Shown: in pieces, positions 1-64,000 of the stretch
Position numbering within the stretch: position 1 is the first letter of the stretch
How the letters are laid out: every line of letters starts with the position of its first letter
Source of the DNA: Sphyrna mokarran
Taxonomy: Eukaryota
Length of the DNA stretch: 64,000 nucleotides
Reading direction: 5' to 3'
NCBI GenBank assembly: GCA_024679065.1
Contig: JAGIQG010000008.1
Location: 53,630,001-53,694,000 of the forward strand
Notes under the pieces: model-generated
Database searches by the model: none
Told to the model about the DNA's origin: nothing
Seen by the model: only the letters and a program-made list of their open reading frames with translations
Program-made: the position numbers and the translations under genes

Positions 1-664
1 ACTGGAACACCTTCAATTCTTTGTAACGATCCTATGTTCCAGAGATGTAAAATCACATAAAGTCCTCTTCTCTTTGTAGAGATCAAATTGTGAAATGTGA
101 GAGAGCAAAATTGGATTCTGCCCTAATGGTCTCTTGATCTTTGCTCCCTCTCTCTGATGATGCTGCCAATGGCTGTGGAATTATAACTGGATAAAGGTAA
201 GCAGCTTTAGGTTCGGACAGTGCGTGACAACTAGACAATGTTAGGACACAGCACTGGCTTTAAACTCTCCATGGGTTTTTAGACTGGGTTTAGCTAAGAT
301 TGGGGAAATTGTTTTCCAAGTCTGAACTTGTGTCAGAGTTTGAGTTGTATCTGATTTTATTCTTTAACTTCCCCACTTCCTGACTCAGCAAAATATTCTA
401 CTTTGCAAACCTAATTGTTTCAGGCAGCTATGCCTATTTCAGGTCACTTACAAACCTCTTCATTCTCCAATATTTTGTTATTTTCTCCAAAAGAATCCTC
501 CAAGTCAATCTTTGGTGCACACAATGAGCAGCTACATCAAGTAGATCAAGAGGTTTCTGTATATGATCCCATTCCATGCTAGAATAGACTCCCAGATATT
601 ATGGCACACAAGTGAATCATAAAATATTCAGAATGAAAATGAAAATGAGGAGTTTGTTCATTAC

Positions 665-787
665 CTGAACAATTCTTTCCATCTCCAGTATATCCAGCCT
701 TACACACACATTGGAAAGAGCCGGGGCTGTTAAAACAGGAGGCTGAGCTGTGACAGTCGTGGCTTCCACTTTGACATTCATTCATAT
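665..787 (-). CDS. EGF type A exon 1 (calcium-binding EGF)
   Basis: 123 nt, AG/GT, DMNEC...GDGKNCS. Confidence 0.9.
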
Positions 788-3700
788 CTGAAGTTGAAAA
801 GAAAAGAAGAGAGTTCATTAGATGGTCTGCAACTGTTTCAATCTTAAATATTCAACAAACCCAGATTAAGGCTTCAACCACACAACCACCCCCTCCTGGT
901 CTGGTTTGGAACTTGACAGAATCTCCAGTCCTGTATGGAAACAGTAACTTCAGTTCATTCCCCAATGGATTCAATGATTCCCATCACACACCTGTACAGA
1001 CAGATCCATTCCAGGTGTAGCCAGTCACACAGGAGCATCTGAAGCTTCCATTCACCTGGGTGCAGGAGGCATTGGGTCCACACGGATTGTTCATACACAC
1101 ATCAATAACTGCAGTTAATGTGAAAATATAGGTGGTTTAGACAAACATAGCTGAATAATAGCATAAAAAATGTGTCCACATCAAAGCCTCTAATTTTCTA
1201 CAGATTCCCTGGGCTCAGGCACAATCAAAACAAGAGAATGTTTTGTCATATTTGTAACGGAGCACTTGGAATTCTGTATTGGAGATTGTACATAGAGCAA
1301 GTATCACAATGATCCCATGAGGAAATTGAATAAAGTTGAGTACTTAGGAGAAGACATTGTATTTGCTCAATGAAGATTGAACGTTGGGCCAATTTTTAAC
1401 CATTGGTTAAAATGAACTTATTGCTGAGCTTCCCAACATACTAATTGGTAAAAGTGTTTACTTTGTATCTGGAATCAAATTTGAGTCAATCACAAATGTT
1501 TCAGATATTGGACAAATTTCCTCATTCCTAAAAATTAAAGAATTATCTCGAAAGGGATCTTCCCAGTGAGTCAGACAGTTGGCAGGTACGTCATGACTGA
1601 CAAGGATGTTTCTGAATGTGATTCCCATAACAATCCTGAACAGACACCCAAACGTTGGGGTACAAATTAAAAAGAGATGGAAATGGGATGATTTACGACT
1701 GGGAAGATTCAATATCTTTTACCTGAACAGTTCCTTCCATCACCAGTATATCCAGCCTTACACACACATTGGAAAGAGCCGGGGCTGTTGAAACAGGAGG
1801 CTGAACTATGACAGTTGTGGCTTCCACTTTGACATTCATTCACATCTGAAGTTGAGAAGAAAAGAGTTCACTGAAGGATCTCCAAATTTTTCAATCCGAA
1901 AGTTTCTACATGCCCAAATTTAGGCTTGAAGAACATGACTCTTGAAGAACAATCAGAGTGCCCACTTTTGACAGGCTCAGCCATTTTGTGGCTCTACATT
2001 TTCTAGTCAGCAGCTTGTGACACAAAGAAATAAACTTTAAACTCTACTATTGTTGGATTTTCACTCCTCCCTTGAAGAGAATTGTGTGTGGCAGTGGAAT
2101 GATTGTCCGGATAATTAACAGTCAGACAGGTTGTAATGCAAATACTCCCTCCAAGGTCATAATTATTTCAAATCAGCAGTTACTGCTGCTGTGAAAATTT
2201 CCATCCCAATGTCCACCTCATCTGCGCTTAGTGTCAATAACTCCCATGTGAGGGAATCTAGGATTCCAAGGTACTGGGAAAAGGAAGTAAGAAAATTTCC
2301 ACCTTATTGAAACCATTCTGGTTGCAGCTCAATACCATGTAGATATCGTCCAACCCCTCATCCAGCAAGTCCATCTCTTAATATTGATACGAAGTATCAG
2401 TGGGATGTTTCACTGGGAGGAGAATTATAATGGCTGCAATTTTCCAGCTGTTCATGCTGACAGGATTCTCTGGTCCCAGGATTGTAAATGGAGATTTGCC
2501 TGAGAGTCAAATTCTCTGACCTCGCTTATGGTGATGGTGGGGCAAGAATGGCTGGGAAATTCTGGCCAACCTGGTTACTAAATTTTTTAAAACACTTTTC
2601 AAAGATGAAGCGAACTTCAGAACATACATCTTAATCCCACCCCTGTCCCGTTCTGCCCTGGTTCCTTAGAGAGAATTATGTGTGGCAGTGGAATAATTGT
2701 CAGGCTGATTAACAGTTGGACAGGTTGTGATGTGAACGCTCCCTCCAATGTCATAGCGATTTAAATCAGTAGTTACTACTGCAGTGAAGACTTCCATCCC
2801 GATGTCCATCTCATTCGCACTGTTTCAACGTGTGGGAATCCAATACATTGGGAAAAGCAGAAATTTCCCCATCCTTAGACATTGCTGGGTACAATTTGTA
2901 GAGACCTTCAACGTCCACCGCCCCATCCCACCACATTGAGTCACTTTCTATGTCTTAGCCCCGTCAGTGGCAGCAGGATGTCTCATTGTGAGGGAAATCA
3001 TAGCATGACGGTAAACTTATCAATCCTTTGCCCAATGGCAAAACAAACTACAGAACACATGTTTTAATCCCATCCCTGTCCTGGTCTGGTTTGGAACTTG
3101 ACAGAGTCTCCAAATCTGTAAGGAAGCAGTTCATTCCCCAATGGGTTCAATGATTCCCATCACACACCTGTACAGACAGATCCATTCCAGGTGTAGCCAG
3201 TCACACAGGAGCATCTGAAGCTTCCATTCACCTGGGTACAGATGGCATTGGGGCCACACAGATTATTCATACACACGTCAATAACTGCAGAGAGGGAAAT
3301 GAAAGAGATGGTTTAAGTACTACGCGGCTGAAGAAGATTGCCTCAGTTCAGAAGAGGAATCATATATAGAAATGGCGCAGCACCTAGGTGGGGTGATGCA
3401 CTTAATTACAAGATGGCGACATTAACCTGGTTACCTGTCAGTTACATGAAGCAGTTTTCAATCTTTCAGAGTGATGGGTTTGAAACACTCTGTTCCCTTT
3501 GGACAATTTTATTACTCAGGGTTACTGCCTCAGGAAAGGTTCCATTTTCTGTCATGCAAATGATTTTGAGGCAGCTTTCGAACACCTCTCAATATGTTAA
3601 AATGAAGAATGTTTTAATTCTATTTCTTCAAATAGATGGTTCAGATAGTTTGTAGCTGCATCATATACACCAGGAAACTAATAGTATTGATTTAATCGTA

Positions 3701-6700
3701 ATCTGACATCTTGCAATTTGATCACAATGATTATAAAAGAATAGGAAATGAAAATATGTGTCAATGGGAATATTCAGTGTCAGTTACCAGTACAATTCCT
3801 TCCATCTCCAGTATATCCAGCCTTACACACACATTGGAAAGAGCCGGGGCTGTTGAAACAGGAGGCTGAGCGGTGACAGTCGTGGCTTCCACTTTGACAT
3901 TCATTCACATCTGAAGTTGGAAAGAAAGGAAGAGTTCATTGGAGGATCCTGAGCTTTGACAACATTAAACTCTCTACATGCACCCAGATTTAGGTTTGAA
4001 TCACATGATTCTAGAAGAACAATTATCTATAATATCCAGAAGTAGTGAGCAATAGGATCACAGAGTGCCCACTTCTGACAGGCTGTGCTATTTGGACAGA
4101 TTCAAAATTAGTTAAATGATTATTCTCAGATCTTCACTCCTCTCTTGGAGAGAATTGTGTACGGCAGTGGAATGATTTTCAGTTGGACAGGTTGTGATGT
4201 GAATACTCCCTCCAAGGTCATAACTACTTAAATCAGCAGGTACTACTGCAGTGAAGACCTTCATCCCAGTGTCCACCTCAGTGTGCAGACTTAAACATTT
4301 CCATGTGTGGGAATCCAGGATTCTGAGGCACTGGGAAAAGAAGGTAAGGAGCTATCCCTCTCCCCAGATAATGCGGGGTGCCAATCAACAACTTGTGGAG
4401 ACCTCATCCAATGTGTCAATGATCATGTCATAGATCCAACAGGAATTATCAGTGGGATGTCTCATTATGAGGGAAATCACAGTCTGGTGTAAAACTTATC
4501 AATCCTTTTTTCAATGGCAAAGCAGACTACAGAACAGATGCTTTGATCCCACCCCTGTCTTGGAAGTTGACAAAATCGCCAGTCCTGTATGGAAGAAGTA
4601 CCTTCGGTTCATTCCCCAATGGGTTCAATGATTCCCATACACACCTGTACAGACAGATCCATTCCAGGTGTAGCCAGTCACACAGGAGCATTTGAAGCTT
4701 CCATTCACCTGGGTACAGGAGGCATTGGGTCCACATGGATTGTTCACACACAGATCAATAACTGCAGACAGGAAAAGAGTTGGTTTAGACAAAGTCACAG
4801 TGCTGGTCTTTTACATCCTAAAAATATGTAACTGGTGAATTTTCATTCCCCTGGATATTTTACCACTTTTCTTTCTTGGTCTGTGGAATTTGCTGATCAC
4901 TGGAACATCTACAATTCCCTGTAATGATCTTATGTTTCAGAGCCGTAAAATCGCAAAGTCGCCATCTCATCATAGAGGTCAAATTGTGAAATGTGCGAGA
5001 GCAAAATTGGACTCTTCTACAATGGTATCTTGATCATTACTCCTTCTCACTGTTGACGTTGCCATTGGCCGTGGAACTATAACTGGGTGAAGATAAGCAG
5101 CTTTAGTTTGGACAAAGTGAGACAGTTGGACAATGTTAAGACATAGCACTGGCCTTAAACTCTCCATGTATTTTTACATTGGACTTAGCTAAGTTGGGGA
5201 AATTATTTTCCAAGTTTGAACTTGTATCAGAGTTTGAGTTGTATCTGATTTTATCCTTTAGCTTCCCCACTTCCTTACTCAGCAAAACATTTTACTTGAC
5301 AAGCCTAATCGTTTTCGAGGCAGCTGATAAACCTCTTCACTCCCCAACATTTTATTACTGTCGCCAAAGAAATCCTCCAAGTCAATCGTTTGGTGAACAC
5401 AGTGAGCAGCTACATCAAATAGACCAAGAGGTTTCTGCGTACGAACCCATTCCATGCTAGAATAAACCCCCAGACATTACGGCATACAAATTAATAATAA
5501 AGTATTCAGAACGAAGAAGAAAATGAAGATTTTTTTCCCTAGCCGACTCAGTAACAGTTACCTGTACAGTTCCTTCCATCTCCAGTATATCCAGCCTTAC
5601 ACACACATTGGAAAGAGCCGGGGTTGTTGAAACAGGAGGCTGAGCTGTGACAGTCGTGGCTTCCACTTTGACATTCATTCACATCTGAAGTAGAGAAGAA
5701 AAGAGAAGACTTCATTGGAGGACTTTCAACTGTTTCAATCTTAAATACTCCAACAAATCCAGATTTAGGCTTCAACCACATGACCATTCCCGCATGGTCT
5801 AGTTTTGAATTTGTCAAAATTTCCGGTCCTGTACAGAAGCAGTAATTTCAGTTCATTCCCCAATGGGTTCAATAATTCCCATCACACAGCTGTACAGAAA
5901 GATCCATTCCAGGTGTGGCCAATCATACAGGAGCATCTGAAGCTTCCATTCACCTGGGTACAGATGGCATTGGATCCACACGGATTGTTCATACACACGT
6001 CAATAACTGCAGCTATAGTGAAAATATAGGTGGTTTAGACAAACATAGCTGAATAATAGCACAAATAATGTGTTCACTTCAAAATGTCCAATTTTCTACA
6101 GATTCCCTGGGCTCAGGCGCAACCAAAACAGGAGAATGTTCACTACGTTCTGTGACGGAGCATTTGAAATTCTACATTCGGGAGCAATTATCACAATGCT
6201 CCCATGAGGAAACTGAATAAAGTTGAGCACCTTGGGAGAGGACAATGTATTTGCTCAATGAGGATTGAACATTGGGCCAATTTTTAACCATTGGTTAAAA
6301 TGAACTTATTGCTGAGCTTTCCAACATACTAATTGGTAAAAGTGTTTACTTTGTATCTGAAATCAATTTTGAGACAAACACAAATATTTCAGAAATTAGA
6401 TACATTTCTTCATTCCTAAACATTTAAGAATTATCACTAAAGGGATCTTCCCAGTGACTTTGTTAGCTCAGACAGTCAGCAGGTATGTTATATAGACAAA
6501 GATGTTTCTGAATGTGATTCCTATTCCAGTCCAGAGCAGACACCCAAATATTGTGGGTACAAATTCAAAAGAGATGGAAATGTGATGATTTGTCACTAGG
6601 AAGATTCAATATCTTTTACCTGAACAGTTTCTTCCATCACCAATATATCCAGCCTTACACACACATTGGAAAGAGCCGGGGCTATTGAAACAGGAGGCTG

Positions 6701-9700
6701 AGCTGTGACAGTCGTGGCTTCCACTTTGACATTCATTCACATCTGAAGTTGAGAAGAAAGGAAGAGGTCATTGAGGGATCTCCAGCTTTTTCAATCTTCA
6801 ACTTTCTACATGCCCAAATTTAGGCTTGAAGAACACGTCTCTTGGAGAACAATTGGAGTGCCCACGTCTGACATGCTCAGCCCTTTTGTGGTTCTACATT
6901 TTCTAGTCAGTAGCTGGTGACACAAATAAATAAACTTTAAACTCTTTATTGTTGGATTTTCATTCCTCCCTTGAAGAGAATTGTGTGTGGCAGTGGAATG
7001 ATAGTCAAGCTGATTAACAGTCAGACAGATTGTGATGTGAATGCTCCTTCCAAGGTCATAACTATTTCAATCAGTAGCTCCTGCTGCACTGTAGACTTCC
7101 ATCCCAATGTCCACCTCATTTAACTCAGTGTCAATCACTCCCATGTGTGGGAATCCAGTATTCCAAGGCACTGGGAAAAGGAAGTAAGAAAATTTTTATC
7201 TGAAAATGATTTTACACTGAAGTCATCTTATTCATGTTGTGTTTAAACAACTACATTCATTTTATACCCACAGTTATTGATGTGTGTGTGAACAATCCGT
7301 GTGGACCCAATGCCTCCTGTATCCAGCAAATTTTCTCCCTGCTGAGACCATGCTGGGTGCAGTGCAACACTGTGTAGAAACTGTCCAACCCCTCACCCAG
7401 TGAGTCAGTGTCTGCCTCTTAGCATTATCAGGAAGTATCAGTGAGATGTTTCATTGGGAGGGGAAGCATAATGGCTGCAATGTTCCAGCCATTCGTGCCG
7501 ATGGGATTCTATGGTCCCAGGGCTGTACAATGGAGATGTGCTGAGTCAGATTCTCTGTTCTCGCTTGCAGTGGTGGTGGGGCAAGAACAGCTGGGAAATT
7601 CTGGGCAACCTGGTTACTAAACATAATAAATCATTTCTTCAAAGATGAAGCAAATTTCAGAATGTACACCTTAATCCTACTCCTGATCTGGTTTGGAACT
7701 TGACAAAATCTCCAGTCCTGTATGATAGCAGTAAATTCAGTTCATTCCCCAATGGGTTCAATGATTCCCATCACACACCTGTACAGACAGATCCATTCCA
7801 GGTGTAGCCAGTCACACAGGAACATCTGAAGCTTCCATCTCAGTGATACTTCCTGTCAATGTTAAGAGACGGACACTGACTCACTGGATGAGGGGCTGGA
7901 CAGTATCTGCATAGTGTTGGACTGCACCCAGCATGGTCTCAGCAGGGAGAAAATTTGCTGGGTACAGGAGATACTGAGTCCAAAAGGATTGTTCACACAC
8001 ACATCAATAACTGTGTGTATAAAATGAATGTAATTGTTTACATAATAAGATCACTTCAATGTGGAATCATTTTCAGATAAAGAGAACAGCTTTAAGTGAG
8101 GTAGATGCAGTCAATTAAATGAAAAGGAAACTTTAACCTGAATGCCTTTCAGATACATGGAACATTTTCAACCCTTCAGAATGAGATGTGGAATACACAC
8201 AGTTATCTCCCTGCTATTTCTCTTTGATCAGAATTCAGTTAATGTTCCATTTTCTATCCAATGACACATTGAGCAGTGAAATCTTTTCAATCACCATACA
8301 CCTCTCAGCATGTTACAATTCAGAATGCTAAAATGACTGCTTCTGAAATCCCAGCGGGTCCCGCTGTATATGGTTGGATCATCCAGACCAGGAATTGTCA
8401 ACATGTGCCTGGAATAAACTCTGAGAACTTTCAGTTTCCTCAAAAAGAAACAAAAGAAATTAAAATGGAAAAATTTAACTCCAAATAGATTCAGTATCAG
8501 TTACCTGTACAATTCCTTCCATCTCCAGTATATCCAGCCTTACACACACATTGGAAAGAGCCGGGGCTGTTGAAACAGGAGGCTGAGCTGTGACAGTCGT
8601 GGCTTCCACTTTGACATTCATTCACATCTGAAGTTGCAAAGAAAGAAAGAGTTTATTAGAGAATCGCAGCTTTGTCAATATTAAATTATCTACCATTACA
8701 TCTAGATTTAGTCTTGAATAACATGAATCTTGGAGAACAATCAGTGCCCACTAATGGCAACCTTTGCCATTTGGTGGATTTACATTTCTTGTCAGTAGCT
8801 TGTGAAACTAATAAATAAAGTTTAAATTCTATTATTGTTCTAACTTCACTCTTCCTTGGTGAGAATTATGTGTGACAATGGAATGATTTTCAGGATGATT
8901 AACAGGTTCTGATGTGAATGCTCCCTCCAAGCTACTGCTGCAGTGAAGACTTCCATCCCATTGCCCACTCATTTACATTGTTTCAATATGTGGGAATCTG
9001 ATATATTGGGAAAAGCAGGAAATTTCCTCTTCCCCACACATTGCTGGGTACAAGTTGTAGAGACCTTCAATGCACTCCCCCTCCTCACCACATTGAGTCA
9101 CTTTTCATGTCTTAGCCCTATCAGGGGCAGCAGGATGTCTCATTGTGAGGGAGATCACAATCTGATGCTAAATTTATCAATCCTTTGTCCAATGGCAAAA
9201 CAAAACTACAGAACACATGTTTTGATCCCACCTCTGTCCTGATCTGATTTGGAACTTGACAGAATCTCCAGTCCTGTATGGAAGCAGTAAGTTCAGTTCA
9301 ATGATTCCCATCACACACCTGTACAGACAGATCCATTCCAGGTGTAGCCAGTCACACAGGAACATCTGAAACTTCCATTCACCTGGGTACAGGAGGCATT
9401 GGGTCCACACGGATTGTTCACACACATGTCAATAACTGCAGAGAGGAAAATGAAAGAGAAGTTTTAAGCACAATGCAGCTGAATAAGATTGCCTCAGTCC
9501 AGAAAAAGAATCATATACAGATGGCACAGCACCCAGTTGGGGTGATGCACTCAATTACAAGATGGCTACCTGGTTACCTCTTAGTAACACGATGCAGTTT
9601 TTAACCTTTCAGTGTGATATTTTTGAAACACTCAGTTCCCTCTGTACAATTTTATTACTCAGGGTTACTGCCTCAGGAAAGGTTCCATTTTCTGTCAAAA

Positions 9701-12700
9701 CCACAAAAAGTGATTTTGAGGCAGCTTTTGAACACCTCCCAACATGTTAAAATGAAGAATGTTATAATTCTACTTCCCCAAAGGCCTAGATGGTCCAGAC
9801 AGTTTGCAGATGCATCATCCACACCAGGAAGATGATGGTATTGATTCAATCGTAACCTGCTATCTTGCAATTTGATCACAATGATTATAAAAGAATAGGA
9901 AATGAAAATTCGTATCACTGGGAGGATTCAGTGTCAGTTACCTGTACAATTCCTTCCATCTCCAGTATATCCAGCCTTACACACACATTGGAAAGAGCCG
10001 GGGCTGTTGAAACAGGAGGCTGAGCTGTGACAGTCGTGGCTTCCGTTTTGACATTCATTCACATCTAAAGTTGAGAAAAAAGATTCATTGGATGATCCTC
10101 TGCTTTGTCAATCTTAAACTTTATACAAACCCAGATTGAGGCTTTAAACACATAACTGTAACAAACTGTGAATTGATCCTGTATTATGTTTCAATGGGTA
10201 AAGGTTCCATGTGCTATAACATTGAACCTCACAGCATAGGAAGCTCCCGGTTTCCCTCAGTGCTCTGCACTGTGTTATTGAGCTCAATTAGGGCAACAGT
10301 TGGGTGTTAGAAATAATCTCTGCTCTCCTGGGCTGGGAGATAAAAATCATTGATCATTCTACCTCTGATTGGAGCCCAGTTACTCCTATTGGAAAGTGTG
10401 TGTCTGTAAACACAGAGTGAGGACAGGATCAGACTCACTATGGTCACACAGGGTGGGGTTTTCCAGCCATGCCCTGCCTCAAAACCAGAAAACCCCACCT
10501 AAGGTCTATGGGCCCAGCCGAAGGCTGTGTCCTGCTCACCACCATTCGTGTGTTGTGCGTAATGGTAAGATTCTGCCTACACTGATTCCGATGACCTATG
10601 AGGAATTGCTGTTTGTTTGGTGGGGTCTGTATTACTACATCATGATGTGAAGATGTCGGCGTTGGACTGGGGTAAACACAGTAAGAAGTCTCACAACACC
10701 AGGTTAAAGCCCAACAGGTTTATTTGGTAGCATTAGCTATAAGCTTTCGAAGCGCTGCTCCTTCATCAGGTGAGTAGGAGGCGTGCTCACAAACAGGGCA
10801 TATAATGACACAAACTAAATTTACAAGACAATGGTTGGAATGTGGGTTTCTCCCCCGATGCTGATAATGGTTGGAAGACTCTCATTCCAACCTTTATCTT
10901 GTAAATTGAGTTTTTATATGCCCCATTCTTGAACATGACTCTCACTCACATGATGAAGAAGCAGCATTCTGAAAGCTTGTGACTTGTGCTACCAAATAAA
11001 CATGTTGGACTTTAACCTGGTGTTGTGAGACTTCTTACTTTAACTGTTACAGCAAGGACAGAGTCAATGTTATCAATGTGTGAATACTCTGCTGAAAGGG
11101 AGGGGGCATCAGTAACCCATACTGTATATCTTCTTGGAGCAAGAAGATACATTCATTCAATTCATTCAATTCACAGATTTCAATTCATTCAGCAGGTTCT
11201 GACTGCTCTTCAACAATTCAAACCTTTATTTCAAACTTGCATCCAAAAAAAAAAGCGAAGCAATTTTGAACATGAGATGTGAGGGATTCCTCCATTTTCC
11301 AGATATATATGTTTTTCTCATCTTCCTGAGCTGGATATAATTTAATAGATAGGCACTGATAGCTTCATTAAGTTATAATGCTTCATGTATGAAGATAGCC
11401 TCTTTCAACATAACGAGTATCCATTCTTGTTAAAGCTTTCATCATCAATAAAGCAAACTCCAGAACTCAAACCCCAATCCCATCCCTGTCCCAGTCTGTT
11501 AGGAACTTAACAAAATCTCCAGTCCTGTATAGAAGCAATAACTTCAGTTCATTCCCAATGGGTTCAATGATTCCCATCACACACCTGTACAGACTGATCC
11601 ATTCCAGGTATAGCCAGTCACACAGGAGCATCTGAAACTTCCATCCTGCTGGGTACAGGAGGCATTGGGTCCACATGGATTGTTCACACACATGTCAATA
11701 ACTGCAGATAGAAAACACATGAGTTGCTTCAGAGAAGTCACAATATTTTTGAATAGAATTCATTCAGAACTGTGGTGGCAAAATTATTGTTCTTAAGGAT
11801 CAGGAAGAGACACAGGCAATAACAGGAAGAAAGCAAACCTGGTACTTTTGAGATACATCAGACATCTCTCACTTTTTCAGTGGGAGATCTGTGGAACACT
11901 CACACTTCTCTCTGTACTGATGTAGAATGTTGAGTACTTGCATTCAAAATGTTGTCTTTCAGTTTACTGAGCCTAACCCAGCTCCCTGGAACAGTCATGT
12001 TATTATGCTTTGTTGGTATAAGGCTGTGTGGCCCTTTATCTTACCTCCCATAGTCCTGGAATACCTTTCTCTTCAGCTGATTACCCAATTCTGTTAGGAG
12101 GGCATCATACGATATCTTGATTATTGCTAAACTAATCTTAATTCAAGTTCACCACTACTTGTCCCGAAATTTCACCTCTTGAAGTTTATCACTGTCTTCC
12201 TCATGATTCAGTATATTATCACATTTCACACCATCTGTGAATTCTGGCATTATTCCTTGAGCACCGTAGTGCAAGTAATGGTCTCAGTACATGACTGACT
12301 CCTAGTAAACCCTTCTATATACCTTCCTGCAATGCAAGAAACAACTGTTCATCATTACTCTTTGTTTCCTGTCACTCAACTCTATTCCCCTCAAATACAT
12401 GTCCATACATCTCACAAAAACCTCCAAGAAAACCTTTGCAAAACTGTTTTCTGCTCAAATTGATGGATTAATTTTTTATTTTCATCCCAAACACCATTGA
12501 GGGTTTGCATACTTTCCAGCATGTTATCATTCAGAATGTGATCATTTCCCCCTTCCTATTGCCCAGCTAGTTCAGACAGTGTATGGATGAGTTGTCCAAA
12601 TTAGGCAAGTGATAGGGTTTTAAAGAAACATTCTCTCAAGGATTTGTAATTTCATCCTCATGGATTCAAAGAAATGGAAATTGGAAGTGTTTCCCAGGGA

Positions 12701-15700
12701 ATATTGAGTGTCAGTTGTCTGTACAATTCTTACTACCTGAAAAAAGTTAATAGTTTGGAATGTTAACAGTACTTACAGCTTTTGGTCTGAAAATGCAACA
12801 TTGAACCAATGTCCTCTTCTCCAGATGACATTTTCACAGCAACACTGACAGTGTACGGTGTTGACTCATTCAGATCTGTTAAAAAGAAATAACCAGATAC
12901 ATTGGTGACTTCGGTTCCAAGTGGAGACAGATTTAAGGTCAATGGTAAAAAACCCAAAGAGAAAATGAGCGCAACATTAGTTAGGATCTGGAATGTGCTG
13001 CCTGAGAATGTGATGTAGGTAGATTAATTATAGTGTTTAACACTTTCACCACTTTCACAGCTATAGACAGAACAATCCATGCAGCTGATAGTGGCTGGAG
13101 TTCTTCATGGAGACGGCACAGTTCCTACATTGCTCATTTATGGCAATATATTTTTCCCAATCAAATACCCTCACTGGTGTCTCAAGGTTTGTATGGTTCA
13201 AAATTTTCCCTGTTTTTATATGTTATGGATTGTGTATCTCTCTCTTATGCTGCCTCATTTTCCATTCTTCTATCCTGCAGTGAAATTTTGCATGATCCTT
13301 TAAAATCTCAAACTGGGAACTCCACATTGGGAATTCCATATGTGGTTCCCTGAACTGCAACAATCATTTTATGCTCAGGTCTAAAGTAAAGCTGTTCTAT
13401 TGGTCTCAGTTGGTGCTGCCAATAGACATGAGACTGAACTGATACGTACTCCATCACAGTGGGAGTATAAGTCACAGTCATCAACACTCGAACTCTTCCT
13501 TGTTAATGCTCTTGATTTTAATTATCTCTCAGCCGCAACACATACACACCTGATGAAAGGCCAAGACTGCCTTTATCGCCTCCCCCACCTCTACCTCCAT
13601 CCTACCACCTGATCATAGACTTGCCAGGACACACCCTGTATACTCTATATGCTCCCGCAGCTCATGTCAAAGTATCCTTTGGTTCCTCAGAGTTAGTTGC
13701 ACTGACTGTGTCTTTACCTGTGAGGATCACACTGGTATTCAGAGGGAAAACAATTAGATTCTTCATCGCTCTGTCACTACCAGAGGGGCCGTAGCTAATG
13801 GAATAGCACGAAACCAGGGCAGCATCGGAGGTGGGTGGATCCCAGCTGATCACAGCAGTAGATGATGTTATCTCAGAAACATTCACGTTGCTGAGGAATC
13901 TTGAAGCTGCCAATAAAACAAAGGCTCAGTTAGATTGAGGAAAACATTTCAGTTCTCCAATTGTGAGAGAAAGACAAGCTGACACTAAAATTAATTTTTG
14001 TGAATACATACATGGGAGAGTAGTGACATTAAGAGACTGGGAGTGGAGTGTCTCATTAAACGGAGAGACACACTCAATGGCCATGGAGTAAGTTGTGTTT
14101 GGTTCCAAACCTGAAAAAAAAGATCCGACATTAAATAAAAGTCCCAGAATTCTGTGAGCATAATTCATGTCAGTTATTTAGCAAATAATAAATACATTTC
14201 CACATTTACTTCTGAACCTCCCTTTCCTCGTTCAGGAGCTCAGACATGCCAACTACAACCATGTTTGGGGTTTGTCTGACTGCTCACATATCAACGCTGC
14301 CCTTGAGCGAGGTGCAGCAGAGCAGCCTGGGAACAAGCTGCCCACCTTTGTCAGAAATTAACAGGCCGACATTTGCTGCTTCCCTCAGGTTAACATGGTG
14401 TTTTCATCTTTCACAGAAACGTTAAAGACCTGTTATTGAGCAGTTAGAAAGTGAGTAAGGTGGGGCGGGGTGGGGAGAGACCAGAGGGAGAGGGGGTTGA
14501 TCTTTCGGGCGAGCATACACAGGTCTAATTCCAGCTTCATGGAGGCCATCAGTCAGCTTTTACTCCTCAATGAGATTGACATGTTTCCTAAAAAGCCGTG
14601 CTGTGTGTATGATCTGCCACACCCTCAGACAGAGTGGAAAACAGTCACTCCTTTGATTCTACACATGATGGGGATGCATTTCCCCGGGGTTATGTGTATC
14701 ACTCTAGTAATAAAATTGAAACAGTGGCACCTGGCATAAATATTGCCTGGGTTAGATTTAATCATAAACATTGTTTATTCTTTATTTCAGAGATTCTATG
14801 GTTCCCCTACCAACTCTGTATTGGAGTACATTGTTCTCTCTGATGTTTGCCTTGAGAGTGTGTCATATCCATTACTGCACACTTTGCCTAGGAAGCTAAG
14901 GTGACACAAACTTTAGATTAGGAGCAGGATCGATGGATAGTTTTTCCTGCCCTTAACTAGGAGCCAATGTGGCGTATTGCCGACCCCAGAAACTTTCCTG
15001 ACAGGAGTGAGTAATATCACTCTGGACCATTCATGGTATCAGGAAGTCCCAAAGTGCTTTAAAACCAATGATATATATTTCAAGTGGAGTCACTGTTGTA
15101 ATGTAGGCAATGCAGCAGCCCATTTGTGTACAGCAAGATCACACATGCAGCAATGAGATATTGACCAGACAATCTGTTTTACTGAGGCTGGTTGAGTTGC
15201 CAGTATTGGTCAAGGATTGGAGGTGAAGTTTCCTCGCTCTGCTTTTTAATCAGCCCGGCGAACCTTTTACATCCGACTGAGTCGTGGTCTCTTCTGCACC
15301 CTGACAGTACAGCAATCCCTCCGTTCTCTTCGCCAGAGTCAGCTTAGCCTTTGTGCTCTGGAATTGCATAACCCCTACAAGTTTCTATCTCAGGCAGTGG
15401 TAGCACTGAATTACACCTGACACACGAGGTCCTCATTGAGATCTAACTGGAAGCAGAGAATGAAGAATGAAACCGGAACAAAACTCCAGACATTCCTGTT
15501 GAATGCTTCGGATGCTGGGGTTTAAAACTGATGTTCCTGGAGCTGGGAGGCAGCAGCACCAACCACTGCACCACCGTGACAACATCACACTCCCAATGTT
15601 TAAAATTCAATCCAAAACAGATGTATGCATTCATAGAACCCCAACTGTATAGAAGGAGGTCATTTGGCCCATCGAGTGTGCACCAACCACAATACCATGC

Positions 15701-18700
15701 AGGTTCTATTCCCATAATCCCACGTATTTACCCCGCTTACTCACACAATTTAGCATGGCCAATCAACACATCTTCAGACTATAGGAGGAAACTGGACCAT
15801 CCAGAGGAAATCCACGCAGATATGGGGAGAATGTGAAAACTCCACATAGATAGTTACCCCAGGCTGGAATTGAACCCGGGTTTCTGGCTCTGTGAGACAC
15901 CAATGCTAACCACTGTGCTACTGTGCCATGAAATGAATGACAAACATTTCACCAAGTTCTCCCATTTGTGGAAGAATCCATTCAACTTTTGGAGGAATTA
16001 TTCGTTTTCATTGAAACCCAAAGCCTTGTCATGTAATCAACTCTGTGAGAAATCTTTGGGTCCAGATGACTTTAGGTAAGATCTGAAGTTTCTTTTGCAC
16101 TCTAGATGCAGATATTCTTTTGAACCAAAACGATACAAAGTGGCCTCAGACACTTTTTGAACCTACAGCAGTCTCATTCATGAGTTGCAGATGAATTTTA
16201 CTACTTGAGTCTTAGTCATAACTCAGTGGTAATTGGCAGTACCTCAGTCGGAAGGTTATATCACACTCCAGAGACTCGAGTGCAAAATCTCAGCTGACAC
16301 TGCAATACAGCATTGAGGGAGGGCTTCATTTTCAGATGAAACCATAAACCGAGACCCATCTCTGTCTGCAGGTGCATGTGAAATATTCTACAATAATATT
16401 TCTAAAAGGATTAGGGCACTTCTCTCTGGTGTACTGGCCAACATTCATCCCTCATCCAATATCACTGAAACACCGGACTGTAGATTCTGGCAATATGCAA
16501 TAAAAACAGAAGAGTTTTAGCTTTGCTCTCTATAGATGCTGCCAAACCTGCTGAGTTTTTCCAGCATATCACTAAAATAATTCGGCACTCCTCATAAGAA
16601 TTTGGTGTACACAATTGGTTGCTGAATTTCCAAGATTATAACAATGCATACACATCAAAATGGATCTTAGAGACCAGAAAGCAGCTTGAGATGTTCTAAG
16701 ATCATGAAAATAACAAGTGATTTCTTCACTTTGCTGTGAGTTTTACAGAATGATAAGGTTTGTCTACATAGATGGAAGGTGATTACCTTCATTTCTTACC
16801 TGTGATCAGTGTCTCTGTGTTGGCTGAGATAAGGCTGACAGTGTGGACAGTGTTAGGTGTCCCAGTACTGTGGTAGTGCAGACTGCAGTCCTGCAGAGCA
16901 CTCACATTCTCAAGAGGGGCCCACGAGATCACAGCACTGCTGCTGGAGATGGATGTTAAACTCAGAGTCCCTGCAATCATTTCTAAAGACCAAAACAAAA
17001 ACTCGTTAATCTCAAGAGTTCCATGGGATCACTGCAGGAATGGCAATATATTCTCACGGCTACAAAGGGAATTCTTATTTTCTGGATCAACCTTTAAACA
17101 TCCCGAGCAAAAGAAAGTATGTCTGAAATTTGTTTTCATTTATCCCTTTCGAGAGAGCCCTTTGAAATACCGAGATTAGCTTTTCTGTTGTTGCTGTTTC
17201 TCATCATCTGCAGTTTAACGTCAGATTTTCCCAGTTAAATAGAATGTTTGAGACTAATGACCACAGATCCAAGAGCAGGAACTTTCATCAGAATGAGAAT
17301 TCCATGGTCCAAATATCTCAGGAATCATCATGCTTCTTCACAACAATTACATTAAAGGATGAGAGAGGTTTCTGGATATGACTTCCATTCCCAATGAGAA
17401 TAAAGGTCAGATATCCAGGATAGAAATAAAAAAGAGTATTGAAAGATAGAAATGGGATGAATTCCCTCTGAAATTATTCAATAACAGTTACCTGTACAAT
17501 TCCTTCCATCTCCAGTATATCCAGCCTTACACACACATTGGAAAGAGCCGGGGCTGTTGAAACAGGAGGCTGAGCTGTGACAGTCGTGGCTTCCACTTTG
17601 ACATTCATTCACATCTGATGTTGAGAAGAAAAGAAAAGCTCATTAGAGGAACCCCAGCTTTCTGCATTTTAAATTTTCTCTGGTTACACATCCAGATTTA
17701 GAGTTGGTCCATACATCCCTTATAAAATTGTTCAGTCAGTGATGTACAGAGTTGATCTTTGTGTGGTGGATACTTGTACAACTGCAACATCATCAATGAG
17801 ATTATTCATTCAGGGGTGGATAGGGAGACAATTGACAAGATTTTTCTGCATGTTCAACACATTAAGGATGAAATTGAGGAAACTGAAGCAAGTAACTTGT
17901 GAAAATCACAGCGATAGAATGAAAAATGCATGTAAAACAAGGTTCCTGGCCTTAGCAATAAGTTTGCAATCCAGTGACTATGGGTGGGACTTTTGCAGTC
18001 GGTGGTGCAGTGATTGTTTCGCACAGAGAGAAACAAGCTCAGTTAGTTTGTTGGCTACAGCGAAAATTCCCTCATCTTTCTGCAGCAGAGATAAACAGCT
18101 GGGACAAACAGGGAGCTCTTCCAGCCTGACACATTGCTGGTGAAGTCATGGCCACCATTGACCTCAGGAACTGAATAAACATCCTTTGAGGTCAGTCTTC
18201 AGCTCAATGGCAGGTTCTGATTTGAAACATTTTCAAGAGCTATGAAACTTTTAAAATATGTTATGTATTTTAAATACTTTTAATATTTTATAATAGGTTT
18301 TAAACATTTATAAACAATCCAAATACTGAGGCAGAAGGAGAGGGAGATAGGGAGAAAGATTAAGAGAGGGAAGGAGGCAAATGCTTCGAGTGGTAGATAT
18401 CAGAAAGTTGTGTGGTAATTCTCTCTCTAGTCCCTGGCTTTGCGAATGTAGAATTCCGAGGCACTACAAAGAAAGTGTGGCCCTGGCCCAAATGTTGCTG
18501 AAAAATTGGCAAATTAAAAGAAAGACACTAAAGGCTGCTGGGAAATGTACCTAAGTTACAGAGGTTTGACAAAGAATCACATAGGCAGTTCTCTTACAGC
18601 ATACAAGTAGATCTCTTGACTTCAAAAGGTAATGATTATCAATTTGAGGTGCCAATGATCACAGATGAACAAATGGTAGTAAAGAATTACCCATCACACA

Positions 18701-21700
18701 GAAGTAGGTGATAATGAGTATGAAGGATGGGCAACTGTGTTAGTCTGTCAAGGAACAGAGAAACGCAAACAGACATGCAGTCCCAAGGAAGATACAAATA
18801 TTGCCACAGACTTAGTCAAATTTGTGATAATCAAAAGCAGGAACATTATGGAAGGGAATCTCAAACTGTCAGCTTGAAGACACTTTTCGATCCGCATTCA
18901 TTCTTGGACAGCACCATCAAGAGGTGATATCTCCACAACTTCACTGGAAGTCATTAGATAAATACTGTTTGTTTAAACCTATGCTGAGGAATTTCCCATA
19001 GCAGCAAAGGAAGGTGGAAATATTTGTGTTTTAAACAGAGTACAGTAGTGTGAAGCATTGGAATTTTATATTTTGTTTAATGAAGAAGTGATTTGATTCA
19101 AGAATAATAGCATGTCCATCAATCATCTAGAGTGATGTTCTCAGTCAACAGGTTCAATGATACCTGTTACACACCTGTACAGACAGATCCATTCCAGATG
19201 TAGCCAGTCACACAGGAACATCTGAAGCTTCCATTCACCTGGGTACAGGAGGCATTGGGTCCACACGGATTGTTCACACACATGTCAATAACTGCAGACG
19301 GAAAATGAATGAAGATGGGTTAGCCAACATCAAAGTGCAGTTGAATATTGTCGCTAAAACTGTAATTGGGACATATGCTTTCCCCAGGATAGCTTAGCAA
19401 TTTCCTTTCCTCCTCAGTGGCATTTGCTAATCACTGTAAAACCTATCATTTTAATAGAGATCCTGGGCTGAGTAGCAGTAAAAATCACAGAATGTCCACT
19501 TCTCAGAGTGAAAGCTTACACTTGTAGATTGAGTGAGAGCAGCATTGGGACTGTGTCATGATGTCCCTGCTGTCACTTGGTGTCCCATGAAGAATGGATT
19601 AGATACTGGGCTGGAATTATAATGAAATAAAGGCAATTTCAGGAAGAACAGCATGAAACAACTGAATGAGGATAGGACATATGATATATTTTAAACCACT
19701 GTTTTCCTAACATATTGTCTGAGCAATTTACTTTCTCAAATTTGAACTTGTATAAAATTTTGAGATTTATATGAACTAATGTAGTTCAGCTTCCCCACAT
19801 ACTGAGTCAACGAAATGTTCCTTTTTGTATATGGAATCCATGTTGAGAAGGATACAGATACTTAAGGGATGAGGCAAACCTCCAGACTCGCCAAAATGTA
19901 ACAATTTTCACTAAAGAGATTCTCTCAGTCATTCAGTTGGGTCTGGCAGGGAGCAGCTTTGTTACATGGGGGCACGAGTTGTCTGGATGTGATTCCCATT
20001 CCAAGATCGAATAAGCTCCCAGATATTGGGATTATAAATTGGAAAGAGCATTCTTGGAATTAAAATGGACGGGATAATTTCCAATTTGCTCAGTTGATGA
20101 AATGATTAGTGTGAGGAGCAGAATGGAAGCAGTAGTTCTGCTTCGATTCCCATTCTGGCCGAGGTTGATTTGTGACCTGCTGCCTCACTCTGTCCCTGGA
20201 AGGCAATGGCAAACCACCACTGACTAAAAACCTACCAAGCAAACCCCTCATGTACAAAGCAGACAATGGACCAGGGGCCTGCCTTCAGGAAGAGAATGCA
20301 TGACAAGACCTGAAAATAAAGATGGAAGTAGGATGATTTTCCCCTGGGAAGATTCAAAGTTCCGTGAAGTTTGACAACACCAATTTTAAATCAAACCGAT
20401 TTATTTGATAGTAAATCCACGAGCTAAGGCCGAAAGCTCGTGGATTTACTATCAAATAAATCGGTTGGATTTAAAATTGGTGTTGTCAAACTTTACGGAG
20501 TTTACCCCAGTCCAACGCCGGCATCTCTACATCAAGATTCAAAGTTATCAGACTCAATAATTTGGCTGTGTTTTTTCTCTGCAAATGCGTCAGACCTGTT
20601 GAGATTTTTCAGCATTTTCTCTGTTGGTTTCAGATTCCAGCATCCACAGTAGTTTGCTTTTATTAAGATTCAGTGTCAGTTACCTGTACAATTTCTTACA
20701 TCTCCAATAAAGGTCAAATATCCGGGATAGAAAGCAAAAAAGAATATTGAAAGATAGAAATAGGATGAATTCCCACTAAGATGATTCAATATCAGTTACC
20801 TGTACAATTCCTTCCATCTCCAGCATACCCAGTCTTACACACACATTGGAAAGAGCCGGGGCTGTTGAAACAGGAGGCGGAGCTGTGACAGTCGTGGCTT
20901 CCACTTTGACATTCATTCACATCTGAAGTTGAGAAGAAAGGACGAGTTCATTGAAGGATGCCCAGCTTTGTCTATCTCAATAAGTATTTGTCAATAATTT
21001 ACACTTATCTCATCTCCAACATTTAAATCTTTTGCCCATGTTTGAATTTGGTGTCAGGTAGTTTGTGCCGGATAGTGAACAGCAGGCAGGCTAATTCCCA
21101 GTATTCTGGAGCCATTAAAGTTTGTGGAACACATTCCCACATGTGTGAGATCCTCACAATCTCCTGTAACAAAGTTATCAGCTTGGATTTTCCACATTTC
21201 TTCATTTACGAAGAAATTCTCTTTTTATTGTGTACTACTTCAAACAAAAAAGGGGTTGGACTCAGAATTGTCAACATTGACAATAAATAATTTGTAGTTC
21301 CTCAGCAAATGAAGCTGTGTGTGATTGAATGCAGCAAGAGGCGACAATATCCAGACTTGGTCTCATCAGTTGCAGGAAGCGTTTATGTCACATGTTCACA
21401 AGAAAGATCTAACTACCTTCTCACGATAGAGAATAACATAATCACTAACAACCCACTGTGTGAATATATTGTGCACTTACCTGTTAGATCTTTGGGAATT
21501 TATTTTAATCTATGACTGTGAACCATTTGTCAGAGTTTATGATTTGTGTTTCTTTGTTCAAGCAAAATCCCAGAATTCTGCTCATCTCAATCTCTCCTTG
21601 ATCTTTTCTCATTTAAGTAGTAGCTTTTCAGCTTCTCCAATCACTCCATATTAGTGAAATCTCTCATCCCTGGTATCATCTTAGAAAACCACCACACTGC

Positions 21701-24700
21701 TCTCTCCAACATCTTGACATAATTTCTAAAATGTGGTGTGCAGAATTGATCACAATTTCTCCAATGGAGCACAAACCAAAGATTTCTAAAGCCTTGTCAA
21801 TTCTTGCATGTTTTTGCATTTAATAATCCTATTTAAAAAATTTAAATAATGCATACATTTCTTTAATCATGTTGCTACTTTTCCCTGGCATGGTGAAAGA
21901 TTTGAGATTATACACTGTAGTCGTTCCAGTCATGAACTTGTCACTAAATGGTTCCTTTAAATGATGTTTTTTCTCCATTTTCTGCACCAAAGTGCATCAC
22001 TTCACAAATTTCCATACTGGCATTTTTTTACCAAGTTCACCAGCCAGTCCGTATTCTGTATCCATCTCTGTGATGATATAGAGATGCCGGTGTTGGACTG
22101 GGGTAAACACAGTAAGAGATCTAACAACACCTGTTTTAAATCCAACCAATTTATTCGACAGTAAACTCGCGAGCTTTCGGCTATTATCGCCTTCTTCAGG
22201 TGAATGAGGTGTTCTGATCTGCAATAGCTAGCAATAGTTGTCAGACCTCTTACTACATCTCTGTGGACAGAAATCCATTCCTTCACCACCATGCTCTTTC
22301 TTTCATCCCTGAACAAATTACGCATCCAGTTACAACTATTTCTTTCATACCATGTCTTTCTATTTTTTAAATATTTTTTACAGATCTAAACATCATACAG
22401 TTGGTGAAAGTCATGTATATGTCTGTTGTTGTACCATCATCAGCCCTCTCTGTTACTATATCGAGGAACTCAAGCTGGTTAGCCAGACACAGTGTGTGCC
22501 ATTAACAAATCTCTGCTGGCTATCCTTATTAAGACACAGAAGTTGGAAATGGGATTTTTTTTCCTGGGAGGATTCAGTTTCAGTTACCTGTGCAATTTTT
22601 TCCATCTCCAGTATATCCAGCCTTACACACACATTGGAAAGAGCCGGGGCTGTTGAAACAGGAGGCTGAGCTGTGACAGTTGTGGCTTCCACTTTGACAT
22701 TCATTCACATCTGAAGTTGAGAAGAAAGGAAGAGTTCATTGTAGAATTCCTGGCTTTGACAGTCTTAAACTTTCTCCATTACACATCCAGGTTTAATCTC
22801 AAGACTTGTATAAGAACCAGATTTACCATCTGTTCTTCGCACAAGAGTGCCCAAGATTCAGTGGAATGTTACCAAGAAGAAGGGAGAAAATACCAACAAA
22901 AGAAAAGAAACATGAAGCTGATTTGCTACAGCGGCAGCAGTTCATCCAAGCAACTGAACATCTGACAACTGAACATCTGGCAGCAATATCCCAGCAAAAA
23001 TCAATAAAAGAGTTTGAACAATTCTCCTTGAGAAGCGTGGAACCTTCTCAATTTCTTGCAGAACTCATTCAGTTTGATTTGTTCTATTTCTTTATTCATC
23101 AATGAATTAGCTTTGAAGAAAAAATACAATTTAACCAAAGGAAATGTCAGTGTTTGATCATTCCCCAGAAATGTGAACATTGAAAATAAATAATTAACAA
23201 TTCTTCAGTTACCTGAACAATTCCTTCCATCTCCCGTATATCCAGCCTTACACACACATTGGAAAGAGCCGGGGCTGTTGAAACAGGAGGCGGAGCTGTG
23301 ACAGTCGTGGCTTCCACTTTGACATTCATTCACATCTGCAGTTGAGAAGAAAGGACGAGTTGATTGAAGGATCCCCAGCTTTGTAAATCTCAAATTATCC
23401 ACTGTTACACCTTCAGATTTAGGCTCTAACTTTATATATAAAAAAGTTTCACACATGGGCTGGTCTGAACAATATTTGAGATTCACTGGGTCAAAAATGG
23501 GAAAATATAGTCCAACATAAAAAATGCGATTGATTTGTGAACGTGAGGATTTTTTTATTCATTTGTGGATGTGGGTATCACTGGGTAGTTGAGCTTCTAT
23601 TGCTGCTTTGATTGCTTTTGAGAAAGCAGAGAAGAGCTGCCTTCTTGAATAATCGCAGTCCCTAAAGTATAGGTACAGCCAGTCTGCTGTTACGGAGGAA
23701 GTTCCAGAAATTTGACCCAGGTAATTGTGTTCCCAGGTATCTGCTGCCCTTGGCCTTTGAAATGGCAGATGTTGTGCATTTGAAAGGAAAATTGGTAGGT
23801 CCCTACAGTGCATCTTGTAGGTGGTACCCACATGCCCTGTTCATTGGTGCTGGAGGGACTGATTGTTTGTGGAAAGGGTACCAACCAAGTGGATTGCTTT
23901 GTCTTGGATGATGTCAAGCTTCTTGAATATTGTTCAGTAGCACTCAGCCAGGCGAATGGAGAATATGGCATTACACTCCTGACTTGTGGCTTGTAGATGG
24001 TAGAGAGGTTTGGGAAGTCAGGAGGCAAGTTACTCCTGCAGTTTTACGATATTTGATCTGCTCTGGTAGCCACAATATTTAGATGGCTAATCCAATTTAG
24101 TTTCTGACTAATGGTAACCCCAGGATGAGGAGAGTAGGGGATTCAGTGATGGTAATGCCATTGAAAGTCAAGGTGTGATGGTTAGGTCATCTCTTGCAGT
24201 TATTGCTTGTTACTTGTTTGGTACGAATGTCACTTGCCACTTATCAACCCAAATCTGGATATTTTCAGTTCTTGTTACATGGATTGCTTCAGTATCTGAG
24301 GAGTCATAAATGATTTTTTTTTTGAGAAAGTGACCAAAGAGGTGGATGGGGGTAAGGCGGTTGATGTAGTATATATGGACTTTAGTAAGGCGTTTGATAA
24401 GGTGGCCCATGGAAGACTTCTACAGAAAATGCAGATGTGTGGAATAGAGGGTGATTTAGCTAATTGGATTAGGAATTGGCTGGCAGATAGAAGACAGAGG
24501 GTGGTGGTTGATGGGAGATATTCATCGTGGAGTTCGGTGACGAGTGGTGTGCCTCAGGGGTCTGTTTTGGGGCCCCTGCTGTTTGTAATTTTTATAAATG
24601 ATCTGGATGAGGGTATTGAGGGATGGATCAGTAAATTTGCAGATGATACTAAAGTTGGTGGAGTGGTAGATAGTGAAGAGGGGTGTTTTAGTTTACAGAG

Positions 24701-27700
24701 TGACTTGGACAAGTTGCAGAGCTGGGCCGAGAGGTGGCAAATGGAGTTTAATGTGGAAAAGTGTGAGGTAATGCACTTTGGCAGGAACAATAAATGTGTA
24801 GAGTATAGGGCTAATGGTAGGGCTCTTAATAGTGTTGAGGAACAGAAGGATCTTGGTGTATGTGTCAATAGATCCCTGAAAGTAGGCAGTCAAGTGGATA
24901 AAGTTGTTAAGAAGGCATATGGAGTCTTAGCTTTTATTGGTAGGGGGATTGAATTTAGGAGCCGCAGCATCATGTTGCAACTGTACAAAACTCTAGTGCG
25001 GCCGCACTTGGAGTATTGTGTGCAGTTCTGGTCCCCACATTATAAGAAAGATGTGGAGGCATTGGAGAGGGTACAGAGGAGGTTTACCAGGATGTTGCCT
25101 GGTATGGAGGGCAGGTCCTATGAAGAGAGGTTGAAGGATTTGAGGTTGTTTTCGTTAGAAAGGAGGCGGCTAAGAGGGGATCTTATTGAAGCATATAAGA
25201 TGATTAGAGGTTTAGATAGGGTGGACAGTGATAGCCTTTTTCCTAGGATGGAGAAAGCTAGCACGAGGGGACACAGCTTTAAATTAAGGGGTATGAGTTA
25301 TAGGACGGATATCAGAGGTAGGTTCTTTACTCAAAGAGTGATTAGGGAGTGGAATGCCCTGCCTGCAGCTGTTGTAGATGCGCCAAGTTTGGTGGCGTTT
25401 AAGAGGTTAATTGATAAGTATATGGAAGAGAAGGGAATGGTTTAGTTTGGAGGGGCATTGCTTTTTATATTGGTCAGCACAACATCGAAGGCCGAAGGGC
25501 CTGTTCTGTGCTGTAATGTTCTATGTTCTATGTTCTATGATACTGAATATTATTCAGTCATCAGCAAACATCCCCACTTCTGACCTTATGATGGAAAGAA
25601 GGTCATTGATGAAGCAGCTGTAGATGGTTGGGCCTTGAACACTCTCCTGAGGAACTCCTGCAGAGATGTCCTAGAGCTGAGATGACTGACCTCCAATCAC
25701 CACAACTATCTTCCTTTGTGTCAGGTATGGCTCCAACCAGTGGAGAGTTTTCCACCTGATTCCCATTGACTCCAGTTTTACTCAGGCTCCTTGACACCAC
25801 ACTCAGTCAATATTGCCTTGATGTCAAAGGCAGTCACACTTATCTCAACTCTGGCATTCAATTCTTTTGTCCAATTTGATTTTGGTGTCAGGTAGTTTGT
25901 GCCAGATAGTGAACTCTGGGCAGACTAATTCCCAGTGTTCCCCAGAGCCATTAAAGTTTGTGGAACACATTTCCACATGTGTGAGATCCTCACAAATTTC
26001 CAGCAACTAAGTTATCAGCTTGGACTGTCTGCATTTCTTTATTTACGAAAAGATTCCCTTGTTATTCCACGCTACTTTTTCAAATAAACACCTTTAGAAT
26101 TGTCAACATTGGCAATAAATAATTTGTAATTCCTCAGAGAATGAATCCATAAGTGACAGAGTGCAGCAGGAGGCAATAATGTCCAGGTTTGGGCTCATCA
26201 GTTGCAGGAAGTGTTTGTGTGACACGTTCCACAAGAAAGAATCTGATTACCTCCCCATGATACAGAATAACATCACCACTAACAACCCACTGTGTGAATA
26301 TATTATTCACTTACCTGTTAGATCTTTGGGAATTTATTTTAATCTATGACTGTGACCCATTTGTCAGAGAATATAATTTGTGTTTCTTTGCTCAAGCAAA
26401 ATCCCACAATTCTGCTCATCTCAATTTCTCCTTAATCTTCTCTCATATAAGTAAAAAAGCCTCAGCTTCTCCAATCACTCCACATTAGTGAAATCCCTCA
26501 TCCCTGGTTTCATCTTGGTTGTAACTTGGATGTGTAATTGGTTAAGGGATAAAAGACAGAGAGTGGTGGTGAAGGGATGGATTTCTGTCTGCAGAGATGT
26601 ATATTGGGGTCAGTATTAAAACATCAATTTTCATTTATAAGTGCATGAAGGTTCATCTGGGGAGTATGATTTTAGATTGAGGATAGTGGAAAACGTGACT
26701 CAATTTAGTATTGAGTGAGCAGAATAATAATGGACATCAGGAGAGCACAGGCAGACTGGTGAACTTGATAAACAAATGACAAATACAATTTAATATGGAA
26801 ATGTGTGAAGTGATGCAATTTGTTGTAGAAAATGGAAAAGCAACATGTTTTAAATGAAGCATTTTGTGACAAGTTCATGGGTGGAATTACTGGCAGTGTA
26901 TAATCTCAAATCTTTTACTGTGCCAGGGAAAGGTAGCAAGGTGGTTGAGAAAATGTATGTATTATTTAAAGTTATAAGTAGGGTCATTAAATACAAAAAC
27001 ATGCAGGACTTCTCCGACACCTTGATATGATTTCTACAGTGTGGTGTCTAGAATTGAATGCAATTTCTCCAGTGGAGCACAAACCAAAGATTTTGAAAGA
27101 CTTAACAATTGTTGCATATTCTTGTATTTAATGATCCTACTTATAAATTTAAATAATGTATACATTTCCTTAACCACCTTGTTAGCTTTACTTGGCACAG
27201 TGAAAGATTTGAGATTACACACTCTCAGTCATTCCACCCATGAACTTGTCATTAAATGGTTCATTTAAATCATGTTGCTTCTCCATTTTCTGCACCAAAG
27301 TGCAAAACACTTCACACATTTCACTCCACACATTTCCACATTAAATTGTATCTGTCATTTGTTTACCAAGTTCACCAGCCTGTCTGTACTCTCCTGATGT
27401 CCATTATTATTCTGCCCACTCAATACTAAATTGAGCCATGTTTTCCACTATCCTCAACCTAAAATCATACTCCCCAGATGAATCTTCATGCACTTATAAA
27501 TGAAAATTGGTGTTCTAAAACGACCCTATATACATCTCTGCGGACAGAATTCCATCCCTTTACTAACACTCTGTCTCTTATCCTTCAACCAATTACACAT
27601 CCAAGTTACAACTATTCCTTTCATACCATGTCTTTCTATTTTCTAAACATCTTTTACAGCTATAAACATCATATACTTGGTGAAAGTCATGTATACGTCT

Positions 27701-30700
27701 GTTGCTATATCTACATCAGCCCTCTCTGTTACTATATCGAGGAATTCAAGCTGGTTAGCCAGACACAGTGTGCCATTAACAAATCTCTGCTGGCTATCCT
27801 TATTAAGACACAAAAGTTGGAAATGGGATTTTTTTCCCTGGGAGGATTCAGTATCAGTTACCTGTACAATTCCTTCCATCTCCAGTATATCCAGCCTTAC
27901 ACACACATTGAAAAGAGCCGGGGCTGTTGAAACAGGAGGCGGAGCTGTGACAGTTGTGGCTTCCACTTTGACATTCATTCACATCTGAAGTTGAGAAGAA
28001 AGGAAGAGTTCATTGGAGAATTTCTGGCTTTGACAGTCTTAAACTTTCTCCATTACACATCCAGGTTTAATCTCAAGACTTGTAAAATAACCAGATTCAC
28101 CATCTGTTCTTCGCACAAGTGTGCCCAAGATTCAATGAAATGTTACCAAGAGGAAGGGAGAAAATATCAACAAAATTAAAAGAAACATGTAGTCGATTTG
28201 CTACAATAGTAGCTGTTTATCCAAGCAACTGAACATCTGACAACTGAATATCTAGCAGCAATATCCCAGCAAAGATCAATAAAAGAGTTTGAACAATTCT
28301 CCTTGAGAAGTGTGGAACCTTCTCAATTTCTTGCAGAACTCATTCAATTTGATTTGTTCTATTTCTTTATTCATCAAGGAACTGGCTTTGAAGAAAGAAT
28401 TTAACCAAAGGAAATGTCAGTGTTTGATCATTCCCCAGAAATGTGAACATTGAAAATAAATAATTAGCAATTCTTCAGTTACCTGAACAATTCCTTCCAT
28501 CTCCAGTATATCCAGCCTTACACACACATTGGAAAGATCCGGGGCTGTTGAAACAGGAGGCTGAGTTGTGACAGTCATGGTTTCCACTTTGACATTCATT
28601 CACATCTGAAGTCGAGAAGAAAGGAAGAATTCATTGGAGGATCCCCAGCATTGTCCATTTTAAACCTCTTACACACCTAGATTGAGGCTTGAACCACATG
28701 AGTCTTGGAGAACAATCACATGCCCACTTCTGACAGGCTCTGCTATTTTGTGCGTTCACACTTTCTAGCCAGTAGCTTTTGGTACAAAAAATAAATTTTA
28801 AACTTCATTATTGTTGTATCTTCACTCCTCCCTTGGAGAGAATTGTGTGCAGCAGTGGAATGACTGTCAGTTTGATTAGCAGTCAGACAGGTTGTGACAT
28901 GAATGCTCTCTCCAAGGTCATAACTATTTCAATCAGCAGCTCCTGCTGCAGTGAAGACTTCCATCCCAGTGTCCACCTCATTTGTGCTCAGTGTCAATGA
29001 CTCCCATATGAGGAAATCCAGGATTTCAAGGCACTGGGAAATGGAGGTAAGGAAATTTCCCCTCTACCAAGACCATGCTGAGTGCAGTCCAACACTGTGT
29101 AGATACTGTCCAACCCCTCACCCAGTGAGTCACTGTCCATCTCTTAACATTTACAGGAAGTGTCAAGGGGATGTTTCATTAGGAGAGGAATCATAATGGC
29201 TGGAATTTTCCAGCCATTCCTGCCGACGGGATTTTCCGGTCCCAGGACTGTGAATGGAGATTTGCTGGGAGTCAAATTCTCCGTCCTCACTCTCTTGCAG
29301 CAGCAACTGGGTGTGAATAGCCAGAAAGTTCTAGCCAACTTGGTTACAAAACTTTTTAAATCATTTCTTCAAACATGAAATACACTTCAGAGTGTACACC
29401 TTGATCCAAACCCTGTCTCACTCTGGTTTGGAACTTGACAAAATCTCCAGTCCCATATGGAAGCTGTAACTTCAGTTCATTCCCCAATGGGTTCAATGAT
29501 TCCTATCACACACCTGTACAGACAGATCCATTCCAGGTGTAGCCAGTCACACAGGAGCATCTGAAGCTTCCGTCCTGCTGGGTACAGGAGGCATTGGGTC
29601 CACATGGATTGTTCACACACAAGTCAATAATTGCAGCTATGGTGAAAATATAGGTGGTTTAGACAATCAAAACAGCTGAATAATAGCACAAACAATGCCC
29701 TGATTGGAGGCAAGGTCACCCCAAAATGAGGGTGGATGAGCCTTGAAGAATAACATTCTCTGTTGGCCTCAAGGGCGATCTTACTTTCCAACAGCAACAA
29801 TAATTCATTCCTCAATGTCACAAAACAAAGGAGATTGTTATCGACTTCAGGAACCATAAAGGGGAACATGTCCCTGTTTACATCAACAGGAATGAGGTAA
29901 AAAGGATTGAGAGTTTCAAGTTTTTAGGTGTCCAAATCACCAACAGCCTGTCGTGGTCTCTCCATGCTGACACTATAGTTAAGAAAGCCCACCAATACCT
30001 CCACTTCCTCAGAAAACTAAGGAAATTTTGCATGTCACCTAAGACTCTCACTAACTTTTACAGATGCACCATAGAAAGCATTCTTTCTGATTGTATCACA
30101 GCTTAGTATGGCTCTTGCTCTGCCCAAGACTGCAAGGAACTACACACGTTCGTGAATGTAGCCTAATGCATCATGCAAACCAGCCTCCCATCCATTGACT
30201 CTATCTATACTTGCCACTGTCTTGACACATCAGTCAGCATAATGAAGGACCCCATGCACCCTGGACATTCTCTCTTCCACCTTCTGTTGGGAAAAGGATG
30301 CAAAATTGTGAGGTCACATACCAACTGATTCAAGAACAGCTTCTTCCCTTCTGCTATCAGACTTTTGAATCGACCTATCTTGTATTAAGTTGATCTTTCC
30401 CTACATCTAGCACTCTCATCCCCTTTTCTATGAACAGTATGTTTAGTCTGTATAGCGTGCAAGAAACAATACATTTTACTGCATGTTATACATGTGACAA
30501 ATTAAATCATGTAAATCAAATCAACCTTCCATTGTTATAAAAGACTGTTCTGTGAATGAAATTATTGCCGAGCTTTCCAACTTGCTAATTCAGTTTACAG
30601 TATTTACTTTGTATCCTGAATCAATTTTGAAGCAATCACAAATATTTCGGACATCGGACAAATCTCCTCATTCCCAAACATTTTAGAATAATCACTAAAG

Positions 30701-33700
30701 GGATCTTTGCAGTGACTCCGTTAGCTCAGACAGTCGGCAGGTATGTCAGATAGACAAGGATGTTTCTGGATGTGATTCCCATTCCAGCTCTGAACGGATA
30801 TCCTGATATTGAGAGTACAAATTAAAAAAAGATGGAAATTGGATGATTTGCCACTGGGAAGATTCAGTATCTTTTACCTGAGCAATTCCTTCCATCTCCA
30901 GTATATCCAGCCTTACACACACATTGGAAAGAACCGGGGCTGTTGAAACAGGAGGCTGAGCTGTGACAATTGTGGCTTCCACTTTGACATTCATTCACAT
31001 CTGAAGTTGAGAAGAAAGGAAGAGTTCATCGGACGATCCCCAGCTTTGTCGATATTAAACTCTTTACACATCAGATTTAGGCTTGAATCACATGATTCTA
31101 GAATAACAATCATCTACAGATATCCAACTACGGAGTAGTAGAATCACAGAGTGCTCATTTCTAACAGGCTCTGCCATTTTATGGATTGACAATTTCAAAA
31201 TCAGTAGGTGATTATTCTCAGATCTTCACTCCTCCCTTGGAGAGAATTGTGTGTGGCAATGGAAACGATTGTCAGGCTGATTAACATTCTGACAGGTCGT
31301 GATGTAAATGTTCCCTCCAAAGTTATAACTATTTCAATCAGCAACTACTACTGCAGTGAAGACTTCCATCCCAGTGTCCACCTAGTGTCCAGTCTCAAAC
31401 ATGTCCATGTGTGGGACTCCAGGATTCTGAGGCATTGGGAAAAAAGCATAAGGAAATACCTCCCTCCCCAGACCATGCTAGGTGCACATCAACAATTTGT
31501 GGAGGTGTTAGCACCTCACCCAATGAGTCACTGTCTATGTCTTAGACCAACTGGAACTGTCAGAGGGATGTCGCAATATGAGGGAAATCACAGTCTGATG
31601 TAAAACTTATCAATTCTTTCTCCAATGGCAAAGTAACTACAGAACATATGCTTTGTTCCCACCCCTGTCTTGGTCTGGTTTGGAATTTGACAAAATCTCC
31701 AGTCCTATATGGAAGCAGTGAGTTCAGTTCATTCCCCAATGGGTTCAATGATTCCCATCACACACCTGTACAGACTGATCCATTCCAGGTGTAGCCAGTC
31801 ACACAAGAGCATCTGAAGCTTCCGTCCTGCTGGGTACAGGAGGCATTGGGTCCACATGGATTGTTCACGCACATGTCAATAACTACAGAGAGGAACTGAG
31901 TTGGTTTAGATAAAATCACGGTGCTGGTCTTTTACATCCTACAAATATATAATCGATGAATTTTCATTCCCCTGGATATTTTACCAATCTTTTTCCTTGG
32001 GTTTGGAATTTGTTGATTACTGGAACACTTACAATTCTTTGTAACGATCCTATGTTTTAGAGCCGTAAAGTAGCATAAAGTCGCCATCTCATCACAGAGA
32101 TTTAATTGTGAAATGTGAGAGAGCAGAATTGGTCTCTTACATAATGGCCTCTTGATCATTGCACCCTCTCACTGTTGAAGCTGCCATTGGCTGTGGAATT
32201 ATAACTGGGTTAAGACGATAGCTTTAAGTTCGGACCTTGCAAGGCAACTGGACAGACTTAGGATGCATCATTGGATTTAAACCCTCCATGTGTTTTTACA
32301 CTGGGTTCAGCTTAGTCGGACAAATTATTTTCCAAATTTGAACTTGTATCAGAGTTTGAGTTGTGTCTGGTTTTACTGCTTAACTTCCCCTCTTCCCGGC
32401 ATAGAAAATATTCCACTTTGCAATTCTAATCGTTTCTAAGACTGCCACAAGTATTTCATGGATCTGATAAACCTCTTCACACCACAACATTTTATTATTG
32501 TCATCAAAGGAATCCTCCAAGTCAATCACTCGTCGCAGACAGTGAGCAGCTACATCAAGTAGACCAAGGTGGTACGATCCCATTCCAGGCTAGAATAGGC
32601 TCCTAGACTTTGCAGCATACAAATTAATAATAACATAATAAGTAAGACAATGAAAAAGAGGATCTTTTTCTCCTGGAAGGATTCAGTATCAGTTACCTGT
32701 ACAATTCCTTCCATCTCCAGTATATCCAGCCTTACACACACATTGGAAAGAGCCGGGGCTGTTGAAACAGGAGGCTGAGCTGTGACAGTCGTGGCTTCCA
32801 CTTTGACATTCATTCACATCTGAAGTTGAGAGGAAAGGAAGAGTTCATTGGAGGCTCTCCAGTTTTGTCAATCTGAAATTTTCTACGTACACCAAACTTT
32901 CACACTGACCTACATAACCCTGACAAATGACCAGACTATGAATGAAGAATAGAAGTTTGTCTGGTGGATACTTGTAAAATTGCAACATCAGCAATGAGTC
33001 AATTATTCATGGCTGAATAGGGAGGCATGACCAGATTTTCCAGGAACTAAAGACTGAATTCCCAAATGCTGAAGTGAGCAAATTGGGTGAAAAATCATAG
33101 GAAGAAACAAAAGAGATGAGTTGAAAGGCTGTCTAACCTAAAACAATTACAACTCAATCCAACTTCAGTTGTTTATTATTTAATGGTATTGGAATGTCCC
33201 ATGGTGAGAAAGCGGGGGCTGGGCAGTAGGAAGATGGAAGTCATGTGACGAACCTTCCTGTGATATGCCCAACAAGAGTTGACAGCATGGTTTTGGGGTG
33301 CAGCCAATTGGAAAACAGAGGAGGGATTTGAGTGAATTTACAATCTGCTGAAAAAGATAAATTCCAGCAGATGCTGCAAATCTGAAACAAAAGGGAATGT
33401 TGGAAATATAGAACAGGCGAGTTAGTGACTGAGGAATTTCCATTTCAAATCCACTCACTGTCCCAATTGCTTTTCTCTGCCGATTATAGAATGTGTGGAA
33501 GAATTGAAAATTGGTACAATGACAGAATGCAATTGACAATGCTCAGTAAATCTACAGTTACCCTGAAGAAAATGTGAACACTAACAGTCAACAACAGTCT
33601 TTTGTATTTTTATTGAATTCCAATTTATTCACTTTTGAATCTGTCCCTGACACTGAATTTCTTCTTTTCAGTCTCCTGTCCAGATTGAGATTCAGGTTAA

Positions 33701-36700
33701 TATTTGCTAAACATTGTCCAATAGCAGTCCCACATTGTTAATGTATGAATCTTGATGGTCAGTATAGTCAGATGGATCGTGAAGAAAGTTAAAATTGATT
33801 GTTGGGGGTTTCAATGGTTTTCACATAGGCAAAACAATACCACAGAGATCCAAAACTCCGGAGGAGTAAAATCACAGGGGGTCCTCTTCTGACAGCCACA
33901 GGCTCTGCTCATTTTGAGGGTTGGCACATTCAAACCAATTAAGTATCATTCTTATATCTTCACTTTTCCCCTGGAGAGAATTATATGTGGCAGTGGAATG
34001 TTTTTCAGGCTGATTAACAGTCAGACATGTTGTGATATGAATATTCCCTCCAAGGTCATAACTATTTAAATTAGCAGCTCCTACTGCAGTGAAGACTTAC
34101 ATTCTAGTGTCCACCTCATTTGCGCTCAGTGTAAATATGTGGGAATCCAGGATTCTGACATTCTGGGAAAAGAACATTTCCCCATCCTCAGACATTGTTG
34201 GGTACATTTTAACAATTTGTAGACACTGTCCAACCCCTCACTCAGCGAGCCACTTTCCATGTCTCAGTCTCGTCAGTGTCAGTGGGATGTCTCATTGTAA
34301 GGGAGATCAGAGTCTGATGCTAAACTTATCAATCCTTTCTCCAATGGCAAAGCAAACTACAGGACGCATGTTTTGATCCCACTCCTGTTCCAGTCTCATT
34401 TGGAATTTGACAGAATCTCCAGTCCTGTATGGGAGCAGTGAGTTCAGTTCATTCCCCAATGGGTTCAGTGATTCCCATCACACACCTGTACAGACAGATC
34501 CATTCCAGGTGTAGCCAGTCACACAGGAGCATCTGAAGCTTCCATTCACCTGGGTACAGGAGGCATTGGGTCCACACGGATTGTTCACACACATGTCAAT
34601 AACTGCAGGTAGAAAATCAGAGGGGTGTTGTAAGTATAATGCAGTTGAATAAGATTGCCTCAGTACATAAGGGGATTTATATAAAAATGAAGCAGCATCC
34701 AGGTGGGGTGGTGCACTTATTACAAAATGGCAACATTATCCAAGTTGCCTGTTAGATACATGAAGCAGTTTTCAACTATCAGAGTAAACAATTTGGAACA
34801 CTCAGTTCCCTCCATGCAATTTTATTACTCATGGTTACTGCTCTTCAGGAAAAGTTCCTTTTTCAATCTAGCAAATCATTTTGAGGCAGTGACATGTTTC
34901 AGCATTGGAACACCTCTAAACATGTTGCCGTTCAGAATGTTATAATTCCTCTTTTCCAAAGGATCAGATGGTCCAGGCAGTTTGTAAATGCATCATCCAG
35001 AAAGTGATGATATTGATTCAATTGTAATCTGTCATCTTGCAATTTGCTTATGATGATTATAAATGAATAAGAAATGGGAATATTTTTCCTGAGAATATGT
35101 ACTGTCAGTTACCTGTACAATTCTTTCCATCTCCAGTATATCCAGCCTTACACACACATTGGAAAGAGCCAGGACTGTTGAAACAGGAGGCTGAGCTGTG
35201 ACAGTCGTGGCTTCCACTTTGACATTCATTCACATCTGAAGTTGGGAAGAAAGAAGAGTTCATTGAAGGGTCCCCAGCTTTATCACTATTAAATTTTCTC
35301 CTGTTACGCATCTAGACTTAGACTTGATCCATACATCTCTTATAAAAGATGAATGCTTCAGGCTGTAATATAAAGAGTTGATCTTTGTGGTGGATACCTG
35401 TACAACTGCAACATCAACAATGAGACTATCATGCGGGAGTGAATAGGGAGACAATATGACAAAATTTTTCTGCATGTTGAACAAATTAAAGATGAAACTG
35501 AGGAAAATTGAAGCAAGTAACTTATGCAAATCATAGCAATGGAATGAAAATTGCAGATAAAACAAGGCTGTTTGGCCTTAGACAGTAAGCTTGCAATCTG
35601 GTGACTATGGGTGGGACTTTTGCATTCAGCGGTGAAGCAATTGTTTCTCCATTGCCTGCGCAGAGAGAAGTAAGCTCAGTTAGTTTGCTGGCTAAGCGAG
35701 AATGCCCTCATCTTCCTGCAGTAGGGACGGGCACGAGGACAAACAGGGAGCTCTTCCAGCCTGACACATTGCTGGTGAAGTCAGAGCCACCATTGACCTC
35801 AGGAACTGAACAAACATCCCTTGAGGTCAGTCTTCAGCTCAATGGCAGGTTCTGATTTGAAACATTTTCAAGAGTTATAAAACATCTCATGAATTTTAAA
35901 TATTTTGAATATATTATAAAAAGTTTTAAATGTTTATAAATAATCCAATACTGAGGCAGAGGGAGAGGGAGATAGGAAAAAAGATTAAGCGAGGGAAGGT
36001 GGCGAATGCTTAGGGTGGTAGACATCAGAAAGTTATGTGATAATTCTGTCTCTGGCCCCTGGCTTTGCGAATGTAGAATTCTGAGGCATTGCAAAGAAAA
36101 TGTGGCCCTGGCCCAAATGTTGCTGGATAATTGGCAAAATAAAAGAGAGACACTAAAGGCTGCTGGGAAATGTAGCTAAGGTGCAGAGATTCAACAAGGA
36201 ATCACTAGGCAGTTCGCTCACAGCATGCAAGACAGCAAGAGATCTCTTGACTTCAAAAAGTGATGGTTGTTAGTTTCAGGTGCCAGTGATCACAGATGAA
36301 AAAATGGTAGTAAACAATTACCCATCACACAGAAGTAGGAGATAATGACAGTGAAAGATGGGGAACCATCAACATGGGCAACTGTGTTAATCTGTCAAGG
36401 AACAGAGAAATGTAAGCACACACACAGTCCCAAGGAAGATACAAATATTGTGCAGACTTAGTCAAATTAGTGATAACCAAAAGCAGGAACATTGTGGATG
36501 GGAGTCTCAAACTGTCAGCTTGAAGACAGAGTTTGATCCACATTCATTCCTGGCCAGCATTATTAGTTGGTAATGTCAGCACAACTTCATCAGAAGTCAT
36601 TAGTAAGTATTGTTTGTTTAACTGAGGAATTTATTGTAGCAGCTAAGGAGATGGAAATATTTCCATGATTAAAACAGAGTATAGTAGTGATAAGCATTCG

Positions 36701-39700
36701 GATTTTATATTTTGCTGAATAAAGAAATGATTTGATTCAAGAATAATGGTGCTGTGGCTATCAATCATCTGGAGTGAGGGTCTCAGTCAACAGGTTCAAT
36801 GATACCTCTCACACATTGTACAGACAGATTCATTCTAAGGTTGATTTCCTACCTCGCCCTGTCCCTGGAAGGCAATGGCAAACCTTTGCTGACTAAAAAC
36901 CTGCCAAGTAAACCCTTCATGTACAAAGCAAACAATAGGCCTGGGGCCTGCCTTCAGGAAGAGAACGCATGAAAAATAAAGATGGAAATGGGACGATTTA
37001 CTCCTGGGAAGATTCAGACTCACCCAGACCCAAAACTTTGGCTGTGTTCCCTCACCACAGATGCTGTCAGACCTGCTGAGATTTTTTTTAGCATTTTCTG
37101 TTTTTGTTTCAGATTCCAGCAATCACAGTAGTTTGCTTTTATTAAGATTCAGTGTCAGTTACCTGTACAATTCCTTCCATCTCCAGTATACCCAGCCTTA
37201 CACACACATCGGAAAGAGCCGGGGCTGTTGAAACAGGAGGCTGAACTGTGACAGTCGTGGCTTCCACTTTGACATTCATTCACATCTGAAATTGAGAAGA
37301 AAGAAGAGTTCATTGGAGGATTTCCAGTTTTATCGATATTGAACTATCTACACACCCAGATTTAGGCTGGAACCACATGACTCTTGGAGGACAATCAGAC
37401 TGCCACAGCTAACAGGCACTGCTATTTTGTTGGCTTACATTTTCTAGCCAATAGTTTCTGATACAAATAGGTAAACTTCAAACTCTATTATTATTGTATC
37501 CTCACTCCTCCCTTGGAGAGAATTGTGTGTGGTAATGGCACAATTTTCAGGCTGATTAACAATATGACAGGTTGTGATGTGAATTCTCCCTCCAAGGTCA
37601 TAACTATTTACATCAGCAGCTGCAGTGAAGACCTTTATCCCAATGTCCTCCCCATTTGTGCTCAGTGTCAATCACTCCCATGTGAGGGGATCCAGGATTG
37701 TGAGGCACTGGGAAAAGTAGGCGCTGGAAAAAGAAAGTAAGGAAATTTCACCAATCCACCACGTTGAGTGCAGTTCAACACTGTGTAAATACTGTCCAAC
37801 TCCTTGCCCAGTGAGTCAGTGTCCATCTCTTAACATTGTCAGGTAGTGTCAGCGGCATGTTCCAATCGGAGGGGAATGGTGCCGATGGGATTCTCTGGTC
37901 CCACTACTGTAAATGGAGATTTGGCTGAGCATCAAATTCTCTTTCCTCACCAGCAAAAGCAGCAGGAAATGAATGGCCGGAAAATCTGGTTACTAAATTT
38001 TGAAGATTATTTCTTCAAACGTGAAATAAACTTCAGAATGTACACTTTGATCTAAACCCTATCTTGAACTGGTTTGGATCTTGACAAAGTTTCCAGTCCT
38101 GTATGGAAACAGTAAGTTCAGTTCATTCCCCAATGGGTTCAATGATTCCCATCACACACCTGTACAGACAGATCCATTCCAGGTGTAGCCAGTCACACAG
38201 GAACATCTGAAGCTTCCGTCCTGCTGGGTACAAGAGGCATTGGGCCCACACGGATTGTTCACACACACGTCAATAACTGTGGATATAAAATGAATGTGGC
38301 TGTTTGAACCCAAATGAATCAGATTACTTCAATGTAGAACCATTTTCAGATAAACAGGGAGCTGCTTTAAGTGTGGGAGAGGCAGTCAATTAAATGAAAA
38401 GGAAACTTTAACCTGAATGCCTCTCAGATACATGGCACAGTTTTCAACCCTTCAGAATGAGATGTTGAACACACTCAGTTATCTGCCTACTATTTCTCTC
38501 AAATGGATTCCAGATCACTTACCTGTACAATTCCTTCCATCTCCAGTATATCCAGCCTTACACACACATTGGAAAGAGCCGGGGCTGTTGAAACAGGAGG
38601 CTGAGCTGTGACAGTCGTGGCTTCCATTTTGACATTCATTCACATCTGAAGTTGAGAAGAAAAGACAAGCTCATTGGAGGATCCCCAGCTTTGACAATCT
38701 TAATCTTTCTATGAACTCAGATTTAGGCTTCAACAAGATAAGTCTTGGAGAACAATCAGAGTGCCCACTTCCTACAGGCTTTGCCATTTTGTGAGTTTAT
38801 ACTTTCTAGTCAGTAGCTTGCGACTCAAATAAATAAGCTTTAAATACTATTATTTTTGTATCTACATTCCTTCCTTGAAGAGAGTTGTGTGTCAGTGGAA
38901 TGATTGTCAGACTGATTAACAATCTGACAGGTTGTGACGTGATGCCCCCTCCAAGGTCATAACTATTTAAATCTGCAGCTGCTGCTCCAGTGAAGACTTC
39001 CATTTCAGTGTCCACCTCATTTGTGCTGTTTCAATGTGTGGGAATCCAATACACTGGGAAAAGCAGGAAATTCCCCCACCTCCAGACATTGCTGGGTACA
39101 ATTTGTAGAGACCTTCAATGCCCACCACCACACTGAGTCACTTTCCATGTCTTATTCCTATCAGTGGCAGAAGGATGTCTCATTGTGAAGGAAATCACAG
39201 TCTGATGGTAAACTTATCAATCCTTTCTCCAATGGCAAAGCAAACTACAGAATACATGTTTTGATCCCACCCCTGTCCTAGTCTGGTTTGAAATTTGACT
39301 GAATCTCCAGTCCTGTATGGAAGCAGTGAGTTCAGTTCATTCCCCAATGGGTTCAATGATTCCTATCACACACCTGTACAGACAGATCCATTCCAGGTGT
39401 AGCCAGTCACACAGGAGCATCTGAAGCTTCCATTCACCTGGGTACAGGAGGCAATGGGTCCACACGGCTTGTTCACACACATGTCAATAACCATGGATAT
39501 AAAATGAATGTGATTGTTTAAACACATCATGAATAAGACCACTTCAATGAGGAACTGTTTTCAGATAAACAGAAAACAGCTTTAATTGAGGGAGATGCAG
39601 TCAATTAAATGAAAAGGAAACTTTAACCTGAAGGTCTTTCAGATTCTTGGAACAGTTTTCAACTCTTCAGAATGAGGTGTGCAACAGTTATCTCACTGCT

Positions 39701-42700
39701 TTTTCTCTCTGTCCAGGATTCAGTTAATGTCCCACTTTCTTTCCAATGACATACTGAGACAGTAAAACCTTTTCAATCACCGTACACCTCCTAGTATGTT
39801 ACAATTCAGAATGTTAAAATGACTGCCTCTGAAGAGCCAGCTGGTCCAGGCACTGTGGGGTTGGATCATCCAAACCAGGAATTGTGAGAACATGCCTGGA
39901 ATAATCTCCAAGATCTTGCAATTTCCTCAATTAGATACAAAAGAAATTAAAAGGAAATATTAACCCCAAATGGATTCAGTATCAGTTACCTGTACATTTC
40001 CTTCCATCGCCAGTATATCCAGCCTTACACACACATTGGAAAGAGCCGGGGCTGTTGAAACAGGAGGCTGAGTTGTGACAGTCGTGGCTTCCACTTTGAC
40101 ATTCATTCACATCTGAAGTTGAGAATAAAGGTAGAGTTCATTGGAAGATGCCCAGTTTTGTCAACATTAAACTATATACAAATCCAGATTTAGGCTGAAA
40201 CCACATAACTCTCAGAGAACAATCAAGTGCCCAATTTTAACAGGCTCTGCCATTTTGTGAGTTTATACTTTCTAGCCAGTAGATTGTGAGACAAATAAAT
40301 AAACTTTAAATTCTATTATTGTTGTATCCACACTCCTCCCTTGGAGAGGATTGTATGTGACAGTGAAATAATTTTCAGGCCTATTAACAGTCGGACAGGT
40401 TGTGATGTGAATGCGCCCTCCAAGGTCATAACTATTTCAATCAGCAGTTACTGCTGTAGTGAAGACTTCCATCCCAGTTCCATCTCATTTGTGCTCAGTG
40501 TCATGTGTGGGAGTCCAGGATTCCAAGGGACTGAGAAATGGAGGTAAGGAAATTTCTCCCTTACCAAGACCATGCTGAGTGCAGTTCAACACTGTGTAGA
40601 CACTGTCCAACCCCTCACCCAGTTATTCAGTGTCCATCTCTTAACATTGACATGAAGAGTCAGTGGGATGTTTCATTGGGAGGGGAAGCGTAATGGCCAC
40701 AATTTTCCACCGTTCATGCCATCGAGATTCTCTGCTCCCAGGGCGGTGAATGGAGATTTGCTGAGTTAGATTCTCCATCCTCGCTTGCAGCGGCAGCAGG
40801 GCAAGAACGGCTTGGAACCTCTGGCCAAGCTGGATATTGAACACTTTAAAATCATTTTTCAAGGGCAAAGCAAAGTTCAGGATGTACATCTTGTTGAAAT
40901 CTGTCCTGGTCTGGTTTGAAATTTGACAGAATCTCCAGTCCTGTATGGAAGCAGTAAGTTCAGTTCATTTCCCAATGGGTTCAATGATTCCCATCACACA
41001 CCTGTACAGACAGATCCATTCCAGGTATAGCCAGTCACACAGGAGCATCTGAAGCTTCCATTCACCTGGGTACAGGAGGCATTGGGTCCACACGGATTGT
41101 TCACACACATGTCAATAACTGTGGATATAAAATGAATGAGATTGTTTAAACGCAACATGAATAAGAACTCATTAATGAGGAACTGTTTTCAGATAATGAG
41201 AAAACAGCTTTAAGTGAGGGAGATGGAGTCAATTAAATGAAAAGGAAACTTTAACTGAATGCCTTTCAGATAAATGGGACAGTTTTGAAACCTTCAGAAT
41301 GAGGTGTGGATCACACACAGTTATCTCTCTGCTATTTCTCTCTGCTCAGGATTCAGCTAATGTTCCATTTTCTTTCCAACAACATATTAAAACGGAGAAA
41401 TTTTTCCAATCTCTGTACACCACCTAACATGTTACAATTCAGAATGTTAAAGTGTCTCCCTTTTGAAATCCCAGCAGGTCCACGTACTGTATCTGGACCA
41501 GGAATTGTAAGAACAGGCCTGGGAAAAACTCCAAGACCTTGCAATTTCCTCAATTGGATACAAAAGAACTGAAAAGCAAATATTTAACCTCTAAATGGAT
41601 TCTGGATCAGTTACCTGAACAGTTCCTTCCATCTCCAGTATATCCAGCCTTACACACACATTGGAAAGAGCCGGGGCTGTTGAAACAGGAGGCTGAGCTG
41701 TGACAGTCGTGGCTTCCACTTTGACATTCATTCATATCTGAAGTTGAGAAGAAAGGACGAGTTCATTGGAAGATCCCCAGTTTTGTCAATATTAAACTAT
41801 ATACAAATCCAGATTTAGGTTGATACCACATAACTCTTGGAGAACAATCAAGTGCCCAATTTTAACAGGCTTTGCCATTTTCTGAGTTTACACTTTCTAA
41901 CCAGCAGCTTCTGAAACAAATAAATAAACTTTAAATTCTATTATTGTTGTATCCACACTCCTCTCTTGGAGAGGATTGTATGTGACAGTGGAATAATTTT
42001 CAGGCTGATTAACAGTCAGACAGGTTGTGATGTGAATGCTCCTTCCAAGGTCATAACTATTTCAATCAGCAGTTACTGCTGTAGTGAAGACTTCTATCCC
42101 AGTGTCCACCTCATTTGTGCTCAGTGTCAATCACTCCAATGTGTGGGAATCCAGGATTCCAAGGGACTGGGAAATGGAAGTAAGGAAATTTCTCCCCACC
42201 AAGACCATGCTGAGTGCAGTTCAACAGTGTGTAGATACTGTCCAATCTCTCACCCAGTTATTCAGCGTCCATCTCTTAACATCAACAGAAAGTGTCAGCT
42301 GCATGTTTCATTGGGAGGGGAATCATAACAACTGCAATTTTCCATCGGGATTCTCTGCTCCCAGGGCTGTGAATGGAGATTTGCTGAGTTAAATTCTCCA
42401 TTGTGGCAGCAGGGTGAGAATGGCTTGGAACCTCTGGCCAAGCTGGATATTGAACATTTTTAAGTCATTTTTTCAAGGACAAAGCAAATTGCAGGATGTA
42501 CATCTTGATCACACTCCTGTCCCTGTCTGGTTTGGAACCTGACTGAATCTCCAGTCCTGTATGGAAGCAGTAAGTTCAGTTCATTCCCCAATGGGTTCAA
42601 TGATTCCCATCACACACCTGTACAGACAGATCCATTCCAGGTGTAGCCAGTCACACAGGAACATCTGAAGCTTCCATTTATTTGAGTACAGGAGGCATTG

Positions 42701-45700
42701 GGTCCACATGGATTGTTCACACACATGTCAACAATTGCAGCTATAGTGAAAATATAGGCAGTTTATACAAACTAAAGAAGAGCTGAATAATCGCACAAAA
42801 ATTGGCTGTCATTTTATTGGCATGGCCACCCCAAAATCAGGGTTGGAGAATCTCAAAGAACAGCATTCACCGTTGGCGTGGAATATGATCTTGCGGCTTG
42901 GGTGGCTGTACTAGTAAAACCAGGACAAATATGATCATAACAAAGTCTACAATTTTTTACAGAGTTCCTGAGCTATGGAGAATCAAAACAAGAGAATGTT
43001 CCCTCCATTCTGTGAAGGGACATTTGAAATTCTACATTGGGGGAGTGTACGACAGAGGAAGTGTCATTATGCCCCCATGAGAAATCTGAATAAAGTTGAG
43101 CACCTTAGGGGAAGACACTGAATTTGCTCAGTTAGGATTAACTACTGGGCCTATTTTTAACCATCGGTCTTTTTTAACCAGTGCCTCGTTAGATTTTGCA
43201 ATTTACTTTCCAATTTTCTTTTGGTATAAAAGTTTGTCCTGTGGATGAACTTATTGCTGAGCTTTCCAACTTAATAATTTGGTCTAAAGTGTTTACTTTG
43301 CATCCGGAATCAGTTTTGAGGCAATCACAAATACTCTGGGCAACAGACAAATATCTTCATTCCCAAACATTTTAGAATGATCACTAAAGGGATCTTCCCA
43401 GTGACTCCATTAGCTCAGACAGTCGATAAGTATGTCATATAGACAAGGATGTTTCTAGATGTGATTCCTATTCCAGCCTTGAACAGACATCCAGATATTG
43501 TGGGTATAAATTAAAAAGAGATGGACACTGGATGATTTGCCACTGGGAGGATTCAGTATCACTTACCTGTACAATTCCTTCCATCTCCAGTATATCCAGC
43601 CTTACACATACATTGGAAAGAGCCGGGACTGTTGAAACAGGAGGCTGAGCTGTGACAGTCGTGGCTTCCACTTTGACATTCATTCACATCTGAAGTTGAG
43701 AAGAAAGGAAGAGTTCATTGGAGGATCCCGAGCTTTGTCGGTATTAAACTCTCTACACACACCCAGATTTAGACTTGAATCACATGAATCTTCTCCAGAT
43801 ATCCTGAATGAGCAAGGTGTAAAATCACAGAGTGCCCACTTCTGACAGGCTGTGCCATTTTGTGGATTGACACATTCAAAATCAGATTATTCTCAGATCT
43901 TCATTCCTTCCTTGGAGAGAATTATGTGTGGCAGTAGAATGACTTTTTTCAGGCTGATTAACAGTCTGACGGGTTGTGATGTGAATGCTCCCTCCAAGGT
44001 CATAACTAGCTAAATCAGCAGTGCTGCTGTAGTGAAGACTTCCAGGCCAGTGTCCACCTCAGTGTCCAGACTCAAACATTCCCATATGTGGGAATCCAGG
44101 AATCGTAGACACTTGGAACAGAAGGAAAACATGCTCCTTTCCGGACCATGTATGATGCACATGAACAATTTCTAAGGACAGTTAGCATGCCACCCAATAA
44201 GTCACTGTCCATGTCTTAGATCCAATAGGAATTCTCAGTGGAAAGTCCCATTGTGAGGGAAATCACAGTCTATGGTAAACTTATCAGTTCACTCTCCAAT
44301 GGCAAAGCAAACTACAGAACACATGTTTTAATTCCACCTCTGTCCGGGTCTGGTTTGAAATTTGACAGAATCTCCAGTCCTGTATGGAAGCAGTAAGTTC
44401 AGTTCATTCCCCAATGGGTTCAATGATTCCCATCACACACCTGTACAGACAGATCCATTCCAGGTGTAGCCAGTCACACAGGAACATCTGAAGCTTCCAT
44501 TCACCTGGGTACAGGAGGCATTGGGTCCACACGGATTGTTCACACACATGTCAATAACTGTGGATATAAAATGAATATGATTGCTTAAACACATCATGAA
44601 TAAGATCACTTCAATGAGGAATTGTTTTCAGATAAAAAGAAAACAGTGAGGGAGATGGAGTCAATTAAATGAAAAGGGAGCTTTAACTGAATGCCTTTCA
44701 GATAAAAAGGACAGTTTTGAAATCTTCAGAGTGAGGTGTGGATCACGCGCAGTTATTTCTCTGCCATTTTTCTCTGCTCAGGATTCAATTAATATTCCAT
44801 TTTCTTTCCAATGACTTATTGAGACAGAGAAACCTTTTCAATCTCTGTACACTTCCCAACATGTTACAATTCAGAATGTTAAAATATCTCCCTTCTGAAA
44901 TCCCAGCTGGACCAGGCACTGGATCTGGACCAGGAATTGTAAGAACAGGCCTGGGATAAACTCCAAGGCCTTGCAATTTCCTCAATTGGATACTAAAGAA
45001 ATTAAATAAATGGATCCTGGATCAGTTACCTGTACAGTTACGTCCATCGCCAGTATATCCAGCCTTACACACACATTGGAAAGAGCCGGGGCTGTTGAAA
45101 CAGGAGGCTGAGCTGTGACAGTCGTGGCTTCCGCTTTGACATTCATTCACATCTGAATTTCAGAAGAAAGGAAGAATTCATTGGAAGATCCCCAGCTTTG
45201 TCAGTATTAAACTTTGTACACATCCAGATTTAAGCTTGAACCATATGACTCTTGGAGAACAATCAGAGTCCCACTTCTAATAGGCACTGCCATTTTGTGG
45301 GTTTACACTTGCTAGCCAGCAGCGTGTGACACAAATAAATAAACCTTAAATTCTATTATTGTTGATTCTTCACTCCTCCCTTGGAGAGAATTGTGTGTGG
45401 CAGTGGAATAATTTTCAGGTTGACTAATAGTCAGATAGGTTGTGATGTGATGCTCCCTCCAAGATCATAACTGTTGAAATCTGCAGCTACTGCTCCAGTG
45501 AAGACTTCCATCTCAGTGTCCACCTCACTTGTGCTGTTTCAATGTGTGGGAAGCCAATACACTGGGAAAAGCAGGAAATTTCCCCATCTCCCGACATTGC
45601 TGGGTACAATTTGTAGAGACCTTCCACGCACCCACACCCCCCCCTCACCACATTGAGTCACTTACATGTCTTAGCACCGTCAGTGGCAGCAGGATGTCTC

Positions 45701-48700
45701 ATTGTGAAGGAAATCACAGTCTGATGGTAAACTTATCAATTTCTTCTCCAATGGCAAAGCAAACTATAGAAAACATGCTTTGATCCCACCCCATGTTGGT
45801 GTGGTTTGAAACTTGACAGAATCTCCAGTCCTGTATGGGAGCAGTAAGTTCAGTTCATTCCCCAATGGGTTCAATGATTCCCATCACACACCTGTACAGA
45901 CAGATCCATTCCAGGTGTAGCCAGTCACACAGGAGCATCTGAAACTTCCATTCACCTGGGTACAGGAGGCATTGGGCCCACACGGATTGCTCATACACAT
46001 ATCAATAACTGCAGATAGAAAATCAGAGGGATGTTGTAAGCGTCATACAGTTGAATAAGATTGTCTCAGTACACAAGGGTAATCATACAGAAATGGAGCA
46101 GCGTCCAGGTGGGGCGGTGCACTTAATTGCAAGATGGCAACATTATCCTGGTTACCTATTAGATACATGAAGCAGATTCAAACCATCAGAGGGAGCAATC
46201 TGGAACACTCAGTTCTCTCCATGCAATTTTATAACTCAAGGTTACTGCTTCAATAAAGGTTCCATTTTCAATCCAGCAAATCATTTGCAGAGTGACACAT
46301 TTCAGATTTGGAACATCACTAAACATGTTACCACTCAGAATGTTATATTTTCCCTTTTCCAAAAGCCCAGATGATCCGGGCAATTTGTAGATGCATCATC
46401 CAGACCAGGAAAGTGATGATATTGATTCAGTTGTAATTTGACATCTTGCAATTTGCTTACGATGATTATAAATGAATAAGAATATTTTTCCTGAGAGGAT
46501 TCAGTGTCAGTTACCTGTACAATTCCTTCCATCTCCAGTATATCCAGCCTTACACGCACATTGGAAAGAGCCGGGGCTGTTGAAACAGAAGGCTGAGCTG
46601 TGACAGTCATGGCTTCCACTTTGACATTCATTCACATCTGAAGTTGAGAAAAAAGAAGAGTTCATTGGAGGATCCCAGCTTTGTCAATATCAAACTTTGT
46701 ATGCACTCAGGTATAAGCTTGAACCATGTGATCTTGGAGAACAATCAGAGTGCACATTTCTGACAGGCTCTGCCATTTTGTGGGCTTATACTTTCCAGAT
46801 AGTAGCTAAGAACATAGAACAGTACAGCACAGCACAGGCCCTTCTGCCCTCAATGTTATGCCGAGGTTTGTCTGAAAGCAAGATCAAGTTATCCCACTCC
46901 CTATCATTCTGATGTGCTCCATGTGCCTATCCAATAACCACTTGAAAGTTCCTAAAGTGTCCTACTCCACTATCACAGCAGGCAGTCCATTCCACAACAC
47001 AACCACTCTCTGAGTAAAGAATCTACCTTGGATATCCCTCCTATATCTCCCACTATGAATTTTATAGTTATGTCCTCAAATAACAGCTACATCCACCCAA
47101 GGAATTAGTCTCTGAATGTCCATTCTATCTATCCTCCCATCATCTTATAAACCTCCATTAAATCGCTTCTCATCCTCCTCCGCCCTAAAGAGATAAACCC
47201 TAGCTCTCTCAACGTTTCTTCATAAGATTCACCCTCCAAACCAGGCAGCATCTTAGTAAATCTCTTCTGCACTCTCTCCAATGCTTCCGCATCCTTCCTT
47301 TGGTGAGGTGAACAGATCTGCACACAATATTCCAAACGTGGTCTCCCCAAAGTCCTGTACAGTTGAAGCATAGCCCCATAGCTCTTAAACTCAAATCCCC
47401 TGTAAATAAATGCTAACACATGATAGGCCTTCTTCATGACTCTATTCACTTGAGTGGCAACCTTCAGAGACCTATGGGTATGAACTCCAAGATCTCTCTG
47501 TTCCTCCACATTCTTCACAACCCTTCTGTTTACCCTGTAATCCACATTCAGATTTGTCCTACCAAAATGAATCACCTCGCACTTATCAGAATTAAACTCC
47601 ATCTGCCACTTTTTGCCCAGCTCTGCATTTTATCAATGTCTCTTTGCAGCCTGTTGTAGGCTGCCAAGAGCTTTTGACATGAATAGAACTTTAAACTCTA
47701 TTCTTGTTGTATCTTCATTCTTCCCATGAAGAAAACTGTTTGTGGCAGTGGAACGCTTGTCAGGATGATTAACAATCAGAGTGTGGTGTGAATGCTCCTT
47801 CCAGGGTCATAACTATTTCAACCAGCAGCTACTACTACAATGAAAATTTCCATCCCAGTGCCCACCTCATTTGCACTCAATGTCAATCATTCCCATGTGA
47901 GGGAAGGAAATTTCCCCTTACCGAAATCATGCTGGGTGTAGCTCAACACCATGTAGACACTGTCCACCCCCCTCACACAGAGATTCAGTCTCTATTTCTT
48001 CACATTGTGAGGAAGTGTCAGGAGGGTGTTTCATTGAGAGGGGAATCATAATGGCCAGAAGTTTCCAGCTGTTCATGCCGACGGGATTCTCTGGTCCCAG
48101 GGCTGTGAATGGAAATTTGGCTGAGAGTCAAATTCTCCGTCCTCCCTTGCAGCAGCAGCAGCCAGGTGTGACTGGCCGGAAAATTCCAGCCAACTTGGTT
48201 ACTAAACTTTTTAAATCATTTTTCAAACACGAAGTGAACTTCAGAATGTACAACTTGATCCAAACCCTGTCCCAGTCCAATTTGGAACTTGACAAAGTTT
48301 CCAGTCCTGTATGGAAGCAGTAAGTTCGGTTCATTTCCCAATGGTTTCAATGATTCCCATCACACACTGTACAGACAGATCCATTCCAGGTATAGCCAGT
48401 CACACAGGAGCATCTGAAACTTCCATCCTGCTGGGTACAGGAGGCATTGGGTCCACGTGGATTGTTCACACACACGTCAATAACAGTGAATATAAAATGA
48501 ATGTGATTGTTTAAACACATCATGAATAAGATCACTTCAATGAGGAACTGTTATCAGATAAACAGAAAACAGCTTTAAGTGAGGGAAACGTAGTCAATTA
48601 AATGAAAAGGAAACTTTAACCTGAAGACCTTTCAGATTCTTGGAACAGTTTTCAACGCTTCAGAATGAGGTGTTATCTCCCTGCTATTTCTCTCTGCCCA

Positions 48701-51700
48701 GGATTCAGTTAATGTTCCATTTTCTATCCAATGACACATTGAGGCAGTGAAACCTTTTCAATCACCGTACACTTCTAAGCATGTTACAATGTGGAATGTT
48801 AAAATCACTGTCTCTGAAGAGCCAGCTGGTCCAGGCACGGTGGTTGGGATCATTTAGACCAGGAATTGTGAGAACATGCCTGGGATAAACTCTGGGATCT
48901 TGCAATTTCCTCAGTTGAGTACAAAAGAAATTAAAAGGGAATATTAACCCCAAATGGATTCTGGATCAATTACCTGTACATTTCCTTCCGTCGCCAGTAT
49001 ATCCAGCCTTACACACACATTGGAAAGAGCCGGGGCTGTTGAAACAGGAGGCTGAGCTGTGACAGTCGTGGCTTCCGCTTTGACATTCATTCACATCTGA
49101 ATTTGAGAAGAAAGGAAGACTTCATTGGAAGATCCCCAGTTTTGTCAACATTAAACTGTATACACATACAGATTTTGGCTGGAACCACATGACTCTCGGA
49201 GACCAATCGAGTGCCCAATTTTAACAGGCTCTGCCATTTTGTGTGTTTACACTTTCTAGCCAGCAGATTGTCACACAAATAAATAAACTTTAAATTCTAT
49301 TATTGTTGTATCTACACTCCTCCTTTGGAGAGGATTGTATGTGACAGTGAAATAATTTTCAGGCCGATTAACAGTTGGACAGGTTGTGATGTGAATGCTC
49401 CCTCCAAGGTCATAACTATTTCAATCAACAGTTACGGCTGTAGTGAAGACTTCCATCCCAGTGTCCACCTCATTTGAGCTCAGTGTCAATCACTCCAATG
49501 TGAGGGAATCCAGTATTCCAAGGTACTGGGAAATAGAACTAAGGAAATTTCCCCCCCTACTGAGACCATGCTGAGTAAACACTGTCCAACCCCTCACCCA
49601 GTGAGTCAGTGTCCATCTCTTAACATTGTCAGGAAGTGTCAGCGGGATGTTTCATTGGGAGGGGAAGCGTAATGGCTGCAATTTTCCAGCTGTTCATGCC
49701 GATGGGATTCTCCACTCCCAGGGCTGTGAATGGAGATTTGCTGAGTTAAATTCTCCATCGTCGCTTGCAGCGACAGCAGGGCAAAAACGGCTTGGAGTCT
49801 CTGGCCAAGCTGAATACTAAACATCTTTAAATCATTGTTTCAAGGACAAAGCAAACTTCAGGATGTACACCTTGATCATACTCCTGTCCTGGCCTGATTC
49901 GGAAATTGACAAAATCTCCAGTCCTGTATGGAAGCAGTAACTTCAGCTCAATTCCCAATGGGTTCAATGATTCCCATCACACACCTGTACAGACAGATCC
50001 ATTCCAGGTGTAGCCAGTCACACAGGAACATCTGAAGCTTCCGTCCTGCTGGGTACAGGAGGCATTAGGTCCACACGGATTGTTCATACACACGTCAACA
50101 ACTGTGGATATAAAATGAATGAGATTTTTTAAACTCAACATGAATACAAACTCTTCAATGAGGAACTTCTTTCAGATAAAGAGTAAACAGCTTTAAGTGA
50201 GGGAGATGTAGTCAATTGAATGAAAAGGAAACTTTAACCCGAATGCCTTTCAGATACATGGGATAATTTTGAAACCTTCAAAATGAGGTGTGGATCAGGC
50301 ACAGTTATTTCCCTGCTATTTCTCTCTGCTCAGGATTCAATCAGTGTTCCATTTTCTTTCCAATGACATATTGAGACAGAGAAACCTTTTCAATCTCTGT
50401 ACATTTCCCAACATGTTACAATTCAGAATGTTAAAATATCTCCCTTCTGAAATCCCAGCAGGTCCAGGCACTGGATCGAGCCATGAATTGTAAAAACAGG
50501 CCTGGGATAAATTCCAAGACCTTGCAATTTCCTCCATAAGACGCTAAAGAAGTTAAAAGCAAATATTTAACCCCCAGATAGATTCTGGATCAGTTACCTG
50601 TACAATTCCTTCCATCTCCAGTATATCCAGCCTTACACACACATTGGAAAGAGCCGGGGCTGTTGATACAGGAGGCTGAGCTGTGACAGTCGTGGCTTCC
50701 ACTTTGACATTCATTCACATCTGAAGTTGAGAAGAAAGGACGAGTTCATTGGAGGATCTCCAGTTTTGTCAACATTAAACTATATACAAATCCAGATTTA
50801 GGCTGAAACCACATAACTCTCAGAGAACAATCAAGTGCCCAATTTTAAAAGGCTCTGCCATTTTGTGAGTTTATACTTTCTAGCCAGCAGATTGTCACAC
50901 AAATAAATAAACGTTAAATTCTATTATTGTTGTATCTACACTCCTCCCTTGGAGAGAAGCGTGTGTGACAGTGGAATAATTTTCAGGCCGATTAACAATC
51001 GGACAGGTTGTGATGCGAATACTCCCTCCAAGTTACAACTATGTCAAATTAGCAGTTACTGCTGTAGGGAAGACTTCCAACCCAGTATCCATCTCATTTG
51101 CGCTCAGTGTCAATCACCCCATGTGTGGGAACCCAGGATTCCAAGGCACTGGAAAAAATAGGTAAGAAAATTTTCCCCCTACTGAGACCATGCTGAGTGC
51201 AGTCCAACACCATGTAAACACTGTCCAACCCCTTACACAGTGAGTCAGTGTCCATCTCTTAACATTGACAGGAAGTGTCAGAGGGATGTTTCATTGGGAG
51301 GGGAATCATAACAGCTGGAATTTTTCAGCTGTTTGTGTTGACAGGATTCTCTGCTCCCAGGGCAGTGAACGGAGATTTGCTGAGTTAGATTCTCCATCCT
51401 CGCTTGCAGCGACAGCAGGGCAAGAATGGCTTGGAACCTCTGGCCAAGCTGAATATTGAACATTTTTAAATCATTGTTTCAAGGGCAAAGCAAATTTTAG
51501 GATGTGCATCTTGATCACACTCGTGTCCCTGACTGGTTTGAAACCTGACTGAATCTCCAGTCCTATATGGAAGCAGTAAGTTCAGTTCATTCCCCAATGA
51601 AGTCAATGATTGCCATCACACACCTGTACAGACAGATCCATCCCAGGTGTAGCCAGTCACACAGGAGCATCTGAAGCTTCCATTTACCTGGGTACAGGAG

Positions 51701-54700
51701 GCATTGGGTCCACACGGATTGTTCATACACATGTCAATAATTGCAGCTATTGTGATAATATAGACGGTTTATACAAACCAAAGAATAGCTGAATAATCGC
51801 ACAAAAAATGGCCTTCATTTTACCAACACGGACACCCTAAAATCGGGGTCGGTCAATCTTAAAGAACAGCATTCACCGTTGGCCTCGGGTGGCTGTGACA
51901 GTAAAACCAGCACAAATATGGTCACTACAAAGCCTCCAATTTCTCACAGAGTTCCTGAGATAGGGAGATTGAAAACAAGAGAATGTTCCCTCCATTCTGT
52001 GAAGGGGCATTTGAAAATCTAGGCGAGGACACTGAATTTGCTCAATGAGGATTAACTATTGGACTTATTTTTAACCAGTTCTTTTTTTAACCAGTGCCTT
52101 GTTAGATTTTGCAATTTACTTTCCAATTTTCTTTTGGTATAAAAGTTTGTCCTGTGAATGAGCTTATTGCTGAGCTTTCCAATTTACTAATTCAGTTTAA
52201 AGTGTTTCATTTGTATCTGGAATCAATTTTGAGGCAATCATAAATATTCTGGACAACAGACAAAAATCCTCATTCCCAAACATTTTAGAATGATCACTAA
52301 AGGGATCTTCCCAGTGAGTCCGTTAGCTCAGACAGTTGACAAGTATGTCATATAGACAAGGATGTTTCTGGATGTGATTCCTATTCCAGCCCTGAACAGG
52401 CATCCTGATATTGTGGGTATAAATTAAAAAGAGATGGACACTGGATGATTTGCCACTGGGAGGATTCAGTGTCAGTTACCTGTACAATTCCTTCCATCTC
52501 CAGTATATCCAGCCTTACACACACATTGGAAAGAGCCGGGACTGTTGAAACAGGAGGCTGAGCTGTGACAGTCGTGGCTTCCATTTTGACATTCATTCAC
52601 ATCTGAAGTTGAGAAGAAAGGAAGAGTTCGTTGGAGGATCCCGAGCTTGGTATTAAACTCTCTACACATACCAGATTTAGTCTTGAATCACATGAATCTA
52701 GGACAGCAATCTTCTCCAGATATCTTGAATGAGCAAGGTGTAAAATCACAGAGTGCCCATTTCTGACAGGCTATGCCATTTTGTGGATTGACACATTCAA
52801 AATCAGATTATGCTCAGATCTTCATTCCTCCCTTTGTGAGAATTATGTGTGGCAGTGGATTGATTTTTTTTTCAGGCTGATTAACCGTCTTATAGGTTGT
52901 GATGTGAATGCTTCCTCCAAGGTCATAACTACTTAAATCAGCAGCAATGCTGTAGTGAAGACTTCCATCTCAGTGTCTATCTCAATGTCCAGACTTAAAC
53001 ATTCCCATGCGTGGGAATCCAGGAATACTAGGCATTGGGAACAGAAGGAAAGCAAATATCCCTCTTTCTGGACCATGCAAGATGCACATGAACAATTTAT
53101 AAAGACAGTTAGAATTCCACCCAATAAGTCACTCTCCGTATCTTAGATCTAATAGGAACTCTCAGTGGAAATTCTCATTGTGAGGGAAATCACAGTCTGA
53201 CGTAAAACTTTTCAATTCTTTCTCCAATGGCAAAGCAAACTACAGAACATATGTTTTAATCCCACCCCTGTCCGGGTCTGGTTTGAAACTTGACAGAATT
53301 GCCAGTCCTGTATGGAAGCAGTAAGTTCAGTTCATTCCCCAATGGGTTCAATGATTCCCATCACACACCTGTACAGACAGATCCATTCCAGGTGTAGCCA
53401 GTCACACAGGAGCATCTGAAACTTCCATCCTGCTGGGTACAGGAGGCATTGGGTCCACACGGATTGTTAGCACACACGTCAATAACTGTGAATATAAAAT
53501 GAATGAGATTGTTTAAACACATCATGAATTAAGATCACTTCAATGAGGAACTGTTTTCAGATAAACAGAAAACAGTGAAGGAGATGGAGTCAATTAAATG
53601 AAAAGGAAACTTTAACTGAATGCCTTTCAGATAAAAAGGACAGTTTTGAAATCTTCAGAATGACGTGTGGATCACGCACAGTTATCTCTCTGCCATTTCT
53701 CTCTGCTCAAGATTCAGTTAATATTCCATTTTCTTTCCAATGACATATTGAGACAAAGAAACCTTTTCAATCTCTGTACACTTCCCAAGGCATTACAGTT
53801 CAGAATGTTAAAATGTCTCCCTTCTGAAATCCCAGCTAGACCAGGCACTGTATCCGGACCAGGAATTGTAAGAACAGGCCTGGGATAAATTCCAAGACCT
53901 TGCAATTTCCTCAATTAGATACAAAAAAAATTAAAAGGAAATATTTAACCCCCAAATGGATTCAGTATCAGTTACCTGTACAATTCCTTCCATCTCCAGT
54001 ATATCCAGCCTTACACACACATTGGAAAGAGCCGGGGTTGTTGAAACAGGAGGCTGAGCTGTGACAGTCGTGGCTTCCGCTTTGACATTCATTCACATCT
54101 GAATTTCAGAAAAAAGGAAGAATTCATTGGAGGATCCCCAGCTTTGTCAGTATTAAACTTTGTACACATCCAGATTTAAGCTTGAACCATATGACTCTTG
54201 GAGAGCAATCAAAGTACCACTTCTAAAAGGCACCGCCATTTTGTGAGTTTACACTTTCTAGCCAGCAGCGTGTGACACAAATAAATAAACTTTAAATTCT
54301 ATTATTGTTGATTCTTCACTCCTCCCTTGGAGAGAATTGTGTGTGGCAGTGGAATAATTTTCAGGCTGATTAATAGTCAGATAGGTTGTGATGTGATGCT
54401 CCCTCCAAGATCATAACTGTTGAAATCTGCAGCTGCTGCTCCAGTGAAGACTTCATCTCAGTGTCCACCTCATTTGTGCTGTTTCAATGTGTGGGAATCC
54501 AATACACTGGGAAAAGCAGGAAATTTCCCCATCTCCAGACATTGCTGGGTACAATTTGTAGAGACCTTCCATGCAGCCCCCCCCCCCCCCCCCCCCCACC
54601 ACCACATTGAGTCACTTACATGTCTTAGCCCCGTCAGTGGCAGTGGGATGTCTCATTGTGAGGGAAATCACAGTCTGATGGTAAACTTCTCAATCCTTTC

Positions 54701-57700
54701 TCCAATGGCAAAGCAAACTATAGAACACATGTTTTGACCCCACCCCCGTCTCTGTGTGATTTAGAATGTGACAGAATCTCCAGTCCTGTATGGAAGTAGT
54801 AAGTTCAGTTCATTTCCCAATGGGTTCAATGATTCCCATCACACACCTGTACAGACAGATCCATTCCAGGTATAGCCAGTCACACAGGAGCATCTGAAGC
54901 TTCCATTCACCTGGGTACAGGAGGCATTGGGTCCACACGGATTGCTCATACACATGTCAATAACTGCAGGTAGAAAATCAGAGAGATGTTGTAAGCATCA
55001 TACAGTTGAATAAGATTGCCTCAGTACACAAGGGTAATCACATAAAAATGGAGCAGCGTCCTGGTGGGGCGGTGCACTTAATTGCAAGATGGCAACATTA
55101 TCCTGGTTACCTGTTAGATATATGAAACAGTTTCAAACCATCAGAGGGAGCAATCTGGAACACTCAGTTCTCTTCATGCAATTTTATTACTCAGGGTTAT
55201 TGCTTCAATAAAGGTTCCATTTTCAATCCAGCAAATCATTTGCAGAGTGACACATTTCAGGTTTGGAACATCTCTAATCATGTTACCACTCAGAATGTTA
55301 TATTTCCCCTTTTCCAAAAGCCCAGATGATCCGGGCAGATGCATCATCCAGACCAGGAAAGTGATGATATTGATTCAAGTGTAATTTGACATCTTGCAAT
55401 TTGCTTACGATGATTATAAATGAATAAGAAATGGGAATATTTTTCACTGGGATGATTCAGTATCAGTTACCTCTACAATTCCTTCCATCTCCAGTATATC
55501 CAGCCTTACACACACATTGGAAAGAGCCGGGGCTGTTGAAACAGGAGGCTGAGCTGTGACAGTCGTGGCTTCCACTTTGACATTCATTCACATCTGAAGT
55601 TGAGAAAAAAAGAGTTCATTGGAGGATCCCCAGCTTTGTCAACATTAAACTTGTACACACTCAGGTTTAAGCTTGAACCACATGACTCTTGGAGGACAAT
55701 CAGAGTGCCCACTTCTGGCAGGCTCCGCCATTTTGTGGTCTTGCACTTTCTAGTCAGAAGCTTAGAACATAGAACATAGAACATAGAACAGTACAGCTCA
55801 GTACAGGCCCTTCTGCCCTCAATGTTATACCGATCTTTGTCCGAAACCAAAATCAAGCTATCCCACTCCCTATTGTTCTGGTGTGCTTCATGTGCCTATC
55901 CAATAACCATTTGAAAGTTCCTAAAGTGTCCAACTCCACTATCACAGCAGACAGTCCATTCCACACCCCAACCACTCTCTGAGTAAAGAATCTACCTCAG
56001 ACATCCCTCCTATATCTCCCACCATGAATTTTATAGTTATGCCCTCTAGTAACAGCTACATCCACCCAAGGAAGTAGTCCCTGAAGGTCCATTCTATCTA
56101 TCCCCCGCATCATCATATAAACCTCCATGAAGTCGCCTCTCAACCTCCTCCATTCCAAAGAGAAAAACCCTAGCTCTCTCAAGTTTTCTTCATAAGATCT
56201 ACCCTCCAAACCATGCAGCATCTTAGTATCTGAAGTTGACAAGAAAGGAAGAAAGTTCATTGATCGATCTGCATCATTTTCAGTGTCAAACACTCGACAA
56301 ATCCAGATTTAGGCTTTGACCACATCACCATCCCTGCGTGGTTTGGTTTGGAACTTGACAAAATCTCCAGTCCTTATGGAAGTAGTAACTTCAGTTCATT
56401 TCCCAATGGGTTCAATGATTCCCATACACACAGCTGTACTGACAGATCCATTCCAGGTGTAGCCAGTCACACAGGAGCATCTGAAGCTTCCATCCTGCTG
56501 GGTACAGGAGGCATTGGATCCACACGGATTGTTCACACACATGTCAATAACCGTGGATATAAAATGAATGTGATTGTTTAAACACAAATGAATCAAAACT
56601 CTTCAATGAGGAACTGTTTTCAGATAAACAGAAAACAGCTTTAATTGAAGGAGATGCAGTCAATTAAATGAAAAGGAAACTTTAACCTGAAGTTCTTTCA
56701 GATTCTTGGGACAGTTTTCAACCCTTCAGAATGAGATGTGGAGCACACACAGTTATCTCCCTGCTATTTCTCTCTGCGTAAGATTCAGTTAATGTTCCAT
56801 TTTCGATCCAATGACATACTGAGGCAGTAAAACCTTTTCAATCACTGTACACCTCCTAATATGTTACAATTCAGAATGTTAAAATGACTGCCTCTGAAGT
56901 ATCAGCTGGTCCAGGCACTGTGGGGTTGGATCATCCAAACCAGGAATTGTGAGAACATGCCTGGGATAATCTCCAAGATCTTGCAATTTCCTCAATTAGA
57001 TACAAAAGAAATTAAAAGGAAATATTTAACCCCCAAATGGATTCCGTATCAGTTACCTGTACAATTCCTTCCATCTCCAGTATATCCAGCCTTACACACA
57101 CATTGGAAAGAGCCGGGGCTGTTGAAACAGGAGGCTGAGCTGTGACAGTCGTGGCTTCCACTTTGACATTCATTCACATCTGAAGTTAAGAAGAAAGGAA
57201 GAGTTTATTAAGGATCTCCAGTTTTGTCAATCTTTCTACTGTTACACCCCAGATTTAACCTCGAGACTTGTAAAAGAACCAGATTCAAGATTGTTTCTCC
57301 AACCCGAGAGCGCCCAAGATTCACTGGGTATGTTTCCAAGAATATGAGAAAAAATCATAACAGAAAGAAAGTAAACATGTGGTTGATTTGTTCCAATGGC
57401 AACTGTTTATCCAGGTCTAGAAAAACTGGCAGTAATATCCCAGCAAAGATCAATAAAGATTTCTCAATAATTCTGTTCAAGAAGTGTGGAACCTTCTCAG
57501 TCTCTTGTGGAACTTAGCTGGTCTGAATTGTTCTATTTATTTCTTCACCAACAGATTCCCTTTTAAGAAAGAATACAAGTTAACCAAAGCAAATGTCAAT
57601 GTTTGATCATTCCCCAGGAATGTGAATGTGAAAATAAATAATTAACAATTCTTCAGTTACCTGTACAATTCCTCCCATCTCCAGTATATCCAGCCTTACA

Positions 57701-60700
57701 CACACATTGGAAAGAGCCGGGACTGTTGAAACAGGAGGCTGAGCTGTGACAGTCGTGGCTTCCACTTTGACATTCATTCACATCTGAAGTTAAGAAGAAA
57801 GGGAAGAATTCATTGGAAAATACCCAGTTTTGTCAATATTAAACTATATACAAATCCAGATTTAGGCTGGAACCACATAACCCTCAGAGAACAATCAAGA
57901 GCCCTATTTTAACAGGCTCTGCCATTTTGTGAGTTTATACTTCCTAGCCAGCAGATTGTGACACAAATAAATAAACTTTAAATTCTATTATTGTTGGATC
58001 TTCACTCCTCCCTTGGAAAGAATTGTGTGTGACAGTGGAATGACAGTCGAATAACAGTCGGACAGGTTGTGATGTGAATGCTCCTTCCAAGGTCATAACT
58101 ATTTCAATCAGCTCCTGCTGTAGTGAATACTTCCATCCCAGTGTCCACCTCATTTGAGCTCAGTGTCAATCACTCCCATGTGAGAGAATCTAGGATTCTA
58201 AAGCACTGGGAAATAGACGTAAGGAAATTTCTCCCCTACCAAGACCATGCTGGGTGCAGTTCAACACTGTGTAGATACTATCCAACCCCTTACACAGTGA
58301 GTCAGTGTCCATCTCTTAACATTAATATGAAGCGTCAGTGGGATGTTTCATTGGGAGGGGAAGCGTAACGGCTGCAATTTTCCAGCAGTTCATGCTGATG
58401 GGATTCTCTGCTCCCAGGGCGATGAATGGAGATTTGCTGAGTTAAATTCTCCATCCTCGCTTGCAGCAGTAGCAGGGCAAGAATGGCTTGGAAGTGCTGG
58501 CCAAGCCGAATATTAAACATTTTTAAATCTTTTCTTCAAGGGCAAAGCAAACTTCAGGATGTATATCTTGATCACACTCCTTTCCTGGTCTGGTTTGGCA
58601 GAATCTCCAGTCCTGTATGGGAGCAGTAAGTTCAGTTCATTCCCCAATGGGTTCAATGATTCCCATCACACACCTGTACAGACAGATCCATTCCAGGTGT
58701 AGCCAGTCACACAGGAGCATCTGAAACTTCCATCCTGCTGGGTACAGGAGGCATTGGGTCCACACGGATTGTTCACACACACGTCAATGACTGTGGATAT
58801 TAAATAAATGTGATTGTTTACACACAACATGAAAAAGATCACTTCAATGTGCAACCATTTTCAGATAAAGAGGGAACCATTTTAAGTTAGTGAGATGCAG
58901 TCAATTTAAAGAAAAGGAAACATTAATCTGAGTGTCTTTCAGATACATGGAATCGTTTTCAACCCTTCAGAATGAGTTTTGGAACACAGTCAGTTATCTC
59001 CCTGCTATTTCTCTCTGCTCAGAGTTCAATTAATGTTGCATTTTCTATCCAATGACACATTGAGGCAGTGAAACTTTTCAATTTCCATCCACCACTATGT
59101 TACAATTCAGAATGTTAAAATGTCTCCTGTCTGAAGTCAGAGCTGGTTCAGACTTTGTGTGATTGGATCATCCAAACCAGGAATTGTGAAAACATGCCTG
59201 GGATTAATTTCTCAAATGGATAAAAAGACATTAAAATGGGAATATTTAATCTCAAATGATTCAATAACAGTTACCTGTACAATTCCTTCCATCTCCAGTA
59301 TATCCAGCCTTACACACACATCGGAAAGAGCTGGGGCTGTTGAAACAGGAGGCTGAGCTGTGACAGTCGTGGCTTCCACTTTGACATTCATCCACATCTG
59401 AAGTTGAGAAGAAAGAAAAAGTTCATTGGAAGATCCCCAATTTTGTCAATATTAAACTATATACAAACCCTGATTTAGGTTGGAACCACATAACTCTTGG
59501 AGAATAATCAGAATGCTCATTTTTACAATCTCTACCATTTTGTGGGTTTACACTTTTTAGCCAGCAGATTGTGACACAAATAAATAAAATTTACATTCTA
59601 TTATTGTTGTATCTACATTCTACCCTTGGGGAGAATTTTGTGTGACAATGGAATAATTTTCAGGCCGATTAACAGTCTGACAGGTTGTGATGTGAATCTC
59701 CCTTCAAAGTTATAACTATTCCAATCAGCAGGTCCTGCTGTACTGAAGACTTCCATCCCAATGTCTACCTCATTTGCACTCAATGTCAATCACTCCCATG
59801 TGTTGGTATCCAGGATTCCAAGGCACTGGGAAATGGAGGTAAGGAAATTTCCCCCCTGCCAAGCTGAGTGCAGTTCAACACCGTGTAGACACTGTCCAAC
59901 CCCTCACCCAGTGAGTCAATGTCCATCTTGTAACACCAGTAGGAAGTGTCAGCGGGATGTTTCATTGGGAGGGGAATCATAACAGCTGGAATTTTCCAGC
60001 TGTTCATGCCATCGGGATTCTCTGCTCCCAGGGCTATGAATGGAGATTTGCTGAGTTAAATTCTCCATCCTCGCTTGCAGTGGCAACAGGGCAAGAATGA
60101 CTTGGAACCTCTGGCCAAGCTGGATATTGAGCATTTTTAAATCATTTTTTCAAGGGTAAAGCAAACTTCAGGATATACATCTTGATCAAATCTGTCCTGG
60201 TCTGGTTTGAAACTTGACAGAATCTCCAGTCCTGTATGGAAGCAGTAAGTTCAGTTCATTCCCCAATGGGTTCAATGATTCCCATCACACACCTGTACAG
60301 ACTGATCCATTCCAGGTGTAGCCAGTCACACAGGAACATCTGAAGCTTCCATTCACCTGGGTACAGGAGGCATTGGGTCCACACGAATTGTTCACACACA
60401 TGTCAATAACTGTGCATATAAAATGAATGTGATTGTTTAATCCCAACATGAATCAGATCACTTCAATGTGGAACCATTTTTAGATAAAGAGGGAGCTGCT
60501 TTAAGTGAAGTAGATGCAGTCAATTAAATGAAAAAGGAAACTTTAACCTGAATGCCTCTCAGATACATGGAAGTTTTCAACCCTACAGAATGAGATGTGG
60601 AACACACTCTGCTATCTCCCTGCTATTTCCCTCAAATGGATTCCACATCAGTTACCTGTACAATTCCTTCCATCTCCAGTATATCCAGCCTTACACACAC

Positions 60701-63352
60701 ATTGGAAAGAGCCGGGGCTGTTGAAACAGGAGGCTGAGCTGTGACAGTCGTGGCTTCCACTTTGACATTCATCCACATCTGAAATTGGGAAGAAAGGATG
60801 AGTTCATTGGAAGATCCCCAGATTTGTCAATCTTAAACTTTCGACGTATGTCCAGATTTAGGCTTGAAACATATGACCTTTATAAAGGATGAATTGGTCC
60901 AATCTGTTGTTTCAATGGCCAAAGGCTCACATGCTCACTATAGGAAACTCCCAGTTTCCCTTCTTGCTCTGCACTGTGTTACTGAACTCAGATAGTGCAG
61001 CAGCTGGGTGTTAGAAATGATCTCTGACCTCTCTGGCTCGGAGACAAAATCATCAATCATTCCTACTCCTGATTGGAGCCCAGTTACTCCAACTGGAAAA
61101 TGTATGTCTGCAAACACAGAATGAGGACAGAATCAGATCCAGTTGTTGGACTCATTCAGAAAGGGTCGGATATTCTGGCCGTGCTCACCCCAAAACTAGA
61201 AAAGCCCGCTCGAGATCAATGAATCTTTGCATGGTCCTTGTCTTGCCCACTACAATTCCTGTGGTGGGTCAGATGGTATAATTCCACCCATGTTGTCTGT
61301 GATGATATTTGAAGAATTATTTTGGTGGGATCTGTGTAACTGTATCCCACCAAGGACAGAGTCAATGGTATCAGTGGGTGAATACTCTGCTGAAATGGAG
61401 GGGGTATCAGTAACCCTACTGTGTATCCTCTTAGAGCAAGGTTCTTCCAATTCCCTCAGCAGGTTCTGACTGCTCTTCAACAATTCAAATCTTTATTTCG
61501 AGCTTATATCCAAAAAGAATGAAAGGCAATTTTGAACATGAGTCGTGAAGGGTCATTCCACACGTTCCAGATATATATGTTTCTCTCATCTTCCTGAGCA
61601 GGACATAATTTAACAGATAGACCCTGATATCTTCATAAAGTCATAATTCTTCATGTATGAAGGTGGCCTCTTTCAATATAATGTTTGTCTGTTCATATTA
61701 AAAGTTTCATCATCAATAAAGCAAACTCCAGAACTCATACCCTGATCCCACCTGTGCCCCGCTCTGGTTTGGAACTTGACAATGTCCTGTATGGAAGCAG
61801 TAAGTTCAGTTCATTGCCCAACGAGTTCAATGATTCCCATCACACACCTGTACAGACAGATCCATTCCAGGTGTAGCCAGTCACACAGGAGCATCTGAAA
61901 CTTCCGTCCTGCTGGGTACAGGAGGCATTGGGTCCACACGGATTGTTCACACACAAATCAACAACTGCAGATAGGAAACGCATGAGATGCTTTAGGGAAA
62001 TTACAATATTTCTGAATGGAATCCAAAGATCTGGGACTGTGGTGGCAAAGTTGTTGTTCTTAAAGATCAAGAGGAAATTCAAACAATGACAGGAAGAAAA
62101 CAAATCTGGAGCCTCTGAAATACATCAAGCATCTCTCACGTTTTCGGTGGGAGATTTGTGGAACACTCACACTTCTCTCTGAGCTAATGTAGAATCACAG
62201 AGTGCTTACACTCAAAATATTGCTTTTTAGCCCACTGAGCCTGTGCCAGCTACTGGAACGAGAATGTAGTTAATCTTACTTTACTGGCATAAGGCTGTGT
62301 GGCCCTTTATCACATTCAGTTTACTGCCTGAATGGCTGTAGATTAGGAGAGGGAACCTGGGTATCCTTATGCATCAGTCGTTGATAGTAACCATACAGGT
62401 ACAGAAGGTGGTAAAGAAGGCAAATGCTATGTTGACCTTCATTACAAGAGGTTTCAAGCACAGGGGCAGGGAATGTGTTTTTGCAATTATGTAGGGCTTT
62501 GGTGAGGCCACATCAAGAATATTAGTCTCCTTTTCTGAGGAAGAATATTCTTGCTCTCAAGGGAGTGCATCGAAGGTTTACCAGGCTGATTCCGGGGATG
62601 GCAGGATTGATGTATGAGAAATTGACTAGGCTGGAGTTCAGACGAATGGGGGAGAATCTGATAGAGACTTATAAAATTCTAACAGAATTAGACAGGGTAG
62701 ATGCATGGAGGATATTCCCAACAGTGGGGGAGTCCACTCACCTAATGAATGGGCAAAGCCCTGAAAGCTAGTGGCTTTTGCTACCAAATAAACCTGTTGG
62801 ACTTTAACCTGGTGTTGTGAGACTTCTTACTGGGGGAGTCCAGAATCAGGGGTCACATTCTGAGGATTCGGAGAAGATCATTTAGGACAGAGGTGAGGAG
62901 ATATTCCTGCACTCAAAGAGTGGTGAGACTGTGGAACTCATTACCACAAGAAGTAGTTGATGCCAAAACACTGAATGTATTCAGGAGGCATCTAGATATA
63001 GCACTTGGAGGCAGGATTAGGCTATTAAGTCGGGGACCTTCAGCCATGATTGTAATGAATGGCAGAACAGGCTTGAAGTACCAAATGGTCTCTCCTGCTC
63101 CAATCTTCCATGTTTCTATGTTTTTATCTTATCCCCATAGTCCTGGAATATCTTTCCCTTCAGTCAATTACCAATTTATATTGAAGGTCAGTCATCTGTA
63201 CAATTCTTTCTATCTGAAAAAGGTCAACAGTGTCGAATGTTAACAATACTTACAGCTTTTGGTTTGAAAATACAACATTGAACTAATGTCCTTTTCTCCA
63301 GACACGGTTTTCACAGCAACAGTGACAACGTATGGGGTTGACTCATTCAGAT
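665..63352 (-). CDS. Internal part of a giant multi-exon extracellular protein gene: tandem cbEGF/EGF arrays separated by FN3 domains (both ends outside window)
   Basis: 58 apparently intact AG/GT-bounded phase 1-1 exons (32 type A, 21 type B, 5 FN3 halves) join into one open frame of ~2,360 aa; six-cysteine EGF spacing and FN3 W/Y/L-x-P-x-T-x-Y motifs. Confidence 0.9.
992..1108 (-). CDS. EGF type B exon 1
   Basis: 117 nt, [19 protein letters not shown]...GSVCT. Confidence 0.88.
1723..1845 (-). CDS. EGF type A exon 2
   Basis: 123 nt, AG/GT, 6 Cys. Confidence 0.9.
2431..2568. mobile_element. MITE-like element carried in one intron subtype (further copies near 7472, 29197, 40693, 48052, 49673, 51313, 58370, 59984)
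   Basis: Imperfect ~18-bp terminal inverted repeats tggctgcaattttccagc / gctgggaaattctggcca; absent from the sister intron subtype. Confidence 0.5.
3168..3284 (-). CDS. EGF type B exon 2
   Basis: 117 nt, AG/GT, 6 Cys. Confidence 0.88.
3788..3910 (-). CDS. EGF type A exon 3
   Basis: 123 nt, AG/GT, 6 Cys. Confidence 0.9.
4645..4761 (-). CDS. EGF type B exon 3
   Basis: 117 nt, AG/GT, 6 Cys. Confidence 0.88.
5562..5684 (-). CDS. EGF type A exon 4
   Basis: 123 nt, AG/GT, 6 Cys. Confidence 0.9.
5890..6006 (-). pseudogene. EGF type B pseudo-exon 4 (donor GT>CT)
   Basis: ACAG|CTGTGT instead of ACAG|GTGTGT; extra substitutions ([12 protein letters not shown]). Confidence 0.75.
6620..6742 (-). CDS. 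EGF type A exon 5
   Basis: 123 nt, AG/GT, 6 Cys. Confidence 0.88.
7195..8081. repeat. ~250-bp inverted repeat (arms ~7195-7448 and ~7836-8081)
   Basis: Left arm holds a plus-strand half copy of exon B with its acceptor; right arm holds an inverted intron piece inside exon B. Confidence 0.9.
7779..8010 (-). pseudogene. EGF type B pseudo-exon 5, interrupted
   Basis: Net +115-nt inverted insertion (7840-7955) shifts the frame; Cys2>Phe (NPFGLSISC). Confidence 0.88.
8505..8627 (-). CDS. EGF type A exon 6
   Basis: 123 nt, consensus sequence. Confidence 0.9.
9319..9435 (-). CDS. EGF type B exon 6
   Basis: 117 nt, AG/GT. Confidence 0.88.
9942..10064 (-). CDS. EGF type A exon 7
   Basis: 123 nt, TAG/GT. 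Confidence 0.9.
10645..11039. mobile_element. Penelope-like (PLE) derived insertion with inverted ends
   Basis: ~165-bp inverted arms (10680-10845 / 10880-11039) ending agtaagaagtctcacaacaccaggttaaa; hammerhead-like cores; absent from the paralogous site near 61340. Confidence 0.65.
11585..11701 (-). CDS. EGF type B exon 7
   Basis: 117 nt, AG/GT, QQDG variant. Confidence 0.88.
12777..12875 (-). CDS. FN3 domain 2, C-terminal half exon
   Basis: 99 nt, phase 1-1, [15 protein letters not shown]...FQTKS; polypyrimidine-CAG acceptor and GTAAGT donor. Confidence 0.88.
13718..13906 (-). CDS. FN3 domain 2, N-terminal half exon
   Basis: 189 nt, [19 protein letters not shown]...YSISY...TSVILT; AG/GT. 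Confidence 0.9.
14012..14110 (-). CDS. FN3 domain 1, C-terminal half exon
   Basis: 99 nt, [14 protein letters not shown]...VTTLP; AG/GT. Confidence 0.9.
15041..15420 (-). mobile_element. Degenerate DeuSINE (SacSINE1-like)
   Basis: Recognised from memory by the segment cagcaagatc..cagcaatgaga..tgaccaga.aatctgtttt; an inverted relative lies at ~16221-16690. Confidence 0.55.
15632..15927 (-). mobile_element. HE1/V-SINE tRNA-derived SINE
   Basis: Minus strand starts ggcacagtagcacagtggttagca (A box) ... cccgggttcaattcc (B box), then V-domain gtggagttttcacattctcccc. Confidence 0.75.
16221..16690 (+). mobile_element. Degenerate DeuSINE (SacSINE1-like), interrupted near 16480-16567
   Basis: ctccagagact.gag..caaaatc...gctgacact, tctctggtgtactggccaacattcatccctca; reverse-complement similarity to 15041-15420. 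Confidence 0.55.
16800..16982 (-). CDS. FN3 domain 1, N-terminal half exon
   Basis: 183 nt, [22 protein letters not shown]...SLHY...TETLIT; TAG/GTAAG. An alternative in-frame CAG lies 12 nt inside. Confidence 0.85.
17492..17614 (-). CDS. EGF type A exon 8
   Basis: 123 nt, consensus. Confidence 0.9.
19175..19291 (-). CDS. EGF type B exon 8
   Basis: 117 nt, AG/GT. Confidence 0.88.
20361..20533. mobile_element. Short PLE-derived palindromic insertion with 13-bp target-site duplication
   Basis: 65-bp arms 20361-20425 / 20435-20499; aagattcaaagtt repeated at 20349-20361 and 20534-20546; no insertion in the paralog near 37010. Confidence 0.75.
20684..20706 (-). pseudogene. Truncated type A exon remnant (3' end plus donor)
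   Basis: cagttacctgtacaatttcttacatctcca then an abrupt switch to intron sequence. Confidence 0.75.
20800..20922 (-). CDS. EGF type A exon 9
   Basis: 123 nt, CKTGYAG variant. Confidence 0.88.
21660..22335 (-). mobile_element. Old degenerate CR1-like LINE fragment with nested PLE-derived piece (~22075-22253)
   Basis: Decayed RT C-terminal similarity; paralog at ~27010-27612. Confidence 0.55.
22166..22204 (-). ncRNA. Candidate minimal type I hammerhead ribozyme (PLE type)
   Basis: UUCAC CUGAAGA A GGC-GAUAAUA-GCC GAAA GCUC GCGAG: core boxes intact, 3-bp stem II, stem I with one mismatch. Confidence 0.5.
22588..22710 (-). CDS. EGF type A exon 10
   Basis: 123 nt, AG/GT. Confidence 0.9.
23213..23335 (-). 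CDS. EGF type A exon 11
   Basis: 123 nt, AG/GT. Confidence 0.9.
23548..25870 (-). mobile_element. Old degenerate CR1-group LINE, split by a younger insertion
   Basis: Minus-strand RT motifs [10 protein letters not shown] (~25630-25660) and MFADD (~25557-25572); sequence is continuous across the nested element. Confidence 0.75.
24315..25536 (+). mobile_element. Young 5'-truncated CR1 LINE; ORF2 reverse-transcriptase C-terminal fragment (ORF 24330-25445, 371 aa)
   Basis: [43 protein letters not shown]; no stops; (TGTTCTA)n tail; atgat duplicated at both flanks. Confidence 0.95.
26518..27612. repeat. ~490-bp inverted duplication of a degenerate CR1 fragment (arms ~26518-27005 / ~27113-27612)
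   Basis: gttgtaacttggatgtgtaattggtt... versus ...aaccaattacacatccaagttacaac; the paralog at 21.7-22.3 kb has only one arm. Confidence 0.88.
27862..27984 (-). CDS. EGF type A exon 12
   Basis: 123 nt, AG/GT. Confidence 0.9.
28483..28605 (-). CDS. EGF type A exon 13
   Basis: 123 nt, AG/GT. Confidence 0.9.
29514..29636 (-). CDS. EGF type B exon 9, acceptor shifted 6 nt upstream
   Basis: Canonical CAG>CAA; in-frame TAG 6 nt upstream gives a 123-nt exon. Confidence 0.7.
29790..30525 (+). mobile_element. Rex1/Babar-type LINE 3' fragment, degenerate
   Basis: [10 protein letters not shown]...[16 protein letters not shown]...[16 protein letters not shown]...[10 protein letters not shown]; (aaatc)n tail. 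Confidence 0.8.
30878..31000 (-). CDS. EGF type A exon 14
   Basis: 123 nt, AG/GT. Confidence 0.9.
31766..31882 (-). CDS. EGF type B exon 10
   Basis: 117 nt, TAG/GT. Confidence 0.88.
32697..32819 (-). CDS. EGF type A exon 15
   Basis: 123 nt, consensus. Confidence 0.9.
34486..34602 (-). CDS. EGF type B exon 11
   Basis: 117 nt, AG/GT. Confidence 0.88.
35113..35235 (-). CDS. EGF type A exon 16
   Basis: 123 nt, AG/GT. Confidence 0.9.
36816..36835 (-). pseudogene. Deleted type B exon remnant
   Basis: tgtacagacagattcattc joined to sequence matching ~20152 onward of the paralog. Confidence 0.75.
37163..37285 (-). CDS. EGF type A exon 17
   Basis: 123 nt, AG/GT. Confidence 0.9.
38160..38276 (-). 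CDS. EGF type B exon 12
   Basis: 117 nt, AG/GT. Confidence 0.88.
38523..38645 (-). CDS. EGF type A exon 18
   Basis: 123 nt, AG/GTAAGT. Confidence 0.9.
39374..39490 (-). pseudogene. EGF type B pseudo-exon 13 (acceptor CAG>TGG)
   Basis: atatccatgg|TTATT instead of atatccacag|; NKPCGPIA substitutions. Confidence 0.75.
39990..40112 (-). CDS. EGF type A exon 19
   Basis: 123 nt, AG/GT. Confidence 0.9.
41002..41118 (-). CDS. EGF type B exon 14
   Basis: 117 nt, AG/GT. Confidence 0.88.
41615..41737 (-). CDS. EGF type A exon 20
   Basis: 123 nt, AG/GT. Confidence 0.9.
42618..42740 (-). CDS. EGF type B exon 15, acceptor shifted 6 nt upstream
   Basis: CAG>CAA; in-frame TAG upstream. Confidence 0.7.
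43567..43689 (-). CDS. EGF type A exon 21
   Basis: 123 nt, AG/GTAAGT. Confidence 0.9.
44441..44557 (-). CDS. EGF type B exon 16
   Basis: 117 nt, AG/GT. Confidence 0.88.
45030..45152 (-). CDS. EGF type A exon 22
   Basis: 123 nt, AG/GT. Confidence 0.9.
45892..46008 (-). CDS. EGF type B exon 17
   Basis: 117 nt, AG/GT. Confidence 0.88.
46515..46637 (-). CDS. EGF type A exon 23
   Basis: 123 nt, AG/GT. Confidence 0.9.
46808..47660 (-). mobile_element. 5'-truncated CR1 LINE
   Basis: ORF 47129-47602 [15 protein letters not shown]...RPRLEYCVQ; TGTTCTA tail at ~46810. Confidence 0.9.
48367..48483 (-). pseudogene. EGF type B pseudo-exon 18
   Basis: Acceptor CAG>CTG, 1-nt loss at the donor, Cys2>Arg. 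Confidence 0.85.
48974..49096 (-). CDS. EGF type A exon 24
   Basis: 123 nt, AG/GT. Confidence 0.9.
49985..50101 (-). CDS. EGF type B exon 19
   Basis: 117 nt, AG/GT. Confidence 0.88.
50598..50720 (-). CDS. EGF type A exon 25
   Basis: 123 nt, AG/GT. Confidence 0.9.
51624..51746 (-). CDS. EGF type B exon 20, acceptor shifted 6 nt upstream
   Basis: CAG>CAA; in-frame TAG upstream. Confidence 0.68.
52480..52602 (-). CDS. EGF type A exon 26
   Basis: 123 nt, AG/GT. Confidence 0.9.
53369..53485 (-). CDS. EGF type B exon 21
   Basis: 117 nt, AG/GT. Confidence 0.88.
53976..54098 (-). CDS. EGF type A exon 27
   Basis: 123 nt, AG/GT. Confidence 0.9.
54577..54597. repeat. Poly-C tract (C21)
   Basis: Direct count. 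Confidence 0.9.
54847..54963 (-). CDS. EGF type B exon 22
   Basis: 117 nt, AG/GT. Confidence 0.88.
55471..55593 (-). CDS. EGF type A exon 28
   Basis: 123 nt, AG/GT. Confidence 0.9.
55763..56228 (-). mobile_element. CR1 LINE 3' fragment (paralog of 46808-47660, cut short by a deletion)
   Basis: (agaacat)3 tail; [32 protein letters not shown]. Confidence 0.9.
56434..56550 (-). pseudogene. EGF type B pseudo-exon 23
   Basis: Acceptor CAG>CGG, donor GT>CT, Cys6>Ser. Confidence 0.88.
57057..57179 (-). CDS. EGF type A exon 29
   Basis: 123 nt, consensus. Confidence 0.9.
57661..57783 (-). CDS. EGF type A exon 30
   Basis: 123 nt, AG/GT. Confidence 0.9.
58674..58790 (-). CDS. EGF type B exon 24
   Basis: 117 nt, AG/GT. 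Confidence 0.88.
59275..59397 (-). CDS. EGF type A exon 31
   Basis: 123 nt, DVDEC variant. Confidence 0.9.
60293..60409 (-). CDS. EGF type B exon 25
   Basis: 117 nt, AG/GT. Confidence 0.88.
60656..60778 (-). CDS. EGF type A exon 32
   Basis: 123 nt, DVDEC variant. Confidence 0.9.
61848..61964 (-). CDS. EGF type B exon 26
   Basis: 117 nt, AG/GT. Confidence 0.88.
62312..63122 (+). mobile_element. Degenerate CR1 LINE 3' fragment
   Basis: [29 protein letters not shown]; tttatc at both flanks; absent at the paralogous site ~12040. Confidence 0.85.
62737..62830 (+). mobile_element. Short PLE-terminus insertion nested in CR1
   Basis: 12-bp target-site duplication tgggggagtcca (62725-62736, 62831-62842); matches 10945-11039. 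Confidence 0.75.
63254..63352 (-). CDS. FN3 C-terminal half exon (paralog of 12777-12875)
   Basis: 99 nt, [42 protein letters not shown]; not in the ORF track. Confidence 0.88.
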
Positions 63353-64000
63353 CTGTTAAAGGAAAATAACCAGATACATTATCACTTAGGTCCCATTTTA
63401 AAGTGGATCCAGATTTAAGGTCAATGGTAAAAGACCCAAAAAGAAAATGAGCGCCACATTAGTTAAGATCTGGAATGTGCTGCCTGAGAATGTGATGGAG
63501 TCAGTCAAATTGTAGGATTTAACAGGATATTGTAATGTGATCATCACTTCCACAGCAATGGACAGAACAACTCATGCAGCTGATAGTGGCTGGAGTTCTT
63601 CATGGAGATGGTACAGTTCCCATATTGCTCCTTCACAGAAACATATTTTTCCCAATCAGATACCGTCACTGGTATATTAAGTTCTGCATGACTAGAAATT
63701 ATTTCTGTTTTCATATATTGTGGATTGTGTATCTTTCTCTTATGCTGCCTCATTTTCTATTCTTCCCTCATGCAATGAAATTCTGCATGATCCTTTAAAA
63801 TCTCAAACTGGCAAATAAACACTGGGAATTCCATATGTGGTTCCCTGAACTGCAACAATCATTTTATGCTCAGGTCCAAAGTAAAGCAGTTCTATTGGTG
63901 TTGCCAATAGACATGACATTTAACTGATACGCACTCCACTACAATGGAAATTTAAATCGCAGGTCAACGACATGCAAGCACTTCCTTTTTAATGAACTTT

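Follow-up and report, generated by a model that had tools for sequence, protein, structure and literature searches.

A giant EGF-rich membrane protein gene of the shark Sphyrna mokarran and its assignment to a long-form branch of the uroplakin-2/3 superfamily

Introduction

Runs of calcium-binding EGF (cbEGF) domains are found in fibrillin, LTBP, Notch, and MEGF proteins, and UMODL1 and TIE combine EGF with FN3 domains. The stretch of DNA analyzed here, hereafter the window, comprises 64,000 nucleotides of the 2.77-Gb genome of the shark Sphyrna mokarran (contig C1437, positions 53,630,001-53,694,000) and carries dozens of closely similar EGF exons interrupted by FN3 exons, which raises the question of what protein such an array encodes and whether this protein has relatives. 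A preliminary description, made from the sequence of the window alone, recognized no vertebrate protein with this architecture and distinguished it from Notch, fibrillin, UMODL1, and TIE. Both judgments stand: our literature search found no description of such a protein, and the domains typical of the named families are absent from Pfam scans of the orthologs identified below, which also have a different anchor. None of the TB, LNR, ankyrin, ZP, SEA, WAP, and kinase domains was found in these scans. The possibilities that the gene encodes a ZP protein, an adhesion GPCR, an RPTP, UMODL1, TIE, or fibrillin were ruled out given that the characteristic domains are missing.

Results

Two kinds of EGF exons in the window

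Six-frame reading of the window yielded 57 reading frames of EGF type, all of them minus-strand (window positions 665-61964), which correspond to 57 whole-length exons of two kinds, type A of 123 nt (32 exons) and type B of 117 nt (25 exons), all in phase 1-1. Fifty of these exons are intact and flanked by AG and GT; this holds for all 32 type A exons, whereas 7 of the 25 type B exons lack AG or GT, and one additional B exon is interrupted by an insert (Table 1). Five FN3 exons, also in phase 1-1 and on the minus strand, divide the array, such that the exon order is half of an FN3 domain, 44 EGF exons (38 intact), two FN3 domains, and 13 EGF exons (12 intact). The type A sequence matches the Pfam family EGF_CA (E = 3.5e-12) and type B matches EGF_3, whereas the FN3 exons match Pfam fn3 weakly because each encodes half a domain. 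Across the whole gene described below, the calcium-binding consensus is present in all 80 intact A exons and in none of the 36 intact B exons, and the donor sites of the B exons are nonconsensus. Exon mapping and Pfam thus bear out the minus-strand array, the FN3 exons, and the uniform phase noted in the preliminary description; its count of 53 intact EGF exons, in blocks of 41 and 12, is replaced by the numbers given above. One intron contains a 381-aa reverse-transcriptase frame on the plus strand (window positions 24300-25442; Pfam RVT_1, E = 1.7e-24), which we take to be a fragment of a CR1-type LINE, and further fragments are located near window positions 47132-47629, 56000-56308, and 62526-63240.

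Table 1. Features of the window and of the gene that contains it (positions without a contig name are window positions)
Feature	Position	Strand	Remarks
Gene containing the whole window (1-64000)	C1437:53,417,700-53,762,567	-	Approximate span, ~345 kb; the window is its middle
D8C exon	C1437:53,762,567-169	-	Upstream of the window; next come eight diverged EGF exons, then the first module
FN3, second half	63254-63352	-	99 nt, phase 1-1; rest of the FN3 pair just beyond the window
EGF block 1	17492-61964	-	44 exons: 25 A (all intact), 19 B (13 intact)
Dead B exon	56434-56550	-	Acceptor and donor lost, 5 Cys
Dead B exon	51624-51740	-	Acceptor lost (AG to AA)
Dead B exon	48367-48483	-	Acceptor and donor lost, 5 Cys
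Dead B exon	42618-42734	-	Acceptor lost (AG to AA)
Dead B exon	39374-39490	-	Acceptor lost
Dead B exon	29514-29630	-	Acceptor lost (AG to AA)
FN3 domain 1, first exon	16800-16970	-	171 nt
FN3 domain 1, second exon	14012-14110	-	99 nt
FN3 domain 2, first exon	13718-13906	-	189 nt; fn3 E = 2.3e-5
FN3 domain 2, second exon	12777-12875	-	99 nt
EGF block 2, running past the window	665-11701	-	13 whole exons: 7 A (intact), 6 B (5 intact)
Rearranged B exon	7195-8081		Exon split by insert at 7779-8010; inverted partial copy at 7195-7448
Dead B exon	5890-6006	-	Donor lost
Last FN3, preceded by six further modules	C1437:53,467,398-53,466,318	-	Downstream of the window
Uroplakin-type exons (three)	C1437:53,458,515-351; 53,456,077-55,843; 53,453,918-839	-	Downstream of the window
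TM exon	C1437:53,449,207-075	-	Followed by about 11 tail exons, the last of which is tentative

The window is the middle of one gene

Mapping with the window exons and with orthologs, the dead exons being left out, produced a gene model in which 209 exons are joined to give a single uninterrupted frame, 9,174 residues long and with no stop. The modeled splice sites are canonical apart from one GC donor, which belongs to the GC-AG intron that follows the last FN3 exon (C1437:53,466,318, minus strand) and is supported by frame continuity and ortholog alignment. The model contains 137 EGF, 23 FN3, and 5 CUB-like domains and one D8C domain; five partial matches were excluded from the counts of intact and dead A and B exons, although one of them, a diverged N-terminal EGF exon, is present in the model. 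From 5' to 3', the gene encodes D8C, eight diverged EGF domains, eight modules, the last FN3, three juxtamembrane exons, the transmembrane (TM) exon, and the tail exons. The unit of the modules is B-(A/B)n-[EGF-EGF]-[CUB-EGF-FN3]-FN3-FN3, with the CUB-EGF-FN3 part absent from two modules, one ending in the window and one just below it, and CUB-EGF only absent from one other. Hence, the two EGF types and the FN3 pairs of the preliminary description hold inside the window but not for the gene as a whole, which includes further EGF types, mostly FN3 triplets, and CUB-like domains. The ectodomain spans ~8,700 residues with 270 N-glycosylation sequons and one RGD within the first EGF region, and the cytoplasmic tail ~445 residues. 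To our knowledge, a chain of ~9,200 residues with 137 EGF domains would rank among the largest predicted vertebrate single-pass proteins.

We conclude with high confidence that a single gene contains the entire window and that it encodes a functional type I (single-pass) membrane protein, a "long-form uroplakin." Given the decay of B exons (10 of 46 dead), the inclusion of all modeled exons remains a prediction. These features agree with the earlier view of a very long, rod-like, heavily glycosylated protein; a mucus or matrix protein, as had also been proposed, would not be expected to have the TM helix, conserved tail, and uroplakin-type anchor found here, and the protein is not secreted as such. 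Extension of the flanks, which the preliminary description had recommended, thus revealed a TM segment at the C terminus and none of the other C-terminal modules it had listed. At the other end, scans of the Sphyrna genome for the signal-peptide exon yielded weak candidates only; the lamprey, hagfish, and bichir models start with a hydrophobic leader, as judged by eye. A terminal exon near C1437:53,432,970 was considered and rejected, because the orthologs have additional tail exons. The region encoding the tail (C1437:53,422,250-53,447,375) is built of duplicated phase 2-2 exons with Gln/Thr/Gly-rich repeats, and the tail repeats of the chimaera protein weakly match a pentapeptide-repeat model. 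On a different contig (C335:75.96-76.01 Mb), there is a ~40-kb low-complexity repeat array with open frames of up to 646 aa; it was dismissed as a relative of the gene, its match to the catshark protein being due to tail composition only.

The membrane anchor is of the uroplakin type

For the C-terminal part of the catshark ortholog, the only sequence match in the PDB was uroplakin 3A (E = 2.4e-11), with four cysteines aligned. A structural model of the catshark anchor, computed from a 50-sequence alignment that included uroplakins (domain pLDDT mostly 70-95; a version from three sequences, with a pLDDT of 41.6, was set aside), retrieved uroplakin IIIa (8jj5_C, E = 4e-8) and 8jj5_B, both of them single-pass chains in the porcine uroplakin complex, as the top Foldseek matches, and the atlas clusters ranked first for the anchor were UPK3B/UPK3A. 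The UPK2/3 module has been defined by the intron phases 1,1,2,1,2, the cysteines C1-C4, and a C3-C4-NGPL motif (PMC5242461). The same succession of phases, over four exons, surrounds the juxtamembrane/TM region of the shark gene, and C1-C4 are present when aligned to UPK3A. The C3-Xn-C4-NGPL signature is degenerate in this shark and other elasmobranchs; NGPL is found in hagfish, reedfish, bowfin, and a Mustelus paralog, and NGQL in lamprey and a chimaera paralog. Thus, the protein shares with uroplakins 2/3 (UPK2a/b and UPK3a-d; PDB 8JJ5) the long FN3-like juxtamembrane module with its cysteines and phases, the RSxGMIVIT start of the helix, the lack of a catalytic domain and, with some short uroplakins, the tail motif Y-D/N-T-H, but its ectodomain of ~8,700 residues contrasts with the <200 residues, placed directly behind the signal peptide, of uroplakins 2/3 (PMC5242461).

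The R3 phosphatases PTPRQ, PTPRB, and PTPRJ differ in having one cytoplasmic PTP domain, which the shark protein lacks, and an ectodomain of FN3 domains only, whereas that of the shark protein consists mostly of EGF, CUB, and D8C domains. No PTP motifs (KNRY, WPD, or HCSAG-type) were found in the 150 kb downstream, PF00102 had no match at 44.3-77.9 Mb of C1437 among 150 scored candidates, and Pfam scans of the orthologs detected neither a phosphatase domain in the tails nor PTP_tm. Given an ectodomain far exceeding those of UPK2/3 and the missing R3 catalytic domain, we place the shark gene in the uroplakin-2/3 superfamily as a long-form branch not described before, with an EGF expansion that is extreme in this shark.

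A further comparison is offered by the Ciona NoCat protein which, as presented in PMC5242461, likewise has FN3 repeats, the juxtamembrane module, the helix, and a phosphatase-less tail, as well as a furin-type site after C2. Such a site, at the position where UPK2 is cleaved, is found in the long forms of lamprey, hagfish, and reedfish; shark long forms lack it, and in several of them RTKR immediately precedes the helix. Ciona NoCat differs in that its ectodomain, in the same source, comprises FN3 domains only, without EGF, CUB, or D8C, and its helix start lacks the uroplakin motif.

For phylogenetic analysis, the exons that correspond to the anchor in PTPRB, PTPRQ, a PTPRJ-like gene, and two short uroplakins were rebuilt from the Sphyrna genome, and a tree of 35 rows was inferred under LG+G4, with fragments of <175 residues, redundant shark rows, two long-branch uroplakins, and Ciona NoCat omitted. 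Long forms and uroplakins were separated from PTPRQ/B/J with support of 98/95; the support was 84/84 for the long forms, among which the Sphyrna sequence was nearest to catsharks, and 91/70 for the short uroplakins, and without PTPRQ the long-form clade received 98/92. Joining the long forms to PTPRQ was rejected (p-AU = 0.029), whereas joining them to UPK3A was not (p-AU = 0.21). By these sequence comparisons, the anchor is closer to uroplakins than to R3 phosphatases and forms its own branch, and a sister relationship of the long forms to the short uroplakins is moderately supported.

Orthologs from cyclostomes to holosteans

Searches with the second juxtamembrane exon identified four shark proteins with 63-75% identity, all uncharacterized. 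A profile of the anchor produced 63 protein hits among 1.84 billion representatives, which consist of long forms, fragments, and short uroplakin-sized proteins, with no full-length phosphatase among them; names were checked for 20 of the 63, and the other 43 do not exceed 338 residues and were short uroplakins where inspected. In two of the hits, the gene model contains a tandem pair of short uroplakins. The long forms include proteins of manta ray (3,481 aa), chimaera, bowfin, gar (2,513 aa), bichirs, lamprey (2,147 aa), and two hagfishes (up to 4,323 aa). A broader profile, with which the 7,998 best candidates among proteins of 420-2,000 residues were scored, added basking shark only. In neither search was a long form found in teleosts, lobe-finned fish, or tetrapods, which is suggestive of gene loss in teleosts and tetrapods.

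The orthologs have the same exon types and module order as the shark gene. In lamprey and hagfish, a single chain runs from the leader through D8C, EGF domains, CUB, EGF domains, and FN3 domains to the anchor, helix, and tail. Together with the D8C matches reported below, these chains indicate that both ends of the shark locus belong to one gene. The characterization of the protein as lineage specific is therefore contradicted by unnamed orthologs with the same domain order in hagfish, lamprey, sharks, bichirs, and holosteans; the lineage-specific part may be the A/B expansion only. Models of other sharks contain 5-10 EGF motifs, that of hagfish 61, and that of manta comprises four isoforms. 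The other elasmobranch models lack D8C and a signal peptide and so are probably incomplete. A different module appears expanded in each lineage, namely FN3 pairs in gar and bowfin, EGF-CUB-EGF-FN3 units in manta, and diverse EGF domains in hagfish; the holostean gene models may be partial.

A second paralog with a CUB-FN3-uroplakin-TM organization is present in Mustelus, chimaera, and the Sphyrna genome. In Sphyrna, it is located at C805:36,677,925-36,723,767 (signal-CUB-FN3-uroplakin module-TM), its main exons are 69-92% identical to Mustelus LOC144511928, and it groups with the long forms; the 60 kb of its flanks contained no recognizable gene.

Members of the family are split and misnamed in databases, where they appear as "fibronectin-like," "collagen XII-like," "mua-3-like," "uroplakin-3b," and "PTPRQ-like." Neither the gene nor its locus identifiers are described in the full-text literature searched, which mostly does not cover subscription journals. 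The diagnostic motifs of the long form are absent from the text supplements of PMC5242461 and PMC3922775, whose aligned layout may break motifs, and the matches in PMC5336234 are confined to its reference list.

The D8C tip, CUB-like domains, and tail motif

The D8C exon matches Pfam PF23283 above the cutoff (E = 6.3e-10) as well as uromodulin/GP2, and aligns with the N termini of the lamprey and hagfish orthologs with E values of 1e-30 and 1e-26, respectively; among longer proteins, no homolog was found in the 33 candidates scored. In uromodulin, GP2, and OIT3, D8C also adjoins EGF domains, but these proteins have a ZP module, for which the Pfam scans of the orthologs were negative, and a GPI anchor, whereas the shark protein has a TM segment and tail and presents D8C at the tip of a long rod. 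A sequon equivalent to UMOD N232 is retained. No sequon is found at the positions equivalent to UMOD N275 and GP2 N65, the sites of the high-mannose glycans that bind FimH, which weakens the case for a direct decoy role of the kind played by uromodulin and GP2 toward FimH (PMC8930769, PMC12212870).

The CUB-like domain is unscored by Pfam in the shark proteins but aligns with the Pfam-positive CUB domain of the chimaera paralog (E = 8e-10). About 12 residues past the helix, the motif Y-D/N-T-H is conserved from hagfish to gar; it is present in 10 of the 11 long or paralogous proteins examined and in 7 of 49 hits, mostly short uroplakins. The motif is likely a sorting or phosphorylation site.

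Type A exons are preserved and type B exons decay

At the DNA level, the mean identity of intact copies is 96% for type A and 92% for type B. The 80 A exons of the gene comprise 71 distinct sequences. Across the gene region, the 631 self-matches (minimum length 300 bp) have a median identity of 84%, with none at 99%, the top match inside the EGF array being 97.6% over 1 kb, and the assembly has no N gaps across 384 kb around the window. In a rough count against the consensus, not a codon model, pN/pS was 0.29 for A and 0.37 for B; on this sequence evidence, the array copies appear to be under purifying selection. The divergence of the copies and the purifying selection indicate that the array is not an assembly artifact, a possibility that the preliminary description had named among its refutations. 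Identity of the A consensus to copies elsewhere amounts to 88-97% for other sharks and 75-85% for manta ray; the near-identity of the copies thus reflects lasting constraint as well as duplication.

Dead exons in the whole gene are restricted to type B (10 of 46, against 0 of 80 A exons; Fisher p = 2e-5), so that the array clearly illustrates how exons are born and die: type A is fully preserved, whereas type B is decaying. An AG-to-AA acceptor change is common to three of the dead B exons in the window (Table 1), which makes it probable that exons already dead were carried along in later rounds of duplication. Two of the ten dead B exons, at C1437:53,727,056-172 and 53,614,721-841, have intact splice sites with a stop or a 4-nt frameshift inside, and would be poison exons unless skipped.

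Genomic neighborhood

The gene is flanked downstream by a convergent TIF1-family gene, the bromodomain exon of which scored 81 bits against TRIM33 and 67 bits against TRIM24, and upstream by an MFS transporter with weak family hits only, which is presumably SVOPL. In mammals, TRIM24 and SVOPL adjoin. One table row in PMC10415907 fits this adjacency. If the TRIM24/SVOPL interval holds, the gene would have been lost from that interval in mammals. The separate short uroplakin genes of Sphyrna are located at C1437:41.70 Mb and C794:39.55 Mb. The 125-Mb contig C1437 carries PTPRB-like (15.96 Mb), PTPRQ-like (20.6 Mb), UPK3A-like (41.70 Mb), and PTPRJ-like (78.4 Mb) genes besides the present one (53.4-53.8 Mb), an arrangement that fits old duplications within one linkage group.

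Discussion

With about even confidence in the barrier mechanism, we propose that the protein serves as a membrane-tethered glycocalyx rod, a barrier or spacer on wet epithelia. Short uroplakins, once paired with the tetraspanins UPK1a/1b in the ER, assemble into apical plaques (PMC10560298), and UPK1a and UPK1b are present in sharks (PMC3922775). By analogy, the uroplakin module and helix would pair with a UPK1a/1b-like tetraspanin, which would place the protein in the apical membrane. The calcium-binding EGF domains would stiffen the densely N-glycosylated chain, which, for assumed domain lengths, could measure roughly 0.4-0.5 micrometers when extended. The tethered rod, possibly shed, would then form the barrier or spacer over the epithelium, and its uromodulin/GP2-type D8C tip may meet microbes or luminal ligands. 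Given the symmetric phase 1-1 exons, the rod could grow by duplication of exons or modules, and dead exons could be skipped without a frameshift.

The same protein might, alternatively, act in adhesion by tethering cells to the matrix or to one another, in the manner of nematode MUA-3 or of fibrillin-type cbEGF rods, with tension passing through the tail. cbEGF, CUB, and FN3 are typical modules of adhesion and matrix proteins, and the long tail with its conserved proximal motif, the RGD, and the automatic name "mua-3-like" of the hagfish protein all point in this direction. That name, however, reflects EGF content only, Pfam found no vWA or integrin-type domain in the orthologs scanned, and both the anchor and the tip derive from apical-surface systems; we consider such a tether unlikely. 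Another reading, compatible with the long-form uroplakin explanation, treats the A/B array as a reservoir of cassettes, from which most transcripts would skip many EGF exons to encode shorter, length-variable proteins while type B decays. The uniform phase of the array exons, the nonconsensus B donors, the confinement of defects to B exons, the few EGF motifs in the models of other sharks, and the four manta isoforms are in line with it. Yet all A exons retain their two splice sites, the six cysteines, and the consensus for calcium binding, which would be surprising if they were rarely used, and the other elasmobranch models are probably incomplete, whereas the hagfish model is rich in EGF motifs, which makes this reading possible but doubtful.

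Gamete-recognition proteins usually evolve fast, whereas the copies here are under apparent purifying selection and identity between sharks is high, so that a role in gametes or the reproductive tract (egg surface or oviducal secretion) seems improbable, even though some uroplakins act in fertilization. In its favor, Xenopus UPK3 is tyrosine-phosphorylated at fertilization (PMC5242461), and roles of uroplakins in eggs have been described (PMC6340209). The region is also very repetitive and contains some dead exons, as would an assembly artifact or a pseudogene; but the gapless assembly, the divergence of the self-matches and of the A exons, the frame that is open throughout, and the exon types and module order common to the orthologs render this explanation scarcely credible.

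Returning to the long-form uroplakin, Chicote et al. (2017) proposed that uroplakins descend from a PTPRQ-like gene that lost its phosphatase and its remaining FN3 domains, the Ciona protein being the intermediate (PMC5242461). The family described here looks like the phosphatase-less, FN3-retaining intermediate predicted by that model. We tentatively suggest, with slightly less than even confidence, that the long form of the uroplakin ancestor survives in this family, which would be PTPRQ-derived and phosphatase-less, would have kept the FN3 stalk, and would be the sister group of the short uroplakins 2/3 as a whole. It would have gained the D8C-EGF-CUB extension before the split of cyclostomes and gnathostomes. 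As a giant glycocalyx rod docked to a tetraspanin, the protein would have persisted in hagfish, lamprey, cartilaginous fish, bichirs, and holosteans and disappeared from teleosts and tetrapods, with its length tuned independently in each lineage through EGF arrays (this shark and hagfish), CUB modules (manta), or FN3 arrays (gar and bowfin).

Uroplakins build the bladder barrier, and so far only short proteins and a single tunicate sequence have served to infer their origin. A uroplakin anchor combined with an FN3 stalk and no phosphatase, in a conserved vertebrate gene, provides a living test of the origin model and suggests that the first job of the anchor was to hold a large apical ectodomain. 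The combination of the D8C domain of uromodulin/GP2 with the uroplakin anchor further joins two modules of urinary and gut defense in one ancient protein.

Follow-up and report, generated by a model that had tools for sequence, protein, structure and literature searches.

Interlocus gene conversion confined to coding sequence, or to particular exons, is a known process. A precedent is found in the N exons of the Xenopus ceacam paired receptors, which, in the accessible part of that report, belong to pairs of separate genes in opposite orientation (PMC5112662). In mammalian KRTAP1 (four single-exon genes, partially homogenised) the coding sequences evolve in concert while the flanks radiate, with an abrupt border between them, and the accessible text explains this by short-tract conversion together with selection and rejects reverse transcription of mRNA (bioRxiv 10.1101/282418). 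Within the duplicated units of BMP8A/B, DDX19A/B and TUBG1/2 some exons are concerted and others divergent, with GC-enriched tracts that run across exons and introns, as far as the available portion of the report describes them (PMC2720389). The Argiope MaSp2 spidroins carry intragenic exon-intron arrays with alternating units that evolve in concert, and the part of that study at hand gives an average intron identity of 97.6% within a gene (PMC9779670). Primate LW/MW opsins are described in the accessible text as the opposite case, in which introns are converted and exons protected (PMC3924837), while for the Dscam tandem exons, of similar size at 130–160 bp, the accessible text reports no conversion within the arrays (PMC3236188).

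The locus that we describe here is probably an unusually clean and large example of this process. It encodes a giant shark membrane protein (Sphyrna mokarran) built of EGF and FN3 modules, and the stretch analysed (‘the window’) is 64,000 nucleotides long. Two EGF exons dominate the locus: exon A with 80 copies and exon B with 45 analysed copies, next to low-copy exons with 4–8 copies each. Unlike ceacam, these 80 + 45 exons of 117–123 nt stand in direct orientation in one gene and show a gradient with copy number; unlike KRTAP1, the homogenised unit is an internal exon and is held much more tightly. As in BMP8A/B and its kind, some exons are concerted and others divergent, but here most tracts stop near the exon edges and third-position GC is not raised. 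The array resembles MaSp2 in its intragenic, alternating layout and differs in its introns, where the nearest paralogue is a median 11.8% away; it differs from Dscam in showing signs of conversion. Tenascin-X is reportedly homogenised in whole units, introns included. In the literature searched, with most subscription papers and all supplements outside its scope, we found no named family for this gene or report of it, and no report of exon-restricted conversion in sharks.

All features of the window listed here lie on the minus strand. Its 32 A exons (665..60778) differ from the family consensus at 0–6 positions, and across the locus 80/80 A exons have an open frame, six cysteines and AG and GT ends. 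The window also holds 25 intact-length B exons (992..61964; 117 nt, phase 1-1 EGF). As low-copy controls we use the FN3 exons J (16800..16982), K (14012..14110), L (13718..13906, with all copies in this locus) and M (12777..12875, 99 nt), each with 8 copies, M recurring at 63254..63352. An A-like exon at 126653 (39 differences) and damaged B copies at 7779 and -15279 are left out.

The initial annotation drew attention to four identical A exons in dissimilar introns, at 8505..8627, 17492..17614, 32697..32819 and 57057..57179 (phase 1-1, calcium-binding-type EGF, AG/GT ends). On comparison every one of the 123 letters matches, and each copy equals the family consensus. The FN3 exons at 12777–16982 separate the first of them from the other three, so the copies do flank the FN3 block. 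Their intron surroundings differ as described: 10 of 12 side-by-side flank comparisons are near the random baseline of 0.28, the donor-side flanks of 8505 and 57057 being the sole clean alignment (17% mismatch, 1% gaps) and the acceptor-side flanks of 17492 and 32697 aligning moderately (23% mismatch, 7% gaps). Between matching positions of the roughly 50-kb repeat there are 3/123 differences in A, 7/117 in B and 14/99 in the FN3 exon M, and the surrounding alignments show 79–86% identity with many gaps. As a signal in itself the fourfold identity fails, since it does not exceed the scatter of the family (P(≥4 identical) = 0.18 in the window; in the whole locus 7/80 A exons equal the consensus against a Poisson expectation of 6.1). 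The four exons are the zero class of 80 A exons that lie about 2.6 bases each, and at most 8, from one consensus. Identity at CpGs likewise holds across the four copies but is not frozen family-wide, with variants at the two CpGs in 3–12 of 80 copies per site. What goes beyond chance is the low synonymous divergence of the whole family.

Uniform exons in unique introns could also arise if assembly or polishing had collapsed the copies to their consensus. Short reads are not uniquely placeable within a shared 123-nt exon, and in run X1, which may be the source sample of the assembly, exon bins reach a summed depth of 1,000–3,200 against about 12–21 for unique contigs; a 97-nt consensus contig of organism C, at depth 94 against about 2, speaks against such a collapse. 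We consider it extremely unlikely: 73/80 A exons keep private differences, the identical class fits a Poisson distribution, and independent assemblies of other species are equally uniform within species. Short-read contigs retain private exon variants, one from X1 (10016–10200) joining those of exon 9942 to unique intron with 0 differences. A depth peak at 8748–8875 was considered as a second homogenised block and rejected; its local paralogues are only 76–82% alike and short pieces match other contigs, so we read it as a fragment of a common repeat.

How far have the exons drifted relative to their own introns? Among 20 disjoint closest collinear A pairs, 15/300 four-fold sites differ, against 0.122 in the flanks (P = 1.9e-5), and for B the figure is 23/255 against 0.137. 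Exon dS is thus well below intron divergence, where the initial annotation had named equality of the two as grounds for refuting conversion. The ratio of four-fold to flank divergence is 0.38 for A (78/3,160 pairs in which both flanks could be aligned), 0.50 for B (43/990) and 0.87 for the low-copy exons (43/195), these pairwise comparisons being non-independent. The slope of four-fold on flank distance falls in the same way, from +0.43 in the low-copy exons to -0.02 in B and -0.07 in A. For A, exon distance is 0.035–0.041 in all flank bins from 5% to saturation, and its Spearman correlations with flank distance are -0.05 and 0.00 (1,200/3,160 pairs); B is partly uncoupled (0.12 and 0.29). Two low-copy families are also low, F with 0.048 against 0.190 and G with 0.033 against 0.153–0.172 (two pairs each). 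As families, the A and B EGF exons show far less variation than either their own introns or the low-copy exons of the gene.

It is easy to see how such uniformity might be ascribed to constraint, with lineage expansion followed by strong nucleotide-level selection on A and B (splicing signals, RNA structure, codon choice) and no conversion at all. The star-like A variants and their Poisson scatter look like independent mutation from one ancestor, and 6 of the 15 four-fold sites of A never vary in 80 copies. A slow clock, however, predicts exon distance proportional to intron distance, whereas 35/861 exon positions already differ within the 7 closest collinear A pairs, whose flanks are about 7% apart; unrelated pairs show the same 4%. 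The low-copy exons of the same gene are under little synonymous constraint, and RNA folds never beat shuffles (z from -0.05 to +1.53, 4/4 sequences), so that RNA structure is rejected as the constraint. For B the reading is contradicted by the haplotypes below, since constraint cannot scatter a three-site haplotype. We therefore hold constraint without conversion to be very unlikely. Nucleotide-level selection, the other option of the initial annotation, cannot by itself move that haplotype between copies.

The B exons carry two haplotypes at exon positions 54/55/57, which we call VN (22/45, including two derivatives) and QD (20/45); the VN form adds a predicted N-glycan sequon. Placed on an 18-row tree of upstream introns, the haplotypes require 7–8 changes, at least 6 of them forced by supported branches, and they fit the tree no better than shuffled labels. 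The VN exon at 44441..44557 and the QD exon at 53369..53485 are supported sisters in both flank trees yet carry opposite haplotypes, so that the haplotype difference sits inside otherwise shared flanks. Likewise, the exons at 39374..39490 (VN, dead GG acceptor) and 56434..56550 (QD, dead acceptor and donor) have a common dead acceptor and upstream introns that differ by 6.3%, and they differ in haplotype. Linkage is complete at +2 nt (0/22 against 10/20) and undetectable 8–11 nt away. Exon variants and intron tree are thus incongruent, in short patches, as the earlier proposal of conversion had anticipated, whereas birth-and-death with purifying selection (the Dscam type) predicts congruent exon and intron histories.

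Crossovers inside exons (unequal exchange, deletion and duplication) would shuffle introns and make exons alike as a side effect, leaving little role for pure non-crossover conversion. In keeping with this, upstream and downstream flank relatedness is weakly correlated (Spearman 0.16), the order of A and B along the array is irregular, and the exon-bounded cassettes described below could be duplicative insertions. The pair 44441/53369, though, would need two exchanges within one exon, and recent whole-intron duplicates are rare (6/116 introns have a paralogue closer than 5%) even though all A exons are within 8 bases of the consensus. Exchange of whole units would in addition homogenise the introns, against the 11.8% median. 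We judge the crossover account unlikely.

Where transfers are visible, their borders can be read. An A-intron-A cassette at 57039..57791, of which the A exon at 57057 is the downstream exon, has a counterpart 132 kb away (window-scale -75353 to -74601, locus L013) that matches it at 98.0% over 753 bp; identity stops at the outer exon edges, a private exon variant is common to both sites, and the intron carried inside is 481 nt long. A second exon-bounded tract of this kind links 95143–96157 and 98647–99662. In the families at large, similarity ends in a step at the A donor (divergence 0.18 by +7 to +10 in alignable pairs) and at the B acceptor, and in a short ramp across the A polypyrimidine tract. 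After the B donor, high similarity extends as a gradient of about 80 nt into the following intron; at 44361..44440, for example, divergence rises from 0.00–0.03 to 0.19. Exon B and this uniform tail together make about 200 nt. The tail contains G-runs, candidate splicing enhancers, a point for the constraint reading.

These borders bear on the template. With transcripts as donors, a possibility raised in the initial annotation, splice junctions would bound the tracts and one dominant template would reset the copies, which agrees with the step at the A donor, with the lack of distance decay and GC rise, and with a model in which 30% of events come from a fixed donor and which fits the A spectrum. 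The transfer of an intron-containing cassette and the similarity reaching 80 nt past B weigh against it, as do 0/193 annotated introns lost or exons fused (shortest intron 103 nt). Genome candidates for A, B and L number 81, 48 and 8, where the locus itself has 80, 47 and 8, and among the scored matches (40/81 A, 40/48 B and 8/8 L, as lower bounds) all lie in the locus and none is a retrocopy. Conversion by RNA or cDNA thus seems very improbable; because of the 98% exon-intron-exon cassette, the retained introns and the lack of retrocopies among these matches we favour a DNA template. A pre-mRNA template may still be compatible with this evidence.

What the data show directly is that exon distance is uncoupled from intron distance, that uniformity grows with copy number, that a three-site haplotype has moved from one intron background to another and that one exon-bounded transfer took an intron with it; purifying selection, too, is seen at the Cys codons and splice sites of A. 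Low four-fold divergence, exon-intron uncoupling, the scattered haplotype, species-wide residues and the copy-number gradient give good support to the short-tract, exon-focused conversion that the initial annotation suggested. In our assessment, ectopic DNA-to-DNA conversion that starts in exons and is filtered by selection is likely to be what keeps A and B uniform. In the exons, where conversion would start, units would retain their sole long stretches of near-perfect homology, and selection would keep exons alike enough to pair. Most tracts would end at the exon edge, halted by diverged, indel-rich introns, which would thus escape homogenisation; tracts would mostly be tens of bases long, a few bridging one exon to the next, and higher copy number would supply more donors.

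Several expectations of classical repair are a poor match. About 200 bp is the reported minimal efficient segment in yeast and rodents, with shorter conversions at a low rate in the accessible text (PMC3924818), and A (123 nt) and B (117 nt) are below it, which counts against classical conversion by double-strand-break repair. Raised GC and decay with distance are often expected of DNA conversion. Here, degenerate third positions show no excess of GC (A 0.42, B 0.49, low-copy exons 0.38–0.65), weak-to-strong variants of A are no commoner than strong-to-weak ones, and the similarity of A exons does not decay over 240 kb (Mantel p = 0.154). GC-biased conversion finds no support in the third-position GC or the direction of variants.

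The variant spectrum of A adds a further demand. In toy simulations with few replicates (2–40 seeds), unbiased conversion at equilibrium fails with or without protein-level selection, giving pi/thetaW of 0.76–1.30 where 0.32 is observed and a commonest variant in 38–48 copies where 13/80 is observed. A fixed donor with whole-exon tracts makes distances over-dispersed (variance/mean 3.1 against 1.12), and a pure burst without conversion makes too many variants (53 against 37). Unbiased conversion would leave A variants at higher frequencies than are seen, so something has to be added to it: under these models, either a pull toward the consensus or a sweep in the recent past would still be required to explain their rarity. 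The process may be off neutral equilibrium, with sweeps of favoured variants or a majority-sequence bias resetting A. A stronger version is directional conversion: 80 exons of under 200 bp, spread over 240 kb, would be reset to one master sequence by a preferred donor or by a bias akin to drive, without distance decay or GC bias, and the sequon haplotype would be mid-sweep across 45 exons. We regard this as possible but doubtful, and would grant its boldest form, a pre-mRNA donor, only a very small share of it. If true, molecular drive would be adjusting a giant surface protein one module at a time.

Protein comparisons with up to nine other species bear out the expectation of species-wide variants, at A positions 5, 29 and 32. 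Position 29 is K in 80/80 copies here, E in 7/7 of Stegostoma, and G in 8/8 of Leucoraja and 13/14 of Pristis; position 32 is Y in 79/80 copies here and H in 9/9 of Scyliorhinus canicula and 5/5 of Cetorhinus. At the DNA level there is a hint of the same kind at B position 57. The 7-copy C exon clusters by species in protein as well, so protein clustering alone cannot separate conversion from lineage-specific expansion.

Debate over the minimum homology for ectopic conversion, and over whether selection or repair confines it to coding sequence, usually relies on two to four paralogues. A single gene here supplies different exons in 80, 45 and 4–8 copies, its introns can be dated and so serve as an internal clock, and many sharks and rays have orthologues. 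These features bring the effect of donor number, the length of tracts, donor bias and selection on conversion within reach of measurement. The locus also carries warnings: repeated exons cannot be dated by the dS between them, and in short-read data they collapse while their introns stay unique. If the bias is real, it would give a new glycosylation site a route through the whole protein.

The relatives are uncharacterised elasmobranch EGF/FN3 membrane proteins (LOC144696780 in Cetorhinus, LOC125460920 in Stegostoma, LOC121293089 in Carcharodon), and one in Pristis is named ‘fibrillin-2-like isoform X42’; such fibrillin-like and Notch-like labels are automatic. They share the EGF modules (80–95% identity to the A module), the FN3 blocks and the C-terminal region, but the array in S. 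mokarran is far longer than in any predicted relative, many of which are fragments. Among protein representatives the matches were mostly generic EGF arrays, and an Atlas search with a homologue gave generic FN3 clusters (0.88–0.90). One relative resembles uroplakin 3A in its juxtamembrane part (8jj5_C, E = 2.9e-5).

We analysed the window along with its adjoining sequence (200 kb below, 140 kb above), in a genome of 2.77 Gb. Homologous proteins, which come from sharks and rays, map onto this region as a single minus-strand gene of ~330 kb, ordered as eight larger units followed by FN3, a uroplakin 3A-related region (E=2.9e-5, measured on a homologue), a membrane segment and a tail. Each larger unit comprises EGF exons, a block that we take to be CUB-like (no CUB domain in it was matched in Pfam), one further EGF and FN3 exons. 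In all, 194 exons in thirteen repeated families add up to ~8,400 codons, and because every exon is in phase 1-1, exon losses from larger units preserve the frame. Units at 14177-64000 and 64682-80326 (the latter in pieces L021-L022, outside the window) lack exons present in complete units; the former retains only the FN3 exons J-M and has lost families C-I. For the Pristis orthologue (P0167) the annotation names an isoform X42, a hint that alternative splicing of the gene is predicted to be extensive. Acceptor AG, donor GT, open frame and six cysteines are intact in all 80 of the 123-nt EGF exons of family A, and this conservation in sequence indicates that the gene is under selection. Among the 117-nt EGF exons of family B, 9 of 45 contain a stop or lack a canonical splice site.

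The initial annotation drew attention to four A exons (8505, 17492, 32697 and 57057) with identical sequence. We confirm the identity, all four being minus-strand, phase 1-1 EGF exons, and the difference counts reported between repeats (3/123, 7/117 and 14/99) are exact, in surrounding alignments that are gap-rich and 79-86% identical. The four are not special, however, since the scatter of the family suffices to produce them. The 80 A exons of the locus differ from a single consensus at 0-8 positions (mean 2.575, variance/mean 1.12, with an A-like outlier of 39 differences excluded), seven match it exactly against 6.1 expected, and the chance of at least four exact matches among the 32 A exons in the window, which also holds 25 intact-length B exons, is P=0.18. 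Collapse of exon variants during polishing would enlarge the identical class, which is not enlarged, so collapse is disfavoured. Contigs from short-read run X1, possibly the source sample, show 0 differences from unique introns and keep the private variants of exon 9942 joined to its intron, although a whole consensus exon is not phasable with X1. Exons pile up in depth in 4/4 short-read runs.

How does exon divergence compare with that of the introns? In disjoint closest collinear pairs, synonymous divergence is lower than flank divergence in both families: four-fold sites differ at 15/300 in A against 0.122 in flanks (P=1.9e-5), and at 23/255 in B against 0.137 (P=0.015). The four-fold/flank ratio is 0.38 in A (78/3,160 pairs) and 0.50 in B (43/990), versus 0.87 (43/195) in the low-copy exons of the same gene. 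Pairs are not independent in any of the three groups, and the last figure comes from 7 of 11 low-copy families; families F and G, with two pairs each, are exceptions to it. Diversity at 0-, 2- and 4-fold sites is 0.031, 0.056 and 0.064 in A and 0.067, 0.120 and 0.107 in B. The median divergence to the nearest paralogous intron, present for 116/117 A/B introns, is 11.8%, and flank pairs are mostly at the random level (0.28). The A distance is flat at ~4% at every flank distance, and the seven closest A pairs already stand at 35/861 base differences, so exons accumulate changes almost as fast as normal until a plateau is reached, a course that a slow clock would not produce.

More direct signs of transfer come from B, where positions 54/55/57 define two haplotypes, VN (22/45) and QD (20/45), with 3 intermediates. 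The haplotype label is incongruent with the 18-row upstream-intron tree, requiring 7-8 changes, no fewer than shuffled labels; for the downstream introns, trees of 12 and 10 rows call for 2-3 changes, likewise no better than shuffled. Exons 44441 (VN) and 53369 (QD) differ despite being supported sisters in upstream and downstream flank trees. Linkage to the haplotype is present at 2 nt and undetectable at 8-11 nt. Two B exons with a common dead acceptor carry different haplotypes, so splicing of recipients is not required. An A-intron-A cassette (57039-57791) is 98.0% identical to a site 132 kb away, the match ending at the outer exon edges: DNA with an intron in it has moved between exon homologies. 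Other species show array-wide residues of their own, in predicted proteins with only 1-14 repeats, and in Carcharodon both residues occur at A position 32 (3 Y, 3 H). Three adjacent FN3 K-L blocks (pieces L017-L020 and 13678-14184) are 96-97% identical, short intron included, and so closer to one another than the other five are, pointing to a recent duplication there or to conversion over a longer stretch.

Past the donor edge, A divergence in alignable pairs matches that of introns by +7 to +10; at the acceptor the rise takes ~30 nt. B shows a step at the acceptor and stays at 0.00-0.09 to +40 on the donor side, reaching 0.19 only past +80; this intron stretch may reflect either co-conversion or constraint on a splicing element. 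In one predicted fold the B donor is paired with 3' sequence of the same exon (44441-44557 and +1 to +6, 7-8 bp stem); this fold is no better than shuffles (z -0.05). The RNA or cDNA template envisaged initially is unlikely as spliced RNA, given that 0/193 introns are lost and no exon copy outside the locus appeared among scored matches of the genome search; pre-mRNA could still have served. At odds with textbook DNA conversion, we found no GC rise, and A shows no decay with distance (p=0.154), while B decays (p=0.002).

A variants are numerous yet rare, with pi/thetaW 0.32 at degenerate sites (0.51, intermediate, in B). The commonest, Thr to Ser at position 120 in 13/80 copies, leaves the terminal N-C-T/S sequon of the exon intact. 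When unbiased conversion is simulated in toy models, the ratio comes out at 0.76-1.30 and the commonest variant reaches 38-48 copies, so the A spectrum is not reproduced. On one assembly and toy simulations, two scenarios fit: a sweep ~0.035 substitutions per site in the past with slow conversion since then, or a steady state in which a fixed donor supplies ~30% of events.

VN changes Q-Q-D-G-S to Q-V-N-G-S, an N-glycosylation sequon, and N-G-S occurs in 25/43 open B copies here versus 0/28 B repeats of five other species. Summed over contigs on 8300-10200, among the matches listed (40 of 430 rows), the QD base at B position 57 accounts for 394/1,121 of depth in organism A, 138.6/138.6 in B, 38.6/38.6 in C and 259/271 in E; some intron pieces of organisms B and C are, among the matches listed, only ~4% from this genome. 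These data suggest that VN either spread here or was lost from the other lineages. Exons 42618 and 51624 have VN plus one further variant in common despite 13.5% flank divergence, which counts against a recent origin. Selection may have driven VN.

The N exons of Xenopus ceacam genes are a reported case of exon-exact conversion (PMC5112662), and KRTAP1 is one of coding-restricted conversion (10.1101/282418); a ~200-bp minimal segment, with exceptions, is reviewed in PMC3924818. The pattern here is real and works like KRTAP1/ceacam conversion, with which it shares three out of five features. What sets it apart is that it is intragenic, its exon size and copy number, its built-in control (the low-copy exons) and a non-neutral spectrum. 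MaSp2 (PMC9779670), opsins (PMC3924837) and Dscam (PMC3236188) follow other patterns. Our literature search located no report on this gene, nor on an exon-restricted pattern in sharks.

Several local features accompany the arrays. At 7195-8081 a B exon is broken, its two halves apart, by a local inverted duplication, whose arm 7195-7448 (254 bp) matches 7836-8081 in inverted orientation at 87%. An isolated 26-nt A exon 3'-end piece with donor site lies at 20684-20709, 90 nt downstream of A exon 20800. In B exons 29514, 42618 and 51624 the usual acceptor AG is AA; an AG six bases upstream would hold the frame, and through it they may still be spliced. Self-inverted intronic stretches at 26518-27612 (82%), 10680-11039 (78%) and 20361-20499 (92%) are probably opposed interspersed-repeat copies.

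Follow-up and report, generated by a model that had tools for sequence, protein, structure and literature searches.

The tetraspanin-associated uroplakins of the UPK2/3 group (UPK3a, 3b, 3c, 3d) are traced to a PTPRQ-like gene that lost its PTP domain and most of its FN3 domains, and their ectodomains are shorter than 200 aa (accessible part of PMC5242461). The same part of that article proposes an intermediate between PTPRQ and uroplakins, known there from tunicates only, and tunicate proteins with five FN3 domains and no PTP domain resemble it. Uroplakins of sharks, skates and chimaeras are listed in the accessible part of PMC3922775, and roles in egg fertilisation are reported in that of PMC6340209; sharks are not mentioned in the accessible part of PMC5336234. 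A literature search yielded no paper on the biology of shark or ray uroplakins.

Higher-order repeats within single genes are known from the super-repeats of titin and nebulin, from LPA kringle IV type 2, FCGBP and the NBPF triplets. The locus described here is likened to them by organisation, not by sequence. Common features are frame-preserving units of several exons, unequal exchange and nested tiers. The present locus stands apart by its two types of exon, its numerous types of chimeric intron and a cassette content that varies by lineage. Long runs of EGF or calcium-binding EGF modules are also found in fibrillin, Notch and tenascin, and tenascin has FN3 domains as well. With the R3 phosphatases (PTPRQ/PTPRB) the shark and ray gene shares FN3 repeats and a long juxtamembrane FN3-like domain followed by a transmembrane segment (TM); in contrast to their ectodomains, which consist of FN3 domains only, it adds EGF and CUB-like modules, and no phosphatase family was matched in P0009, P0013 or P0024.

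Exon structure of the window

The window, i.e. the whole stretch of 64,000 nucleotides of Sphyrna mokarran DNA that was analyzed, contains 62 mapped exons on the minus strand. They comprise F4′, EGF array 1 (25 A and 19 B exons), F1–F4 and EGF array 2 (7 A and 6 B exons), and every mapped exon is phase 1-1. In minus-strand order the features are:

63254..63352, minus strand: F4′ (99 nt, phase 1-1), half-exon for the second part of FN3 domain 2 in the upstream cassette
17492..61964, minus strand: EGF array 1, composed of 25 A exons of 123 nt each and 19 B exons of 117 nt each
16983..17491, minus strand: intron from the last A exon to F1, 509 nt, presumed deletion junction
16800..16982, minus strand: F1, first half-exon of FN3 domain 1 (weak Pfam fn3 match, E 0.029)
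14012..14110, minus strand: F2, second half-exon of FN3 domain 1
13718..13906, minus strand: F3, first half-exon of FN3 domain 2 (Pfam fn3, E 2.2e-5)
12777..12875, minus strand: F4, second half-exon of FN3 domain 2, of internal type
665..11701, minus strand: EGF array 2, 7 A exons, 6 full-length B exons and one broken B, continuing past the window edge

F4′ and its flanks match F4 at 87%, and the translation of F4′ supports the assignment. F1–F4 are open across 189 codons and have canonical splice sites. Among the 44 copies of array 1, splice sites are canonical in 38, three B exons have only an upstream in-frame AG, and three B exons have dead sites; the 41 usable exons encode 1,655 aa. In array 2 the B exon at 6006–5890 has a dead donor, and the broken B near 8010–7779 carries a 118-nt insertion that is tied to a local inversion. 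A reverse-transcriptase fragment lies within the largest intron. The 58 usable exons of the window form a chain of 2,359 codons with 0 stops and 94 N-glycosylation sequons, which describes frame compatibility only.

Calcium-binding EGF modules are characterized by the consensus D/N-x-D/N-E/Q-C … C-x-D/N-x4-F/Y. This consensus was found in all 32 A exons and in none of the 25 full-length B exons (57 copies altogether, all on the minus strand). The score against Pfam EGF_CA was 47.5 bits for A (cut-off 27) and 22.5 bits for B, and the modules of array 1 match EGF_CA/EGF_3. Judged by these matches, the 123-nt A exon is a calcium-binding EGF module. AG/GT and six cysteines are kept in 32 of 32 A exons. 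The full-length B exons comprise 18 canonical copies, three without a normal AG that have an in-frame AG 6 nt upstream, and four with dead sites. If the broken B is counted, 5 of 26 B copies are dead versus 0 of 32 A copies, although shared ancestry reduces the number of independent events. Cysteines were lost in two of the four splice-dead B exons versus none of the other 53 copies (Fisher p 0.004, the copies not being independent).

No stop codon is present in any of the 57 EGF copies, and 29 of the 32 A and all 25 B copies are distinct. The pN/pS ratio was 0.23 across the 32 A copies (mean 0.025/0.109) and 0.28 across the 18 canonical B copies (mean 0.042/0.148). Mean nucleotide identity was 96% for A copies, 93% for B copies and 85% for 17 homologous B-to-A introns, which are 78–94% identical; the gap rate of these introns, 5.6 per 100 nt, hinges on lenient gap scoring and carries no weight. 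Among 11 sharks and rays the A module is 75–100% identical, and the FN3 exons are 50–81% identical. These comparisons indicate that purifying selection is acting on the intact exons, that it spares A exons and tolerates the death of B exons, and that the constraint on the A module exceeds the need of a plain spacer. The B exons look optional. Isoform models of sawfish and white shark vary in B inclusion, a variation that mis-mapping of reads could account for.

Cassette repeat and history of the arrays

Self-blastn of the window (41% G+C, no N) yielded 809 off-diagonal matches. Three collinear blocks link 9.5–14.2 kb with 60.2–64.0 kb, with 2,412 aligned columns (~2.4 kb). The segments and blocks, given without strand, are:

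60648..63994: cassette-diagnostic segment, copy 1 (three blastn blocks)
9934..13508: cassette-diagnostic segment, copy 2 (three blastn blocks)
12701–13508 versus 63178–63994: block 1, 82.0% identity, offset 50,477 (blastn)
11050–12040 versus 61348–62311: block 2, 80.3% identity, offset 50,298 (blastn)
9934–10496 versus 60648–61207: block 3, 78.9% identity, offset 50,714 (blastn)
39209..56228: younger ~9-kb tandem duplication in array 1, 39209–47258 versus 48203–56228 (87.2% and 90.9%)

The blocks contain an A exon, a unique B-to-A intron, a B exon, an FN3 half-exon (12875–12777 and 63352–63254, offset 50,477) and the following intron, and unique non-coding flanks were copied along with the exons at 79–82% in all three blocks. 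The match is not due to chance, because the intron 5′ of the FN3 half-exon (12876–13508) matches only one other place in the window.

The original prediction had described a super-repeat of about 50.5 kb. Its coordinates, the offset of 50,477 and the matching parts were recovered, but only ~2.4 kb aligns at that offset. Collinearity ends beyond the A exon near 9.94 kb. When the sequence below position 10,001 was divided into 20 tiles of 500 nt, two of them were most similar to a part of array 1 near the 50.5-kb offset, and the best-match offsets of all 20 were spread from 24 to 56 kb. A literal segmental duplication of 50.5 kb was ruled out by this result and by the younger internal duplications. 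The value of 50.5 kb is the present-day spacing, not the size of the copied segment. It overstates the copied unit, because expansions inside array 1, among them the ~9-kb duplication, and retroelement insertions came later. TRF found three tiny arrays only in the window, and an Rfam scan of the window gave 0 families at gathering score.

Clustering of exon flanks revealed the same multi-exon motifs in array 1 and array 2. A tree was calculated for the 17 B-to-A introns of 680–920 nt, 15 from array 1 and two from array 2. The two array-2 introns fell into different starred clades alongside array-1 introns, and their monophyly was rejected (p-AU 3e-100). It follows that the multi-type array predates the copying of the cassette, or that the arrays swapped units later. 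The cassette match, at 79–82%, is older than the ~9-kb duplication, at 87.2% and 90.9%. Three tiers are visible, namely an old A/B array with several intron types, the cassette duplication, and later expansions of array 1 together with retroelement insertions.

Relatives in sharks and rays

A search with F3 yielded five proteins among 36 candidates, all of them shark models. F1 had 13 matches against the 50% representatives, and the seven that were examined are shark or ray models; further species were added by additional searches. The relatives are automatic gene models and not cloned cDNAs. The same A/B EGF modules (A 75–100% identical) and the FN3 pair (50–81% per exon) are present in the models of Carcharodon (XP_041071625.1), Cetorhinus (XP_078423674.1/XP_078424633.1) and Scyliorhinus torazame (XP_072340086.1) and in the ray models of Pristis (XP_051886847.1) and Mobula (XP_072124103.1). 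In the relatives a signal peptide is followed by an EGF run, (C), (D), the CUB-like module, E, F0, F1F2 and F3F4, and then by either a new EGF run or the end of the protein. The end consists of F5, which completes a set of four FN3 domains, a juxtamembrane domain of uroplakin-3-like type, one TM and a repetitive tail. A hydrophobic N-terminus is present in the sawfish model. The TM starts at residue 1,558 (P0033), 1,925 (P0038), 2,267 (P0036) or 3,102 (P0024).

The only PDB sequence match of the juxtamembrane domain was uroplakin 3A (8jj5_C, E 2.4e-11 for P0032, the sole match at E<=1). It was also the best match for P0013, and the relatives have one strong hydrophobic segment. When the domain and the TM are aligned to uroplakin 3A, four cysteines (C1–C4) coincide. 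At the C3-X(n)-C4-NGPL site the relatives have CDKQL, CNKQL or CDKPL, and uroplakin 3A itself has CNPPL. An Atlas search with the UPK3-like domain gave leads that were all under 0.9, UPK3B among them. The stretch RSAGMIVIT is shared with three sequences in the accessible part of the PMC3922775 supplement, and four motifs specific to the uroplakin-like domain of the gene had 0 matches in the accessible part of its protein file. The relatives differ from UPK2/3 in the length of the ectodomain, which is ~1,550–3,100 aa versus less than 200 aa (accessible part of PMC5242461), so that a short ectodomain, as in UPK2/3, was not found.

Pfam scans of P0009, P0013 and P0024 revealed many EGF matches and no phosphatase family. 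Membership in the R3 receptor phosphatases was therefore discarded, also because the ectodomain has many EGF modules and is not FN3-only. An identity as fibrillin, Notch or tenascin, to which automatic annotation or the combination of EGF and FN3 modules might point, was likewise discarded, because the relatives end in a uroplakin-3-like domain and a TM; their Pfam scans contained no TB, LNR/ankyrin or fibrinogen domains. The comparison with UPK2/3 concerns the C-terminus of the relatives. The uroplakin-like domain is absent from the window, the gene ends lie outside it, and the tie of the window gene to such an end rests on homology. The window probably represents an inner part of a single giant gene for a type I membrane protein that sharks and rays have.

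The term "CUB-like" is the analysts' label for a module of the relatives. The module had no Pfam CUB match, and its Atlas matches were all CUB-type with scores of 0.85–0.87, which is below 0.9. A single-sequence fold of P0021 was poor (mean pLDDT 39.6), and the fold search gave no match at E<=0.001.

The window and the shark models have in common the F4-to-B junction and a cassette that is repeated, in sharks inside one model. They differ in that the window has 44 EGF copies and is devoid of C, D, the CUB-like module, E and F0, for which tblastn with the parts of the relatives gave only A/B cross-hits or E >= 0.03. The FN3-plus-EGF-array cassette had been correctly seen as duplicated. It is not the standard type of the family, as it lacks the EGF-C/D, CUB-like, EGF-E and F0 modules that precede the FN3 pair in relatives. 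A GT donor follows the last A exon, whose final base is 17492, and an AG stands before F1, whose first base is 16982; both are in phase 1. The earlier statement that the two splice in phase is thereby borne out as phase compatibility, not as splicing.

In the models of the relatives (44 models, isoforms included), F1 is preceded by F0 in 63 of 68 cases, by the model start in four, by CUB in one and by an EGF module in none. In the window EGF adjoins FN3 because the CUB-like/EGF/FN3 block is missing. The cassette is thus most simply seen as a deletion derivative, since EGF precedes F1 in no relative and C, D, the CUB-like module, E and F0 are absent. The first 93 nt of the 509-nt intron match only the intron after the A exon 20922–20800 (88%), which suggests a chimeric origin of the intron. 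The longest EGF run in the models is 27 (Pristis), versus 44 copies in the cassette of the window, a comparison in which models may under-call near-identical exons. From these comparisons, a cassette that is CUB-less and EGF-expanded is taken to be lineage-specific.

The FN3 pair of the window is 71–75% identical to the internal pairs of catsharks and lamniforms and 66–67% identical to their terminal pairs. In a tree it joins the internal catshark pairs at 94/84, below the starred threshold of the tool. F4 ends in …FQTKS, as is typical for the internal type, versus …FTTQS/FMTQS in terminal pairs. These features identify the pair as internal in type. Its end branch is long (0.19 versus a median of 0.044), and either the distance between the species or a relaxed constraint may account for this. 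For F4 and F4′ a pN/pS of 0.61 (0.128/0.209) was calculated from 14 differences only, a sample that is too small.

Discussion

The central question is whether the cassettes belong to one gene. In the 44 models the exon after F3F4 is F5 in 32 of 67 cases, B in 31, A in two and C in one, and in one case the model ends there, i.e. an EGF module follows the FN3 pair in 34 and a terminal FN3 domain in 32 of 67 cases. The FN3-pair cassette is repeated within one model in five shark species (P0008/P0009, P0036, P0033, P0018 and P0054), and internal cassettes and the terminal part are joined in one ORF in P0009, P0033, P0036 and P0054. The three rays have one FN3 pair each, and manta and stingray repeat C-D-CUB-E-F0 instead. 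In the window, tblastn with the sequences of the relatives found no match to F5, the UPK3-like domain, the TM, the tail or the signal peptide, only A/B cross-hits or hits with E >= 0.03. This agrees with the original prediction, which had found no terminal or initial exon between the copies and had preferred an intragenic repeat to tandem genes. The joined ORFs of the relatives, the internal type of the FN3 pair and the lack of terminal and signal sequences support the intragenic reading. The cassette repeat is real and nested, and we estimate a probability of about three in four that it is intragenic.

In several species, among them zebra shark, small-spotted catshark and basking shark, the public annotation divides the locus into separate models, and the start of three shark models lies at F1 or shortly before it. 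This would fit two or more tandem paralogous genes with undetected end exons, some of them maybe secreted via intronic polyadenylation. We regard this as improbable. The F5, UPK3-like, TM and signal-peptide sequences of the relatives have no match in the window, the F4-to-B junction is internal in their single ORFs, and the methionine of F1 lies inside the protein in full models. The gap between the last A exon and F1 is only 509 nt long and contains no AATAAA or ATTAAA. The F4-to-B intron does contain one AATAAA, at 12480, but this is unremarkable, because the minus strand has 35 AATAAA per 64 kb, and counts of polyA hexamers in the window are uninformative. The split models are read as fragmentation, because in the basking shark P0008 (N-terminal module types, no end) and P0009 (an end, no start) look like the two matching halves of one protein, and each lies on a contig of identical length. 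Somewhat less improbable, although still unlikely, is that a shorter working gene lies downstream and that the cassettes are partial duplicates which fell silent recently or are seldom spliced, the CUB-less one being in decay. The loss of the CUB-like/E/F0 block is in line with this, as relatives have F0 before the FN3 pair in 63 of 68 cases, and so are the 5 dead B copies among 26, the long FN3 branch, the intragenic inversion and the RT-bearing insertion. On the other hand, all 32 A exons are intact, the 57 copies are free of stops with pN/pS values of 0.23–0.28 next to introns that are 85% identical with many gaps, and F1–F4 are open with canonical splice sites.

It was also considered that the array length or the A-to-F1 junction is an artefact of the assembly, since this junction is known once and from no relative. 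This is very improbable, as the window contains no N, nearly all copies are distinct (29 of 32 A, 25 of 25 B), and the 17 B-to-A introns are 78–94% identical, not near-identical as would be expected of a false duplication.

For the favored intragenic repeat the following course can be envisaged. Because the repeated exons are all phase 1-1, unequal crossing-over can add or remove exons or blocks in frame, and it would have been the driver of their gain and loss. A whole cassette of EGF array and FN3 pair would have been duplicated (79–82% here), with a similar repeat in other sharks. As the relatives suggest, a deletion would have taken out C/D-CUB-E-F0 and brought the last A intron up against the acceptor of F1. 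Later expansions of array 1 (87–91%) and retroelement insertions would have set the present spacing of 50.5 kb. If all cassettes are spliced into one transcript, the product would be a long, calcium-stiffened and heavily glycosylated EGF rod that is interrupted by FN3 pairs, to which the window would contribute at least 2,359 residues, provided that all usable exons are spliced. From what is known of the family, the uroplakin-3-like anchor would probably associate with a tetraspanin on the surface of an epithelium or egg. The protein might serve as a length-variable stalk or barrier coat in which B exons are optional.

The repeat alone is modest news, because nested intragenic repeats are already known to lengthen extracellular proteins, and it is of a known general kind. 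More is gained from the gene, which appears to encode a single giant membrane protein of sharks and rays that is related to uroplakin 3. It was apparently undescribed before: it was not found in the literature by terms and locus identifiers, a search that left subscription papers mostly outside its scope and in which supplements could list the gene, and it was likewise not found in the literature on comparable repeats. It bears on the origin of uroplakins from a PTPRQ-like receptor and is a candidate surface-coat protein, and the natural deletion variant allows asking if it is the CUB-like block or the number of EGF modules that is important. It is tempting to speculate, with considerable reserve, that the gene is a retained vertebrate uroplakin-3 relative with FN3 domains and without phosphatase, and thus the intermediate between PTPRQ and uroplakins, that its ectodomain is a lineage-specific "accordion" of cassettes, and that A is a multivalent binding unit and not a spacer. 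The tunicate proteins CionaNocat.1/2 are similar in having five FN3 domains and no PTP domain (accessible part of PMC5242461).

The cassettes of such an "accordion" are EGF-CUB-EGF-FN3 in rays, the same plus the FN3 pair in sharks, and CUB-less with about 41 EGF modules in Sphyrna mokarran. The present labels of the gene are "uncharacterized", "fibrillin-2-like", and "Notch-like" or "fibronectin-like" fragments.

Divergence and Variation of the EGF Exons

Throughout the window, the synonymous divergence between the copies of the A exon, the 123-nt calcium-binding EGF exon, was 0.11 and was lower than the divergence of the nearest intron flanks, which was about 0.2–0.3 beyond 40 nt. The high identity of the A exons extended about 40 nt into the adjoining introns. 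Together, the low divergence and this spill of identity can be read either as exon-centred gene conversion or as constraint on the splice signals.

O-fucose-type and O-GlcNAc-type sites were scored with sequence patterns. A predicted O-fucose-type site was present in 31 of 32 A exons and in 22 of the 25 full-length copies of the 117-nt B exon, while a predicted O-GlcNAc-type core was confined to A exons (30/32 versus 0/25 B exons).

In three related B exons on the minus strand, starting at 51740, 42734 and 29630, the normal acceptor CAG is changed to CAA, and an in-frame AG is still present 6 nt upstream. It is possible that the acceptor is shifted in these exons, which would add two residues. 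The related B exons 6006 and 1108 have retained the normal AG.

Rearrangements and Mobile Elements

Another B exon, at about 8010–7779, is split by a 118-nt insertion (region 7195–8081). Its 5′ half and the upstream intron recur in inverted orientation at 7195–7448, with 87% identity to 8081–7836, a small duplication-inversion by which this exon was killed. A recombination breakpoint is marked by a 33-nt copy of the A-exon 3′ end including the donor (20709–20677), 91 nt past the A exon 20922–20800. The introns contain the following features:

24300–25442, plus strand, RVT_1 open frame of 381 codons, reverse-transcriptase fragment (Pfam RVT_1, E 1.7e-24), in the 4.5-kb intron
26518–27612, intronic self-inverted repeat, 82.5%
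10680–11039, intronic self-inverted repeat, 77.9%
20361–20499, intronic self-inverted repeat, 92.1%

The open frame is a LINE-type insertion, and related pieces were found near 46809–47646 and 55768–56228. An ALKBH8_N match at 29804–30103 is probably a LINE C-terminal piece, and the self-inverted repeats probably represent inverted mobile-element pairs or local fold-backs.

Gene Models of Other Elasmobranchs

In ray models of the same gene, from Mobula (P0024, P0029–P0031) and Hemitrygon (P0039), the FN3 pair is single and a different cassette is repeated, C-D-CUB-like-E-F0, in which C, D and E are further EGF modules and F0 is the FN3 module ahead of the pair. The manta models contain six copies of it. 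The sawfish (Pristis) locus (P0038, P0055–P0058), annotated as fibrillin-2-like, has isoforms numbered to X45, and the A/B exon order varies between these isoforms.
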